Numbered from the stretch's first letter, positions 1 to 61,337 are shown. The stretch: 61,337 bases of DNA from an uncultured virus (IMG/VR IMGVR_UViG_3300013119_000533) (IMGVR_UViG_3300013119_000533:62001-123337), one strand, 5' to 3'. Notes: generated by a model not told the origin, from the sequence alone. A program made the numbers and translations.

Positions 1-3000
1 TTCAATTAACGAAAAGTAATCATATGGCCAGTTAAAACCATACTCAAATATATCATTTTCCACACTAAGTTTCTTTTCAGGATGTCCGTCTGGAAGTTTG
101 TCTAGTTTCTTTTTCTTAAAGTAATTCGTTTGTGCTTTCTGCTTAACCTTGAATACCATCCACTGGACGTCTTCATCAAACCCGCCATCCTCCATGAGGT
201 CGGTTGGTCCGAATAGTTCATGATCAACCACTTGCGAACTAATAATCCTAGAACCCTCTCCATAGTACGAATCCAAACCGACGTCGGGTGTCACATTTTG
301 CCAAATATTTGCTACATCCTGACGTGAAAGCGTTACGGAAAACTCAAATATATACATTGCAAATGGTTCAATAAATTTTGAAGTCGGATCATTATATTTT
401 AAGAAGTTAAAGTGCGGTGGAATATTATAATCCATCATAGATTTAACCATCTTGAAAATGGATCTTCTTGGTGTAATTGCTCTAGGTGGATCACCCAACC
501 TATCACTCGATGCATCACCTGGTAAAGACCCTCCTGATCTGCGGGCAGCTGCATCGTCTAAAATATTCGCTGCTTCTCTCTGTTCACGGCGAGCATCTTC
601 CGTGTCAAGTCTATATTCTGGGAATCCCAAATTTCTAACTGACTGGTATACTTCCTCTTTTGGAAGTTTGAAGAACTTCTTTTCTCCATTAACAGTCTTA
701 AAAGGAACTGCGATAACCGCCTCTTTGATTAATTTTGATGATGGGAGCGAACCGATTTTGTTATATTCACGTTCTATCCCAAGTCCTATAAGTTTAGATA
801 GGTCTCCCTTTGATCGATCTCTAGGTCCACCAATCCAAACAGACGGGCGAGTCTTGCCTGTTATGCTGCCTGTCTGGTGCCAGATCCCTTTTATTTTCGG
901 CAAAGTCTGTGTCGTTTTTGAAGTTCTTGGTTGATCAACATCTCCATCGGCGGTGCCAGTGAAGTTAAACGTAGGACACTCAAATCTAGTTTGAAGTACC
1001 AAAGAACTTCTATTTTCAATAATATCCCCTGTTTCAGAATTATATGATTGAACAAAACTATCTTCATTAAATCCAAAACCACTGAAACTGGCACTAAGGT
1101 GCATGGCATGATCCCTGTTTACAGAAGCTGGTATCATCATAGTCACTGACGAGTCTGTGGTGGATCTTCCAGATCCCTTAGAAGACATGGACCCCGTTGC
1201 TGATACGAATCTCTCAAATTCGACAGTAGTTTCTGAAAGGATTTGTCTTATTGAATTATATTGGGTATTTGAGTCTGGAGTAAATTTTAACGTCGCTTCT
1301 GCAAGACCGTCATAATGAGGCGGCAAATATGGTGCAAACCCATACCCTAGTTTGTCATAATATCTTGGCAAGTTAATACCACCAGGCGTCTTGGTTTTGA
1401 CTCGACCAACGTCGCACGGCGGGCCGAAAGCTGCTGGATTGTTATACATTGGATTATCACGACTTGTCCCGCGGCCGCTGCCAAGTATAACTCTTGCCTC
1501 ATAGGTGCTCACACTGGAGTCGATTTCTTGTGGGACATCTGATGACCTTATTGTCACACCCTTACTGTTTTCAATAAACAAGTTCAAACATTCTGCATAG
1601 AAATTACTTGCGGCGCGGGTGTACATCGTTGTTGTCGATGCTATTGCATCAAGATCAAGTTTAGTTACGAGAGAAGACGAGTGCGCAGCGACACCACGGA
1701 CGAAATCCGTATTTTGAACTGCACCCGTGACATTAAAACTGCCCGACCATACGGTTGGCCCAGACAAATCACCAGTCAATCTTCTCTTAACGGTATTGGC
1801 ACCCAAGAGACTTGCGCTCGGATGAGGTTCCATTTCATAAAACAACGTCTGATTTCCATCTTCTGTAGAAACTGTGGGCGGAGTGTATATCGCAGGATCT
1901 ACAATTGCCTCAAACGGTATTCTTGTAACGGACTTTATCCCCGTGTCTATATTCAAACTCAGCGAAGTGGGTTCACTACCTATATCCATCGATCCAGTGT
2001 AAAAATGTTTATGATATTCTGGAGATCCTATTCTCGGGATCGAGGCGTCATCCGTAAAATTAAACTTAGAACCAACAACAAAAGTTGGAATAGTGTATGC
2101 CCCTGAAACAAAAGTGTTTGCGCTTCCAGATAGTCCAGCTGGGTGGTTGTCTCTCAAAGTAGACTCTACCATATAACCGTCTCGTGACCTGGTGGTTGTT
2201 CCAAGAACCTTCCAGTTGACACCTGCGTTGTCGCGGGCATTAGTCCACCAAGTTTTAAATGCTGGGGCGTCGTAAGTAGTTGATCCATTGCCCTCAATTT
2301 CGCCACCATTAAGAACATAATAGTATAGAGTATATTGTGCTGGATTTGTTATGTCAGTAATACCGTTCCACCTTCTTCTGGATCTGCTTGACCAACTCGG
2401 TGACTGATCCAGGGATCCAGACCAAGTCGAAAATCCATAAAAGGTGCCAGAAAGATGATTCGCCAATGTAGGGGCAGCAGTAGTGTCGGGGATCTTAGAT
2501 TCGAAAGATCCTGATGAGGCAAGTATAGTTTTACCACTATACAATGGAGATGCATGATTAAACACTGGTAAATTGTTTGTCATGCTAGCATCCGTCAAAT
2601 AATCTGATGATGCATAAAGGCTTGACTTTGCCTTCATATACCCAGTGTCATTTCCAGGTCGGTACCATGCCACTAGGTTATCGTGTAAGGATCGAGGCAA
2701 GACAGTATATGGGTTTCTTGGACCTATTTGAGATCCGTGGTTTTTAGACTGAAACTTTGCGGATGAGGCGGTGTCGCCCTGCGATAGCGCACTGATCTGT
2801 GTTGCGCCAGCTGGTGGGTTGTCGGGATTAGATCCCCCAAGTGCATAAACAGAATATTTGTCTAATTGCTTATTGAAAACTAAAACTTCAGTCATGATGT
2901 TTTCAGAGGGTTTGGTTGTTGCTAGTCCGCGCTTCAAGGTTGAATCAACTGTATTTCCGAGAAATCCGAGGTCTACATTACTATCGGCATTTAGGGATTT

Positions 3001-6000
3001 TACTGCTCCTAGATGCGACCCTAGATAACAATTTCTTTCACCGTCCAAAACTACAGAAGCGGCGCTCGAACCATCAAGAGTAAACCCTGCTGACGAGGTT
3101 ATTTCAGCGGCTGTGCTATATGGGCGACCATTAACAAAACACTTAAAGTTGTCGACGTCGATCGTGTTTAAATCGAACTCCACATAATAATGGTTCCACC
3201 CAGGGTTGAATCTTGCTCCATCTGGTGGCGTGCACTTCATAACGAAAAAATCCTTTCCATTTCCGCCAGCAGCAACAAAGTGGGTCTTAAACTTTTTATT
3301 TGCTCCAGTCTGGGCCTGGGCTTTGTTTTCAAATCCCGAATAAGTGAGAGAATCATTATCAATAGCATACCCAAGGTGAAAACCCTTCTTGAATGCAGCC
3401 TGATCTTCTACTTCTCCACTACCAAGCGAAATCACGGTACCACACTGCTGGAGGGGGTAGAGCGAATCCATAGAGAAACTACGCCAATCCTGTTCTCGTC
3501 CTCGGGCATTAGTCATCGGCAAATACATCCAAAACGATACACCAATCTTGTCATTGTGATTGCCGCTGGCGATGGACCCTGTCAGAGACTTAGCCCATTC
3601 GCTGCCTCCACCAATCTCAATTCTGTTTCTTGATAGATTGGGGTTTGCCTTCGGAAAATTATCAAAATCAGAACTTGAACCCGTCATCATATATGAAGTA
3701 ACGCTGGCGGATTGGAACATGACACCATACTGGTTATATATCTTGTCTTCGTGGGGTTCGAAAATAGGATAATCAACCGAGATGCCCGACTTGATTGTAT
3801 TAAATGCAATACCTGGAGCGTAATAAGGCGCTAACACGTTTCTCCATAATCCATCAGCATGCTGACTGTAAGAGGAACTAAATTCTGATGCTAATTGAGT
3901 CATTCTATCCGCAGGGTACAATCCCTTGTAAGGTAAAAATTTCTTTAATGCCTTACACTTCAGCATTAACCGCTGTGGAGTAGCGCTCTTTATTTCCAGC
4001 ATCTGCTCTTCAACGACTTCAAAATCTTTTACAAAATCAGTATGACTATAAATTTTATAAAAATTATCCATCGAACTATTGGATGGAGAGGCTGCTCCAG
4101 TGATGGTTAGGAAAGAGTCGTTACACGTAAAGTATGGATCGGCGCCACCTACGGTATTAATGTAGTGATCCATGTGCTCACTAATTCTGAATTCTGGCAC
4201 CAAAGAAAAGTCCTTTGCTATCAACCGAGTCTGGTGGGCAAAATCATTATAGTTATCAAAATTAAACGGATTTCGACCAGAGTGTTCTGGGGTCTTAAAG
4301 AATTGAGATCCGAACAGGTGATGATCTACCCTTTCGTCTTTCTTGTAGATATTTTGTATATGGTATCCGCCTGATTGATGTAGGAAATATGCGAACGTTC
4401 CACTTGCCTCTTCAAATCCATATGTAGGCGTGTTCGTATTGTTTGAGTTGCCAAACGATCCAGTGTAAAACCTGCCACGAAGATCTGCATAATTCGAAAT
4501 CTTTGTTGTCGATATGACCGAATGGCCGGTTTCATCGAAAGGAGTAAACAATTCTTTCTTTGAATTTGTTGGCGTATATGTTCTTACTGAAGACGTTATA
4601 AACGATGCAGTCATGTCTGAGATGGCCATCTCCAGAGTATTATTTACAACATTTAGATCTGCAAACGTATCACGTTCGATGGTCTTCATCTCAAACACAT
4701 TCGGCGCCTTCATTGCCCATTGCCCAGAAATGTCGTTGGCAGCACTTGAACCCGTAACAACAGAAACAAATCGTATCTTCTGGTTAGTCAAAGACGCTGT
4801 AACTAGTACATCAACAAACTGATACGCTGTGTCGCTGGCGTATGTGTCAATATCTCCAGAGGACGACCCTATTGTTGCAACAGTTCGGTACCCCCTATCA
4901 CCACGAGACTGATCTTCGTCGCCGATTTGTACATAAAATGGCGTTGTTGATTTGTGGACAATACCGCCGCCAGCAGCTGTTGTGCTGGCGCCAGTCCTAA
5001 GTAGGAACGTAATCTTGCCAGGAAAGTCATATGAAGAAGTAGTTCGAACCCATCTATACAGCGTATGTTCAGAACTCTTAGGAGGATCATACATTGCCGA
5101 AACCGCAACAGACCGCCCAACAAAAGCCATTGGCGAAAGTCCCGATGGGGTTCCAAAATCATCTGACATCACTCTTGGCCCAACCTGTGCTTCGGTGACA
5201 CTGTTAGTTGGACCACTAGCTGTTCCATAACTAGACCCATTATAAGTGTGTGTTTTCCATCCTGGTGGTAGTCCTGGACTTGTGTTGAATCCGCTGCCTC
5301 CTATTGAATTATAATTGGTCGTGTTTGCTGCTTGGAAAAAAAGATCATTTTCGGGAAATACGTTCGTAGTATTGAGACCTTGATCATAAATCTTTCCTGC
5401 CGAATATGATGCAGACAAAATAAATCTTTGAACTGTGAAAGAGTTAGGCAAACTAGATGTAGCTTGCATTGGGAACGGTCTCGCGAAGACGGCACTTGCA
5501 CTAGGAAAGTGTAAGTTATTGTGGAAAACAGAATAGTTCGCAAATAGCTCACCTGCGCCGTCAGCGCCCAAGTGATCAGATGTTGTCTTCAGCGCTGTTG
5601 TTCTAAAATTATCAGGTTCATCTAATGGCCAAATCGACATTCTCGGAATCGTATTTCCTTGTGAATTTGTTACGTTCGTTAACGTACGTTCGGATCGCAC
5701 TGTTTTCCAAAAATCATCAGTTTTAAACTCGGTTCTTTGTCTAGTTCTCTCAAGATATGCATTTTCCTCTTTCGGAAAAATGTCCATATCAAACCTTGCC
5801 CAGTCTGTAACTGGTTTACTTAAATCAAACCCTCTCAACATATTATTGTCTAGGAGATTTATCTTTTGATCGTCTGGAGTCTGCACTCTCAATAAGTTAG
5901 TTAAATTATCAGTTGCGAATTTACCAACAATATTACTAAATACAAACTTGTTCACTGCAAGCTTTGGGATGCCCTTGGAATCTAACACCATTCCAAAAAG

Positions 6001-9000
6001 TTTAATCGGATACCTGTTTGATGTAACAGGAGGGTCTGTAAATCTAAAACTAGAATTAGAAACATCCCTATCTGTATTATAGATCCTACGATGATTCGTA
6101 CTATCTGGCCATGAATAGTTACCTAGAGTGTTCGTTCTTACGACGCGTCGGCCTTCGTTACTCGGACTACCGATCTCCATTGGAGGTGCATATATATTCT
6201 TTTTACGCAAATACCTACCCATTTGAGTTTGTCCTACCCTCAATTGTTTCCAAGATGGATAACCATACGGGCCTTGCTTGCTTAAAATCATTGTATGAAA
6301 GTGCGCTGGTGCAATTGCTTTAATTTCGATATTCCTAATAGACCACAAACCGTCCATCGATATGTCAGAATTTCTTACAATCCACCTTAATTCCAGTGGT
6401 CTTTCTGGTCCTTGTCCCAACCCTGAAAGTCTTACACTTTGTTGGACATACTCTGTGCGATCATGACGGTTGTTGGAGACGGATGCAACCAAGTCAGAAT
6501 TGTTGGATGCCAGTTCCAATACTGTCACATAAGAACCGCCAGACTTCTTGTATTGCAAATACATATTGTTATTGCTTCTGCTTGTTTGATTGATTACGTC
6601 AAAATTAATATCAATCGAACCTGGAGTTGTTATAGGGTTGAACAACGCAACCCACGACCAATAGTCTGACGATACTGGCGGGTTTGTGATATCGGTGTGG
6701 GGCAATCCCGTCCCGCGAAATGCTAAAGCTTGATATACGCCGTTGGTACTTGTCCATCCATACTGAAATGGCGTTGGGCCTGTGGAGACAGCTGTGGCAC
6801 CTATAAAAGAATCCACAAAAGATTTTGAATACCCCGATCTATCAACAGCTTCGGCGGCGTACGTATTTGCTGTTGCTGTGGAGACCGCCGTTGTAAACCC
6901 TAACCCGATATTGAAAAGTGATGCAGTGAGCTGATGTCCTGGTCCGAGGGCGCCTAAATACCCACTGTCTCCAGTAATCGCTTTATCTGCGGCAAAATTA
7001 TTCTTATATACAGTGATGGTCGACAAACTCGAAGTTAAGGTCGATGTGTTTGACCCGACGTCAAGATCTTGATTTGTAAGTGTGTGCGGATACTGATGGA
7101 AATTGATTCCAGCATAGTTTACAATTGGGTTCCCAAATGCGGCAGCGCCTGGAAAAGGCGTACTTGCTGATAAAAACTCATAAGTTCTCTCATACCTCAA
7201 TGACCCTGTAGTGTTGCCACCCAGAGCAGCCTGTGTAAATGAATGTAAGTGCCCTGCAAACTCTATCTTCGGTCTACCTGCGGTGTTTAAAGACGCCGTA
7301 ATCCAAGCATACTGATAGTCGTTTTGTGGAATCGGATGCTGAACGAACAAGTTATCCTTATTGATATCCGTCTCTCCACTGTACTTCTGTCCTGACATTG
7401 ACCTTCTGTGTCTTGGGTTCGCATTAACCTTGTGGTTTGTTACAAGACTGTTGGAGTCTTTATTGCTAGCAGACTGAGGCAGTTTGCTCAAGAAATTCAT
7501 CGGACCTCTAACAGAAAGATTTCGATAGTTTAAGGAATTGTAAACAGAATATTGGTTAGTTTCTCTATCCAACCCATGTCCGCCTCTACTATTTCCTGCC
7601 ACCTCTGTGCCACCTGGCGATGCAAAGCGTGCTTTAAATACTGTTTTCCTGACTGGTCTGGCAAATCGAGCGAATTCTTTTACGCCTGGAATGCCTGTTG
7701 AATTTGACGATGTCATTTGTTCAAGATTGTCTACGAGAAAATCTTTTCTTTGATCTTCCGAAGTATATTGCACAATATCATACATATGGTTATAATTTCC
7801 CAAGGAAATACTAGATGTTGTGCTTTGTATATTGTCAATATTGACAGGGCGTTTTGCGAGTGGTCCTCTTAAAACTTGCGCATGTTGAATGCTATGATCT
7901 ATAATAGGCAGATTTGAGTCATCCAATCCCGTTGCATTTGGAGGCAGAACATATAATCCATCAACTCCGCCAGTAAAATCCGTCTTTGTCAGACCTGGAT
8001 CGCCAGAATCCGTAATCGTAATAGTTGTGTTACCGCTCGCACCTTCCACGTTTTGTGTCACCTGGACGACTGTAGAGGCAATTCTTGCAGCGGTCAGTCT
8101 GCTATTGCCATTTAAACATGCCGCGATGGCCAGTGCGGTTGCAGCTGCGGTTCCTACTGCAAACGTCGGATTATTGATGTCCGTAGTTGTAGTTGTGGAT
8201 CCATGTGCGGTTGCCGTTATTACAGTTCCGTCTGTAGCGATAACTTGAATAGTGTCAGATGTGTTAATCTCTGTATGATCACTGACTGTAATTGTTGCTG
8301 TCGCTGATTCAAAACCCGTTGCAATCTTGAACGCCTCGGATCTACTACGCCCATCCTTCTTGTTTTCAATATTACCCAATAAGGACCCAGATAAATCTTG
8401 ATGCCTATGAGCGTTGCCGCCTACCCAGCGTTCTGTAAATGGAGACTGGAGTGTCACCTCTCTGTCGTCACCATACTCGTCAGAGTGTAAATTTGTTATA
8501 TCAACACCCTTCTTAAAATTAAGATACAGTGACGCTTTGTAATCAGTTGGTGCATCGATGGAACTACTGTATATCGTAAATGGAGCGATATCATTTATGT
8601 CCCTATCTTTATGCGTAAAAGCAATATCAGCTGGTGCATGGATCTTATGCTTCTTGTGGGGGTTAATTACGTCCTTACACGCCGTTGAAGCAGCTTCTGA
8701 TGCTGTGACCGCAATATGTGTTTTCTCGTGCGCAGAAGTGACGCCAGTGTAAAATCTTTTCTTTTTATTGCCAAAGGTGTTATCTCCACCCTTCGCATGG
8801 CGTTGGTCCTCTACTGTTAAACGATATGGTCTGGATAGTCTTCTTGTTGCATAAGTTGATCCCGAAACAGAAGTAATTGATGCCCTTCTGATAATTTCTC
8901 TATCCGAGTCCGTCTCCAAAGTACCTGAAACAAAAAGGTCTGTATTTCGTTGTGCTCTCTCGCTTGTCCATAGACAATTCTTGTTGTTCGGACTTCCCAA

Positions 9001-12000
9001 CGGAGCATGTCCACGATTCCAGTCGTATAACAATTCATTAATCGCTCTTATCTGTCCGAGTGGTTCAACCTTTTTAAGTTCTAGGGTTGGATACTTAGAC
9101 TGGAATTTGTTCCTTTCTAGAATATGACTCTCTATGACATTTCTTATATCTTCAGATGCAGCAACAGATGCAGGCACAAACTGATCGATCATAACGGAAA
9201 GCGAGGAATCCAACCACTTGTAGTATTCCATAAACCTCTCAATGTCTGGTGAGTTACCCACTCTGTCAAAGAACATTTGACGCAACTTAGATAGACCCTT
9301 ATAGTCCTGCCTGAACCTTTCTACTGGGGCGCCGATGGCGTTATTGAAATCGTTAATACCTGCAAAGAAGTTTAACATCTCATCCGAAACAACTGCATAC
9401 ATACTCTTCTCGAAAGAGAAATAATAATCTGTTGGTTTCGTCTCTCTTGTGAAAACTACATCATCGTTAAGGGAGATATTGACCATATCGCCAGAGCGTA
9501 CGTTCTCAAGTGGTTGTAACTTGGCTGCCTGGTCAAATTCAACGTCAATACTGCCTGTACCTATCGTTCCGAAAGATATACCCTTTGCAGGATGCATATA
9601 CTTAATTGTATCTTCGATTGAACCACCGACAAGGTTTGAGTCTACGGAACCAGAAGATACGTCTGTCACCCACATCTCACCATTGGTATTGGATCCTGTC
9701 AAACTTTCAAAGTTCCAATTGATGGTGAGCAATTCCGATCTAGGAGTGTGACACCCACCTGCGTTTCCTAGAGGCAAGATATCCCTAGTTGGGTTGGTTA
9801 CACCGAAAGATTTTGGATCAATCGTATGCTGATGTAATTCATCATCACTTAAGAATGTCAACCAGTGTCTGAAATTTGTTGCTTTTATATCCGACCGTTG
9901 CAATATGCCGCCGTCGAAGTCTGTCCTATGCGTACCCACATAAAACCTTCTGGATGCCTGCGTAAAGGCGGCGCCCACTGCCTGAGACATAGAACTACTA
10001 ATTATGTGCTGCTGGTCTATCTGATTACCGATTGCATTAATGCAAGCAAGTTCAATGAAATAAGATGTAGCAGATCCACTAACGTTCATCGCATCTGGGT
10101 TTAATCTATTTTCAAGCCTGGTGCGAACTGCAACATGCCATCTTCTGGATGTGTACAGATCAGGAATAAACTCCGTTTCGATCGGATCGAATAGACCATT
10201 TCTACACGTCAAGACGAACTTGGCAGTTGTTGAATTCTGAGTGTCTTTGACTGCATATACTTGAAAGTTAGCATCATCGTCTCCGACAGCTGTCCAAGCA
10301 TGTGAAGTGCCGTTCTGACCTGCAGTATTGGTGCGGACTGCGTGACAACCAAACAAACTAGAACTCAACGGCGTACTGCGATAAAAATCATGTTCTATAG
10401 GGTATCTATTGGGGAAAAATATCTGTGCCTGAGTTGTCGATCCAGCTGGTAAAGCAGAAGATCCCGTCACATACCCTCTTGCATCCTTTTGTCTGTAAGT
10501 GCCTGGTAGACTAGCCGTTTGAAAAACGGTTGCGTCTGTACTCGATTCGGAATCAAAGTTTACATACTTGTTCTTCACTGTTGAATGAATGTAACTGTTT
10601 TCGAGCGGATATACAGAATCTGTCGAATAAAGATTCATCTTTATCAATTCACTATCTACACCAAAGCATCTGAACAGGTTTCTAAATGATCTTTCCGTTC
10701 CCTTCGATTTGTAAATACTGTTAATGTTATTGTATATGTTGTTGTATATAAAGTTTTTAACGTTGTGTAATTTTTCCCTAAATTTGTCTTCTTCATTCCG
10801 ATCATTGAAAATGTTGATCGTATCCTTGTCCAAGAAAAGTTCTGGAGTGACAAGACCCAAAGACTCCAACTTTACATTGTTGAACGGGTGCGGTTTATAT
10901 TTAAGGTCTGGGTATTTATTTTCCTTGACGTCCTTCATTTCCTTTATTTGAATGAATAGACTGTCAAAATAGCTCGCCATGATCTGTGTTATTTTTCTTA
11001 ATTCGTGTCCGTTCTCCTGACCATCTTCATCAACGATCCAATCTGGGATTGAATAATAAAGACTTGAATTGTTGGTTAGGTCAAAAGCATACCCCTCTTC
11101 CAATGAACTTGTCGTAAATGCCACCACGTCTGGATGCGTGGAGTACAGAATAGGGTCTCTGAATTCCTTAAAAGAGGCAGAGGACTCCGTAATTGCCGAT
11201 CCAGTGTGACGACCTACCGAAGCATATCCAACCCAATCACCATTAGATACTCTACCAGAGTAGTCTAAAACTATATTGTCGATTCCAGAATCGCCTACCA
11301 GACCTTCATTGAATTTATAATAAACCCCCAATGATGAATTTTCCACATTCTTATTGGTGCCTGCGCCGATCTGATGATTGTAGAATCTGCCAACCTCTTT
11401 AGAGTTCCTTGCTGTTTTCCAAAATCGAAATTCATCCAAAGATCCAGACAACTTACCATACCCGCGTCCAGGGTATTGTGGCCTGTCACTAGCAGCGTTG
11501 CCTGCGCCCAATTCTCTGGCGTCTTTGTAAGCGACCAGGGATCCAATTGTTCCTACCATTGCAGTGTTAAGGGTGCCAACGGAACTGCCTGTCATTATAG
11601 TTTGATGCAATTCACCGTCGACATAGGATCTAAGTCGCACCGAACTAGAAACATTTTGCATCGTAAATGAATAATGGTGCCATGCGTCATCTGAACCGCT
11701 CGTGTAAAGGGCAGGTTTACCAACTCTGACATCTTTAAATCCCGTGGTTCCAGACTGATATGTTACAAGAAATGGTGATTTAGCAGAATCACTACTGTCC
11801 AATTCTATAGTGAATCGACCATATTTGTGCTCACCCTCAACCGAACCAGTAGTAGTAAAGTCAAACACTACCTCTCTTTTGGTCTTTGACGTTCCAACAA
11901 ATTCTGGTTTTTTCAACCAAAACTCTACAGTATTTCCATTTTGTCCATTAATTTCAAGATTAGAAAACCTAGAACTTGCAGTGTGAAATATGTTCCCTAC

Positions 12001-12450
12001 GTTCGGACCACCCTTGATAAAGATATATTCCTTAGTTGCAGGATTGCCATAGTTGCCAGATACCGATGTTCTAGTGCCCCAACCACCGCCTGCTCTGTTT
12101 TCCGAAAGTTTAATGTACCCTGTTGTTCTTGGATATTCATTCTCAAAGAGATGTAGGTCGAAACCACTTGAGTCATTGAAGAATCTTAATTTCTCTCTTA
12201 AGGTACCATCATAAGGGTAGAGTTGCTGGATTCTTTTTATACCTGCATCATAGTATTCTTCCAGGGAACCATATTGAACAAATTCTTCTGGAACAGAAAA
12301 GTCTGTGTGAGATTTTACTCGAACTTTATCCTTGATATATTCTTCAATATATCCAACGGACTCCACGTCCGATAGGTACGCCGAAAAATCTCTTTTGGAT
12401 TCTGTTTTTTGAGAACCCCCACCTCTTCCAAATAAACTTTTAAGACTCAT
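1..12450 (-). CDS. Giant virion structural protein (>4150 aa, 3' end outside window) with LamG/concanavalin-like domains; probably baseplate/tail associated
   Basis: ATG at 12450 directly after the stop of the 771-aa gene (MSLKSLFGRGG...). The frame was open wherever I checked it and is still open at base 1 (...FEYGFNWPYDYFSLIE). Having no in-window stop explains its absence from the ORF track. LamG-like signatures: TVEFWLK..WHHYSFT..SYVDG..SGSLDEFRFW..YYKFNEG (~11300-11950), WHVAVR (~10130), VSFWMY..GWNHYYV..FVNG..EVLVFNKQL..LVAWY (~2660-3560). Confidence 0.9.
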   Translation of the reverse strand, partial: MSLKSLFGRGGGSQKTESKRDFSAYLSDVESVGYIEEYIKDKVRVKSHTDFSVPEEFVQYGSLEEYYDAGIKRIQQLYPYDGTLREKLRFFNDSSGFDLHLFENEYPRTTGYIKLSENRAGGGWGTRTSVSGNYGNPATKEYIFIKGGPNVGNIFHTASSRFSNLEINGQNGNTVEFWLKKPEFVGTSKTKREVVFDFTTTGSVEGEHKYGRFTIELDSSDSAKSPFLVTYQSGTTGFKDVRVGKPALYTSGSDDAWHHYSFTMQNVSSSVRLRSYVDGELHQTIMTGSSVGTLNTAMVGTIGSLVAYKDARELGAGNAASDRPQYPGRGYGKLSGSLDEFRFWKTARNSKEVGRFYNHQIGAGTNKNVENSSLGVYYKFNEGLVGDSGIDNIVLDYSGRVSNGDWVGYASVGRHTGSAITESSASFKEFRDPILYSTHPDVVAFTTSSLEEGYAFDLTNNSSLYYSIPDWIVDEDGQENGHELRKITQIMASYFDSLFIQIKEMKDVKENKYPDLKYKPHPFNNVKLESLGLVTPELFLDKDTINIFNDRNEEDKFREKLHNVKNFIYNNIYNNINSIYKSKGTERSFRNLFRCFGVDSELIKMNLYSTDSVYPLENSYIHSTVKNKYVNFDSESSTDATVFQTASLPGTYRQKDARGYVTGSSALPAGSTTQAQIFFPNRYPIEHDFYRSTPLSSSLFGCHAVRTNTAGQNGTSHAWTAVGDDDANFQVYAVKDTQNSTTAKFVLTCRNGLFDPIETEFIPDLYTSRRWHVAVRTRLENRLNPDAMNVSGSATSYFIELACINAIGNQIDQQHIISSSMSQAVGAAFTQASRRFYVGTHRTDFDGGILQRSDIKATNFRHWLTFLSDDELHQHTIDPKSFGVTNPTRDILPLGNAGGCHTPRSELLTINWNFESLTGSNTNGEMWVTDVSSGSVDSNLVGGSIEDTIKYMHPAKGISFGTIGTGSIDVEFDQAAKLQPLENVRSGDMVNISLNDDVVFTRETKPTDYYFSFEKSMYAVVSDEMLNFFAGINDFNNAIGAPVERFRQDYKGLSKLRQMFFDRVGNSPDIERFMEYYKWLDSSLSVMIDQFVPASVAASEDIRNVIESHILERNKFQSKYPTLELKKVEPLGQIRAINELLYDWNRGHAPLGSPNNKNCLWTSERAQRNTDLFVSGTLETDSDREIIRRASITSVSGSTYATRRLSRPYRLTVEDQRHAKGGDNTFGNKKKRFYTGVTSAHEKTHIAVTASEAASTACKDVINPHKKHKIHAPADIAFTHKDRDINDIAPFTIYSSSIDAPTDYKASLYLNFKKGVDITNLHSDEYGDDREVTLQSPFTERWVGGNAHRHQDLSGSLLGNIENKKDGRSRSEAFKIATGFESATATITVSDHTEINTSDTIQVIATDGTVITATAHGSTTTTTDINNPTFAVGTAAATALAIAACLNGNSRLTAARIASTVVQVTQNVEGASGNTTITITDSGDPGLTKTDFTGGVDGLYVLPPNATGLDDSNLPIIDHSIQHAQVLRGPLAKRPVNIDNIQSTTSSISLGNYNHMYDIVQYTSEDQRKDFLVDNLEQMTSSNSTGIPGVKEFARFARPVRKTVFKARFASPGGTEVAGNSRGGHGLDRETNQYSVYNSLNYRNLSVRGPMNFLSKLPQSASNKDSNSLVTNHKVNANPRHRRSMSGQKYSGETDINKDNLFVQHPIPQNDYQYAWITASLNTAGRPKIEFAGHLHSFTQAALGGNTTGSLRYERTYEFLSASTPFPGAAAFGNPIVNYAGINFHQYPHTLTNQDLDVGSNTSTLTSSLSTITVYKNNFAADKAITGDSGYLGALGPGHQLTASLFNIGLGFTTAVSTATANTYAAEAVDRSGYSKSFVDSFIGATAVSTGPTPFQYGWTSTNGVYQALAFRGTGLPHTDITNPPVSSDYWSWVALFNPITTPGSIDINFDVINQTSRSNNNMYLQYKKSGGSYVTVLELASNNSDLVASVSNNRHDRTEYVQQSVRLSGLGQGPERPLELRWIVRNSDISMDGLWSIRNIEIKAIAPAHFHTMILSKQGPYGYPSWKQLRVGQTQMGRYLRKKNIYAPPMEIGSPSNEGRRVVRTNTLGNYSWPDSTNHRRIYNTDRDVSNSSFRFTDPPVTSNRYPIKLFGMVLDSKGIPKLAVNKFVFSNIVGKFATDNLTNLLRVQTPDDQKINLLDNNMLRGFDLSKPVTDWARFDMDIFPKEENAYLERTRQRTEFKTDDFWKTVRSERTLTNVTNSQGNTIPRMSIWPLDEPDNFRTTALKTTSDHLGADGAGELFANYSVFHNNLHFPSASAVFARPFPMQATSSLPNSFTVQRFILSASYSAGKIYDQGLNTTNVFPENDLFFQAANTTNYNSIGGSGFNTSPGLPPGWKTHTYNGSSYGTASGPTNSVTEAQVGPRVMSDDFGTPSGLSPMAFVGRSVAVSAMYDPPKSSEHTLYRWVRTTSSYDFPGKITFLLRTGASTTAAGGGIVHKSTTPFYVQIGDEDQSRGDRGYRTVATIGSSSGDIDTYASDTAYQFVDVLVTASLTNQKIRFVSVVTGSSAANDISGQWAMKAPNVFEMKTIERDTFADLNVVNNTLEMAISDMTASFITSSVRTYTPTNSKKELFTPFDETGHSVISTTKISNYADLRGRFYTGSFGNSNNTNTPTYGFEEASGTFAYFLHQSGGYHIQNIYKKDERVDHHLFGSQFFKTPEHSGRNPFNFDNYNDFAHQTRLIAKDFSLVPEFRISEHMDHYINTVGGADPYFTCNDSFLTITGAASPSNSSMDNFYKIYSHTDFVKDFEVVEEQMLEIKSATPQRLMLKCKALKKFLPYKGLYPADRMTQLASEFSSSYSQHADGLWRNVLAPYYAPGIAFNTIKSGISVDYPIFEPHEDKIYNQYGVMFQSASVTSYMMTGSSSDFDNFPKANPNLSRNRIEIGGGSEWAKSLTGSIASGNHNDKIGVSFWMYLPMTNARGREQDWRSFSMDSLYPLQQCGTVISLGSGEVEDQAAFKKGFHLGYAIDNDSLTYSGFENKAQAQTGANKKFKTHFVAAGGNGKDFFVMKCTPPDGARFNPGWNHYYVEFDLNTIDVDNFKCFVNGRPYSTAAEITSSAGFTLDGSSAASVVLDGERNCYLGSHLGAVKSLNADSNVDLGFLGNTVDSTLKRGLATTKPSENIMTEVLVFNKQLDKYSVYALGGSNPDNPPAGATQISALSQGDTASSAKFQSKNHGSQIGPRNPYTVLPRSLHDNLVAWYRPGNDTGYMKAKSSLYASSDYLTDASMTNNLPVFNHASPLYSGKTILASSGSFESKIPDTTAAPTLANHLSGTFYGFSTWSGSLDQSPSWSSRSRRRWNGITDITNPAQYTLYYYVLNGGEIEGNGSTTYDAPAFKTWWTNARDNAGVNWKVLGTTTRSRDGYMVESTLRDNHPAGLSGSANTFVSGAYTIPTFVVGSKFNFTDDASIPRIGSPEYHKHFYTGSMDIGSEPTSLSLNIDTGIKSVTRIPFEAIVDPAIYTPPTVSTEDGNQTLFYEMEPHPSASLLGANTVKRRLTGDLSGPTVWSGSFNVTGAVQNTDFVRGVAAHSSSLVTKLDLDAIASTTTMYTRAASNFYAECLNLFIENSKGVTIRSSDVPQEIDSSVSTYEARVILGSGRGTSRDNPMYNNPAAFGPPCDVGRVKTKTPGGINLPRYYDKLGYGFAPYLPPHYDGLAEATLKFTPDSNTQYNSIRQILSETTVEFERFVSATGSMSSKGSGRSTTDSSVTMMIPASVNRDHAMHLSASFSGFGFNEDSFVQSYNSETGDIIENRSSLVLQTRFECPTFNFTGTADGDVDQPRTSKTTQTLPKIKGIWHQTGSITGKTRPSVWIGGPRDRSKGDLSKLIGLGIEREYNKIGSLPSSKLIKEAVIAVPFKTVNGEKKFFKLPKEEVYQSVRNLGFPEYRLDTEDARREQREAANILDDAAARRSGGSLPGDASSDRLGDPPRAITPRRSIFKMVKSMMDYNIPPHFNFLKYNDPTSKFIEPFAMYIFEFSVTLSRQDVANIWQNVTPDVGLDSYYGEGSRIISSQVVDHELFGPTDLMEDGGFDEDVQWMVFKVKQKAQTNYFKKKKLDKLPDGHPEKKLSVENDIFEYGFNWPYDYFSLIE

Positions 12451-12452
12451 AA

Positions 12453-14768
12453 TTATTCAACTCTAAATTTAAACTCATCCTTATTAACGATGTTTTGACC
12501 ATAACTATCCGTAGAGACCTCTAGTGCGTACATGTACCCAGGCTCAAATAGAGACATATCAAGCTTGAAAAAACTTCCGCTTGAATCATATGACATCTTA
12601 CTGTGTGGAATACTTCCTGAACCATACGATACAACCTCCTCTCCATCAATAACCCTATACGCCCGATAATATACATTATACAACACTTCATTCTGTAATT
12701 TATTACTTGCTACAGTATATATGTTTGGTTGGTGATCTTTTCTTCTCACATTAAGTCTCAATGATGGATTATCCTTGGTTCTATACACAGGTTTTAGATT
12801 AGACAAGGACACCACATACTCTTCATCTGCATTGCTATATGGGAGAGGTGTGTGTGTCTTGACATATATTGCGGATCCTGTAAACAACTCATGCTTACCG
12901 CCATTGTGACTACTATCCGTATGAGACCAGACATCATAAACCTTTGTGTGAGAACCTGTGGTTGCTAATGATGCGCTGTAAATCCCTGTTTCATGTAAGT
13001 AACATTCCGCAAAGTCTTGTGCCTGACCGTCAGCAAAGGTATTGCTTGGCACTGATACGTTCGTCACCGATGCCATACTAAGCGCTTTGTTGCCTGCGGT
13101 TCCAATAGCGTTCTGGGTGACTGTCACGGTACCGTCGCCGTTGTCTACTGCGGTAACTGCTAAACTGGTGTTCGCAATAGATTGTTGTATTCTTTCTGCA
13201 ATTCCAGCATTGTTGCCAAGCACAGAGAAAATACCAACAGTGGACGTGGTTGAACTATTTGCTGCGACTGAATTGTTCCCCTGTTGGAATGTAAACGTAA
13301 CGGATGCGTCAGCAGAATCGGTCATCGTAAAAGTCTCAGCATTTCCAGGATTACCAGCAACGGTTATAGTTGCCTTTGCGCGTCCATCCTGAACGCCGCC
13401 TCCAACTGGTAGAACAATTGCTTTTGAACTAGACTTGAGGTCTGGATACAATCTAACTCTCATTAGCGCTTCGCCTGTAGATTGATCGGCACCATTGGGA
13501 TCAGTCTTTAGTGCTGGAATGTTGGATAACCCCCTGCGAGTATAGTTGTACATGTATAACTGGTTTAGGTTCTCGGGTCCTGTTGCCAAAGATGAACTCT
13601 TGTAAAAGTTTGCTCTATCATCTCCTATCGAATCATCAAATCTCGCCTCGATACAAGGTCTCTTGAAGAAAAACTCCGTACCTCTAGCAAAAAATTTCTT
13701 AGTGTAGTATGACCTCTGTCGAGAACCATCCTCATAAGACCCTGACATCTTGATCATTACGCCATAATTCTCACGATCAGGATCAACGGTCGACTCTGCA
13801 GCAATCCATTCTTCGACCAATGCAGTTATATTAACCAACACATCTTCTGTTCCATCGGTCAAATCAAATTTGTAGTGTGGTAGGTTTTCTCCAGCAGTGT
13901 ATCCAACTTCATGAAAGTCACCGCCTTGGGTGGTCCAGCGAGATCTACCACCTCTCTGAACTTTTGTCAGTGTAAAGTGGGACGAATTTGAAATACTCTC
14001 TGGTATAATGGATCCAGAGGTGCCACCGACAACAGTGTTAGTGAGTCTAACTGTTGCGTTTGTGGAATCGCCCGTATCTTCGTTTGAGATAGATGCAGAT
14101 AGATTTACACCAACAAGTGCGTCGACAGCTGTCTTTACCTGTTTCGCGAACTTTCTAACATTCGCTGGTCCTGCCTGGTCTAATTGAACCTCGACTTCCG
14201 TGCCGTCAAGAGATGGTGCTGAACCAGTTCCATCGTTATCAAACCAAAAATTGTATCTCTGATCTTCTTTGTTGTCATCTAGGACTTGAACTGAAAAATA
14301 TTTGCCATCATAATGCGATAGGTTTGTTGAAACAAATTTGATATCTGTTATATCCGCCACCTTTGTGTCATTTCGAAATATCCAGTTTGAAACGTCAAGG
14401 TCAGAATACTCCTCCATATCCAGACCAGACCCTTCATCCCAAGAAGCTGAAATTGGTAAGATTGCCAAGGTTGAATCCTTTGGCAGAGTCTGACCATGTT
14501 CGGCATTATGTAATCTCAAAAAGAACCTAACGCTGCCCGATGCGGGGATAGTAGAATTAGTCCTATCTGTTGCGATCTTTGATATATCAAATTTTATGAG
14601 TGCTCTAGATTTCTCCAATGATCCAGACGAAGCCTGTCCAAATATAGAAAAAACTTCTAAGATATCTGAACGACCTGCATTCGATCCCGTTCCCCTGGTC
14701 GTCAACACTGAACTAAATGCATTGTTGATCGTGTTGTCGCCGTTTGAAAAATACCTCTTTATACTCAT
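12453..14768 (-). CDS. Virion structural protein, 771 aa, DNRLRE-like N-terminal region with two inserted beta-rich modules
   Basis: SRALIKFD, SASWDEG.G, WTTQGGDF, NYGVMIK, RPCIEARFDD pattern; located between the baseplate wedge gene and the giant protein; ATGA coupling to the upstream gene. Confidence 0.7.
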   Translation of the reverse strand: MSIKRYFSNGDNTINNAFSSVLTTRGTGSNAGRSDILEVFSIFGQASSGSLEKSRALIKFDISKIATDRTNSTIPASGSVRFFLRLHNAEHGQTLPKDSTLAILPISASWDEGSGLDMEEYSDLDVSNWIFRNDTKVADITDIKFVSTNLSHYDGKYFSVQVLDDNKEDQRYNFWFDNDGTGSAPSLDGTEVEVQLDQAGPANVRKFAKQVKTAVDALVGVNLSASISNEDTGDSTNATVRLTNTVVGGTSGSIIPESISNSSHFTLTKVQRGGRSRWTTQGGDFHEVGYTAGENLPHYKFDLTDGTEDVLVNITALVEEWIAAESTVDPDRENYGVMIKMSGSYEDGSRQRSYYTKKFFARGTEFFFKRPCIEARFDDSIGDDRANFYKSSSLATGPENLNQLYMYNYTRRGLSNIPALKTDPNGADQSTGEALMRVRLYPDLKSSSKAIVLPVGGGVQDGRAKATITVAGNPGNAETFTMTDSADASVTFTFQQGNNSVAANSSTTSTVGIFSVLGNNAGIAERIQQSIANTSLAVTAVDNGDGTVTVTQNAIGTAGNKALSMASVTNVSVPSNTFADGQAQDFAECYLHETGIYSASLATTGSHTKVYDVWSHTDSSHNGGKHELFTGSAIYVKTHTPLPYSNADEEYVVSLSNLKPVYRTKDNPSLRLNVRRKDHQPNIYTVASNKLQNEVLYNVYYRAYRVIDGEEVVSYGSGSIPHSKMSYDSSGSFFKLDMSLFEPGYMYALEVSTDSYGQNIVNKDEFKFRVE

Positions 14769-16558
14769 AATACGGTCCCCTGAATGTCTGCATTGGGATA
14801 CTTGAGTTCATATATGTGATCAAACGGAATAGTTAGAGTCCTACCATCCATGCTTAAATTCTGTTCTATCTCATAAAAGAGAGTAGAGTATTGTTCTCCT
14901 TCCATATTTCGTACCGAGACATCCGTCACGTCGACGACGAAATCTAGATTGCCTAAAAGTTTGTAAATATCGTTTAAGTACAGTGCTTCTCCAAGTTCTG
15001 GGTGGATTCTAAAATATTCAGAAATCTCCCTGTTACAAACTGTGATTGCTTCGGACGAAGTATAACTTCCGTCTGTTACGACCTGATAATCTATCCCAAT
15101 GTTTATTATTCTCGCGTCCAAGATATCAAAAGTATCCGCCATCATTCTATAATGCTCGATCCAGGTCTTTAAATTATTCTTAAGGGTCAAATTACAATCA
15201 GTCAAGTTTCCACTCAAATCTTCCGAAGTGACATAGAGGTTTATGTTTCTCTTAAAAGAATCTTTATCGACAGCAACCGCACACCTCTTTATTGCTCCAA
15301 ACTTCGCTGGCATGCTGTAGACCATAGATTTATAATCCTGCATTGTCACTGCACGGTTTTGAGAAGCAAATTGGTTTTTTGCCCTAACTATAATTTCATC
15401 CGTATCTGGAATTTCCAGATCTCCCAAAATTTGCTCTGGGTTGTGTACCTCTACAGAAGTGACAACCAGACTTCTTTTGGACTGTAACAAGATTGACTCA
15501 TCAGGAAAAGCAAGCACAGGGTTTGTGACGACATTCACGCTTCCAATGCTTGCATTTGTCACGTCCTTATCATCTCTCCTTACTCTGACTGACAATGTTG
15601 TGTTGGCAGGAGAGACTCCCATTTTTGTTGTAGACGTTAAATTTGTCGGATCAAACTCGTTATCAGAAACATACTGACTTCCAAACTGATTTAATACGAC
15701 TTTTGAAGGATCTTCGTAAGATCCCGAAACAATATCATTATCACTACCTTGACCAAACTGAAGTTCTACTCCGTTTTGAAAAAAACTTGCAACATACCTC
15801 CTCGGTACCGTTAAAGGTTTTATGATATTTTTAACCCTCTCGCTGTCTGGGTTCCTATTTGCCAAGTCGACATATATTACATCTTGCGATAAATGATCCA
15901 CTTCGTAATACCGATGCCCTTCCTCGTCAACGACATCAACGATTTCAGAAGCATTTTCCACATTAAGAGTGATGGTTTTAAATCTTTCGAACGCACCAGT
16001 AGAAATCGAGATCGATTCAACGAATCCAGACTTTATCTGACCCAGTGCCCTAATTGCGTACTCAGAAGGGGCGCCCGTATCTGGGTTGGTTGCTGCGACG
16101 ATTGTTTCGTTTTCGGGTGATGAAAAGTCAACATCCTCAATCAACGTATAGCGGCCGCCATCAACACTTGCAAATTCACTCCCCTGTTTTAAGACGGGTA
16201 TATAATTTGTGTCTGGTGTATTTGTTATTGAATTTACTGGGACTGTAATATAAAATTCACAGATACCATAAGATGTGATTGCTTCCGAGTATTTATACCC
16301 CATTGATCTTGCAAGAGATATCACGTTCTGCTTCTCAACAGCAGTCTCTAGAAAACTTTCATTTACCTGGTAGTCCAAGTAGTATGATAAAACGTCTCCA
16401 ACATAAGCTACCGAATCCAATAACAAAGACCCGAAAGATGCTTCCGAAAAGTCCTGGTATGTGTCTGGGTAATATCTTCTGGCGTGCTCAACAAGGCGTG
16501 CCTTTATTGAATTAAAATCTCTCGCTGTGTATGAAATGGGTATCTTCTTCTTTGGCAT
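14765..16558 (-). CDS. Baseplate wedge subunit (T4 gp6-like / baseplate J family)
   Basis: YTARDFNSIK..YYPDTYQDFSEASFG..AYVGDVLSYYLDYQVNESFL..LARSMGY, LQFGQG, QNRAVTMQDY; GAGAGG RBS; adjacent to gp25. Confidence 0.9.
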   Translation of the reverse strand: MPKKKIPISYTARDFNSIKARLVEHARRYYPDTYQDFSEASFGSLLLDSVAYVGDVLSYYLDYQVNESFLETAVEKQNVISLARSMGYKYSEAITSYGICEFYITVPVNSITNTPDTNYIPVLKQGSEFASVDGGRYTLIEDVDFSSPENETIVAATNPDTGAPSEYAIRALGQIKSGFVESISISTGAFERFKTITLNVENASEIVDVVDEEGHRYYEVDHLSQDVIYVDLANRNPDSERVKNIIKPLTVPRRYVASFFQNGVELQFGQGSDNDIVSGSYEDPSKVVLNQFGSQYVSDNEFDPTNLTSTTKMGVSPANTTLSVRVRRDDKDVTNASIGSVNVVTNPVLAFPDESILLQSKRSLVVTSVEVHNPEQILGDLEIPDTDEIIVRAKNQFASQNRAVTMQDYKSMVYSMPAKFGAIKRCAVAVDKDSFKRNINLYVTSEDLSGNLTDCNLTLKNNLKTWIEHYRMMADTFDILDARIINIGIDYQVVTDGSYTSSEAITVCNREISEYFRIHPELGEALYLNDIYKLLGNLDFVVDVTDVSVRNMEGEQYSTLFYEIEQNLSMDGRTLTIPFDHIYELKYPNADIQGTVL

Positions 16559-16573
16559 CAAAAATCCTCTCTA

Positions 16574-16581
16574 TAAATAGT
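16574..16581 (-). promoter_or_regulatory. Candidate late promoter ACTATTTA upstream of the wedge gene
   Basis: The same 8-mer lies just upstream of the tail fibre gene (61276-61283); variants precede other genes. Confidence 0.45.
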
Positions 16582-16964
16582 CATCGAACTGAATTTACAT
16601 CTAATGATAAATTAAGGATATCGTCAGACAAAATCCCCTCTATGTTATAAGATAACTTAATGTTCAGTACGTGTTCTTCGATAAAAACGCTCAAATTTCT
16701 TATAACTACCGCAGGCATGTATGTGTCAATCTGGGTTGCGATCCTGTTTTCAAGTTCTGCTACCACCCTATGTGATTCGTTTTCGAAGAGAAAAGTTCTT
16801 ACACCTACGCCGAAGTCTGGATTCATCACCCTTTCGCCTGGATTAGTTAAAAGTAAATTCTTTAGGTTTTGTTTCGTGTTTTCTGCCAAGGTCTTGTTTA
16901 ATCCAATACATCCCTCTGCTTTTGAGACAGCAACTGGTAACTTTGGGCTGATTCCCACACTCAT
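16581..16964 (-). CDS. Baseplate protein gp25-like (GPW/gp25 family)
   Basis: KQNLKNLLLTNPGERVMNPDFGVGVRTFLFE is the gp25 signature. Confidence 0.92.
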   Translation of the reverse strand: MSVGISPKLPVAVSKAEGCIGLNKTLAENTKQNLKNLLLTNPGERVMNPDFGVGVRTFLFENESHRVVAELENRIATQIDTYMPAVVIRNLSVFIEEHVLNIKLSYNIEGILSDDILNLSLDVNSVR

Positions 16965-19900
16965 TGATCTTCACCCTCCTTGTCCTTGCAGATCCCTTCT
17001 GCTTCTTCTTCCCCTGGTGTTTCGCACTGTTTTCTTTCTTTAATATTACTTAGTGTCTCGCCAGTTATTTGTGGCGCGGAAAGTGCGAGAAGACCGAAAG
17101 GACCTAGTGGATATCCATACCTGGTGTTGGATCCCGTAGTCAACCCTGCTACGTGTTTCGAGACTTTAGCAATATCAGAAAAGCTAGGAGTAGGCAATGT
17201 AGATAACAAGATGTCTATTGGTAGAGAGTTAATAGGAACATATTGTTTTTTGCCGTTCTTCTTACCAAATCCTCGATCCAAGTCACCATCATAATTACCA
17301 TCAACAATGGGATGTCCGACTAACTCATTTGTCAGTCCAGACTTCATTTCACAAGGATCCTCCCTGTATTGTTTCCTCATATCTCTATAGGCGGGGTCTC
17401 CAAAGCGGCCGACGGTCCTGACGGTACGGGCATAAGATTGTTTCACAAGTTTCTCTAATATTTTATAAAACATTTTCCAAAAGTCGCCCATCGTAGCCCC
17501 AAAATCAAACGCTCTACTTTCATCAATATCAGTCTCTGGGAATATAACCTCTGGTTCATGCGCAGTTCCCGTTATGCCCATATACCCGAGGCAAGCCATC
17601 TTAGTTGCAGTTAAAAGACCGTCATCGGACCTGAATTCATCAAAAATTATACTGTTTTGCAGGGTATGTATTCCAACATACCTATCTAACGGAAACAATA
17701 TCTTCAAGGCAACGTTAGCAGGATGATTAACAGGCGCGTCATTGATGGGGCGTGATCCCATCGATGCATCCACTGGTCCGAGAGCAAGTAAGTTTGTTAC
17801 GATACTCTCCTCTTTTAGTGCATAAATGCGATCCCTAATCATCTCCCTTCTTGTCTGCAGTCCTATGAATCCTGTTTGGGATGGTGTCATCGGAAAGAAA
17901 ATCTCCTCTGACTCTTCAGCATACAGATCATCCAAACACCCAACATCCTCTATGTGCTCGTGAATTGGTATAGAATAAACAAGAGTATTCTTAACGTCAT
18001 CATCAAAAATATTTATAGGCATGTAACTGTTGGAAACCATAGCAGACCCCAAAGTCTGAAACGAAGATTGTACCGATGCCAGGTTATAGAAAGATGACCT
18101 ATAGTCTAAACTTGTTGGGCCCTCGGCAGTATTCAGCGGGTATTTATCAGCATATGCAAGAAAACATTTCTTCCTGTTAAAGAGAGATCCGTCGGACATA
18201 AGCCCAACAGTTCTACTATCGACTGAACTCATATCGACTTGTCTATCTACATGTGGGCGGAAATCTGCAAATATATCAGATGGTTTTGTTTCCATAACGT
18301 TGATGCCAGATACTTCGGAAGACCCCGCGCCAGCTGGTGTAGCAGGTCTCTCGTATTGACGATATGCCTTTTGGCCCATCATGAGGCGGCCGCCGATTTG
18401 AAGGTTGCTTTTTAGAAAATCATATAACTCTTGTTGCTTTGGCACGATAGTACTCGCGTAGAACTCGTTTATCGGAATATCCAAATTGAAAGTTTCGTCT
18501 TCTTGTACCCCTGATGGTGAATTCCATGTTACTGGTTTTCCAATAGCCAAAGCACCGCTGGCGGATTTGGGTGATGAAAACTGCCTTTCATCCAAAATAG
18601 GAGTGTAAGTCCTGCTGATGTAATAGTCCAGAACCGCTTTTTGCATGCGGCCGCCGCCATACCAAGGTGTTCCGCGAGTGCTGGGCGGGGACCCGTATCC
18701 GCTTGGATTGGAACCGATCCTCCAGTCATCAAGATTAACCTTCATCGAGTCGGCGTTGTCTTCTCGTAAAGAATAATACCATTTTCTCGCATAGTCTATC
18801 GACCTCTTTGCTGTAGCAACTTGCTCAAAAATTTCCTTTGCGTTGTCGTAGTACCCAGAACCGCGAGGCATTCTGGGGTCATCTCTCCAGTGCACTCTTG
18901 TTTTGATAGTGTTTTCTTCTGAAGTGTTTGTCGGCCAGTTGTGTATGATATCTATCATATTTGTCAAACATTCAACAATAAGTTCCGCCTTGCGTCGTCT
19001 GGGGATGTCTTTATATGCGTACCCTGGATTATCACTGTACCTTTCTTGCTCGAAAACAAACTCGCGCCCTAGCCACTTATAGGCACCTAACTTTGACCAT
19101 TGAGCATGAAACGTCTCGGCCCATGGTCTCGTGAGTGTGCCGACGCCAGGGAATGCCTTGGGAAGCGCTTCTGGACCCTCTATGTTATTGCTCCAAGTTC
19201 GGAGCATTTCGCGGTTTGCGTCAAACGCGCCGTCGTCTGCGTTGACGTCGTCAATAATAAACAACACTCTTTCTATAAGTTCTCCCTTGGATACTTGTCC
19301 AGACCTGTAGGCGTAGTCAAGTTCTGTCAATATTGCGTCTTCTGATAGTGGTTCTATTATTTCTGCTGCTTCTATAGTTCTCGGACTTGGATTGCCCCAA
19401 TTTATACCATAACCAGAAATGTTTGCCGTGAACCCGAACGGGGTTCCGCCGCTTTCCACATCGGGATGCCTAGTTATAACGTTCTCTGGTTTCTTGGCAG
19501 CGAACCCTATGTCAATCATCATCCTAATTGCTATGGACTTATAACAGCGGCCAGAGTGCCAAATCTGTCGGGCGGATGGGGAATCATATACATAATACGC
19601 AGGCAGAGTGGGGCGTCCAGCAAAAAAGTTACTTATTAGTTTTAGATAAAACTTCTGAACAAAATCATATTCAACTCTATTTCTCTCCAGATTTTCCTCA
19701 AGTGCCTGCATCCTCTCCACTCTAGTGTCAGTATCTTCGGCGCCAAAAAGTAGGTGCTCCATGTCAGTTGGGGAAACATATTCGGAATACAAACTTGTCT
19801 CGGGGTTGGTACCGATGTTGAGTATGTTCCGAAGCAAAGGATCCGAGTCTACTTCTAAGTACAATTCATTGTAAATCCTAAAAAACTCTGGAAAATTCTT

Positions 19901-22900
19901 TATTCTATAGAATTTCTCCATCCAGAAGTGTCCAGAGTTTATCTTTTTCTGAATCAACTCCTCTGAGTATCCCTCAAAGGCAAACCTATCATATATGTTT
20001 GGAATTATTGCGGCGACGGGCATACGCTTGTACCCATCAAGTAAATTGTTGGTATATTCTGTTGCCCACCTTAGATCATAAACATTCTGATCTGCGCGTT
20101 CTTGCAAAGTGATGCCTAGGGCGTCTTGTTCCATTGCATCGGCCTGCTGCGTGTAGGATATTTTTGCAAAAATATCCGAAGATTCTTCAGCCAGACGTCT
20201 CAGTTCACGGATGCGCGCATGGCGAGAGAGGTGGTCGAGGACCCAATCGGACGAGCGTATCCTCTCTACCTTATCCAAGTGTTGTCTTAACACCTCCAGG
20301 TCTTCTCGTCGGGCAGATGCATCCGTCGGATCTTCTTGGATAATTATTTTTGGATAATTGTCAATGCTAGGAACTTCTTTCGCATTTTCAGCAATCTCAT
20401 TCCTGACTTTTTCTGAAAAAGAAGCATATTTACCATCAAATACTTTTGTTACGAATTCTTCAATAGATTTCGTATCGATGTTTTTGAGTATTAATGACCT
20501 TAATGCTGCTTTTTCGTCATCCATTTTTGTTATTTTTTTGACTGTTTTTATGACTTTGTCTTTAATACTCGTAGAATTAACCTTCTTTTCGATGTCATTC
20601 ATGACATAATTTACAACATAATCAATCATAAACTGAGAGTCGAAGGCGCCTTTGGGTCCAAAGTTTGAAAACAAGAACATGCTCTTAAAAATAATCTCCA
20701 TACATGAAAACTTGACATACAACCCAAATAGACCAGCAGCAGAAGAGGTTTGAAGTGGACCTGGTTCAGTGAAGTCTCTAAATTGTGGGTCATTTTCTGG
20801 TTTTTCAGTTTCATTTTTATATGAGCTTAGAAAATCCTCAACTATCTTTTCAAAATCCAGCAGTTTCGGGTTCGGGACATAACACGGTTTCCCCTGTAGA
20901 GACCCCTCAACTATGAAATCTTTAGATATATCTTGCTGTAATTGATACATTTCATCAAATGAAAAGTATTTTGAATTCTTTACCAAGTCTGAAATGTGAA
21001 AATTAAAGGCATCTGAAAAACCTTCATAGATAGAAAACCCGTCCTGTCGAGTCGCTGCTGTTTGAGCAATTAAGTTTAACAAATAAACGATGCGCTCGGT
21101 TCCAGTTATGTCTCCGTCGCCGTCGGCGTCGAGTGTCAACCCACCACTTCCTTCAATAAATCCAGAAATATGATTTCTAATCGAATTTTCCTCATAAACA
21201 TCGAGATTTGTTTCCGATTTGTTATCCGAGACTTTCTTTAACCCTTCGATATACAAGTCTGCGAAACCACCAGGTCTCAACAATTTGTCAACATGCTTAT
21301 CTGATTGTATGTCGATGGACTGCTTTCTTGCCTCAATGTATTCCGCAGGCAGTTGCTCCTTGTAAACCTTATTAAAGTAAACGCTTTCAAAATTATCCGA
21401 TGCGTAATTGACAATATATGAAACCCTATAGCAGTCCTTCATCTGACTGGAGATAAATGGCATGTCGGAATATCCTGCTGATATCCTACTAGGCGTGTTA
21501 GATTTACTATCAACATTGTCTGGTTGGAATTCACTCGGTCTAGTCATAACTCTGACGTGCAATTCTCTATACGGAGATCCTGTAGTTGCAGTTGTTTTTC
21601 TCGTAACCGTAGTCACATCACTTGAGGAGATGTCTCTCATCTCAGGAAACACATGTGGATCTTCTTTTGAATACTTTATGACATACCCTGTAATCTTCTC
21701 TTCGATGAGATCAGCCAACTGCTCAGCCTTCTCAGGATCAGAGTCGCCCGTTGGGTTGAGTAGGATCGCTTCGGCATCCGTAGAATTGTCTTGAAAATAA
21801 AATTGCATATACTGCAGTTCTTCCCTGGGTATGCCGATAGATTCAAACCATAAAATGACCTTCAAGCGATCGAAAGGACTAATTGATCTGGCGGTCGCTA
21901 TTTTGCCTGCCTTTCTAGCAGGTAACTGATTTTCTAAATTTTGTACCTGTGTTGTGTAATATTTATAATACAGATAATCCTTGCTGTTAAATCCTGGCTC
22001 TCCAGGTGCGATTAGTGACTCGTTCATATCGACCATGGCGTCTGGGATTCCTGTTATTTCCAAACTAAATGCACTCTTCACATTACTTAACAAGGACTTA
22101 ACTGCCATCTTAGCAACTCTATCGTGATGAGGGTTACTATATGGTCCTGGCATGTCTTTCGCTTTTAGTTCTGATGGCAGGTTTCCTGGTAGTAGTGAGT
22201 CGAAATTACCATCTGATGCTATCTTTCTTAGCGCATCTCTTCTTTTTTGAGCACCCTTCATCTGTTGTGCAATTTCTTTACTTGAAATTCCAGCTTGCTC
22301 CAACCTTTTCCTCAACCCATCCATGCCCGACCTTTCTTCACAAAGAGCATCAGCGACGATGACTTCTTCTATTTCTCGCAATCGATCGCAAAGATAGGGG
22401 TCTACCACTTGTCCCAACACTCTAAAGAACTCACTTATTTCTGCAAGAGTTTTCATAACTGTCTTTAGTTGCGAATCTGAAGACTTTATAACATTCAACA
22501 CAACAGTCAAGACGCTTGGACTTGCCTGTCCTTGCAACAAATCACACAACTCAGATGGTCTAAGTACCAAACTTATAGAATCAAACAAAGAAGATATAGA
22601 ACTTTCCGACTCTCCAAACAAAACATCTTGCGGAATACCTAAATTACTTAAAACTTCTGAGGTTTTTTCTGCCAGATCTGCTTTTTGTTCAGCATTTGCA
22701 AACGGGTTTTCCTTATTCTTATCATTCAACTTAGACAATTGGGCGGCGCCGTACTGCAAAGCATCGACACAGTCTGGATATGAAATTGCTTCTAAGATGT
22801 TTTTTACCATTTCGCAAATGAAAGATATGATCATGTCAGATAATGCAATTTTCATTTGAGGCAAAACAAAGTGCAACGGGTTAAAAGTTGGCAACTTAGG

Positions 22901-25363
22901 CAAAGAAGGAATCTCAAATTTAAACTGTAAGTCAAACTCTATATCATCTAATCCTGGTACACACTTCTTGTAATCACAAAGAATCATTTGAGGATCCCAT
23001 TTCTGCAAAAACTCTCTCCACATATCTTCAAAGTTGCAAGCGATTTCACCAAATTTTGGATACACATCAGAAGTTTGAATAGTTTTTCCCTTTTGTTCAA
23101 AAAATGTTGATTCCAAAAGATTATCGAGACTTCTATTGGCAAGCCTCTTTTGCTCCAAGATGTGTGCTTCGATTGTTTTTATGCCGCGTCGGTCAAAATC
23201 TAGTCTAAGATTCACCCCCTTTGCCTTGCCTGGCCTAAATACAAAATTCGGCACTGGGTAGTGAAATCTACTAAAAAACAAAACAGCAGGTATCTTTTCA
23301 GCTTCATTACATGGGTTTGGTCTTAAGGATTTTATTATCTCTGGTGCACTGTCTTCGCCAGATGTCCTGGTTAATGAATACAGGTACGACACCGTTGCGG
23401 GATAAATAAACGGATCTTTTGTTGTAAAGTCAGTAACTCCTGTCGTTAACTCCTTCCTCTTGCCCTTAGCGTTGGTATTGTCAACGTGTATAACTTTGTA
23501 TATTCTATGCCCAACAACCATCTCCACATTTTGACTAAGTTTTGGAGTGCCTGGTGCTGTCATCTCTGGTTGGGCAGTGCCATCTACAGGTAACGGTATA
23601 TCTACCTTTTTCTTCACTTCATCAAAGTAGATCTCCAATTTATCTTTACTAGTAGGGCCAACCTTGAGAGTCCTTCCGTTAGCAGACAGGAACCCCTCCA
23701 GGGCGGCAATGAGATTCATCAACCTCTTGGATTCGACCACAGGATCTATTTGTGGAAAGATTGGTGGTGGTGGTGGCGGATTTTGAGCAAACTTATTATA
23801 AGGTCTTTTTGCCTTTGGGTTTGGTTTATTATCTTCTTCAAATTTCTTTATTTCTTTATCAAATGCTGCCAATTCTTCCGAAACTTTTTCTATGTGTCCG
23901 CGAATTTCCTGAATTGTGTAAATTCCAGGATTTACGAGAGAGTTTTCTCCCTTTCTGGCAGCGTTGGCGGATTCTACCTCTTCCTTGGTAGCCTCATCAC
24001 GCTTTGTTTGGCTTGCACCTTGTCCAGTGCGAGATTTGTTCCAGAGATTCTTTACGGAATCCTTTGCGGCCTTTTCGGCCTGCATCTTCTTGCCATCGGC
24101 CCACTTCTTTGCGCCAGACTTAAGGGAACTTCCTTGGCGTTTCCAAAAATCCCCAGTGAGTGGTTTTCCAAGATCATTATTTACAAAATCCTTTGCTGCT
24201 TTGAATCCCGCAGCGGCAGCTGCAACGTTGTTTGGGTCCAATACATTGACAGTTCCTCCCAAATCTGCGGCACCAGCACCCCCACGAATCTGATTAAACA
24301 TATCCTTTCTTATGCGAATGGACATAGAGTATGTTGAGTTGGGTCTTGCGCCTGGTTGCTCTAGGGAAACGATTGCTGCAAATACTGGACTTGCGCCATA
24401 ATCCAAACTTTGTCCAAACAAGACATCTACCTTTTCTCCATTCAATTGCTCATTTAAGGACATACTATCTATCGTAAAGGTAAATTTCATTCCACTAACA
24501 AAACCATTTGCGCTGGCGGTGCGGTCTAACCCCTCTTGCAGATTGTCCTCCCCTTCTGTGTTGATCTGTAAATCATATCCACCTACCCTACCTTGGTGTT
24601 GCAAGATTTCTTCAAAAAGTCGTCTCGGCAGATCTTCATCATCGATGGCGTCCTGCAGGGGTGATACGATTGGAACAAAACTTCGTTTGCCTGCATCTAT
24701 GGTCCAGGTTTTTTCTTTCCCGTAAAATTCAAAAGTTTCAGTAACTGCCTGTCTAAACATCTGCTGCTTAACTTCTGGATTTTCTTCAAGGTATTTATCA
24801 GCGTCCTTGTATCCTGCAGCTGAAATGGTTTGTCTTGTTATATCAGTCTGGAGTTTGTACAACACATAATTTCCTACAATCTTCGGTGCATCTTGTTCTG
24901 AAGATGGCGTATGGAAAGATTCTGATGGGTCGCCGCCAGAAGGCAATCCAGCCAGGTGATTCAAAAATGCTGGTGTAGATATGAGCGATTGCATAGCACG
25001 TCCGAGTCCAAGTTCATTCAATACCTGCCAAGTTGGTTCTCCGATTTGACCCCTTTCTGACATGAATCCGCCTGGCAAGTCAATGTTGATAATTGCATCC
25101 GTGCCTGTGTCCATGCCATATTTACCTATCTCAAATATTCTTGCTCTGTTGTCTTCCTGGAACTGTACCAGTGCGTTTTCAGTTACTGCATCAAACTCTG
25201 CGCTGGTGGTTTCAAGATCCCCCATTCCAAGGAAATATTTTACAACATGAACTGCAAGACCTCTTGCTCCCGCTTGCATAGGCAACTCAAAAGTGATTGC
25301 TGATTCGTGCTCTTTCCCGTTCTGATCTCTGTATGTGAATGGTTTCTTTCTAAATGTTGTCAT
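16961..25363 (-). CDS. 2800-aa virion-associated protein with an N-terminal peptidoglycan-binding-like (PG_binding_1) motif
   Basis: GARGLAVHVVKYFLG..FDAVTENALVQFQ..GQIGEPTWQVL near the N-terminus; between spike and gp25; remainder largely helical and unrecognised. Confidence 0.6.
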   Translation of the reverse strand: MTTFRKKPFTYRDQNGKEHESAITFELPMQAGARGLAVHVVKYFLGMGDLETTSAEFDAVTENALVQFQEDNRARIFEIGKYGMDTGTDAIINIDLPGGFMSERGQIGEPTWQVLNELGLGRAMQSLISTPAFLNHLAGLPSGGDPSESFHTPSSEQDAPKIVGNYVLYKLQTDITRQTISAAGYKDADKYLEENPEVKQQMFRQAVTETFEFYGKEKTWTIDAGKRSFVPIVSPLQDAIDDEDLPRRLFEEILQHQGRVGGYDLQINTEGEDNLQEGLDRTASANGFVSGMKFTFTIDSMSLNEQLNGEKVDVLFGQSLDYGASPVFAAIVSLEQPGARPNSTYSMSIRIRKDMFNQIRGGAGAADLGGTVNVLDPNNVAAAAAGFKAAKDFVNNDLGKPLTGDFWKRQGSSLKSGAKKWADGKKMQAEKAAKDSVKNLWNKSRTGQGASQTKRDEATKEEVESANAARKGENSLVNPGIYTIQEIRGHIEKVSEELAAFDKEIKKFEEDNKPNPKAKRPYNKFAQNPPPPPPIFPQIDPVVESKRLMNLIAALEGFLSANGRTLKVGPTSKDKLEIYFDEVKKKVDIPLPVDGTAQPEMTAPGTPKLSQNVEMVVGHRIYKVIHVDNTNAKGKRKELTTGVTDFTTKDPFIYPATVSYLYSLTRTSGEDSAPEIIKSLRPNPCNEAEKIPAVLFFSRFHYPVPNFVFRPGKAKGVNLRLDFDRRGIKTIEAHILEQKRLANRSLDNLLESTFFEQKGKTIQTSDVYPKFGEIACNFEDMWREFLQKWDPQMILCDYKKCVPGLDDIEFDLQFKFEIPSLPKLPTFNPLHFVLPQMKIALSDMIISFICEMVKNILEAISYPDCVDALQYGAAQLSKLNDKNKENPFANAEQKADLAEKTSEVLSNLGIPQDVLFGESESSISSLFDSISLVLRPSELCDLLQGQASPSVLTVVLNVIKSSDSQLKTVMKTLAEISEFFRVLGQVVDPYLCDRLREIEEVIVADALCEERSGMDGLRKRLEQAGISSKEIAQQMKGAQKRRDALRKIASDGNFDSLLPGNLPSELKAKDMPGPYSNPHHDRVAKMAVKSLLSNVKSAFSLEITGIPDAMVDMNESLIAPGEPGFNSKDYLYYKYYTTQVQNLENQLPARKAGKIATARSISPFDRLKVILWFESIGIPREELQYMQFYFQDNSTDAEAILLNPTGDSDPEKAEQLADLIEEKITGYVIKYSKEDPHVFPEMRDISSSDVTTVTRKTTATTGSPYRELHVRVMTRPSEFQPDNVDSKSNTPSRISAGYSDMPFISSQMKDCYRVSYIVNYASDNFESVYFNKVYKEQLPAEYIEARKQSIDIQSDKHVDKLLRPGGFADLYIEGLKKVSDNKSETNLDVYEENSIRNHISGFIEGSGGLTLDADGDGDITGTERIVYLLNLIAQTAATRQDGFSIYEGFSDAFNFHISDLVKNSKYFSFDEMYQLQQDISKDFIVEGSLQGKPCYVPNPKLLDFEKIVEDFLSSYKNETEKPENDPQFRDFTEPGPLQTSSAAGLFGLYVKFSCMEIIFKSMFLFSNFGPKGAFDSQFMIDYVVNYVMNDIEKKVNSTSIKDKVIKTVKKITKMDDEKAALRSLILKNIDTKSIEEFVTKVFDGKYASFSEKVRNEIAENAKEVPSIDNYPKIIIQEDPTDASARREDLEVLRQHLDKVERIRSSDWVLDHLSRHARIRELRRLAEESSDIFAKISYTQQADAMEQDALGITLQERADQNVYDLRWATEYTNNLLDGYKRMPVAAIIPNIYDRFAFEGYSEELIQKKINSGHFWMEKFYRIKNFPEFFRIYNELYLEVDSDPLLRNILNIGTNPETSLYSEYVSPTDMEHLLFGAEDTDTRVERMQALEENLERNRVEYDFVQKFYLKLISNFFAGRPTLPAYYVYDSPSARQIWHSGRCYKSIAIRMMIDIGFAAKKPENVITRHPDVESGGTPFGFTANISGYGINWGNPSPRTIEAAEIIEPLSEDAILTELDYAYRSGQVSKGELIERVLFIIDDVNADDGAFDANREMLRTWSNNIEGPEALPKAFPGVGTLTRPWAETFHAQWSKLGAYKWLGREFVFEQERYSDNPGYAYKDIPRRRKAELIVECLTNMIDIIHNWPTNTSEENTIKTRVHWRDDPRMPRGSGYYDNAKEIFEQVATAKRSIDYARKWYYSLREDNADSMKVNLDDWRIGSNPSGYGSPPSTRGTPWYGGGRMQKAVLDYYISRTYTPILDERQFSSPKSASGALAIGKPVTWNSPSGVQEDETFNLDIPINEFYASTIVPKQQELYDFLKSNLQIGGRLMMGQKAYRQYERPATPAGAGSSEVSGINVMETKPSDIFADFRPHVDRQVDMSSVDSRTVGLMSDGSLFNRKKCFLAYADKYPLNTAEGPTSLDYRSSFYNLASVQSSFQTLGSAMVSNSYMPINIFDDDVKNTLVYSIPIHEHIEDVGCLDDLYAEESEEIFFPMTPSQTGFIGLQTRREMIRDRIYALKEESIVTNLLALGPVDASMGSRPINDAPVNHPANVALKILFPLDRYVGIHTLQNSIIFDEFRSDDGLLTATKMACLGYMGITGTAHEPEVIFPETDIDESRAFDFGATMGDFWKMFYKILEKLVKQSYARTVRTVGRFGDPAYRDMRKQYREDPCEMKSGLTNELVGHPIVDGNYDGDLDRGFGKKNGKKQYVPINSLPIDILLSTLPTPSFSDIAKVSKHVAGLTTGSNTRYGYPLGPFGLLALSAPQITGETLSNIKERKQCETPGEEEAEGICKDKEGEDQ

Positions 25364-25364
25364 A

Positions 25365-27383
25365 TTAATTAACCTTATTATACTTACTCTTTATGGAAGC
25401 TTTTGAACCATCTTCTAAGTAAGTTTTTTCTATTACTTCAGGATTTTGCTGTAGCGAGAAAGCAGAGAAAGTATCCACAGACACTAATTTCATAACCTTT
25501 TCTAACATCTTGACCGTTAGTGCTGGTAGTTTAACCGATACTCCGGCTGTTGGTGTAACATGCTCATGATTTAGTATTGCACCATACACCTCAATCATAT
25601 CCTTCTTCAAAGAAGTAATGGCCCCCGCGATTTGTGCCTGGTTGTTTAACATCTCTTTTAGCAACAAAGTTAGATAGTCGCCTTTGATTAATGGTTGTAA
25701 CTCATTTGCCTTGTTTGCCGCTATCAAACAAATACCCAAAGGTTCATTTGCACCTGACCCTCCTTTTGAGTTTACTGATTCAGCGTTTTCAGTCACCAGT
25801 CGAATGCCAGATTTGCGAGATATTATTCTAATTCCATCTGCCTTCATCGCTATGCCAGAGATGGCCCTGGATGGTTTTGTCTTCGGCGGTAAGGATAGAG
25901 AGAAGTTCTCATCTAAATCAGTTTTTTGAGAAATATAAATTCTTGCAGCGTCCATTACCGTGAGTGTTTCACCATTCTCATAAGTAAATCTTTCGGATGT
26001 AAAGATTGGTCCAACATGTTGTTTTCTACCTTTCGAGTCGAAAGATATTGGTTTTGGTGACATTCTACCTACAACAATATCAATTGCACCTGCTTGAGTG
26101 TGTCCCTGTCCAGGCCCATACCCAGTACTAAGTCCGGCTGGTCGGTCTCTACCAAAAACTATCCAGGTATTATTTTTACCCGTAACGACTTTGTCCGATG
26201 AGCACTTATCAAAAAAAGGTACTGGTTCTGGAAGAGGTCTGTCCAATAGTCCTGTATTTGGACCGACACCTACATTTGGCGCAACATCTCTCGCTATACC
26301 ATCAGTCATAATGACAGGTTGAGACCCTGGTTTTACTTTTGTTGGTGCTGCTGGTCTTTTATCCTCTACAGATTCTGCCTTTGATTTGACTACAGATGTT
26401 GTGCCGTCTTGTCCTAATGTCGGATCTGCTTCAAAATGTTCATATCCGAGGTCCTCTGGTGTTTCCAGAGGTGCTACTGGAAGTCCAGAAACCGAACCTT
26501 CTCCAAATAAAAGATTTGCTTCTCTCATTTCTCGCATAAACCTTTCAACATCTGCATCATTTACGGGAGGTTTTGGCATACTGAGAGTCATGCCAGCAAT
26601 CTGATTCGACGCGCCTGGTGGTAAACTTGCCATACCAGGAAGATCAGATAAAGCGCCTGGTGGTGGTTTTAATGGATATTCTTCAAAACTATATGCGTCA
26701 TCAGCAGTCGGAGGTATTCTACTATAGAGTATATCATACAAAGAGGGGTGCTCGGTTTTAAACTTTACTATAAATTGATCTACTGAGGTATTTGCGAACT
26801 GATCTGCCTTCCAACCTTGATAATCTTCTTTAGATATCGTATAACTTGCATCAACCACACCAAGGCCGCTGACAACTTCAATATAAAGAGTGTCCTCTGT
26901 TCTGGTGAACAGGACAGTCTGCTCTGTCAAATCTTCGTCTAATGAAGAGGCTTCGTCTCTTTCAATATCTCTCTGGTTTGCTTCAAGTGGGTCGGCCTGT
27001 TCGGTTGGACCAATGGTATCCTCCGCTTCGTCTTCTGGTTCCATACCAGGAGGATCTGGGTTGGAGGGAGGAACTTGTCCTGTTCGTGCTGCCTCTCTTA
27101 TTTCAGACTCTCTTTGTATATCCCTTCTTGCTACTGAGGCATCAGTACCTCGAACTGAGTACTGAGATCCACCGATGGGCGTTACAATAAATTCGACACT
27201 TTCATTATTGATCCTGTGGCCAAACCATTCGATACCATTCTGCCTGTAGTACTCTTCTATCCTGTCTTCAAGTTCAAAAATTCCTGAACCATCGGGCTTG
27301 GCACTAAGGCGCAGACCTTCCTCTGTAAATTTTGGATTTCCGAGATAAATTGTTTTTAACTGTTCAAACGTCTTCTGTGCCAT
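25365..27383 (-). CDS. Baseplate central spike / hub protein (gp5/VgrG C-terminal-like) with a long acidic Pro-rich N-terminus
   Basis: Short-beta-strand C-terminal half (WIVFGRDR..AIDIVVGR..ARIYISQKTD..IAMKADGIRIISR..IRLVT..QPLIKGD) and NHEH HxH tip-like motif; baseplate context. Confidence 0.65.
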   Translation of the reverse strand: MAQKTFEQLKTIYLGNPKFTEEGLRLSAKPDGSGIFELEDRIEEYYRQNGIEWFGHRINNESVEFIVTPIGGSQYSVRGTDASVARRDIQRESEIREAARTGQVPPSNPDPPGMEPEDEAEDTIGPTEQADPLEANQRDIERDEASSLDEDLTEQTVLFTRTEDTLYIEVVSGLGVVDASYTISKEDYQGWKADQFANTSVDQFIVKFKTEHPSLYDILYSRIPPTADDAYSFEEYPLKPPPGALSDLPGMASLPPGASNQIAGMTLSMPKPPVNDADVERFMREMREANLLFGEGSVSGLPVAPLETPEDLGYEHFEADPTLGQDGTTSVVKSKAESVEDKRPAAPTKVKPGSQPVIMTDGIARDVAPNVGVGPNTGLLDRPLPEPVPFFDKCSSDKVVTGKNNTWIVFGRDRPAGLSTGYGPGQGHTQAGAIDIVVGRMSPKPISFDSKGRKQHVGPIFTSERFTYENGETLTVMDAARIYISQKTDLDENFSLSLPPKTKPSRAISGIAMKADGIRIISRKSGIRLVTENAESVNSKGGSGANEPLGICLIAANKANELQPLIKGDYLTLLLKEMLNNQAQIAGAITSLKKDMIEVYGAILNHEHVTPTAGVSVKLPALTVKMLEKVMKLVSVDTFSAFSLQQNPEVIEKTYLEDGSKASIKSKYNKVN

Positions 27384-27392
27384 AAACTTAAC

Positions 27393-27409
27393 CTTCTATA
27401 TTATAATTA
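27393..27409 (-). promoter_or_regulatory. 17-nt leader TAATTATAATATAGAAG, identical to the one upstream of phoH (55088-55104)
   Basis: Exact 17-nt match; both copies are followed by GGTTAAG just before the start codon. Confidence 0.5.
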
Positions 27410-27448
27410 ATCTCTTGTTGTTTTTTTGTATATCTTCAAATTGCTAGA

Positions 27449-28051
27449 TCACCTACTTTTCAGGGGTTTCACTATAGCGCCTTTAGCGCCGAACTTTTGT
27501 TTGGATTTGGGGCCCCCTTTCTTTGGTTTTGGTGGTTTTTTGGGATCTTCATAATTCAATTCAGATGAGGACGTACCTTCGATTATGCCATAATTGTCCC
27601 CTATCATAATAACATCAACTACCCTGTCCTGTGCCATTAAACTAGTTTCTTGATCTTCTACAAAAATCTCATATATAACTGGACACAACTCCTTTACTAC
27701 GTTATTGGGATCAATAAAAGATGAAATCCCAGTGACGATCGCCCTATGCTCCACAACTATAATTGCTTCGTCACTGTCTTCAGATCTACGAAAATTGAGA
27801 GACCCAATGACGCCATCTCTGTGTGGTTCAGGTATTGCACTTGTTGGTAACTTTCTAGAACTTATTATAATAGCAGGGTAACGTTTTCCTGCTGCATCTA
27901 CAGTTCTGGATCTACTCATATGATCGATTGCTGCTTCGGTGTCGACAACAACATCTCCCGACAGTGCAAGCACAGTCGAAGCCAAAACGAGCGTCCTCGA
28001 CGTTTCATAAGATTGAAGTTTTCTTTTTAACTTTTCTAGTTCTTCACTCAT
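27449..28051 (-). CDS. Paralogue 3 of the shared N-terminal-domain family, with only a Lys/Pro-rich tail (200 aa)
   Basis: PAIII..IP..H..EDSD..H.AIV.G..P....VIYE..V.M.G.NYGI pattern shared with the two upstream genes; ATGA coupling. Confidence 0.75.
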   Translation of the reverse strand: MSEELEKLKRKLQSYETSRTLVLASTVLALSGDVVVDTEAAIDHMSRSRTVDAAGKRYPAIIISSRKLPTSAIPEPHRDGVIGSLNFRRSEDSDEAIIVVEHRAIVTGISSFIDPNNVVKELCPVIYEIFVEDQETSLMAQDRVVDVIMIGDNYGIIEGTSSSELNYEDPKKPPKPKKGGPKSKQKFGAKGAIVKPLKSR

Positions 28052-29358
28052 ATCATTATCGCCTTTGTTATCAACTGTGATGACCCTTTTATAGAAGGAT
28101 GTATGTGATCCATCATCTCGACTTGTGGCGTAGATCCAGCAAAACTAAATGTAGAATACTTACTAGATATATGGTTATTGACCTCTGTAGTAAATCTACC
28201 ATAATGGTCTATCTTGGATTGATTGTCGAAATCATTTTTAGTATTAACTTTTCTTGTTTTACTTCCATTCCAAGGAAGGTTTACTAACATCACCCTGACC
28301 TCATATCCCGACTTTATTCCAAGAGCAACGATTGCATCAATATTCTTTTTTGCAAGATCAGCAGTGAATGATGTATTTCTATTCTTTCCATAACCGCCTC
28401 TTGCATGCTTTCCCCAACCTGATTGACCAAGAGCATCGTTTGTCCCTGCTGATACTATCATCACTTTTTTCTTTCCCGAAGTAGTTAGTGTCGTTTTCCC
28501 AAAATGTGCTTTAAGTCTTCGAAGTATCTGCGCTGTGGTGGCGCCCGAAAGAGCAACGGAGGTTTTGCATTGGTAATATAAGTTCTTACCTCGACAGTGA
28601 GGGTAATTTATGATTCCTTGACCGACGGCGGCGATGGTCATTCCAGCGGCGATACTATCCCCAACAATCAAAAATTCAGTTTCTTTGATGTCTGGTTTTT
28701 CTTTTATTGCATCTGCAAGGGATTTGCCAGGTGTTGTATTTTTTGGTGATGGTTTCGGTACACCCTTCGAGGCATCTTTTAATTTATTTGACTGCTTTTT
28801 TTTAAACTTGTCTTCCGTTTTGGGTTTGTCTTTTGGCTTAGGTGGTTTTTCCCCCTTAACATATGGCAGTCCAGATGCTTTTTGAGATCTTACTATTCCA
28901 TAATTTGGTCCAAGCATTCGCACGACGCAACTTCTGTTAGTCTGCATGTCAGTACCATCTTCCGATTCCCCAACTTCATATACGATTGTCAACATTTCAG
29001 CTGGTAATTTTGCGGGATTCACATGACTGCCCTGACCTGCGACGATGGCATAGTGCCTAGATAAAGTTATTGAGTTAGTTGTATCTGAGTCTTCATCTTT
29101 GGATACTATTCTCAAAGATGATAACACCTTATCGTGTGCTGGGGAAATTTGTGATACGGAGATCTTTTCTGTTTTTATTATTATAGCAGGAGTAAACTCT
29201 TCACTGTACCCCACCACTCTTGATTTGGATAGGTGTGCGGCCGCAGTGCGAAGTCTAGACTCAAACGATTCGCCTGGTGTGTGTGATACCACGTCTTCGT
29301 CGAGTACCTGATTACCAGAACCTGCTTCTGTAAATAAGGAATATTTATCTTTACTCAT
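28048..29358 (-). CDS. Paralogue 2: shared N-terminal domain + Lys/Pro linker + SGNH/GDSL hydrolase (436 aa)
   Basis: SGNH blocks IVGDS, SGAT, SAGTND, DHIHP; start moved to ATG 29358 (ATGA overlap with the upstream stop). Confidence 0.85.
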   Translation of the reverse strand: MSKDKYSLFTEAGSGNQVLDEDVVSHTPGESFESRLRTAAAHLSKSRVVGYSEEFTPAIIIKTEKISVSQISPAHDKVLSSLRIVSKDEDSDTTNSITLSRHYAIVAGQGSHVNPAKLPAEMLTIVYEVGESEDGTDMQTNRSCVVRMLGPNYGIVRSQKASGLPYVKGEKPPKPKDKPKTEDKFKKKQSNKLKDASKGVPKPSPKNTTPGKSLADAIKEKPDIKETEFLIVGDSIAAGMTIAAVGQGIINYPHCRGKNLYYQCKTSVALSGATTAQILRRLKAHFGKTTLTTSGKKKVMIVSAGTNDALGQSGWGKHARGGYGKNRNTSFTADLAKKNIDAIVALGIKSGYEVRVMLVNLPWNGSKTRKVNTKNDFDNQSKIDHYGRFTTEVNNHISSKYSTFSFAGSTPQVEMMDHIHPSIKGSSQLITKAIMI

Positions 29359-30758
29359 CTCTTGCGCTCCGCCCTCATAAATCCCGCTTTTTTGCCTGCG
29401 ACATGAGTTTCTAGGCTCCAATCATTTGGTCCTAAAGTAATTGTCTGCCCCTTGGCGAACGGTATCGAGTAGGTATATCCGTCCTTACCCCTAAACCTAT
29501 AGATATACCCTTCTTCCTTTACTTTTTTATTGTGGGCAGCTAAGACTTCCCTGAATTTCTTTAAGTTCTTAAGATAATTCTCCACTGTCTTTTTGGGGTT
29601 TCCTATAACTTTCCCTTTAATTGGACTATAGATTTTGGTGCCTTCGAGGGCGCCAATATCCAGTCCGCCGTGAGAAGTTCCTGCTGCCCTCTTTTGTCCA
29701 AATTCTGCAAAACCAGCTGGGGCGTACACGTTTCCACCTTTGCCTGAGTTTATGTAGTAATCCCATGCTTTACCCTTATTGAGTGGGTGTTTGTTGCATA
29801 CTTTGGCCAGGTGTCTGCGGGGATTATACTTTTTCTGTTTGCGGCCGCGCCATCTTACAACCTCGATATGAGTGTGAGGGAATTGATCCTTACCTTCCTT
29901 GTTCAAAGGGTCCATCATACCAGACCTGCCAACCATTCCTAAATAATCCCCAACCTCAACTTTGCCGTTTTCTAGAAGCGCTTCATTTACGGCTTGAAAA
30001 TGAAAGAATTTAAGAATATAGTTATCAATAAGAGAGTCATTATTGCCAACACCCACGAGCGAGACCCTCACGCCAGCCGACCAAGAACTTCTGACACTAT
30101 TGCCATACCCTGGAGCAAATCTAACCATATTATGTATAATGACATAAACTGCGATTGTGTGATTCAATTTTAAATCCTTAAATCCATTAGGTCCGTCTTC
30201 TGGTACTGGCACAACCACCAATTCGCCGCGAGGGTTGCGGTAAAACGCTGGTTTAGCTGGGGGTCGGTCGACTCCGAGTTCTATAGCACCAGACTTAATG
30301 TGAGAATCCACAATACCATAATCTGTCGACAACATTTGAACCCTAACTTCTCTAATGGTATTCTGATTGGTTGTAACATCCGTCGAAGAGTCTGTGAATT
30401 CATATATTACTGTAAATATCTCAGCAGGCATGGTAATTGCGTTTCGTCCTCCAGTAAGTCCCTCAACTGCACAATAATGCCTAATGACAGACATTGCAGT
30501 ATCTGAATCGGTATCCACGGATTCTGGATTTATTAAATCCCGTGCCTTTTGGTGAGCGTCTGGGATTTGAGATATACTTATCTTTTGCGACTTCAATATC
30601 AAGGCACTCCTCGTATTCAGTAATGATTCCGTCTTTGCTGAAGCGTGTGAGTTTAGGGACTCAATATTATCCGTGATGTCGGTGCCGACTGCTTGGGTTT
30701 TTGAAGTGTCCAACGTTGTGTCGGTCATAGAATAGTGTAGATATTTTGATGATGTCAC
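29355..30758 (-). CDS. Paralogue 1: shared N-terminal domain + circularly permuted M23 peptidase (467 aa)
   Basis: FFHF..VEVGDYLGMVGRSG..PHTHIEV..YNP comes before FG.KR..HGGLDIGALEGTKIYSPIKGKV; GTG start. Confidence 0.8.
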   Translation of the reverse strand: MTSSKYLHYSMTDTTLDTSKTQAVGTDITDNIESLNSHASAKTESLLNTRSALILKSQKISISQIPDAHQKARDLINPESVDTDSDTAMSVIRHYCAVEGLTGGRNAITMPAEIFTVIYEFTDSSTDVTTNQNTIREVRVQMLSTDYGIVDSHIKSGAIELGVDRPPAKPAFYRNPRGELVVVPVPEDGPNGFKDLKLNHTIAVYVIIHNMVRFAPGYGNSVRSSWSAGVRVSLVGVGNNDSLIDNYILKFFHFQAVNEALLENGKVEVGDYLGMVGRSGMMDPLNKEGKDQFPHTHIEVVRWRGRKQKKYNPRRHLAKVCNKHPLNKGKAWDYYINSGKGGNVYAPAGFAEFGQKRAAGTSHGGLDIGALEGTKIYSPIKGKVIGNPKKTVENYLKNLKKFREVLAAHNKKVKEEGYIYRFRGKDGYTYSIPFAKGQTITLGPNDWSLETHVAGKKAGFMRAERKR

Positions 30759-30759
30759 C

Positions 30760-31050
30760 CTAGTCCTCCGAAGAGTTTATCATCTCAAACAAGCTATCCT
30801 TTTCATCTTCGGAAATGGAGTTGTCGACCTTAGAACTCTTTTTGTGTTGTAGTGCTGCAATCTTAACTAACTGTTCATTTGACCTTTGAAGGGTTTCTAA
30901 ATACTTTGCCGCCACCAGGCCAACTTCTCGATGGCGGTCGGTTGTCTCTTGCATGTATTTCATCAGATTTGTCAACAAAACTTTCGTTGCGGCACGATCT
31001 TCGGTGACGTTTCTGGTTGCTTCTGATATTAATTCTTCAATCTCTTTCAT
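30760..31050 (-). CDS. Hypothetical helical protein (96 aa)
   Basis: Clean ORF in operon, preceded by CATATTTA motif. Confidence 0.75.
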   Translation of the reverse strand: MKEIEELISEATRNVTEDRAATKVLLTNLMKYMQETTDRHREVGLVAAKYLETLQRSNEQLVKIAALQHKKSSKVDNSISEDEKDSLFEMINSSED

Positions 31051-31062
31051 ACAATAAATATG

Positions 31063-31767
31063 CTAAATTTGAAATTTATCACCCCGTTCATATTTGATCA
31101 CAAAGTACTTATACCTTTCCCTCATCTTATTCAATGTATTTACTATCTGCTTTGTTTTGAGTCCAGTAATTTCTCTTAAATACAAATAGACCGCTTTTTT
31201 GTTTAAGATTTCTATATCCTCAACATTTTCTAAAAGTATCTTCACAGCAGACAATACTTTCTTTTCATTATCCTTGGTGAAGAGGTTTGAACCTTGCCAT
31301 CGATCAACCTCTAGTTTTAAATACCCCCAGAACTCGTACTTCTCTCGCCTATTGACATAACCTTCATCGTTGTATATCAACCGTTCGTGCTGGTTTTCTT
31401 TGACGATCTCCTCATAAGCAACCTCTCTTTTTACTTTTGTGGAATTCTTCTTGAACTGGTGAATGAACCAATGCTTCGTAATTACGGAAAAATAAGAAAA
31501 TGCTTTAGATCCTCTATTCGGGTCGTACTTGCTGAGAATAGTTGTTAACCAAACTTTACAATCGTCTTTCAGGACATCTATGTTTGGTATGTTTGTGAAG
31601 TTATAAGTGTAGATGATCTTATCAACCATCTCACTAAAGGCGGGTTGTATATATTGTACATACAGTTTTTCACGTTTATCTCTACTTTCAGTAGAACAAT
31701 ATTCGACTATTGCATCCTCGTGAACACTTGTAAAGTAATAATTTTTAGTCCTCTTCTTTCTCGGCAT
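31063..31767 (-). CDS. Phage RNA polymerase sigma-like factor (T4 gp55-type late sigma candidate)
   Basis: NYYFT..EDAIVEY N-terminus, region-2-like KYDPNRGSKAFSYFSVITKHWFI, C-terminal HTH-like YLYLREITGLKTKQIVNTLN. Confidence 0.7.
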   Translation of the reverse strand: MPRKKRTKNYYFTSVHEDAIVEYCSTESRDKREKLYVQYIQPAFSEMVDKIIYTYNFTNIPNIDVLKDDCKVWLTTILSKYDPNRGSKAFSYFSVITKHWFIHQFKKNSTKVKREVAYEEIVKENQHERLIYNDEGYVNRREKYEFWGYLKLEVDRWQGSNLFTKDNEKKVLSAVKILLENVEDIEILNKKAVYLYLREITGLKTKQIVNTLNKMRERYKYFVIKYERGDKFQI

Positions 31768-32053
31768 CCCCTTCCTCTTCTGTTTCTATCTCTACCAGTG
31801 CCATAAGGTCACCGTACTCATCTAGAGAATCTAAAATTCCTTTCGAGTGATCAATCAAAGCTTGCAAAGTCTGATCTCCATAAAACATCTCTGCTTCGTG
31901 AATTTGTTCCACATGCATCCTGAATACACTAATCATCTCGTACACCGAGTCTATGTTAGATCCGACAATCAACATACGGCGGGCGAGTCGCGTAGCGTAG
32001 AATATCAACAACCCGTTCAATACTACTGAAAATAATAAAAACAACTCAATCAT
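31745..32053 (-). CDS. Small membrane-anchored hypothetical protein (102 aa)
   Basis: N-terminal hydrophobic helix, acidic tail. Confidence 0.7.
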   Translation of the reverse strand: MIELFLLFSVVLNGLLIFYATRLARRMLIVGSNIDSVYEMISVFRMHVEQIHEAEMFYGDQTLQALIDHSKGILDSLDEYGDLMALVEIETEEEGDAEKEED

Positions 32054-32306
32054 CTTTGTAAACCTTACTCTTTAAATTCTTCTTCTCTTTTTTGATTTCA
32101 GATTTTGCTTCCTCAATATGAGATTTAACAACGTCGCCAGCTTTTGCCTTAAACTTGTCCTTATCTACCTTCTGCCCTATATCGGACACAACCTTGATGA
32201 TGTGATCGGATGAACATATCTCGCAGGATTCCTGCTCTTGATCCATCCTAAGAAAAGCGCTAAAATTCTCCTCACATTCTAAGCAAAGAAATTCATAAAT
32301 CGGCAT
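32046..32306 (-). CDS. FmdB-family zinc-ribbon protein
   Basis: MPIYEFLCLEC...CEICSS; start moved to ATG 32306. Confidence 0.85.
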   Translation of the reverse strand: MPIYEFLCLECEENFSAFLRMDQEQESCEICSSDHIIKVVSDIGQKVDKDKFKAKAGDVVKSHIEEAKSEIKKEKKNLKSKVYKDD

Positions 32307-32310
32307 TATA

Positions 32311-32517
32311 CTAATCGCTTCCAACTGTACTATTTGTTTCATTCACATCCATAAGATGCGATGTATCAATAGTTGGAGGGTTTAATATAATAATCTCCTC
32401 GTTTTCACCCAACATTAAATCAAACCCCCTCAATACTGGGGTGATATCCGTTTGCTTCATTAGTGAGTCTTGTAGTGCCAACATAATTGCACCAAGTGCT
32501 TGATCAGATAATTTCAT
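32311..32517 (-). CDS. Hypothetical protein (68 aa)
   Basis: AGGAGG RBS, ATGA coupling with cysC. Confidence 0.75.
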   Translation of the reverse strand: MKLSDQALGAIMLALQDSLMKQTDITPVLRGFDLMLGENEEIIILNPPTIDTSHLMDVNETNSTVGSD

Positions 32518-33056
32518 TTTTTTCCTCCTGTTTCTTCTAAAATAAAATTTACTAAATTTTCTACCGACTGGTCAATAGTTTCCTTATTGGTGTCGATAAT
32601 TAAATCTGCGTTCTTTGGTTCTTGGAATGGATCCGAAATGCCCGTAAAGTTCGGGATATGCTCAGGATCCGTTTTAGGTAAAAGTGCCTTTCTGTACAAT
32701 CCTTTGGGATCTCTCTCAATTAAGGTTTCAATATCACACTTAACATAAACAATCCTAGACAGCGGGTTGTCAGACTTTACCTCTCTCCGTATATCATCAT
32801 AAGGGTTTATTGCAGACATTACACAGACCACTTTGTTGCGGGACAAAACCTTCCCAACAAACGAAAGTCTTCTGATATTAGTGTTCCTGTCCTCTTTTGA
32901 AAACCCAAGGTCCTTGCAGAGTCCCTCTCTATATTCGTCACCGTCGATAACCTCTACATTATAACCCATCTCTCTTAGGCGGGTTTGTGCTAAAAAAGTC
33001 ATTGTAGACTTACCTGCGCCACTCATGCCTGTCATCTGTACAAAAATACCACTCAT
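32514..33056 (-). CDS. cysC: Adenylyl-sulfate (APS) kinase
   Basis: TGMSGAGKST P-loop, IDGD..R, LGFSKEDRNTNIRR, RDPKGLY, FTGISDPFQEP. Confidence 0.95.
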   Translation of the reverse strand: MSGIFVQMTGMSGAGKSTMTFLAQTRLREMGYNVEVIDGDEYREGLCKDLGFSKEDRNTNIRRLSFVGKVLSRNKVVCVMSAINPYDDIRREVKSDNPLSRIVYVKCDIETLIERDPKGLYRKALLPKTDPEHIPNFTGISDPFQEPKNADLIIDTNKETIDQSVENLVNFILEETGGKK

Positions 33057-33057
33057 A

Positions 33058-33459
33058 TTATTCTCCCAAATACCTTATTACTAAATCATGTATAGATGAG
33101 TCGACATTCTCACGCCAAGACTCATTGCTCTCTTTGATGTTGTTTCTAATTCCAGTAGCGGAAATAAACCCAATGTTCTGTGGAGGTACGTGCTCGTTAA
33201 GTTCATACCCAACTCCGCGTCCCCAATTGACACTTTCAATGTCTGGGATACAAACTACCTCCACGTCCTGCTCACTGTATACTTTTTGTATCATTTCTAC
33301 TGTCTGTTCTGTAGTAAAAGGATTCTTTTCATCGGGCGGGATATCCCTAACTGCGATCAAGATTGGTTTACCCTCGCTTAGCTTCTGGTTGATTAACCAC
33401 TTGTGTCCATTGTGAAATGGTTGCCACCTGCCAACAAACATTGCTCTCTTATTGATCAT
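33058..33459 (-). CDS. Small HxGH nucleotidyltransferase (cytidylyltransferase/NMNAT-like; possible minimal sulfate adenylyltransferase)
   Basis: GRWQPFHNGH, NPF, ISATGIR motifs; directly upstream of cysC. Confidence 0.8.
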   Translation of the reverse strand: MINKRAMFVGRWQPFHNGHKWLINQKLSEGKPILIAVRDIPPDEKNPFTTEQTVEMIQKVYSEQDVEVVCIPDIESVNWGRGVGYELNEHVPPQNIGFISATGIRNNIKESNESWRENVDSSIHDLVIRYLGE

Positions 33460-34318
33460 CCGAAATTGCCCTACCTTTTAGTTTTTCCCAATCCTTCTCT
33501 GGTCTTACATTTAAATTTGTCTTCCATGCGCCCTTCAACACCGCAAGGTCCAATCCGATTGAATCCGCAAATGTCATAAACGCATTAATATCTTTAGGGA
33601 AACAAGACCCTCCGAAACCCATCTTACCATCTGGTCCTGGCACCTGTAAGTGTGAATCACCTACACGTCCGTCCGATACAAAACCTCTGACGGCTTTTTC
33701 CCAATTAATCGTTCCTGTCTTCTCTGCCACCATATTCATCTCGTTCATAAAAGAAACCTTGACGGCAAAAAACAAATTATTAAAATACTTTATCATCTCA
33801 GCTGTTTCATAATTCGTTGTTATGAAATTATTTCCAGCAAACCTCAAATTATACAATTGCTTGACCTTATTAACTGACAAGTTTCGCTGTCCATCATCCA
33901 AGTCTGTCTCAAAACCCAATACGATTCTAGACTGGTTTAGAAAATCAAACCTAGCATGCCGCTCAGTTAGAAACTCAGGATTAAAAACAATTTGCAAATT
34001 GGGATGCTTCCTCTTTAAACCCCTGGTTGTGCCTGGTACAACTGTTGACTTTAGCACAAATACAGTCTTACTGCTTTGCTTCTTGCACACCTCAACTGCG
34101 TCGAATACGGACTCAACGATAGAGAGATCGATTGTACCATCACTTTTCATAGGGGTTGGAACAGATATAAACACAACATCCGTATCATTAACAACCTCCT
34201 CCAAAGTATTAAAAGACTTATCAGGATCTTTGTCAAAAATCTTTACCTCCATATATGGAATAAAAGCATGTGCGATTGCGTTTCCGACAAAACCGTTCCC
34301 AATAATACCTAACTTCAT
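33449..34318 (-). CDS. ugd: UDP-glucose/GDP-mannose dehydrogenase family protein (short form)
   Basis: GIIGNGFVG, SVPTP, KSTVVPGTT, FNPEFL, AEMIKY, GFGGSCFPKD. Confidence 0.9.
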   Translation of the reverse strand: MKLGIIGNGFVGNAIAHAFIPYMEVKIFDKDPDKSFNTLEEVVNDTDVVFISVPTPMKSDGTIDLSIVESVFDAVEVCKKQSSKTVFVLKSTVVPGTTRGLKRKHPNLQIVFNPEFLTERHARFDFLNQSRIVLGFETDLDDGQRNLSVNKVKQLYNLRFAGNNFITTNYETAEMIKYFNNLFFAVKVSFMNEMNMVAEKTGTINWEKAVRGFVSDGRVGDSHLQVPGPDGKMGFGGSCFPKDINAFMTFADSIGLDLAVLKGAWKTNLNVRPEKDWEKLKGRAISDDQ

Positions 34319-35184
34319 GACAACTCCTCTTTCAAAGTCTTAAATACGGACTCTAGTCCCTTTCCCAATTTAACCTTGCTCTCCCATCCGTGTGATTTAA
34401 ATTTTGACAAATTCGCTTTAGTCAACATTACATCACCTACTCGGGCATCAACATACTTAAACTCTTGCTCTGGAAAATATTGTAACACAATTTCTTTCAT
34501 TTCATTCAAACTAATATTATCCCCAGACCCAATGTCATACCAGTGTCCCCACAAATCGTCCTTATCGATATTCTCAGCACAAAAAATGTTTGCAGAAACA
34601 ATGTCGTCGACGTGGGTCATATCGCGACGCTGTTCTCCGTCACCCGTAATGAATGGTACTTTACCTTCTTTGATATATTTTTTCCAATTACAAACAACTG
34701 TAGCATATTCACTATCAGCAACTTGATCATAAGAGTAAACATTAAAATACCTCAATGCAACAGTCTTCAACCCATACAATTCACTGTACAATAGAGTCTC
34801 CAATTCACCAACATATTTAGAAAGTGCATACGGACTAGCGGGACCATTACCATTCCCAACAACAGATGATGAACTGCTGTAGATTACAGGAATGCCCTCT
34901 CTTTTCGCCCAATGCAAGATATTAGTAGTCGAATTAATGTTATTATTCATAACCACCGTAGGATGCTTTACACTAAACGCAACTCTAGGAATTGCTGCAA
35001 AATGCACAACTACATCAATAGGGTTGTTTTGGTGGTTGATGTGTAATTCTTTTACCTTCTTTGATAGGTCAAACTCGCGATTCCCATTCATATCATACCC
35101 CACATAGGTATGTCCGAGTTCTTCCCACTTCTTAACGAAGTTTCCGCCGATGTATCCTTCGTGTCCCGTTACCAACGCTCTCAT
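34315..35184 (-). CDS. NAD-dependent nucleotide-sugar epimerase/dehydratase
   Basis: LVTGHEGYIG, SSSSV, SPYALSK (YxxxK), LRYFNVY, GDGEQRRDMTHVDD. Confidence 0.92.
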   Translation of the reverse strand: MRALVTGHEGYIGGNFVKKWEELGHTYVGYDMNGNREFDLSKKVKELHINHQNNPIDVVVHFAAIPRVAFSVKHPTVVMNNNINSTTNILHWAKREGIPVIYSSSSSVVGNGNGPASPYALSKYVGELETLLYSELYGLKTVALRYFNVYSYDQVADSEYATVVCNWKKYIKEGKVPFITGDGEQRRDMTHVDDIVSANIFCAENIDKDDLWGHWYDIGSGDNISLNEMKEIVLQYFPEQEFKYVDARVGDVMLTKANLSKFKSHGWESKVKLGKGLESVFKTLKEELS

Positions 35185-35867
35185 TTGTATTTTAAATCCT
35201 TTAAGTGTTTCTCAAATTTTGGTAGTTCATGATCTGAACACAAATCCTTGTATGCCTCTGGGTCTTTTCCTATGGCACGGCCGTCGACCTTTCTCTTTCC
35301 ATAATTTGTCTCGTTGCCTTTACCAGCGCGGCCTAACACTGAAACATTCCAATCAAAGACCCAATCCTCAACATAATCTGGATAGTCTTTAAAACTATGC
35401 TCTGATTCTAATCCAAATTTCTCTTCCATTTGGTGCTGGACTTTTTCGGGATCCGTTACGAGATCTTCATATTTAACCTCAAGATCAATCAAGTTGCCAA
35501 ACAGGACCTTGTTTCTTTGGTCCATGGACTCAATCCACCTCTTCGGTTTAACATAGTTCCCATCTGACAGGACAACATCTCTCCCATCTCTAACTACGTT
35601 TATAACTCTAATGTCTTCTTTTAGAATATCAGCTGCTTGAAATTGGAACTCTGGTACCAACACGTTACTTAAAAGTGCTGGTGGGTGTCTCTTTCCTATT
35701 GTAAATCCGCTCTTGCTTTCATGCTTGACGAACTTGTCAAAGTCCATCTCATGACCGTCGAAACCCTCTTTGTAAATAACTTCCGTATCTTTAAATGCGT
35801 AACACATCCTCAAAAGTAATGTGGTGCCCGACTTCGCACATCCTGTAATAAAAATCTTCTTACTCAT
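35181..35867 (-). CDS. Sulfotransferase family protein
   Basis: ITGCAKSGTTLL (5'-PSB), VVRDGRDVVLS (3'-PB), VKYEDLVTDP; start moved to ATG 35867 (GGGAG RBS). Confidence 0.88.
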   Translation of the reverse strand: MSKKIFITGCAKSGTTLLLRMCYAFKDTEVIYKEGFDGHEMDFDKFVKHESKSGFTIGKRHPPALLSNVLVPEFQFQAADILKEDIRVINVVRDGRDVVLSDGNYVKPKRWIESMDQRNKVLFGNLIDLEVKYEDLVTDPEKVQHQMEEKFGLESEHSFKDYPDYVEDWVFDWNVSVLGRAGKGNETNYGKRKVDGRAIGKDPEAYKDLCSDHELPKFEKHLKDLKYK

Positions 35868-36490
35868 TATATCTCCCAAGTCTTATACTCTGGTTCTTTG
35901 GTTTTATTCGTATTGTGCATTCTATATCTATAGAACGGAATTCTTAAGTGATGAATTTTATACTCTTGCCCTAATCTTTTTCTCAATTCCTCTTCTTCTC
36001 TATGGCGCATCTTACCATTATATCCACCCATCTGTAAGAAGGGATCTCTACGATACATTATACCACAAGATATGTTGTCTTGTTCTGCATATCTTCTCTC
36101 TAGTGTGTTCTCGAAGTTGTCTACCATGAGATAATCGCAAGACACGCAAAAGGCGTCATGATTTGCTTCAAGGTAAGTCTTCATTATATAACACATATCT
36201 GAATTTACATAATCATCGGCATCCACTCTAATGAAGAATTGTCCTTTACTATTTTGGACACCCACATTTGCAGCGACAGCAACACCACCGTTGGTCCCTG
36301 TACTTACAACCTTGACATCTTCTTTGAACGGTTGCAGTGCTGCAATTGAGCCATCAGTACTACAATCGTCGACGACAATAACTTCATGATTGACGTGAGA
36401 TTGGTTTAAACAACTCCTCACAGCGCGAGAGATATATTTTTCATAATTATAATTTGTTATAATGACAGACACATCAGGATTAGAACTCAC
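35867..36490 (-). CDS. Glycosyltransferase family 2
   Basis: VSVIITNYNY, VVDDCSTD, RVDADD, YRYRMH; GTG start at 36490 with GGAG RBS. Confidence 0.92.
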   Translation of the reverse strand: MSSNPDVSVIITNYNYEKYISRAVRSCLNQSHVNHEVIVVDDCSTDGSIAALQPFKEDVKVVSTGTNGGVAVAANVGVQNSKGQFFIRVDADDYVNSDMCYIMKTYLEANHDAFCVSCDYLMVDNFENTLERRYAEQDNISCGIMYRRDPFLQMGGYNGKMRHREEEELRKRLGQEYKIHHLRIPFYRYRMHNTNKTKEPEYKTWEI

Positions 36491-37193
36491 TGTTTTTCTC
36501 CATAATTTCAAATTGCTTAACAATGTTAACAAACTGTCTTAGGGAATCTTGGTCAAAAGATCCCAAATGTCCCCCCTCCAACTTGGTTTGAGAAAAGATA
36601 TTATTAGAATAGTGCTTCTCAAGTATCGTAGCACCGCGAGAATGGGCGCGTAGCGCCGCTCCGATGCCAATTGTATGATCACTATACCCCGAATACCCAG
36701 GACGCTTAAAATGGGGCATTTTTGCCAATTTTTGATCGTCTAAATATGTAGGATATTTGGATACACAAAACAAATACTCCACCTGTTCACTGTGCCCGAA
36801 AGGAAAATCTGCGAAATCATGCATTCCAGTTGAAACAATTGTTGGTTTGCCGTCTGACAATATCAATTCACAGAGGCGTGGATCCGACTTAGAAGTTCTG
36901 CTTGCAATCTTGTGTGTCTTTACACCCAAACTGTCTAACCACTCAAACCTCTCCTCATCAAAGACAGACGCCATGAATTCAATTCCTATATTATCACAGT
37001 ACTTTGCCAATGCATAAGCATCCTGAAAAGAGACGTCCCTATATTTCTTATTAGTTACTCCCAACAACTTCTCAGAATCCATCAGTTGGACTTTCACAGC
37101 GTCGGCGCCACCTTGAAAAGCACTTAGAGACATTCTCTTCAGTTCATCCAATGAACCATGATGTTGATTACAAAGATCAAGAATAATTTTCAC
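36480..37193 (-). CDS. neuB: NeuB-family nonulosonic acid synthase (no C-terminal SAF domain)
   Basis: NQHHGS, GADAVKVQ, SVFD, HKIAS, IVSTGM, CVSKYPT, GYSDHT, ILEKHY. Confidence 0.92.
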   Translation of the reverse strand: MKIILDLCNQHHGSLDELKRMSLSAFQGGADAVKVQLMDSEKLLGVTNKKYRDVSFQDAYALAKYCDNIGIEFMASVFDEERFEWLDSLGVKTHKIASRTSKSDPRLCELILSDGKPTIVSTGMHDFADFPFGHSEQVEYLFCVSKYPTYLDDQKLAKMPHFKRPGYSGYSDHTIGIGAALRAHSRGATILEKHYSNNIFSQTKLEGGHLGSFDQDSLRQFVNIVKQFEIMEKNSEF

Positions 37194-37857
37194 TTTTAAA
37201 TCTCCTTAAATTAATTTCAGCTCTTTCCACTATCTCAGGGTTCTTATCTTTATTTTGATATAGGGTACCCTTAGATTCTAGTTTCTTCTTATTTATCTTG
37301 TTTGCAATTATATCATCTATGTTTTCAGATAGCAAGCGAAATCCCGTCTGACAAGATTTATAAAACAAGGTATCTAAATTATCAAACCTATCTATGTCGA
37401 TATTGTCGTCTGCCACTATACTACCTGCATCGATTGTATTGTCTATATAATGAAGTGTAGCGCCAATTAAGTCTGGTTTATTATCGTACATTGCCCACAA
37501 AGAACTATCAACACCCCTATAATGCTCAACCAACCCAGTGTGAATATTAACACATCCATATTCAGGTAATTCAAATATTTCTTTTTTTAAAAGTGGGGCA
37601 CCAAACACAAATCCGACTTTAGGATCCAACTTAGCAAGAGACTGTAGGACAAAATTAGAATGCAGCTGGTGCTTAGAGCACCTCAATATGTTGGTTCTGT
37701 GCAACAAAGACAAGTCAGAATTGAAATAATCCGCTTCCTCTTGAGTTATGTGACCCTTGTCGATCACCACAACAAGTGGTATTTCCACCCTTTCATAGAG
37801 CGTCTCCAAGAACTTCATATGTCTTGGGTGGTTTGATGTAATTGCAAAACAACTCAT
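37177..37857 (-). CDS. Formyltransferase (10-formyl-THF dependent, sugar N-formyltransferase-like)
   Basis: VNIHTGLVEHYRG..W..GATLHYIDNTIDAGSI. Confidence 0.9.
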   Translation of the reverse strand: MSCFAITSNHPRHMKFLETLYERVEIPLVVVIDKGHITQEEADYFNSDLSLLHRTNILRCSKHQLHSNFVLQSLAKLDPKVGFVFGAPLLKKEIFELPEYGCVNIHTGLVEHYRGVDSSLWAMYDNKPDLIGATLHYIDNTIDAGSIVADDNIDIDRFDNLDTLFYKSCQTGFRLLSENIDDIIANKINKKKLESKGTLYQNKDKNPEIVERAEINLRRFKSENYS

Positions 37858-38543
37858 AACTTGTACGGTAATTTCCCTAATCTCTTAAATGCTTCCGCTC
37901 GACGGTTGGGGGCAATACTGTAACCTCTAACTAAAGATATGCCATTAAGATACTGCTCTATGCCTGGTATTACACCTCTCTGAGATGTATAGACTGCCAT
38001 GGCCTCACACTTTGTTATGTATTCCTTAGTTATATCTACAACAAAGTCTGGATTTTCAAAAGGATCCAATATCTCACACTGCAAGACCATATCCACTGTA
38101 TGTGTTGGTCCCAATTCTTCCATGATGTTTTCTGTGGATTTCCAACAAGACTCTTCGACGATATTCGATGTAATCCTGTGGTCTCTGTGTTTACATATAT
38201 CGCTATGAGTTATGACAATATTTGGTCGAACTTGTCTAATCTTTTGTATGACTTTGTGAAACGTTTGTTTATCATTCCTTATCTCTTGACAAGGAAGTCC
38301 CAAAGTTGAAACTTCTTTTACTCCAAGAATATGACATGCATATGTTGCTTCTTTCATTCTTACACTGGTTATGTCGTCTTGCAATCCAGATCCCTGTTCA
38401 TAACCCGTTGCGCCGTCAGTCATAAAACAAACGTGCACCTTTGCGCGCTGTTTTGACCATTTAGCAATCGTACCGCCACATCCAATCGTTTCGTCGTCCT
38501 GATGTGCGACGAAAACCAAAACCCTCTTTCCGCTCAATTCCAA
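37854..38543 (-). CDS. PIG-L/LmbE family N-deacetylase
   Basis: VAHQDDETIGCGG, TDG, R..EA, HRDH, AEAF. Confidence 0.92.
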   Translation of the reverse strand: MELSGKRVLVFVAHQDDETIGCGGTIAKWSKQRAKVHVCFMTDGATGYEQGSGLQDDITSVRMKEATYACHILGVKEVSTLGLPCQEIRNDKQTFHKVIQKIRQVRPNIVITHSDICKHRDHRITSNIVEESCWKSTENIMEELGPTHTVDMVLQCEILDPFENPDFVVDITKEYITKCEAMAVYTSQRGVIPGIEQYLNGISLVRGYSIAPNRRAEAFKRLGKLPYKL

Positions 38544-39100
38544 CGATCGTTCCTTCTCTTAATGAACTCTACATCATTCAAAGTATGTACATCGTGAATA
38601 TCACAAACATATACTCCACACTTTGTACTTAAGTCTTTTTGAAAGACATATCCCCGCTTCATTATCCTAAATGCTGCGTTCTGCATTAAGTCAGGAGATA
38701 CGCTTATTAATTCATTTCTATCATTCTCTATAAACGTCCTGATTGCGTCATCCAAAACCTCTCCAGTTATCTCTGGTGAATTCGCCTGTAATGAAATGTA
38801 GATATTTGCTTCGGCGTCATTGTCTTCCATGTAAAGTACCGCGCTGCGGATTGCTTCCATCTTATAGACATGATCTTGCGACAGTTCTGGGTCTCTCCTA
38901 TGCAGACTTGCTCCATACCTGGCAGCAACGGAAGAAACTTCTTTATCCTCTGTTGTGACCCAAACATCCGTTATTAATTCACTTGCCTGCGCAGCCTTAA
39001 TAGACCAAGCAAGCATAGGGTGTCCCCAGATTGGATAAATGTTTTTACGCGGCAATCTCTTGGATCCACCACGCGCAGGAATTATTGCTGTTATTTTCAT
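38534..39100 (-). CDS. neuA: Acylneuraminate cytidylyltransferase (CMP-nonulosonate synthetase)
   Basis: AIIPARGGSKRLPRKNI, WVTTED, LQANSP, DVHT..D. Confidence 0.9.
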   Translation of the reverse strand: MKITAIIPARGGSKRLPRKNIYPIWGHPMLAWSIKAAQASELITDVWVTTEDKEVSSVAARYGASLHRRDPELSQDHVYKMEAIRSAVLYMEDNDAEANIYISLQANSPEITGEVLDDAIRTFIENDRNELISVSPDLMQNAAFRIMKRGYVFQKDLSTKCGVYVCDIHDVHTLNDVEFIKRRNDRWN

Positions 39101-39101
39101 A

Positions 39102-40130
39102 TTAAGATGTTAACACATCCAGGAGATTTTTACAAGAATTTTTGTGATCATACAACCACTCGCGCTTACATTTCCTAAAAGAATCAGTATGATCACTGTC
39201 AACAAGCAATGTAATCATTTCTTCTAGTTTGCCTGTATTGAAAGATCTATCTAGTCCCTTCAAATTTAAACAGAAATCATAATCATACAGAAAATCATAA
39301 GTAACTCTGTGTTTTGACTTTCTCCCATGACGGACTTCTGGTTTTATATCGAAGTTTATTAAAGGAACCTCATGCATCACACATTCCTCTATCGTCGTTG
39401 ATCCAGAGTTCACCACCAAATCACAAACCTCTAACAATTCTTGTGTGGAGTGAGGGTACCAGGATGCGTCAGAAAAGACCTTGTTTCCATTATCCAGCAA
39501 ATCCTTTATAGTATTATTATGTAAGGTGTCCTTGCCTCTCGTTTTCACAATCACCTGCCACCCTAACTCATTGAAGTTTTTTATGATATCGATCGGCATC
39601 TTATGGAGATCTCTAGACTTAGGCCACATAAACAGGACCTTCTTCTTGTTTGGGTCTAGAGAATATTTCTTTATTACGGTCTCGACATCTAATCGAACAT
39701 CATACTTTGGAATGCCTGTAAAAAGATTCTTTTCAGACACTAGGTCATAAAACTTTGCTACATTCTCACTAGGCATAACAACATGGTCAACGATATCGAT
39801 GTACTTCTGATAGGAGAGTGTATAATCCGTCTGGTAGCAAAGAGTTACCTTCTTTGCTTTTGTGTTCTTTTTTATAATATCAATGCCAGACTCTTCTGAT
39901 GTAATTATAATACCCTCTGCATCAATAATTTTTCGTCCTTCTCTAATCTCTACGTTGAGTTGTTCGCAGGCAGATTTTAAAGATATCTCATGCAACAGAG
40001 GGCAGTTATACTTGTTTGAAGGAACAACATAAAATATAGATTTCATGCCTCGGGCGTTACCCTCTAGAACCAATGGAATAAAATATCTCAAATGAGTCAT
40101 CTCTCTGAGAAAGAAATTAATTTCCTTCAT
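39102..40130 (-). CDS. GT-B fold transferase (TagF/CMP-sugar transferase-like); candidate nonulosonate transferase
   Basis: TGIPKYD, IVKTR, CDLVVNSGSTTIEE..VP motifs; adjacent to neuA. Confidence 0.6.
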   Translation of the reverse strand: MKEINFFLREMTHLRYFIPLVLEGNARGMKSIFYVVPSNKYNCPLLHEISLKSACEQLNVEIREGRKIIDAEGIIITSEESGIDIIKKNTKAKKVTLCYQTDYTLSYQKYIDIVDHVVMPSENVAKFYDLVSEKNLFTGIPKYDVRLDVETVIKKYSLDPNKKKVLFMWPKSRDLHKMPIDIIKNFNELGWQVIVKTRGKDTLHNNTIKDLLDNGNKVFSDASWYPHSTQELLEVCDLVVNSGSTTIEECVMHEVPLINFDIKPEVRHGRKSKHRVTYDFLYDYDFCLNLKGLDRSFNTGKLEEMITLLVDSDHTDSFRKCKREWLYDHKNSCKNLLDVLTS

Positions 40131-40377
40131 TTTGACGTAACTCCCTCAAATCCTTTCTTATTTCGTCCACATCTTTTTGAAGGTTCTTCAATTCAGCAGT
40201 CATCAGTCCTATTTGAATTGTTAAGTTCTTGTTCTTATTCTTCTTTGCTTCGTGTGCTACAATTTCTGTAGTGATTGCGTTTGATTCAGCTGTACCTTTC
40301 ATGATCATAAAACCACTCAACACCAACAGCAATAGCAGCCCAATCGCTGCCAGGTCTACAACTTTAGATAACTTCAT
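40117..40377 (-). CDS. Small single-TM coiled-coil protein (86 aa)
   Basis: N-terminal hydrophobic helix and C-terminal heptads; ATGA coupling. Confidence 0.7.
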   Translation of the reverse strand: MKLSKVVDLAAIGLLLLLVLSGFMIMKGTAESNAITTEIVAHEAKKNKNKNLTIQIGLMTAELKNLQKDVDEIRKDLRELRQNEGN

Positions 40378-40985
40378 TTTACACTCAAACTACAGAGCGT
40401 GTAAAACCTGCCCTTTATGCTATCTCTAAAAGTTATAATATTTTCAACACCAATATCCGCTCGGGACAGATCCTCAGAATGTACAATTTGATCATCGTGA
40501 TTGTACTGTACATCATAATCCCCGTCATACAACTCTGGAAAGAATGGTAAAATGGTTTGACTGTTGTTCTTTTTGATGAACGTTTCCTTTCCGTTCATTA
40601 GAACTGGATTGCCTGTCATAAAATCAAAAATCACACTCGTGTTAGTTGAGGATATATTCTTGAGATTCTTGAGAAGTTTCTCTCTGGAGTCACACAAGTA
40701 TAAGACCCTCAAACCAAGAACAAGATCGTACCCACTTATTTCCCATTCTGAATGGACATCCCATTTCTTAGATCCTTCAAATTCCTCATTGTTGAGATCA
40801 TAAAAATCGTGCTTCAAGTCATTGTTAACACCAGACATGATAGAGTCGTAAAGAAACTTATCCTTTGCCATTCTTGGATGCTTCTGTCCCAACCAAGCAA
40901 CAGTCGACCCAACGGGTAGTTCGTTTAAAATTTCACTAACAGTAGAGGTGTATCTTTCCGCTACCTCAAAATCGGTCATTCCCAT
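40374..40985 (-). CDS. Putative SAM-dependent methyltransferase-like protein
   Basis: VAWLG, FYD, YDLVLGLRVLY pattern; AAGGAG RBS before ATG 40985. Confidence 0.5.
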   Translation of the reverse strand: MGMTDFEVAERYTSTVSEILNELPVGSTVAWLGQKHPRMAKDKFLYDSIMSGVNNDLKHDFYDLNNEEFEGSKKWDVHSEWEISGYDLVLGLRVLYLCDSREKLLKNLKNISSTNTSVIFDFMTGNPVLMNGKETFIKKNNSQTILPFFPELYDGDYDVQYNHDDQIVHSEDLSRADIGVENIITFRDSIKGRFYTLCSLSVK

Positions 40986-41111
40986 AAACAATCTCCTTTT
41001 TTATTATAAGTCCAAGTTGCATGCCGCTTTCAACAGATATTACCTCCGACTTTTAAATCAAATTTTTCAATAGATTGTTCTAAAAATAACTTTGTTGCAA
41101 AGTCCACTTAT

Positions 41112-41903
41112 TTAACTCCCTTCACTACAATCTGAAATAATAGCACTACAAAGATCATACCAGTCTTTATAATACACTTTCCCTTGTTTGTAATACTTGC
41201 CAAACATTTTCATCGTGCCTCGACCTAAATGTACATATATCACTTTATTTTTCTTGAGATTTAATGCTCTATCAAGTCCTGCTTTTACGCCCAAAGACCT
41301 CCAAGGTTCATCACATAAATCAATTAGTTGCTTGTTGTTAATTGTGTTTTCAAAACAAAATGTTTTTAGGTTCTCATCCCTACAGTAAACTGTTAAAATA
41401 TCTCCAACATCCATATTTTTATCAAATTGTGGTTTTACACCCACCTTCTTCAATATTTCTGTTTTTACGAAAAGTCCTGCAACATGAATCGCAGAAACTT
41501 TATTTGGAAACAAGGAAGTTCCAACTATGCAATTACCCTCTTCGATTTTTAACAACGAATCAGTAAAAAATTCTTCACTAGTAACAATACAGTCATTGTG
41601 ACACAAGAAGGTGTAATCAGACTGTATCTTATCCATAACAAACTCTATTGCAGAACAATTTGCCCAAGATCCTTTATTGTTAGATGAATCCTCTCCCGTA
41701 TCAGCACTAGGATTGTTGTACCATTCTATCTTGTCAGATAATGCTAAAATATCATCCTTATAAGAGGTTTCATATGAATTCTCAACAACGTGATATTTCA
41801 AAGTTAAGTTTTTTGGTTTATGCATTTCCATACTTTGTATTAAGCATGATACCAGCATTTTGGATTTGTAAGACGGAACTATTACTTCAATTGAATGTGT
41901 CAT
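41112..41903 (-). CDS. Glycosyltransferase family 2-like
   Basis: IEVIVPSY, HVVENS, GS.AN, FLCHNDC, DVG, HLGRG; start moved to ATG 41903 (GGAG RBS). Confidence 0.85.
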   Translation of the reverse strand: MTHSIEVIVPSYKSKMLVSCLIQSMEMHKPKNLTLKYHVVENSYETSYKDDILALSDKIEWYNNPSADTGEDSSNNKGSWANCSAIEFVMDKIQSDYTFLCHNDCIVTSEEFFTDSLLKIEEGNCIVGTSLFPNKVSAIHVAGLFVKTEILKKVGVKPQFDKNMDVGDILTVYCRDENLKTFCFENTINNKQLIDLCDEPWRSLGVKAGLDRALNLKKNKVIYVHLGRGTMKMFGKYYKQGKVYYKDWYDLCSAIISDCSEGS

Positions 41904-42576
41904 AATACTCTCCAATGATAAACTTAGTACCCCTAGATATAGATTGCTTGCTTTCATTTTCGTTATAATGTTTTCTTTTCATTACTCTAAAGTCAACACT
42001 AACTCTAGTCTGCCCAGTGGTGTTAGGTTTATTTCCGTGCAGCAAATTAGCACCATTCCACATATAAGCATCACCATAATCTGCTTCAAAAGGTGAAAAA
42101 TCTTTTTTGTTAGGTTCGCTTTCTACCCACATAGTGTTAGTACCGAAAGCAACCGTAAATGGCACAAAAAAGTTAATTTCATGTTCTGAATGATTGTAGT
42201 CGATATCTCTATGCCAACCACCCACCGCAACGTTTCCTGGTGCGTGAACTCTAAAAGTTGGTACTCTCTGAAATATAAAATCATCTCCATTCATCAGTGG
42301 AGTAACAATCTCGCGAACAAAATTTCGATATACATTTACAAATTCCATATCTCCACTATTAATGGGTTCATAAAATTTTTTATGATACCAAGTTTTGTTA
42401 TCTTCTCCAATCTTGTGAAGTTCTTTGTATGACACATCCTTGGAATTTTCAATCAAATGGAATGTCACTTCCATGCCAGCTGGACTAAAGTGCTCAAAAC
42501 TCTTCACAAATGCTCTCGTTAAATTTCTTGATTTATATGTTGGAACTATAACCTCCAAGACATCAAGACTACTCAT
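41887..42576 (-). CDS. Chimeric protein: ~50-aa GT2 N-terminus fused to a StrG-like 2OG-Fe(II) oxygenase
   Basis: First 50 aa align with the neighbouring GT2 N-terminus; the rest has FQRVPTFRV, WHRD..H, EINFFVP, LHGN..N.TGQTRVSVDFR. Confidence 0.75.
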   Translation of the reverse strand: MSSLDVLEVIVPTYKSRNLTRAFVKSFEHFSPAGMEVTFHLIENSKDVSYKELHKIGEDNKTWYHKKFYEPINSGDMEFVNVYRNFVREIVTPLMNGDDFIFQRVPTFRVHAPGNVAVGGWHRDIDYNHSEHEINFFVPFTVAFGTNTMWVESEPNKKDFSPFEADYGDAYMWNGANLLHGNKPNTTGQTRVSVDFRVMKRKHYNENESKQSISRGTKFIIGEYYDTFN

Positions 42577-43274
42577 AATAAACCCTCCAAAAAAACAAAT
42601 TCTTTATTGTCACAATTATTTAAAAATTCAATAAGCGAATGAGACTTCTCTGAATCTAGGAAATTCCCGTCCCATTCGCACGCATGATACACTATACCAC
42701 ACTTCTCTTCGACTTTTAATGGTCTAAAGGGAGGATATTGATTAGAAAATGTACTAGGGTACATCTTCTCGGCACCGTCATATACCTTCATTGCATGCTC
42801 AACATCTGTTAGGGCAAAGGTGTGGAACCCCCTATCGCTTAAGCATTTAAAAGCATCAGGATTCATTCTCCAGGCTGGTGGTCTGAATATCTTCTTAAAT
42901 TTAGAATCCAAACCAGACTTGGCAACCTCTTCAAACATCAAATCGATCTTGTCATTGGTTTCATCGTATGTCAAGTGTTGAAATTCATCGTTGTCTGACC
43001 TGCCTGGTATACCATGATAATATCCGTGATATCCTATTTCGTAATTTTTAGGATCTAAATCAGAAATCTCTTCACAAAAATCTGGGAAGTTTGATAAACT
43101 TAATGGCACCCTCGTTGCTGTGCCGTGCTTAATTGTACGCCAATAAGACACTGGTATAAACAAAGATATCTTGACTTCTGGATGGGCTTGGATTAATTCT
43201 TCACAATTTTCCAAAACCCTTGTCGAAGAAAATGGGTGCGGACTTACATCATCTATACTTATGTTGATTTTCAT
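42573..43274 (-). CDS. Polysaccharide deacetylase (NodB/DUF2334-like)
   Basis: ISIDDV, EIGYHGYYH, FRPPAW. Confidence 0.85.
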   Translation of the reverse strand: MKINISIDDVSPHPFSSTRVLENCEELIQAHPEVKISLFIPVSYWRTIKHGTATRVPLSLSNFPDFCEEISDLDPKNYEIGYHGYYHGIPGRSDNDEFQHLTYDETNDKIDLMFEEVAKSGLDSKFKKIFRPPAWRMNPDAFKCLSDRGFHTFALTDVEHAMKVYDGAEKMYPSTFSNQYPPFRPLKVEEKCGIVYHACEWDGNFLDSEKSHSLIEFLNNCDNKEFVFLEGLL

Positions 43275-44182
43275 TACACCCTCCTTATAATATCACAATA
43301 TTGGTCGATGACCAGGTCGTTTGTATCCTTATATTTTAAGCAATCCTGCTTATAGTTCACATAATTATCCCTAACTTCCCTCAACGACTCAATCATATTA
43401 GAAAAATTTGTATATTCTTTACCGCCAAGGGCACAATACTCTGGAATGCTACCACCAGTATTCCTATAAACGACTGGCAATCCAACCGCTAAAGACTCAA
43501 GGACGTGATTTGCTCCCGCTTCTTCCTCAGACGCCGTTAAGTATATGTCATAGTTCGGCAAGTGAGATATGAGATTTACTGCGCCCATGGGTGGGAATTG
43601 GTTCGTGAAGGTGCACCCTCTCGGAACTTGTCCAATATAATGAAATTCGAACTCTCCCGTTTGTTGACATAGATCATCAAACTTCTTATACAAGTCAAAC
43701 CCCTTCTTTGGGTTTGTAGACCAGTGATGCGTCACAATTCGAGGAACTTTCGGCAACTCCACTCTCTCATTCCTATTTTCATAAAACTCCCTCATCGGGC
43801 AGTTATATATCACACTATGGTTTTCACCAGAGTAGTTGACATACTCCATCGCCCATTTGCTTGGGAATATAAAATAATCTGATTTATCTAAACACTGCCT
43901 AACCATGTGCGTCAGTTCGGGTTTTCCGTGCGTACCAACATCTCCAACTCTTTGTATTATTTTTGTTTTTGGGAATAATTGCCTGTATGAATATAGGTGG
44001 TTTATGTTTTCCCCAAATGCATTAGGTCGTGGGTCGAAGCAGAATATTACATCTATATTTTCTTGCAGCTGGTATACAACAGTATGGCCATCGTTCAAGA
44101 GTTTTTCCGACAACCTATTTACAGTCTTTGCGCCGCCGCCCCACGGTCCTTTTTTCGGTTGCCTGTTGATATAAACTTTCAT
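43274..44182 (-). CDS. Glycosyltransferase family 4
   Basis: GPWGGG, KKGFD, EAGANHVLESLAVGLPVV. Confidence 0.9.
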   Translation of the reverse strand: MKVYINRQPKKGPWGGGAKTVNRLSEKLLNDGHTVVYQLQENIDVIFCFDPRPNAFGENINHLYSYRQLFPKTKIIQRVGDVGTHGKPELTHMVRQCLDKSDYFIFPSKWAMEYVNYSGENHSVIYNCPMREFYENRNERVELPKVPRIVTHHWSTNPKKGFDLYKKFDDLCQQTGEFEFHYIGQVPRGCTFTNQFPPMGAVNLISHLPNYDIYLTASEEEAGANHVLESLAVGLPVVYRNTGGSIPEYCALGGKEYTNFSNMIESLREVRDNYVNYKQDCLKYKDTNDLVIDQYCDIIRRV

Positions 44183-45141
44183 TTTAAAAGATTGATGTCG
44201 TTCGTTACCATTTTTTTCACCAACTCTTGAAAGTTGACTTTAGGTTTCCATCCAAGATCTTGGGCAGCAAGAGAACTATTACCACGAAGAACGTCTACCT
44301 CGGCAGGTCTCATAAATCTTGGATCTTGCTTTATGTATCCTGACCAATCATCGATTCCGACGTGAGCGAAAGCGTGAGTTAAGAAGTCTTTAATAGAATG
44401 CGTTTCACCAGTTGCAATAACATAGTCGTTTGGACTATCTTGCTGTAACATTAACCACATCGCTTCAACATAGTCTGGGGCATATCCCCAATCTCTCTTC
44501 GCTTCCAGATTTCCTAATGAAATGTGATCAGCAAGTCCCAAGTGTATCCTCGCTACGCCGTCTGATATTTTACGTGTTACAAACTCTACCCCTCTTCTTT
44601 CCGATTCGTGATTGAACAGGATACCAGAACATGCAAAAATGTCGTACGACTCTCTGTAGTTCTTTGTAATCCAATGTCCATATAACTTGGCAACTCCATA
44701 GGGAGATCGTGGGTAGAATGGCGTCGTCTCTTTAGCGGGGTTTTCTATCATTCTCCCAAACATCTCAGAAGAACTTGCTTGATAAAATTTCACTGGTTTG
44801 CCGTATTCACGAATTGCTTCCAACATCCTTAATACACCAAGACCAGTCACTTCGCTAGTATATTCTGGGGTGTTCCAACTCTCACCTACAAAGGATTGTG
44901 CTGCTAAATTATAAACCTCGTGAGGATCACTCTCCTTCAAGCATCGTACTAATGAATTCTGATCCGTCATGTCTCCATTAACAAACGTTATCTTTCCCTC
45001 TAGGTGTTTTGTGTTTGTTCTATTCTTTGTGGAAGATCTGCGTTCAACGCCCCAGACCTGATATCCCTTAGATAGAAGGAGATCTGCAAGGTGCGATCCA
45101 TCCATTCCATTGATTCCTGTTATTAGTGCTCTACGAGACAT
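44179..45141 (-). CDS. gmd: GDP-mannose 4,6-dehydratase
   Basis: ALITGINGMDGSHLA, YNLAAQS, YQASSSEMFG, PRSPYGVAKLY, LFNHES.RRG..FVTRKI, RDWGYA. Confidence 0.97.
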   Translation of the reverse strand: MSRRALITGINGMDGSHLADLLLSKGYQVWGVERRSSTKNRTNTKHLEGKITFVNGDMTDQNSLVRCLKESDPHEVYNLAAQSFVGESWNTPEYTSEVTGLGVLRMLEAIREYGKPVKFYQASSSEMFGRMIENPAKETTPFYPRSPYGVAKLYGHWITKNYRESYDIFACSGILFNHESERRGVEFVTRKISDGVARIHLGLADHISLGNLEAKRDWGYAPDYVEAMWLMLQQDSPNDYVIATGETHSIKDFLTHAFAHVGIDDWSGYIKQDPRFMRPAEVDVLRGNSSLAAQDLGWKPKVNFQELVKKMVTNDINLLK

Positions 45142-46054
45142 CGTGAACCTCCTTAAATATTTTTATATACTCTTTCTTGTGTTTAATGATATCATACTTT
45201 TTAACTTTATTAAAGTTATTCTCTACATCTTCTACTGTTGGCAAGTATGTGTTTTTCGTTATATCAAAGACACAATTCTCACACAAAACCTCTTCTGATA
45301 ACCCCACAGGGTTAGATATCACTGGAACCTTCATTGCAGATGCTTCAAATAGCGCCTGTGGACCACCCTCATGGCGAGATGACACAACATATAGGTCACA
45401 GGCAGCGTACATCTTTTTAATGTCTTCTATGGGCGCAAGTTCGACATATTTGTAATCTATCCCAGCTGCTTGTAGTCTGTTTATTACGTATTGTCTGCGC
45501 CATCCCCCTAAAAGAACTAGCGTATCTTTATTTGCAATCTTCTCCACATAATCGCAAAAAAGGTCAGGGCCCTTTTCCAACTTCGGAGAAACCAAATCGC
45601 TGCCCTCCGTATCTCTCTGAAAAGACCCTATTACAAATCGATCTTTATCGATCTGAAGTTCGGATCTGCACTCCTGCTTATCCATAGGATTCCATAAACT
45701 CGAATTGAACCAATAACTTGCCACATTGACTGGTTTTTGAGTCAATTGCTTTACGAAGTGTTCGGTATGCTTATTTGGGACGTGGTATGCATCCACAAAT
45801 GTGTCCCTGATTAAGAATTCGTTTAAGTTTTGTTTATTAAACTTTTCAGGCACAATGTGATGAATAGTACAAACAACCTTTTTCGACTCTAAGTATTGCC
45901 GAGGAATCCTGGCCCACTGCCAAGGAGCAACAATCCACAAAACATCACACTCAGCAATATTTTCAGTAACCAAGTTTGGATTGTTCTCGTACCACTCCTT
46001 CCTTATCCTATCAACTATCCAGGATTCTTTTGGGTCGTTCAAATATACCTTCAC
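45131..46054 (-). CDS. Glycosyltransferase family 4
   Basis: EKGPD, YAACDLYVVSSRHEGGPQALFEA. Confidence 0.9.
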   Translation of the reverse strand: MKVYLNDPKESWIVDRIRKEWYENNPNLVTENIAECDVLWIVAPWQWARIPRQYLESKKVVCTIHHIVPEKFNKQNLNEFLIRDTFVDAYHVPNKHTEHFVKQLTQKPVNVASYWFNSSLWNPMDKQECRSELQIDKDRFVIGSFQRDTEGSDLVSPKLEKGPDLFCDYVEKIANKDTLVLLGGWRRQYVINRLQAAGIDYKYVELAPIEDIKKMYAACDLYVVSSRHEGGPQALFEASAMKVPVISNPVGLSEEVLCENCVFDITKNTYLPTVEDVENNFNKVKKYDIIKHKKEYIKIFKEVHDVS

Positions 46055-46758
46055 TTTGTAACTACCACAATCCCAGTGTCAGTAACTTTCCTTTCTTGTT
46101 CAAACAAATGGCCATGAAAGCAAACAAGTTCAGACTTAAACGTTGGATTATCGGCAAGGATCTGGTTTACAACTTCCTTTACTGCAAACTTGGAAGGGTG
46201 ATAGTCATCAAACAAAATCACGCCGCCATCTCTTACCATCTTATTTGCAACATTAAAGTCATTCATAATAACATTAACATCTGTATGGTTTCCATCAATA
46301 AACGCCAAATCAAACTCATCCTCCATTTCATCAATAAAAAATGGTACCTCTGATACGTGCTTGAATTTGATCTTTTCTTTTTCCTCAAATGGAATCAACT
46401 GGTATATATCCTCATTAGAGACAACGGCAGACCTGTATCCTATTGCTTCGTTCTTCTTTTGAAAGTGTGAAACAATATCGATCGTAATAATTTCTTCGAT
46501 AGTCTCCTCCAGTGCAACCGAAAAACAAGCAGTTCCTCGACCAGTCCCGATTTCGAAAAATCGTTCTGCCTTGAGGTGATTTGCCACTGCTTTAACTAGA
46601 AAACACTGCTCTGCGCCGAAAGACATATCGCCCTCGTTCTTGTTTGGGTTAACTCTTGTTTTGGTAAAGTGACATATTGTAGAAAGTTTATTTAGATCAT
46701 CTTTCCACTCGTAACCGATTTGCTTAAAGTAATCCTCAAGATTAGTTATCTTCATCAT
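46051..46758 (-). CDS. Class I SAM methyltransferase (Methyltransf_24-like)
   Basis: FFEIGTGRG, FDLAFIDGNH, GGVILFDDY. Confidence 0.9.
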   Translation of the reverse strand: MMKITNLEDYFKQIGYEWKDDLNKLSTICHFTKTRVNPNKNEGDMSFGAEQCFLVKAVANHLKAERFFEIGTGRGTACFSVALEETIEEIITIDIVSHFQKKNEAIGYRSAVVSNEDIYQLIPFEEKEKIKFKHVSEVPFFIDEMEDEFDLAFIDGNHTDVNVIMNDFNVANKMVRDGGVILFDDYHPSKFAVKEVVNQILADNPTFKSELVCFHGHLFEQERKVTDTGIVVVTK

Positions 46759-47639
46759 ATTTCTCCTAAAAATTTATTATATTGTGATGCGACATATGAC
46801 ATGTCTATATTCGTGTTGCATTCATTGTCTATCTTTCTTGTAAAATCTAATTGTGGAGGTTCATACAATTTCAATGGCCTGAAATCCCATTCTTCTTCCT
46901 CAATCAATGTTGCGCCGAGGGCAACCTCTCTTGTACCGCCTGTAGATGAACATATAACTTTACACCCACATGCAACTGCATCAACAACAACGTTGGGACA
47001 GTGATCTAGAAATGCCAAATGAATAAAATAATCGCTCTTCTTGTATAACGAAATTAAAGTAGGTATATCCAAGTTCCCGACATAATAAACCCTGTCTTGA
47101 ATTATCGGGTTGGAAACCTCACCTGCAACAATCAGACAGTCACGCTCCCCTGAATGTTCCAAGAAATACCTTATATTTTCTCCCAACCTCTTGTGAGGTC
47201 TCCAGCTGGATGCGCAAGACCATACCTTATCATAGTTATCAAATACAGAATGCTCTAGAGGTGCTACAGAATTAATAAACTCCAAGTCGGCACCATTTCT
47301 AATAACTTTATAATTGTTGTGATGTCCAAAGTATTCAAAACTCAATCTTTTATTGAACTCAGTCTGAAATACTACTCCGTGTGCCTGGCGATATGTCTTC
47401 AATATCGGACTATTCTGAGAGACGTAATCAAAATCGCTATTAAAATATATTCCATCCAACCTCTGAAAGGTTGGGAGGGATGTTGGTCGCATCAAACTAA
47501 TAAAAGATAGTTGTACATCAAACGGCATCGATTCTGAGAATGTGTCTCCTTGCTTTTTCATATATTTCTTAAGCTTGTTTGCGAAATGGTTTGGACCACT
47601 CGTAGATCCAACATTAACATTGTCTAAAAATATATTCAT
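46755..47639 (-). CDS. Glycosyltransferase family 4
   Basis: SGP..F, QRLDG, IRNG, HKR, DHCPNVVVDAVACG. Confidence 0.88.
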   Translation of the reverse strand: MNIFLDNVNVGSTSGPNHFANKLKKYMKKQGDTFSESMPFDVQLSFISLMRPTSLPTFQRLDGIYFNSDFDYVSQNSPILKTYRQAHGVVFQTEFNKRLSFEYFGHHNNYKVIRNGADLEFINSVAPLEHSVFDNYDKVWSCASSWRPHKRLGENIRYFLEHSGERDCLIVAGEVSNPIIQDRVYYVGNLDIPTLISLYKKSDYFIHLAFLDHCPNVVVDAVACGCKVICSSTGGTREVALGATLIEEEEWDFRPLKLYEPPQLDFTRKIDNECNTNIDMSYVASQYNKFLGEI

Positions 47640-48373
47640 AGACTTTCTAACTTTTCATACTGTGTTTTTTTGGATATGTGCGCCTCGATCCTCAATTGAT
47701 CATACCTATGTACGCGGTCGACGGATATCGGATTGTGCCTATTGTAAATATAAAGAATATCACTTATAAGTCTAACCCTGCCTTTTCCAGACATCTCAAC
47801 CATAGGATACATCATAGCGCGATCGAACGTGCACTTATAAAAATACCCATCCAAATCAAGCAAGTCCTTCTTTTTTATCTTGCAAAATAATTCTTTTCTA
47901 AAAGTTCTCAAATGAGAGAATGACCAAGGAGCAGTTCTTATATTCTGGTTCCAGTAATCGTCAGAGACACTTGGGGTTACAACCATATAGTTATCATTCT
48001 GAACATATGAACCAACAGTCATCCAGCAGTCTGGGTCTCTGTAGTGTTCGTCCAATTTATTTAAGACGGCAGTACCTGCAAGAGTATCATCACCATCCAA
48101 AGTAATGATTATGGTGCCATCTTTTGCTGCATGTATTTGCGTATAAAGATTATAGAGTGCCTTCATATTCTCTTCATTGGAGACAATCTTGAACTTCTTC
48201 TCTGATTTTGATAGTATATCTTTTGCTATTTCTAGCGTGTTGTCCGTAGAGCAATCATCGACATAAACGATATCATAATTATCATATTCTTGTCGCAGGG
48301 CAGAATTTAAATTCTTTTCTACCCACTGTTCACAGTTGTATGCGGGTATAACTATAGTGAAATGACTCTTCAT
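47636..48373 (-). CDS. Glycosyltransferase family 2
   Basis: IVIPAYN, YVDDCSTD, LDGDD, LYIYN. Confidence 0.92.
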   Translation of the reverse strand: MKSHFTIVIPAYNCEQWVEKNLNSALRQEYDNYDIVYVDDCSTDNTLEIAKDILSKSEKKFKIVSNEENMKALYNLYTQIHAAKDGTIIITLDGDDTLAGTAVLNKLDEHYRDPDCWMTVGSYVQNDNYMVVTPSVSDDYWNQNIRTAPWSFSHLRTFRKELFCKIKKKDLLDLDGYFYKCTFDRAMMYPMVEMSGKGRVRLISDILYIYNRHNPISVDRVHRYDQLRIEAHISKKTQYEKLESL

Positions 48374-50457
48374 GCAAAACTATTCTCCCAAAAGAAGGAT
48401 GGTCTTGACTTGAGATATTCGACTATCTCTTCATATGTGCCGTCAAACCAACTTTCTTCATGATGTTGAACTTTGTCATTCATATCCAACTCACAATCCA
48501 GAAGTTTTGCCTCGATAACCATTCGTGGGCAAGTATCCAGACCAGTGGGCTTGAAGCACAACCCTTTAGATTCTGCCATCTTTTCAAGGAATTGTTGATA
48601 AGGCAAGTTCCACAATACTTCGTAATCATATCCCTTATCTTTACAGTGTGACTCTGTTTCATTGAGTCCCTTCACCCAACTTCTGGATCCCAAGACGACC
48701 CATTTTTCATTCTTACTCTTTGCTCTATCTCGAACATGCTCGATGAATTCAAAGAACCCATCATTGAAAAGAGAAGACAGAACAAACATATTCTTGTTAG
48801 TTATACCAGGAAGACTGTCCGTATGCATCTTCATCTGATTGTCTGACATGAAAAAGGCCGATGATGCGGCATTAACGAAATCCGTCATAACCTGTCCCTT
48901 TTCTGTGTTCTTGTAATCACATGAAGCGCCTTCTACCATCTCGTACAGGGCAGGGTTTCTATGTTTGCAATATTTATAATCGAATTCTACAAAAGTATAA
49001 GAAATTGAAGATGACGAGACCATCTTTAGCATTTCATTCGATGCATTGGCGACGTTGCCGAAGATCCATTTAGCGTCCTTATTGTTCTCTAAAAGAAATT
49101 CAGATAACTCAGATGTTCGAACCTTTACCACTTTGTCAGACTCACAAGTTTCTACAAGAGTCTCCAAACTCAATTCGGCGCCGCCGACATAATCTTCAAC
49201 AAACATATCATTAACAAAAATAAATTCTGGTTTTGTTAACCACTTTTCTGGGATTAGAGTTTTTAGCATTTTATCCAAAATTTTGGGTAGTGCCAGTTCA
49301 GATCTTAGGTGTGCAGATAGTTGATCTGCCCAAGACTTGTACATTCCGTGATTAGAATAAACCTTTCTAATTTTTATCTTAAAGTCTCTCTCGCTTGGAT
49401 AACACCACATAGCTTCTGGGACAAGGATGTTGTCCCATACTGCTTCTTTTTGTATGTGCTTGAGTGAATAATCGACCTTTGCGAACAATGGTTTGTTTTT
49501 AATTTTTTTTGTCTTCTTATCTCTAGTAGGAGCATAAAGAAAATCCATGTGACCAGACCACCCTGGAGCAACTACAGGTAGTCCATTGTACGCTGCTTCA
49601 AATAGCGGTAACCCAAACCCTTCGCCGTGGGTTGCTGATATGATTGCTTTAATTTTTGAATTGTTATAGATCGCATTGATCTCATCATCAGTCATCTCAC
49701 CGTGAAGCAAATAGATGGAACACTTTCTTTCTCCAACATGCTTTAGTACTAGTTTTAATTGCTCCAAACAAGATTCGCGGTCTGGAGTGGAGTTCTTGGA
49801 AAAGTTAGTCTTTACCACCAACCCTACCTCGTCATCCTTAAACTCACTTACGAACCATCTAATTGTATCAATGAGGTTCTTTCTTATTCCCCATTGAGCA
49901 ATACAAAGAAAATTAAACTCATCCTTCAAATCCAAATCAATGCTAGTGTTACGTCCTTCGCGAACTGGGTAACTCACCACCTCTACTGGTGCGCCGCATC
50001 CGACACGGACCTGTTGGTTCGTTTCCTTATTTTCACCATCATAAAAAGTATTTTCAAAGACCCATTTTGAGAAGTTACTAGGTACAATCAGTTTATCCAT
50101 CTCGTACGACTTTTGAATCCATGCGGGTGCAACTTTCGTTGCTTCTATGCCAGCTGTCACACAAACAGCATATGGTGCCTTTCTGGAAAACTCACTTGGA
50201 ATCCCAACATGAATATGTACATCAAAATTCTTCTGATCGTCGGGTAGAGATTGAAATTTCGCAACCAGATTGTGGATCCACCGTGCTTCCTCTTCATTGT
50301 CCAACAACCACCCTGTGGCACCCCAATTTAGAGGATTCACATAAAGGTCTAAACTATCACCTCTTGCTTTGAGGGATTCTAAGACCAACCTCGTGTGCAC
50401 TCCATAACCAGACCTTGTGAGGGCTGGACCTTCGATTAATACTTTTATTCTACTCAT
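48370..50457 (-). CDS. Two-domain glycosyltransferase (GT4 + second GT-B-like domain)
   Basis: RSGYG, RKN, HGEGFGLPLFEA in the first domain; GGAE, KG, DTCPRMVIEAKL in the second; start at ATG 50457 (ATGA overlap). Confidence 0.88.
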   Translation of the reverse strand: MSRIKVLIEGPALTRSGYGVHTRLVLESLKARGDSLDLYVNPLNWGATGWLLDNEEEARWIHNLVAKFQSLPDDQKNFDVHIHVGIPSEFSRKAPYAVCVTAGIEATKVAPAWIQKSYEMDKLIVPSNFSKWVFENTFYDGENKETNQQVRVGCGAPVEVVSYPVREGRNTSIDLDLKDEFNFLCIAQWGIRKNLIDTIRWFVSEFKDDEVGLVVKTNFSKNSTPDRESCLEQLKLVLKHVGERKCSIYLLHGEMTDDEINAIYNNSKIKAIISATHGEGFGLPLFEAAYNGLPVVAPGWSGHMDFLYAPTRDKKTKKIKNKPLFAKVDYSLKHIQKEAVWDNILVPEAMWCYPSERDFKIKIRKVYSNHGMYKSWADQLSAHLRSELALPKILDKMLKTLIPEKWLTKPEFIFVNDMFVEDYVGGAELSLETLVETCESDKVVKVRTSELSEFLLENNKDAKWIFGNVANASNEMLKMVSSSSISYTFVEFDYKYCKHRNPALYEMVEGASCDYKNTEKGQVMTDFVNAASSAFFMSDNQMKMHTDSLPGITNKNMFVLSSLFNDGFFEFIEHVRDRAKSKNEKWVVLGSRSWVKGLNETESHCKDKGYDYEVLWNLPYQQFLEKMAESKGLCFKPTGLDTCPRMVIEAKLLDCELDMNDKVQHHEESWFDGTYEEIVEYLKSRPSFFWENSFA

Positions 50458-51725
50458 AGGACTTTCTGTAAACTCCACTGCTTTCTATCCATCGTATCCC
50501 AAGATCCATGCTTCTTGTGAACACCCTCTAGAAGGTTTCCCCAACTAGAGACATATTTTTCCATGCTATAATTATCTATAACGTGCTGGCGACCCTTCTT
50601 GCCCATCTCCAGGCGATCTTTCTTGGTCATCTTAAACATTTTCACCATGGCATCTACCAAGTCAGACCCTGATATTCTATCTTCATAGATCCAGGGAACC
50701 TCTTGAGACCCAATGATCGCCTTGGACGATGGTTCAATGCCGATACCAAACCAATCTTTTCCATTTGTTACTTGCTCCTGCAGTCCACCTGTCATATTAA
50801 CAATTATCGGGGTTTCTGTGGCAAGGGATTCAAGCGTGGCCAGTCCAAAACCTTCAGCATCAGAAATATTGATTGTACAATCTACACTATTATAAAGCAT
50901 CGACAATTGTTGAATTGATAGTTTCTGTGTCGACAACTTAAACTGATCGTCATCAAACCCCAGTTTTTCCTTAATTGCATCCAAATCCTGCCCGTTTGGA
51001 TCCTTTGGTTCCGTGTGCATGATCAAAGTTGCTTTATCTCTACCAACCTTATCAAGAAAATCATTAAACCAGAACATCAAAGAACCAGACTGCTTTCTTC
51101 TAGCGTTACGATTATTCCAAAAGAATGTGAATCTCTTATTTCCCTTGGAATCAATGCCGAGACCGTTTTCTTTTTTAAATGTCTTTATCAAGTCCGTGTC
51201 CTTAGTCTTGCTAAAAACAGTATCATTTACAGCGTGAGGCATGTGGTGACATTCTACTTCTGGAGCTACAGTTCTTACAATATCATCTGTAACTTTACTG
51301 ATTGTTGCAATGATATCATTTGATAAGTACCACTTTCTGTTAAATGTAGGATATGGCAAATTATCCCAAACATGGTAATAAACCAAAGGGGCGACAGATC
51401 TAACTTCATTGTCAATCTCCCACAGCCATCCCCAAAACCTTGGGTCCGTCATTATCCACACTATATCTGGTTTTTGTGCCTTTAGAAGTGCTCGGACTTG
51501 CTCCTGTGTACCATACCCATCAACTGGGTATATGATCCAATCGTCTCCGTATTCTTCTGTTCTGATTGGTTTGTATTCAGGGTGGCGGATGGCACCGCCG
51601 AAGCAAACAAACTCGAATTTTCCAGTTTGTAAAAGTCCTTCTATCATATATCTTGTTTGCGTTCCCACTCCAGATGGAGCAAGCGGACTATCCGCTAAAC
51701 AAAATACTTTTATTTTTTTCATCAA
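50454..51725 (-). CDS. Glycosyltransferase family 4
   Basis: PSGVG, PHAV, NRNARRKQ, AEGFGLATLESLA. Confidence 0.92.
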   Translation of the reverse strand: MMKKIKVFCLADSPLAPSGVGTQTRYMIEGLLQTGKFEFVCFGGAIRHPEYKPIRTEEYGDDWIIYPVDGYGTQEQVRALLKAQKPDIVWIMTDPRFWGWLWEIDNEVRSVAPLVYYHVWDNLPYPTFNRKWYLSNDIIATISKVTDDIVRTVAPEVECHHMPHAVNDTVFSKTKDTDLIKTFKKENGLGIDSKGNKRFTFFWNNRNARRKQSGSLMFWFNDFLDKVGRDKATLIMHTEPKDPNGQDLDAIKEKLGFDDDQFKLSTQKLSIQQLSMLYNSVDCTINISDAEGFGLATLESLATETPIIVNMTGGLQEQVTNGKDWFGIGIEPSSKAIIGSQEVPWIYEDRISGSDLVDAMVKMFKMTKKDRLEMGKKGRQHVIDNYSMEKYVSSWGNLLEGVHKKHGSWDTMDRKQWSLQKVL

Positions 51726-52586
51726 TCACCTACAATGTTCTGTTTTATAAAATTCGCAGTATTTACACGACATTCTGTTCTTTATATCGACTCCAGATTC
51801 GATATTGTTGATCGCTTGTTCGAGTAACTTAAGAGCATTTTGCGTCTTTTTTTCACCACTCGTCACACGAAAAATTTCAACCCTATCCTTCTTGGATGTA
51901 CGCTTAAGAAGAGCGAAGTGAGTCTCTACGTCCTTTATATCAATATTATACTTCATAGAATAGAAATTTTTATATAAAGTTAATTGATAAGTCACTAATC
52001 TTTCCGACCTTTTCTTTGCATTCCATCCCCAGGAGCATGTTTTCCAATCAATTACGTGATGCTTCTGATCTGGTGTTTTTACGATCAAGTCAATGAATCC
52101 TTTGAACTTATAGTCAGTGTCAAAACTGTTTATTGGTTCGTAAATAGGTTCTTCTACGGAAACAACTTCGTATTTTCCAAAATAATCAGTCAAGGCTGGA
52201 AGAATAAATTCGACGATATTGTCTCCCTGATCCCTCATGTCATTGACGAGTTTTTTAGTTAACTGGTGGGTTTTAGATATTTCAGTTAATTCACTTAAAA
52301 ACTTTTTCTGAAACATTAATTTGGCAATTGCGACTTTAGAATTATCAACAACTAAATTTTCGCAAACATGATGGAGGGCGGTACCAAAGGCAGTATATTC
52401 ATTCCCCTGAAATTTTTTTATCTTGTCCAGGTAAATCAGTTTGTGCTTGTGACTGCACTCCGCCCAAATCTTCATTTCCGAGTAGCTGATCTTCTTTAGT
52501 CGCCCTGGATCTGGTTGATTTTGCTCGGGTCGGTTTTGTCGACCTTGCTTTTCTTGGTTGTTTAGCACTTTTAACTGGTTTTTCAT
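51726..52586 (-). CDS. PD-(D/E)xK nuclease (Cas4/AddB-like with Cys cluster)
   Basis: ISYS....W..C, FGTALH, E, FKGFIDL..VIDWKT, QL.LY, C-terminal CKYCEF....C. Confidence 0.9.
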   Translation of the reverse strand: MKNQLKVLNNQEKQGRQNRPEQNQPDPGRLKKISYSEMKIWAECSHKHKLIYLDKIKKFQGNEYTAFGTALHHVCENLVVDNSKVAIAKLMFQKKFLSELTEISKTHQLTKKLVNDMRDQGDNIVEFILPALTDYFGKYEVVSVEEPIYEPINSFDTDYKFKGFIDLIVKTPDQKHHVIDWKTCSWGWNAKKRSERLVTYQLTLYKNFYSMKYNIDIKDVETHFALLKRTSKKDRVEIFRVTSGEKKTQNALKLLEQAINNIESGVDIKNRMSCKYCEFYKTEHCR

Positions 52587-52818
52587 TTTTAACCTTTCTC
52601 AAAATCCACGTAGAGGATAAAGTTGGATTCTTGCCCTCTGTACTACAGGCAGTCTCCGTCTCCACAACATAATCATTAAGATTATATCCGTTTTCTTTCA
52701 CAATGTCAAGAATTTGTTCTGTCCTAACTGATACGTGTGGATCTCTCGCCTTTGCTCTGCCGTCAATGCTAACATTTACCATCAACCTTCCATTCTCTTC
52801 TTCAAAATTAACTTTCAT
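52399..52818 (-). CDS. Hypothetical protein with a basic low-complexity C-terminal region (139 aa)
   Basis: GGAGG RBS; overlaps the nuclease ORF by 188 nt. Confidence 0.7.
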   Translation of the reverse strand: MKVNFEEENGRLMVNVSIDGRAKARDPHVSVRTEQILDIVKENGYNLNDYVVETETACSTEGKNPTLSSTWILRKVKNEKPVKSAKQPRKARSTKPTRAKSTRSRATKEDQLLGNEDLGGVQSQAQTDLPGQDKKISGE

Positions 52819-52820
52819 AA

Positions 52821-53483
52821 CTAACCTCCTGTTTCTAGTTTTTCTAATTTGTTGAATAATATAGGACTGACCTTCTTTAGATACAGGTCTCTATGAAAAA
52901 AGTACGCCTCGAATCCGTTTGCAAAATATTCCCTTAAAGAAGTTGCACCATAAGGACTGTAAAATATTCCCTGAGAAAGTGTCGTCATGGTAGGGTACCC
53001 GATCACCTGTGAAAAGTACATGTCCAACTCTGTGTCATACTCTGCGTTTTGCATCTTTTCTTTTGGTAGTGATATTCCAGATGTTTCGAATTCTTTCTGC
53101 AGTTGGGATCTCTTTTTTAAAAACTCCCTTTCTATCTCCATGTCAGAGTAAACAAAGTTCTTATACCTCTCTTCTACAGAGTGTCCTATTTCGTGTACTA
53201 TATCATCCAATACACTTAAGTTATCCTCTTGACTGTTACTAGCATATATTGCACCGTCCATGTATGCGGCATTATATCCTTTCTTTTTTAAGAAATCGAA
53301 TTCTCCAAATATAATGTAATCAATATCAGATAAAAAATGACTTGGAAGATTTTCTAATGTTTCCTTAAGGTCCCCTGTCGACATATCAAAATCAATCGGA
53401 TCTTTGATGACCACATTTATACCAGAAACAGTTAAAAAATTAGTTTCATTCAGTTTCGCTTTGCTTTTTAGATAACCCCGCAT
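52821..53483 (-). CDS. HExxH zinc metallopeptidase-like protein (zincin)
   Basis: VHEIGH and downstream EYFANGFE; ATG 53483 preferred over GTG 53510. Confidence 0.7.
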   Translation of the reverse strand: MRGYLKSKAKLNETNFLTVSGINVVIKDPIDFDMSTGDLKETLENLPSHFLSDIDYIIFGEFDFLKKKGYNAAYMDGAIYASNSQEDNLSVLDDIVHEIGHSVEERYKNFVYSDMEIEREFLKKRSQLQKEFETSGISLPKEKMQNAEYDTELDMYFSQVIGYPTMTTLSQGIFYSPYGATSLREYFANGFEAYFFHRDLYLKKVSPILFNKLEKLETGG

Positions 53484-53742
53484 TATAAAGTCTTTCTCCT
53501 TCCTCCACATCTGCCAGTGCCTGTTGATAACCTCTGACCCAGTTTTCCTCAGAGATACAAAGAACCAACTGTGGAAACTGCTCAGCTAAGACATCAATAA
53601 TCATGCCTACAGTAACTTTCTCATCTTCTGGGTCTTTCTCATTGCCCACATAGTTGATGATATAATCCTGCAACTCATTTCCGCCATCAACCTGATTGTC
53701 TAGCGTTGTAAGTTCTGCGCTTAAATCTTTTTCTATTTTCAT
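53446..53742 (-). CDS. Hypothetical acidic protein (98 aa)
   Basis: GAGG RBS, clean ORF in operon. Confidence 0.75.
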   Translation of the reverse strand: MKIEKDLSAELTTLDNQVDGGNELQDYIINYVGNEKDPEDEKVTVGMIIDVLAEQFPQLVLCISEENWVRGYQQALADVEEGERLYNAGLSKKQSETE

Positions 53743-53749
53743 TTTATCC

Positions 53750-55075
53750 TCACAATAATTTCGAAGCTAGTGTTGCGATCTGTGATCGCTCACCCTTAAT
53801 AAGAGTGATGTGTCCAGAACTGTTCTGTTCTTTAAATCTATCTATTACATATGTAAGACCATTTGTCGTTTCGTCAAGGTATACATTGTCTATTTGTTCA
53901 ATATCTCCAGTTAAAACAATCTTGGTGCCCTCTCCCACTCGTGTCAGTACGGTCTTTATCTCGTGCTTTGTCATGTTTTGTGCCTCATCAATAATGATAA
54001 ACGCATTTGCTATTGAGCGACCTCGTATAAAAGTCATTGCCTCAATTTCGATCTTTCCTTCATCTATATACATGTCTAAAGTAATTTTATCATTACCCAT
54101 AAGATTTTTTAAATTATCCTGTATCGGTGCTAACCAAGGCAGCATCTTCTCTTCCATACTACCTGGGAGGAAACCGATGTCTTTTCCGACTGGTTCGACT
54201 GGTTTTGTGACAATTACCCTAGAATAGTGTGAATCATTTGCAGTTGCTCCGAAGCACTGTTGTAAACCAGCTGCTAGTGCTAATAGGGTTTTACCAGAAC
54301 CCGCTTTTCCAATTATCGTAACCAGTGGAATATCGGGATTCATCAATAAATCCAACGCAAAGTTTTGCTCCTTGTTTTTCGGGCGTACGCCCCAGATTCC
54401 TTTTTTGTATGAATCAATCTTCTTTAATGGCCTCTCATAACTCAAGAATCTAACTAGCGCAGTCTTCTTGTCGTTTGAACTACTAATCAACATAACATAC
54501 TGATTCGGTTCGACCTTGATCTCTTCTTCATCTAAATAAACTGCTTCGTCCTTATATACGGAATCGATAATTTGATCATCAACAAGATGTTCTGTAAGTC
54601 CTGTATACAGTCCTTCAATATCATCCACCACTTGATCATTCGAATAATCTTCACAATCAATAGAGAGAGCATCACATTTGACTCTCATATTAATATCTCG
54701 TGATACAAGAATAACTTTTGATTTCTTATTATTCTCTTTAATGCTTAAAGCAGTGGCAATAATTTGGTTGTCTGGATTTTCTACATCCAGATCATCTGGG
54801 AGTTTGAAGGGGTCAAAACCTCTAACGAAAAGTTTGTTATCACCCTCTTCCTTTAATTTCACGCCCTCAAACAGATTTCCCTGTGATCTGAGTTCGTCTA
54901 ATTTCCTGATTGTGTTTCTTGCATGTACACCGACAGAATCTTGTCTTTTTTTGTGTTTGTCTATTTCATCTAAGACTTTTAATGGGATGGCAATGTCACC
55001 ATCATCAAAATTTAGTAAGGAATTACTATCTGTTAAAAGTACGTTAGTATCTAGGACGAATATCTTTTTGCTCAA
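53750..55075 (-). CDS. phoH: PIN-domain + PhoH ATPase (PhoH2/YlaK type)
   Basis: VLDTNVLL..E.D..DNQII..SRDINMRVK PIN domain; GKAGSGKT, IGFLPG, IRGRSI, IIDEAQN, GDIEQID. Confidence 0.95.
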   Translation of the reverse strand: MSKKIFVLDTNVLLTDSNSLLNFDDGDIAIPLKVLDEIDKHKKRQDSVGVHARNTIRKLDELRSQGNLFEGVKLKEEGDNKLFVRGFDPFKLPDDLDVENPDNQIIATALSIKENNKKSKVILVSRDINMRVKCDALSIDCEDYSNDQVVDDIEGLYTGLTEHLVDDQIIDSVYKDEAVYLDEEEIKVEPNQYVMLISSSNDKKTALVRFLSYERPLKKIDSYKKGIWGVRPKNKEQNFALDLLMNPDIPLVTIIGKAGSGKTLLALAAGLQQCFGATANDSHYSRVIVTKPVEPVGKDIGFLPGSMEEKMLPWLAPIQDNLKNLMGNDKITLDMYIDEGKIEIEAMTFIRGRSIANAFIIIDEAQNMTKHEIKTVLTRVGEGTKIVLTGDIEQIDNVYLDETTNGLTYVIDRFKEQNSSGHITLIKGERSQIATLASKLL

Positions 55076-55253
55076 TCTTAACCTCTTCTTCTATATTATA
55101 ATTAGTTTCTGGGGTTATTTTTCTCCAATCAGTAAGTGTTTTAGAAAAAACTACCTTACCTTCTTCTTGTGGGGTTGTTATGTTTTGGCAGACTGGTTGT
55201 TCAGCAACCTGTATACACAGCGTAGCTCCTACGAATATGATTGTCTCTAGCAC
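55044..55253 (-). CDS. Small hypothetical protein (69 aa) with hydrophobic N-terminus
   Basis: AAGGAG RBS before GTG; overlaps the phoH start by 32 nt. Confidence 0.5.
   Translation of the reverse strand: MLETIIFVGATLCIQVAEQPVCQNITTPQEEGKVVFSKTLTDWRKITPETNYNIEEEVKIEQKDIRPRY
55088..55104 (-). promoter_or_regulatory. Leader motif TAATTATAATATAGAAG upstream of phoH
   Basis: Identical to 27393-27409. Confidence 0.5.
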
Positions 55254-55311
55254 GACTTTCTCCTTTTAAAAAAATAAATGTTTATTCGATATACTTAGTA
55301 TAGAGGATTTT

Positions 55312-56061
55312 ATGAAGACTATTAAAATTTTGTTTTTATTATTTTGTTTATCTTTTCTCAATTCGTGCATGGTATCGGTGCATTCTAACAGATTCCCAGT
55401 CGACTCTTTTGTCAAAGTTCACGCAAGAATGACCATCGAAGTGTGTGCTGATACTGAATTAATGTCAGTTTGTGAAAAAAGTCACTTTTATTCGGTAGGA
55501 TCTGGGTCTGTGGTTGGACACCGAAAAGGCAAGACCTATATACTTACAGCAGGTCATGTTTGTCATGCAGATGTTGAAGGTCCCGTCAAAGCTATCGCTT
55601 CTTCAGTGTCGATGGCATTTAAAGTTCAAAACATAAAAAATGATTATTATAATGTAAAAGTCTTCAACATCTCGCCTGAGTTTGTTAATGGAAACGAACT
55701 AGACCTCTGCTTGCTTGAAAGTAACGGAATAATAGATATGCCTACATTAAACCTGTCCCTAACTGGTCCAAAGATTGGGGAAGAGGTTTACAACGTTGCT
55801 GCTCCGACTGGATTTTTCTATCCGCCAGCTGTCCCTTTGCTGTCTGGATATTATAGTGGTCCTTTAGGACAATACCATGATTTATTAACAATACCTGCGA
55901 CTGGGGGTAGTTCTGGTTCTCCTGTTTTAAATAATCGAGGAGAATTAATTGGATTGATCTTTGCGGCGAATGTAGATTTTCCTCAATTGGCGATTAGCAT
56001 CAAATACGAGACACTACGGGACTACTTGCAAGAAAATTTATATCCTCAACCACCTCTCTAA
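55312..56061 (+). CDS. Trypsin-like serine protease with signal/lipoprotein N-terminus
   Basis: Triad TAGHVC / DLCLL / GGSSGSP; MKTIK + hydrophobic stretch + LNSC lipobox-like; GAGG RBS. Confidence 0.9.
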   Translation: MKTIKILFLLFCLSFLNSCMVSVHSNRFPVDSFVKVHARMTIEVCADTELMSVCEKSHFYSVGSGSVVGHRKGKTYILTAGHVCHADVEGPVKAIASSVSMAFKVQNIKNDYYNVKVFNISPEFVNGNELDLCLLESNGIIDMPTLNLSLTGPKIGEEVYNVAAPTGFFYPPAVPLLSGYYSGPLGQYHDLLTIPATGGSSGSPVLNNRGELIGLIFAANVDFPQLAISIKYETLRDYLQENLYPQPPL

Positions 56062-56202
56062 CTTAACTTGTTGATGTTCGAGCATAATGGTTAATCTCTT
56101 TGCTAGCGCAATCTTATTACCATTCACTGCTTTGGCGATCTTCAATTCCAACTCTTCGATCTCAATTTTTAATTTTTGAATTCTATTATCGTACTTCTTC
56201 AT
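56038..56202 (-). CDS. Small coiled-coil protein, 54 aa (not in ORF track)
   Basis: MKKYDNRIQKLKIEIEELELKIAKAVNGNKIALAKRLTIMLEHQQVKLERWLRI*; AGGA RBS right after the upstream stop; converges on the protease gene. Confidence 0.7.
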   Translation of the reverse strand: MKKYDNRIQKLKIEIEELELKIAKAVNGNKIALAKRLTIMLEHQQVKLERWLRI

Positions 56203-56210
56203 TTTACTTC

Positions 56211-56591
56211 CTATAAAACATCAAAAACGATGTGAACCTTAAACAATAGGTTGATACCATTTACACCTGATCCGACTTTAGAGAAGAAGTATACATCCTC
56301 AACCAAGGGGATTTCCTCCAACTTCCTTAAAAATTTCATACTGAGTTTATCTACTATAATCTGATATATGTATTTGTTTGGATGAATCCTATTAACAGAA
56401 TCCCAATCAATTTTGATACCAGATATCCCACTCAAATGATTCTTCAATAAAATCATCACATGTTGTTCGCTAAGTTCCTGCTTTACAGGTTTCTTTCTTG
56501 GGCGTCCTCTTGGCCGAGCAGGCTTAGCATCTGCCTCGGGGGTCTTTCGTGGGCGACCCCTTCTTCTCTTAGGTTTTTCCTCAGTAACCAT
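56211..56591 (-). CDS. AT-hook DNA-binding protein
   Basis: Two RGRP cores: KRRRGRPRK and RPRGRPRKK. Confidence 0.75.
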   Translation of the reverse strand: MVTEEKPKRRRGRPRKTPEADAKPARPRGRPRKKPVKQELSEQHVMILLKNHLSGISGIKIDWDSVNRIHPNKYIYQIIVDKLSMKFLRKLEEIPLVEDVYFFSKVGSGVNGINLLFKVHIVFDVL

Positions 56592-56766
56592 CCTTGTACC
56601 ATCCTTTGCCCTTTAGTTTAAATGAAGTGTTGTTAACTTTCTTTTTATAAGACTTGGTAAAACACCTTGGGCATACTGTTTGTAAATATTTTTCAGAGTC
56701 GGAAAATGATAAGATTTCTTCTACTTCATACCCACATTTTTCACACTCATACAAATATATTGGCAT
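56581..56766 (-). CDS. FmdB-family zinc-ribbon protein
   Basis: MPIYLYECEKCG..CPRC..SFKLKGKGWYKDGY. Confidence 0.9.
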   Translation of the reverse strand: MPIYLYECEKCGYEVEEILSFSDSEKYLQTVCPRCFTKSYKKKVNNTSFKLKGKGWYKDGY

Positions 56767-57398
56767 TAGATTATCTCGTCTATTAATCCATATTCAAGGC
56801 ACTTTTCTGCTTCCCACCACAGATCGTGTTGCAAAATATTCTCTAACACATCTTCTGGGATTCTTGTATGTTCTCTGTAGATCTTTTTAATCTTCTCCAT
56901 CAGCATCTCAGAATTTTGCATGTCGTCTTTCATTGCTGCAAACTTACCCCACATAGCTCCTGACAGTTGGTGAATCAACATGCAAGCATTTCTATGCATA
57001 TATCTCCTGTCTGCAACAACAGACATCAGCGTAGCGGCAGATGCAGCACAACCGTCTATAATTGTATGCACTTCTGTCTTGGATGTCTTAATATGGTCCA
57101 CGGCAGCAAGTCCAGCAAACACAGACCCACCATAACTATTAATATGGATCCTAATTGGGATATCAATTCCGTGCGATGCTTTCCTCATTGCCGAGGTCGT
57201 GTTTAATGTATCTATCGCTTTGTTCAGTTTTAATACTTTTGGTCTAGATACGCCAGAATAAAAATAAATTTTATTATCCTGCATTTCTACAGAATTGTAG
57301 TCATCATTATTTGCATTAATCTTTTCGTTATGTGTGTCAAATATAGTTTTCTTTGGCGGGTCTTGCTTTTCAGCATCTCCCCAAAATTGGTCTCTCAT
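56766..57398 (-). CDS. ClpP-like serine protease
   Basis: HINSYGGSV, GCAASAATL (Ser), MLIHQ (His), HDLWW.AEKCLEYGLIDEI; AAGGAG RBS. Confidence 0.92.
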   Translation of the reverse strand: MRDQFWGDAEKQDPPKKTIFDTHNEKINANNDDYNSVEMQDNKIYFYSGVSRPKVLKLNKAIDTLNTTSAMRKASHGIDIPIRIHINSYGGSVFAGLAAVDHIKTSKTEVHTIIDGCAASAATLMSVVADRRYMHRNACMLIHQLSGAMWGKFAAMKDDMQNSEMLMEKIKKIYREHTRIPEDVLENILQHDLWWEAEKCLEYGLIDEII

Positions 57399-57410
57399 GT
57401 TTTCTCCTTA

Positions 57411-57437
57411 TAGGTTGAGTATATCACATGTAGGTTG
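57411..57437 (-). promoter_or_regulatory. Candidate sigma70 extended -10 promoter (TGATATACT, 57418-57426) flanked by two CAACCTA direct repeats
   Basis: TGn-TATACT in the only gap before the ClpP operon; TAGGTTG at 57411-57417 and 57431-57437. Confidence 0.45.
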
Positions 57438-57443
57438 TTTATT

Positions 57444-60400
57444 TTATCCACAATGATAGGTGCAAGCAATTAATGCTTTTTTATAGGTTTGATTATCGTA
57501 GTCTACTGTTTCGGATATGCTGTCCCAGTCTATATTCTGTGTACACTTTGCTACTGTATAATTATGCAATAAGTCATCATCCTGTAGTCCGCCATATCCA
57601 GGCACTTCGCTGGTTGTGATATAGTCTCCATTTTCTATATTTCCATATATGTTTGTAACCCAAATCTTTCCCTCTCCTATCGAATTGCATTTGGATTTAA
57701 AATATCTAGAATTGTCTGAATATCTATGTGAATCCTTTTCATAATTATACGATCCACTAGCATCGAACAGTTCAGTCCTTCTATCTGAAGGATGAAAACT
57801 TCCGCTAAAATATCTAAAATGTGCCATTCCTTTTTTAACTTTGTTTCCAGATAAAACACCATACACTTTTTTAGAATTCTTTTGAGATGATATTTTAATT
57901 ATTGGTACACAATCGTCAATTCCAGTTACCCCTCTTTCTATACCAATTATACCAACAGATTCTACAATCATGCCTGATATGATTTCATCGTCCAAATTTG
58001 AAATGTCGGCGCTTCCAGAATACACACATATGTGTTGTCCCGTAAAGGTGTTTGAAAGATTACCGTCTCCATCAATATTAAATTCTTCATCGGCACCAGA
58101 GTCAGCGCCAGCGCTGGCATTATCAAAACCTCTTAAGAAAAAGTCTTCTGCAGTGCCAGAACTGTCAGCAGTATCTTCATTAATGAGCAAATCTAAGAGG
58201 ACGTGCTTTTTTGCATTTGCTGATACTGACTCAATTAAACAAACTGGTGTAGGACTTCCAAATGTACTAGTTGATGTATTTGTCACTGCAACATCATCTC
58301 TGACATGCAATTTACAATCTGGAGAAGTTGTGCCAATACCAACGTCGCCCGAGCTATTAAAAGTAGCTATATCGTTACCACCTGCTTGAATATTTATATT
58401 ATTAGTTGTAAATGCAATAAATGTATCAGTATCACCATTGTGATATATCTTATTGTTCACATAGAGTTGACCATTGACGTGCACATATCCATCGGGGTGT
58501 AATTCTATGTTATTATCAGCATGAATTTCTAAATTTTCTGTACCGGCCGAGTCGGCTGCAATGTATGTGTTTGTAGAATCTGTATCGAAAGCAATCTTTG
58601 CTTGATTAACCAAAACAATATTTCCCATAGAGAGAAACGTCTGTCCAGATGCCAGGGTTGCTCCGCCGTTTAAATTGGTTATGCCGTCGACGGACAGTGC
58701 TTGATAAATTGTGCTGCCTGCTGCTGTAAAAAGTGCTGTATCTGTGGCGGCATTATTCAAAAGAGTGCTAATAACTAATTGTCCATCTTTAGTTGTGTCC
58801 GTATCTTCTTCCCAGGCTTGCGTTTTTGTTGCTCTCATGCTCGCGGCAGTGAGTTCATTGTCGCCGTCGTCCTCAAGTTGAAACTTCATTCCAATAGCTC
58901 CAGCGGAAGTGTTGTCTTTGTTTATTAACTCTAGTGGATATTTCGCTGATCCATGATTTTGAAATAGTCGAAGGCGATATTGTGCTCCATCAAAAGTTGC
59001 ATATTGCGTAACGCCTGCGTATATCAAGATGTCATCATCAGGCATTAGTTTCAGATCATCATCAGCGTGTATCTCTAGATCCTCCGTAGCGTCTGAGTTT
59101 GCTGCAATGTAGGTGTCTGTGCTGTCAAAAATAATTTTGTTTTGATCTAACAAATGAAACCCATTTTCTGTTATTCTTGCTATTTCTGTTGATGTAGTGT
59201 CATCATCTTCATCTGTTATAGCAACACCAAAAGAAAGATATCCTCCCTTATCGGTGGTAGCGTGATCCTCAGAGGCAAATCCAGCGACATAAGCAGAGGA
59301 CTCTAATATAGAACTTGGTGGATTTCCGTCACCACTATCAAAACCAATACCGCCCAACAAATCACCAGATTCCGTAGTTCCATCATTTCTGACTAATGAT
59401 ATCCCATTATCGCCATCGTTGCATGTTAGTGATAACTGTAATCTATTTTTAGGCAATGATGTTCCTAGTCCTACCTTAGCATCGCCGCCCTCGACAAAAA
59501 CGGCGTTGGCCTCTCCGCTCGTCTCTACACGGAAGTTTACATCAGCACCACCTTCGTTTATAACAATGGTATCAAGGGTATCTTCGTCCATCTTGATCAT
59601 ATGAATATTACCAGCAGTAAGATCTATCTGATCGGTGGAGAATGTTATTTTCGTATCTGTATCTCCGTAATGATATATGTTCGCTCCAACATAAACATCT
59701 GTAGACGCTCTAAGATAATCATTGCTTGCAATACCTTTAGTTGAAAGCATTTGTGATGAATTGATTCTAAAAACTTCAGTTAAAGATTCATCAACAACCA
59801 CACTGAATATCATTTCTGCGTCTGTATTATCACTACTGTCCCAACCAGCACCTTTTACAACTTCTATTTGTCCTGCAGTTTTTTCTGCGCCTGATGTATT
59901 TTCAAGTTGGAATTGCATACCAATACCTGCGCTGGTGCCAGTATCCTCTTTATTGATTAATTGTAAAGGAAAAACGGTTGAGTTTGTTTCTCTAAACATT
60001 CGCAAACAAAATGCTGATCCATCAAAAGTACCATATTGTGTGTCACCATATCTAATGGTGATATCGTTATCGGGTTTTAGATGAAGGTCCTGATCAGCGT
60101 GTATCTCTAAGTCCTCTGGGTTATCAGAGTTTGCAGCGATATAGGTATCTGTACTGTCGAACACAACTTTGCCAGGTGCTGTTATAGTAAGGTCAGTGCC
60201 ATCAAACGTTAGGTTTGCTTCAGCATTCATACTATCTGTGCCTGCTGCTGTTAAAACCCTATTATTTGATCCGTTTGACATAAAGTCTGAGACGTCTACA
60301 GAAACTTGAGTAGAACTAACATCAATTCCTGTTCCAGCACCTACAGTCAAGGTTACACCGCCTGAATCGCCACCGCCAGTTAGACCATTACCTGCCGTAA

Positions 60401-61268
60401 CACCAGTTATATCTCCCGATGCTCCTCCAGAAGTCAAGTCTGTTTCGGCAACATCGCCAGATTTAAAGTAAAGTTTTCCGTCTGTTTTTGTATAAATAAC
60501 ACCGACGCCAGCAGCAACAGTCGGAGATGATGATTCTGCTGATATTGCTATCCTTCCTGCAACATCAAGTTTTTCATCTGGTGTTATGGTTCCAATTCCT
60601 ACGTTACCATCATGTGCTACGGTCATTCTAATGTCTGAGGTGCCTGAACCAGATGGAGTTGTATAAAAATACAAATTTGTCGGATATGAATTAGAAGGAG
60701 TATTTTTCCAATCTGCATGCGCCTGAGCTTCAATTGCTGCATGAAATTTTGCAACATCCGCAACAGGTGACCTGTCATCAGTAAACCAAATAATCGAACC
60801 CAAAGAAAGTTCCTGTATTGGAGATTCTCCAGTAGGACTTTTGTTTCTTCTGAAGAGTAGTCGAGGTTCATTGTAGGACCCATTGTTAAGTTCGTTGCTG
60901 GTTATGAAAACTCTTGGAGGGTCAAGCACAACTGAACCTGACCCTAAAAGCGATGACTTACTCTCATCAAACCAGAGTGACGACGTTAAGGTCATCTCTA
61001 CGCCTGTCCGATACCTGTAGTTGCCATCATCTTTAACGTTGTTTTTTATAGTGACATTTTCAACGTTAAAGTTACCATCTCCATTTGAAGTTACAATTCC
61101 ATTTGGTGTTTTTATAGACCTAAAAACTGTGAAATAAGAAGATGTATTATCGTCTGCTAATCCTAAAATTCTAATATTATTATTGACAGACCCGCTTGGT
61201 ATTTTGCTCCAATCTATCTGTGCTGGGACAATCTTCTTTATCCCTATGCTTGTTAAACCACCTGCCAT
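57444..61268 (-). CDS. Tail fibre/spike-like protein with internal repeats and a C-terminal intramolecular chaperone-like domain (1274 aa)
   Basis: GNVGIGT..P..KL.V repeats, GDITGVTAG.GL.GGG motif, C-terminal FTGQH..GEG.IWV..GDYITTS..YTVAK..CTYHCG. Confidence 0.8.
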   Translation of the reverse strand: MAGGLTSIGIKKIVPAQIDWSKIPSGSVNNNIRILGLADDNTSSYFTVFRSIKTPNGIVTSNGDGNFNVENVTIKNNVKDDGNYRYRTGVEMTLTSSLWFDESKSSLLGSGSVVLDPPRVFITSNELNNGSYNEPRLLFRRNKSPTGESPIQELSLGSIIWFTDDRSPVADVAKFHAAIEAQAHADWKNTPSNSYPTNLYFYTTPSGSGTSDIRMTVAHDGNVGIGTITPDEKLDVAGRIAISAESSSPTVAAGVGVIYTKTDGKLYFKSGDVAETDLTSGGASGDITGVTAGNGLTGGGDSGGVTLTVGAGTGIDVSSTQVSVDVSDFMSNGSNNRVLTAAGTDSMNAEANLTFDGTDLTITAPGKVVFDSTDTYIAANSDNPEDLEIHADQDLHLKPDNDITIRYGDTQYGTFDGSAFCLRMFRETNSTVFPLQLINKEDTGTSAGIGMQFQLENTSGAEKTAGQIEVVKGAGWDSSDNTDAEMIFSVVVDESLTEVFRINSSQMLSTKGIASNDYLRASTDVYVGANIYHYGDTDTKITFSTDQIDLTAGNIHMIKMDEDTLDTIVINEGGADVNFRVETSGEANAVFVEGGDAKVGLGTSLPKNRLQLSLTCNDGDNGISLVRNDGTTESGDLLGGIGFDSGDGNPPSSILESSAYVAGFASEDHATTDKGGYLSFGVAITDEDDDTTSTEIARITENGFHLLDQNKIIFDSTDTYIAANSDATEDLEIHADDDLKLMPDDDILIYAGVTQYATFDGAQYRLRLFQNHGSAKYPLELINKDNTSAGAIGMKFQLEDDGDNELTAASMRATKTQAWEEDTDTTKDGQLVISTLLNNAATDTALFTAAGSTIYQALSVDGITNLNGGATLASGQTFLSMGNIVLVNQAKIAFDTDSTNTYIAADSAGTENLEIHADNNIELHPDGYVHVNGQLYVNNKIYHNGDTDTFIAFTTNNINIQAGGNDIATFNSSGDVGIGTTSPDCKLHVRDDVAVTNTSTSTFGSPTPVCLIESVSANAKKHVLLDLLINEDTADSSGTAEDFFLRGFDNASAGADSGADEEFNIDGDGNLSNTFTGQHICVYSGSADISNLDDEIISGMIVESVGIIGIERGVTGIDDCVPIIKISSQKNSKKVYGVLSGNKVKKGMAHFRYFSGSFHPSDRRTELFDASGSYNYEKDSHRYSDNSRYFKSKCNSIGEGKIWVTNIYGNIENGDYITTSEVPGYGGLQDDDLLHNYTVAKCTQNIDWDSISETVDYDNQTYKKALIACTYHCG
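58489..60170 (-). repeat. Intragenic protein-level repeats in the tail fibre
   Basis: K..FDSTDTYIAANSD..EDLEIHAD.DL.L.PD at ~60170-59803 and ~59138-58767 (about 120 aa each), with a partial third copy at ~58598-58489; also two IYH.GDTDT.I.F copies. Confidence 0.85.
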
Positions 61269-61275
61269 AACATAT

Positions 61276-61283
61276 TAAATAGT
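61276..61283 (-). promoter_or_regulatory. Candidate late promoter ACTATTTA upstream of the tail fibre gene
   Basis: Identical to the motif at 16574-16581, 7 nt before the ATG. Confidence 0.45.
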
Positions 61284-61296
61284 ATTTGATTTTAAT

Positions 61297-61337
61297 CTAT
61301 GAAGCGCTAAAATCAACTAGAGTAACAGTCTTTGTAA
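61297..61337 (-). CDS. Possible 3' end of an upstream gene (...TKTVTLVDFSAS*)
   Basis: Longest open minus frame entering from the window edge; only 12 codons visible. Confidence 0.25.
   Translation of the reverse strand, partial: TKTVTLVDFSAS

Follow-up and report, generated by a model that had tools for sequence, protein, structure and literature searches.

The window, a 61,337-nucleotide stretch of IMG/VR record IMGVR_UViG_3300013119_000533 (62001-123337), comes from an uncultured marine T4-like myovirus whose kin are Flavobacterium phage immuto and RM378. Its gp23-type capsid, portal, terminase, sheath and baseplate proteins are nearest to those of the RM378/immuto group, which we take to be the group labelled 'Far-T4'. 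Within the window a 19.2-kb block (32514-51725) is filled by 24 ORFs, all on the minus strand, as is every other feature located below. ORF junctions overlap with two exceptions, and the single true gap is about 120 bp. A sequence-only reading had described about 23 contiguous genes; the contiguity stands, the count is 24, and a 133-aa nucleotidyltransferase (33058-33459) had been overlooked.

The invariant first gene of the locus encodes core GT-B 1 (50454-51725, 423 aa, GT4 by Pfam). It is followed by a double glycosyltransferase (GT) of 702 aa (48370-50478), whose N-terminal half is core GT-B 2 and whose C-terminal half is a short variable GT4. GT4-type genes are also found at 46755-47639 (PF00534, E 1.5e-8), 45131-46054 (PF13692, E 1.5e-13) and 43274-44182 (PF13692, E 1.4e-7), so that the five GT4-type genes recognised earlier, one of them double, are borne out by Pfam/NCBIfam, HHalign and the relatives. 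GT2 genes lie at 47636-48373 (PF00535, E 3.7e-24) and 35867-36532 (PF00535, E 1.4e-29); a third proposed GT2 (41112-41903) has weak family support.

Enzymes for donor synthesis comprise Gmd, a GDP-mannose 4,6-dehydratase (44179-45141; TIGR01472, 427.8 bits against a cut-off of 415), a Ugd-like NDP-sugar dehydrogenase (33449-34318; PF00984 and PF03721, its C-terminal domain without match), an SDR-type NDP-sugar epimerase/dehydratase (34315-35184; PF01370, E 7.7e-42), a short NeuB-type nonulosonate synthase of 237 aa (36480-37193; PF03102, E 1.9e-34), a NeuA-type CMP-nonulosonate synthetase (38534-39100; PF02348, E 4.9e-24; best NCBIfam model PseF, below cut-off) and an APS kinase (32514-33056; TIGR00455, 168.4 bits against 138.7). 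NeuB and NeuA fall short of the equivalog cut-offs for Neu and Pse, and the nonulosonate is assigned as a class only. Tailoring enzymes are a SAM methyltransferase of the Methyltransf_24 family, probably a sugar O-methyltransferase (46051-46758; PF13578, E 1.9e-11), a PIG-L de-N-acetylase (37854-38543; PF02585), a DUF2334 deacetylase-like protein (42573-43274; PF10096, E 1e-14), an N-formyltransferase (37177-37857; PF00551, with ArnA and dTDP-amino-sugar formyltransferase models below cut-off) and a sulfotransferase (35181-35879; PF13469, E 7.3e-10). Pfam and NCBIfam thus agree with the earlier naming of Gmd, Ugd, the epimerase, NeuA/NeuB, the formyltransferase, the sulfotransferase, APS kinase and both deacetylases. 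By homology, the block encodes predicted donor synthesis, tailoring enzymes and 8-10 GT domains, and no export machinery. The predicted donors are a GDP-6-deoxy-keto sugar (Gmd), UDP-uronate (Ugd and epimerase), a CMP-nonulosonate (NeuB and NeuA) and PAPS (APS kinase), and the predicted modifications are methyl, de-N-acetyl, N-formyl and sulfate. The 133-aa protein belongs to the HIGH-family nucleotidyltransferases (PF01467). Its homologue adjoins APS kinase in all five loci that have one, and among longer homologues listed, 114 of 120 are fused to an APS kinase domain (PF01583). The two proteins are therefore likely to form a minimal PAPS synthase, in which the 133-aa part would serve as the ATP-sulfurylase half and supply APS.

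Several genes are less readily assigned. The protein at 41112-41903 is a divergent GT-A/GT2-like protein with an invariant CHND and a GC3 of 0.28; PF00535 is matched by 2 of 21 family members at E ~0.01, and a PDB search gave no match. The adjacent ORF (41887-42576; GC3 0.29 vs 0.38 for the block) begins with about 60 GT2-like residues, of which residues 7-65 share 37% identity with the beginning of the following gene, and continues as a 2OG-Fe(II) oxygenase; the oxygenase named earlier matches TIGR04324 below cut-off (E 5e-10), has a single homologue in all the loci fetched and sits in a chimeric ORF that is apparently a recombination scar. Of two proposed methyltransferase-like proteins, that with PF13578 stands, while the 205-aa product of 40374-40991 finds no support in Pfam, NCBIfam or HHalign and has one homologue, in the G002 cassette. 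An 86-aa ORF (40117-40377) has no homologue in the loci fetched. The 342-aa protein beside NeuA (39102-40130) had been called a GT-B transferase. The predicted GT-B fold agrees, but the transferase assignment is tentative: the top fold matches of its model (pLDDT 61) are UDP-GlcNAc 2-epimerases (Z 17.5, rmsd 4.1, 288 residues aligned), with the best glycosyltransferases about 1 Z lower (Z 16.3). It could be a nonulosonate transferase or a NeuC-like epimerase. No GT29, GT42 or Maf match was obtained in the source-phage allele, and the 342-aa gene moves together with the NeuA/NeuB module in G001, G002 and G015. PIG-L and the formyltransferase lie in the nonulosonate module of G000, G001 and G015, and both are missing from that of G002.

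The block is genuine and non-chimeric. The source record is linear and incomplete (CheckV 49%), and the two genes at 41112-42576 have low GC3, features that could suggest an assembly chimera or a passive host insert. However, a second record is identical over 19,900 of 19,900 bases, the left junction occurs on two further records, and contigs from a different study span most of the block with even depth and about 99% identity. The GC and GC3 of the block (0.388/0.379) match those of the core enzymes (0.383/0.391), and one anchor is shared across all relatives. A chimeric origin, which the earlier reading had named as its own refutation, is itself refuted for the whole block, and its chance is negligible. 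One contig from another study matches 42422-42945 and diverges afterwards, in agreement with the recombination scar in the chimeric ORF.

Orthologues of GT-B 1 were found in 49 IMG/VR loci, immuto, Mel-JY01 and RM378. GT-B 2 follows directly in 38 of the 49 loci, and the remaining 11 stop no more than 1.3 kb from GT-B 1; the RM378 partner gene is a weak match (E 1e-8). The C-terminal half of the 702-aa protein aligns with a 294-aa GT4 family (HHalign 95%), is also supported in Atlas, and has a stand-alone counterpart in many relatives. The best PDB sequence match of GT-B 1 is chlorovirus B736L (E 3.6e-8), which is also the sole PDB match of the GT-B 2 profile (E 5.4e-7). In fold, the GT-B 1 model (pLDDT 86.8) matches B736L and MshA equally well (both Z 35.4); MshA is a small-molecule enzyme, and this tie weighs against a virion acceptor.

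In 12 of 12 relatives the core pair anchors a variable cassette of 9-25 kb, and all 12 cassettes end at the same downstream border, formed by x68, a Zn-ribbon gene, TM102 and a late sigma-factor-like gene (31063-32517; phrog_234, E 9e-5). The cassettes of relatives include CST-I, GT29 and PF01973 domains, the last of which, in G006 only, we take to be the Maf flagellin-transferase domain. Nonulosonate, Kdo, GT9 and GT8 genes also occur in relatives. The source block is evidently one allele of a clade-wide locus, and it is unexceptional, as cassettes of 9-25 kb occupy the same site in relatives and large phage sugar clusters have already been published.

The sequence-only reading had emphasised that the cluster consists almost entirely of soluble enzymes without flippase, polymerase, ligase, ABC exporter or priming transferase, and both points were upheld. 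In a Kyte-Doolittle scan, the 86-aa ORF (2.48) was the only one of the 24 with a TM-like segment, and none of 224 cassette ORFs has three or more. Export families were searched in five records (the source, an overlapping 147-kb record and three complete relatives), with about 20 kb of the source genome lying outside. Wzx, Wzy/WaaL, ABC2, GtrA, MraY-type and Bac_transf families matched in none of the five, with controls positive in 8-14 of 14 genomes: PF01943, PF04932 and PF01061 (flippase, polymerase/ligase and ABC exporter) in 13, 9 and 14, PF02397 and PF00953 (undecaprenyl-phosphate priming) in 9 and 12, and PF04138 (GtrA) in 8. The block contains no polytopic ORF, and the match of its GT2s to a GtrB-like PHROG is limited to roughly the first 120 residues. 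The locus is thus a set of virus-encoded soluble GTs without lipid-carrier machinery. Soluble enzymes could nevertheless borrow host flippases.

Such borrowing is central to the interpretation published for P-SSM2 (PMC1079782) and pelagimyophages (PMC7029224), host-surface remodelling, in which the enzymes would modify host lipid-linked intermediates or LOS core in the cytoplasm, host flippases and ligases would export the product, and superinfection would be blocked. The LPS- or capsule-type sugars (nonulosonates, Kdo, GT9 and GT8 in relatives) and the hypervariability, which suits a receptor arms race, agree with it. So does a perfect sigma-70-type site, TTGACA-17-TATAAT (52681-52709, 12/12), upstream of a PD-(D/E)XK nuclease gene and the cassette; 9 of 42 loci have a site with at least 11 of 12 matches, against 0.4 expected, and early expression is therefore possible. 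An unassigned 112-aa protein with 3-4 TM segments, conserved in five marine records and in immuto (annotated EmrE-like there), might also be cited, but its gene is distant from the locus and it gave no match to a flippase family. Remodelling lacks a priming, flipping or ligating gene, and leaves unexplained both the retention of the core pair in RM378 and in marine phages alike, irrespective of host, and the motif excess in structural proteins described below. We regard it as unlikely.

Hypermodification of phage DNA, with sugars placed on modified bases, is highly improbable. DNA-glycosylating phage GTs are known (cited in PMC12619734), and the block follows the nuclease gene and the sigma-70-type site and includes a 2OG-Fe(II) oxygenase. 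However, that oxygenase belongs to a carbohydrate-cluster family and has the single homologue noted above, and a thymidylate-synthase-family hydroxymethylase (PF00303) was found in none of the five records (controls 10 of 14). TET/JBP (PF12851) matched in none of the five and likewise in no control genome. The source genome avoids CCGG (O/E 0.07), G001 avoids AGCT (0.01) and RM378 avoids CTAG and GGCC (0.00); in G003, G004 and G005 the lowest 4-mer values are 0.79-0.92, which is not strong avoidance, and the restriction-site argument is therefore not general. Two DNA methyltransferases of ordinary type are encoded in the early arm of the source phage. Immuto carries both the pair and a cassette, and the reported LC-MS of its DNA lists only dA, dC, dT and the deazaguanine fdPreQ1, with no glycosylated nucleosides (PMC10516641).

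Evidence on the acceptor comes from the proteome, in which the two most enriched tripeptides are SGS (65 vs 20.6 expected) and TGS (44 vs 17.1). The excess of [ST]GS is confined to structural proteins (100 vs 29.3, 3.4-fold), with none in non-structural proteins (9 vs 8.4) or the early arm (9 vs 9.2). In 21 sheaths, 110 motifs fall in the variable middle (25.0 expected) and 0 in the conserved core (5.1 expected); in 78 capsid proteins, 135 fall in the insertion region (39.0 expected), 77 outside the single conserved column. In T4, the I domain is described as forming the bumps on the capsid surface (PMC9958956). In the window, candidate acceptors are a 4178-aa baseplate-region protein (most of it at 1-12450, its gene ending 86 bp before the window; 24 motifs vs 6.3), a 771-aa baseplate-region protein (12453-14768; 10 vs 1.4) and a 1274-aa tail-fibre-like protein with phrog tail fibre matches (57444-61268; 6 vs 2.2). 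The co-occurrence check proposed earlier was carried out: the [ST]GS ratio is 1.9-2.9 in 8 of 8 genomes with the GT-B pair and 0.67-1.53 in five controls, which are partial genomes and include one with GT-B 1 and no partner; the link between motif and pair concerns one clade. P-HM2, without the pair, still has SGS at 45 vs 25, and there is no excess in the parts read of some relatives (G001 sheath 1 vs 1.1; L139 3 vs 3.8; L110 5 vs 4.0).

The motif context, hydrophobic-S-G-S-hydrophobic, may simply be a beta-turn. The pair or cassette might then glycosylate another cytoplasmic target, such as host proteins, small molecules or defence signals, and the excess would be a habit of the clade's beta-rich structural proteins. 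The fold tie with MshA/BshA-type small-molecule GT4s and weak GT4-conflict matches, below cut-off, are in keeping with this proposal. It is distinctly unlikely, as sulfate, methyl and nonulosonate in a branched set of donors suit a surface glycan, no motif occurs in the sheaths of T4 and P-HM2, and the sheath regions with the [ST]GS excess show little excess of the reversed order, SGT/TGT (29 vs 21.8).

The best reading, which we consider probable, is lipid-carrier-free cytoplasmic O-glycosylation of the phage's own virion. Cytoplasmic assembly on virion proteins had been proposed from the sequence. That proposal is partly borne out and draws comparative support from the motif distribution, the promoter motif of structural genes, restriction-site avoidance and immuto DNA, with the target putative and host flippases possible. 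A viral GT as best PDB sequence match of both core enzymes also favours it, although the acceptor of B736L is given as not established (PMC9614988). The promoter motif, CTAATTA, is a candidate late promoter 30 nt before phoH (55099-55105), at the head of a gapless run phoH-x98-M90-x139-nuclease-cassette. Of 39 loci, 28 have it before phoH, where 1.8 would be expected; the sheath gene has it in 22 of 24 cases and the tube gene in 8 of 12. Late in infection, the conserved GT-B pair, with GT-B 1 as candidate priming enzyme, would act on capsid, sheath, neck, baseplate and fibre proteins, adding the first sugar or sugars to the Ser/Thr of hydrophobic-[ST]-G-S motifs where these proteins are exposed and variable. 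The swappable downstream GTs would lengthen and cap the chain, giving here a methylated, sulfated anionic glycan that probably bears an N-formyl-nonulosonate; a cassette swap would alter the virion surface 'serotype'. A more specific version, which we put forward tentatively and would not yet back, is that a widespread aquatic clade practises sequon-directed O-glycosylation, in which the B736L-related pair reads internal [ST]-G-S on virion domains that face outward, and exchangeable cassettes give strain-specific coats, here sulfated and capped by N-formyl nonulosonic acid, with PAPS from the two-part minimal synthase. If true, it would represent the first case of a bacteriophage with a sialic-acid-like, sulfated glycocalyx, would amount to a 'serotype' system of phages, and would offer a small and portable tool for cytoplasmic O-glycosylation.

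Among known systems, mycobacteriophages are also tailed phages that glycosylate capsid and tail proteins with their own soluble GTs (Freeman et al. 2023, as summarised in PMC12619734 and PMC10877033). The sites summarised there are C-termini of capsid and tail-tube subunits, whereas the source phage has many candidate internal [ST]GS sites and a full donor and tailoring set, with attachment predicted. Giant viruses likewise group soluble sugar and GT genes, with clade-specific swapping and, in some, sulfate enzymes: the account in PMC9614988 includes clade-specific Mimivirus clusters of 6-33 genes, a 38-kb Kdo cluster in CroV and chlorovirus GTs such as B736L and A546L. Their hosts are eukaryotic and their glycans, capsid N-glycan or fibril polysaccharides, are shown chemically, whereas the glycan here is predicted. 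In flagellin glycosylation, Maf and FlmG are described as soluble enzymes that transfer nonulosonates in the cytoplasm, without an OTase, to Ser/Thr of a structural polymer subunit, as proposed here (PMC7591256); the source allele differs in having neither Maf nor FlmG and in its predicted multi-sugar chain. The 24-gene 'LPS' cluster of P-SSM2 (PMC1079782) and the host recognition clusters of pelagimyophages (PMC7029224) are, like the source block, large hypervariable sugar islands of lytic marine myoviruses; the cited passages describe no conserved two-GT anchor or acceptor motif, and the anchor GT is absent from P-HM2. In the cultured relatives immuto 2-6A, Mel-JY01 and RM378 the GT genes are annotated singly, in records that give no function, and the cassettes of immuto and Mel-JY01 are their own, shorter and without annotated NeuA/NeuB or sulfation genes; in all three phages the same anchor pair lies right after a nuclease-type gene.

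The glycan-enzyme cassette at 32514-51725 on the minus strand of the window is real, intact and typical of its clade. It is filled by 24 ORFs with overlapping or abutting ends, where the sequence-only reading had counted about 23 contiguous genes, and nearly every enzyme class named in that reading is confirmed by Pfam or NCBIfam. Two assignments did not hold up equally: the second methyltransferase (205 aa) finds no support from Pfam, NCBIfam or HHalign, and the third GT2 (263 aa) is weak, with only 2 of 21 family members matching at E ~0.01, no placement by HHalign and no PDB chain matched by its profile. The 342-aa protein read as a GT-B transferase (39102-40130) has the GT-B fold (model pLDDT 61), and the scores of UDP-GlcNAc 2-epimerases (Z 17.5; rmsd 4.1 over 288 aligned positions) and of transferases (Z 16.3) nearly tie; it may transfer the nonulosonate or supply the NeuC-like step that is otherwise missing. 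A 133-aa HIGH-family nucleotidyltransferase (33058-33459), absent from the earlier gene list, adjoins the APS kinase (32514-33056) in all five loci with a homologue. Its longer homologues, some of them named from bacteria (Saprospiraceae, Acidobacteriota), carry an APS-kinase domain in 114 of the 120 listed, out of 215 found. From these sequences we infer that the protein would act as ATP sulfurylase and so form one half of a minimal PAPS synthase, and NMNAT-like HIGH proteins are possibly an unrecognised minimal ATP sulfurylase family. A TM-like segment occurs in one 86-aa ORF of the block. The claimed absence of export and priming genes is borne out, as the six families sought are found in none of five records (three complete) and the controls matched in 8-14 of 14 genomes. 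Judged by homology, the block provides donors, tailoring enzymes and transferases and lacks export genes.

The virus record is linear and 123,337 bp long, and the window is its final 61 kb. Nearly all genes of the window lie on the minus strand, and their products include a gp23-type capsid protein, portal, terminase, sheath, tube and baseplate. The capsid protein is nearest to those of Flavobacterium phage immuto (46%), Microcystis phage Mel-JY01 (42%), an unannotated 484-kb record and Rhodothermus phage RM378, which we take to be the group called 'Far-T4'. The phage's own record (G000) is incomplete; another record, overlapping it and identical in the capsid gene, extends it by ~50 kb, complete relatives are 185-193 kb, and one block protein is present on a 194.7-kb contig as well. 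An alternative genetic code is unnecessary, the apparently empty first 12 kb being one 4178-aa gene that extends past the window edge. The phage also encodes DNA polymerase III alpha, a short family-A polymerase fragment, GroEL/GroES, ThyX, IMPDH, RecA and two ClpP-like proteins (stretches L225:15182-18604, L004:2820-3938 and L225:6736-8313). A GDSL-like esterase (PF13472) and an M23-like peptidase, probably baseplate-borne or lysis enzymes, open the baseplate module (28048-30758). The sole plus-strand gene (55312-56061) codes for a trypsin-like serine protease bearing a signal or TM segment and is kept just upstream of phoH in many relatives. The sequencing runs that contain the block are marine metagenomes, and none of those listed is an RNA run. 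Twelve TTGACA/TATAAT sites (at least 11 of 12 matches), all on the coding strand, are found in the early arm (L224-L226), and AGGAG ribosome sites precede many genes; given the promoter and Shine-Dalgarno habits of Bacteroidota, these sites disfavour a Bacteroidota host, unlike that of immuto.

The first glycosyltransferase of the core pair (423 aa, 50454-51725) has orthologues in 49 IMG/VR loci, some of them duplicates, always behind phoH and a PD-(D/E)XK nuclease. The N-half of the 702-aa double glycosyltransferase (48370-50478) follows it in 38 of the 49, and the remaining 11 end within 1.3 kb. The pair is also present in immuto, Mel-JY01 and RM378; RM378 has the pair alone, its second gene being a weak match. 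In all 12 relatives read through, the cassette behind the pair has a common end point, the small genes that precede the late sigma factor; these cassettes span 9.3-25.1 kb and 12-29 ORFs, so that 19 kb is ordinary for the clade, and 8 of the 12 contain NeuB. A domain scan of 128 of their 224 ORFs, mostly ones without a match to the window, identified aminotransferases, methyltransferases, GT2/8/9/10/11/29/47, CST-I, a KdsA-like synthase, a carbamoyltransferase and PF01973 domains. No export family is found among the 128, and the sole membrane-type family comprises three small Mpo1-like proteins; none of the 224 ORFs has at least three TM-like segments, and 11 have one or two. Of the four copies of the NeuA/NeuB module, three include PIG-L together with the formyltransferase and one has neither, which suggests an acetyl-to-formyl swap.

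Chlorovirus B736L is the best PDB sequence match of both core glycosyltransferases, and by fold B736L and MshA tie at Z 35.4; the available text of PMC9614988 gives no known acceptor for B736L. The core pair might, by analogy, act as a GtfA/GtfB-like heterodimer, an idea compatible with the lack of GtfA among the best 50 fold matches listed. Among the best 150 representatives of core-glycosyltransferase homologues, 15 (within P0002-P0068; 785-911 aa) are split at or beside the catalytic EGFGL motif by an insert of 390-450 residues. In the six examined the insert opens with Cys and closes with His-Asn, the pattern of an intein. There seem to be two insertion sites, fitting an essential gene. 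In the Mel-JY01 record the first core glycosyltransferase is divided into two ORFs. The 484-kb phage LR756508 (L223:5432-19164) carries this first gene with a run of ~16 short genes, NeuA-like and methyltransferase-like ones among them, and no partner. A conserved zinc-metallopeptidase-like gene (52821-53510), with weak M90 and ATLF matches below cut-off, lies in the operon upstream of the cassette and is found in most relatives.

The possibility that the block is an assembly chimera or host insert, named earlier as something read coverage might reveal, is ruled out by three lines of evidence, and a chimera is scarcely credible. A second record is identical to the window over 19,900 of 19,900 bases and two further records carry the left junction, though all three may share their origin with the window. 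Most of the block is also matched by contigs of another study (~99% identity, depth near 9), and block GC and GC3 equal the values of the core enzymes. Runs X6 and X8 cover the block patchily, and X5 has almost no cover at ~41.0-42.4 kb. One recent insert is visible in the sequence at 41112-42576, as judged from two genes with GC3 of 0.28-0.29, an oxygenase whose first ~60 residues are paralogous to the GT2-like gene beside it, and divergence of a contig from the other study at 42422.

The motif CTA[AT]TTA, read here as a putative late promoter, precedes only 13-32 of 207-221 genes per genome. It lies upstream of phoH in 28 of 39 loci (1.8 expected), of the sheath gene in 22 of 24 and of the tube gene in 8 of 12. 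It is not enriched directly before the glycosyltransferase (0/41), capsid gene (2/57) or nuclease (1/41). In the window it stands at 55099-55105 (minus strand) before phoH, which opens a gapless run leading into the cassette. A perfect sigma-70-type site (52681-52709) lies upstream of the nuclease, and 9 of 42 loci have one with at least 11 of 12 matches (0.4 expected), so early expression of the cassette is conceivable too.

With the composition of each protein as the baseline, SGS and TGS exceed expectation more than any other tripeptides of the phage proteome. The excess of Ser/Thr-Gly-Ser ([ST]GS) is confined to structural proteins (100 observed vs 29.3 expected); the other proteins give 9 vs 8.4 and the early arm 9 vs 9.2. 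Across 21 sheaths the variable middle holds 110 vs 25.0 and the conserved last 340 residues 0 vs 5.1, and the reversed SGT/TGT amounts to 29 vs 21.8. In 78 capsid proteins the insertion region holds 135 vs 39.0 (58 in one column, 77 scattered) and the core 34 vs 21.6; this region, its boundaries approximate, aligns across the part of T4 gp23 containing the I domain, which is described in PMC9958956 as forming surface bumps. On the co-occurrence check proposed by the sequence-only reading, the motif ratio is 1.9-2.9 in all eight genomes with the core pair, and all positives belong to one clade. Control genomes, read over 80-140 kb each, give 0.67 (T4), 1.30 (P-HM2), 1.46 (XacN1), 1.28 (LR756511) and 1.53 (LR756508). 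The last of these, with first gene and cassette and no partner, has 0 motifs in two sheaths and no clear excess in the 100 kb read. Cultured immuto 2-6A shares the core pair and has SGS at 65 vs 24; in Mel-JY01 (L002, L184-L192) SGT (104 vs 23) ranks above SGS, which may reflect a drift of the motif to [ST]G[ST] from one lineage to another. Counting against a link between motif and pair are the single clade, SGS at 45 vs 25 in P-HM2, relatives free of excess (the sheath of G001, 1 vs 1.1; stretches L139, 3 vs 3.8, and L110, 5 vs 4.0) and a context, hydrophobic on either side, that is compatible with a beta-turn too.

The best reading, held as probable, is O-glycosylation of the virion in the cytoplasm. 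The enzyme set and the lack of export genes stand on homology and fit the earlier proposal of cytoplasmic glycan assembly on virion proteins; the steps of assembly and attachment are the conjectural part. While virion subunits are still in the cytoplasm, the core pair would start a glycan on Ser/Thr of their [ST]GS motifs, and the variable glycosyltransferases would extend it into a methylated, sulfated, nonulosonate-capped chain. Some other cytoplasmic target is improbable. Soluble glycosyltransferases are able to act on host lipid intermediates, and remodelling of the host surface is for that reason conceivable, if unlikely; it accounts for neither the motif nor the fixed pair. Published accounts of the sugar clusters of P-SSM2 (PMC1079782) and of pelagimyophages (PMC7029224) present them as host-surface modification. 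A conserved 112-aa membrane protein (L225:4529-4867, record G016; homologues in G001, G003, G004, G005 and immuto gene 52) has 3-4 TM segments and an EmrE-like annotation in immuto; it was considered as a GtrA/EmrE-type flippase and rejected, with no family or PDB match in Pfam, NCBIfam or PDB. DNA is unlikely to be the target, and its probability is very low. No hydroxymethylase family was found in the five records, and the early arm (48 of 82 ORFs scanned) holds two ordinary methyltransferases; the TET/JBP search, with no match in the records or in any control genome, carries no weight either way. CCGG is nearly absent from the phage genome (O/E 0.07), as are AGCT from G001 (0.01) and CTAG and GGCC from RM378 (0.00), and relatives G003-G005 lack any comparable depletion; such losses of single 4-bp palindromes differ from strain to strain and may reflect each host's restriction system. 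For immuto DNA, the available text of PMC10516641 lists dA, dC, dT and fdPreQ1 only.

In the literature searched, mostly open-access, no description was found of an anchored pair with swappable cassette and internal motif, nor any paper joining 'Far-T4' with glycosyltransferase. If virion glycosylation is right, virome sugar genes now classed as host-directed auxiliary metabolic genes would need re-reading, and virions would have a diversity like that of bacterial serotypes, which could influence adsorption, particle stability and predation. Small soluble sialyl-, fucosyl- and sulfo-transferases can also be drawn from the cassettes. The separate elements have known counterparts, as reported in the available texts: phage virion glycosylation (Freeman 2023, via PMC12619734 and PMC10877033), giant-virus glycogene clusters (PMC9614988), cytoplasmic flagellin glycosylation (PMC7591256) and large sugar clusters of marine myoviruses (P-SSM2, PMC1079782; pelagimyophages, PMC7029224). 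Glycosylation of tailed-phage virions would, on the same condition, extend beyond mycobacteriophages to an abundant lineage of marine and fresh waters, as one of its core traits.
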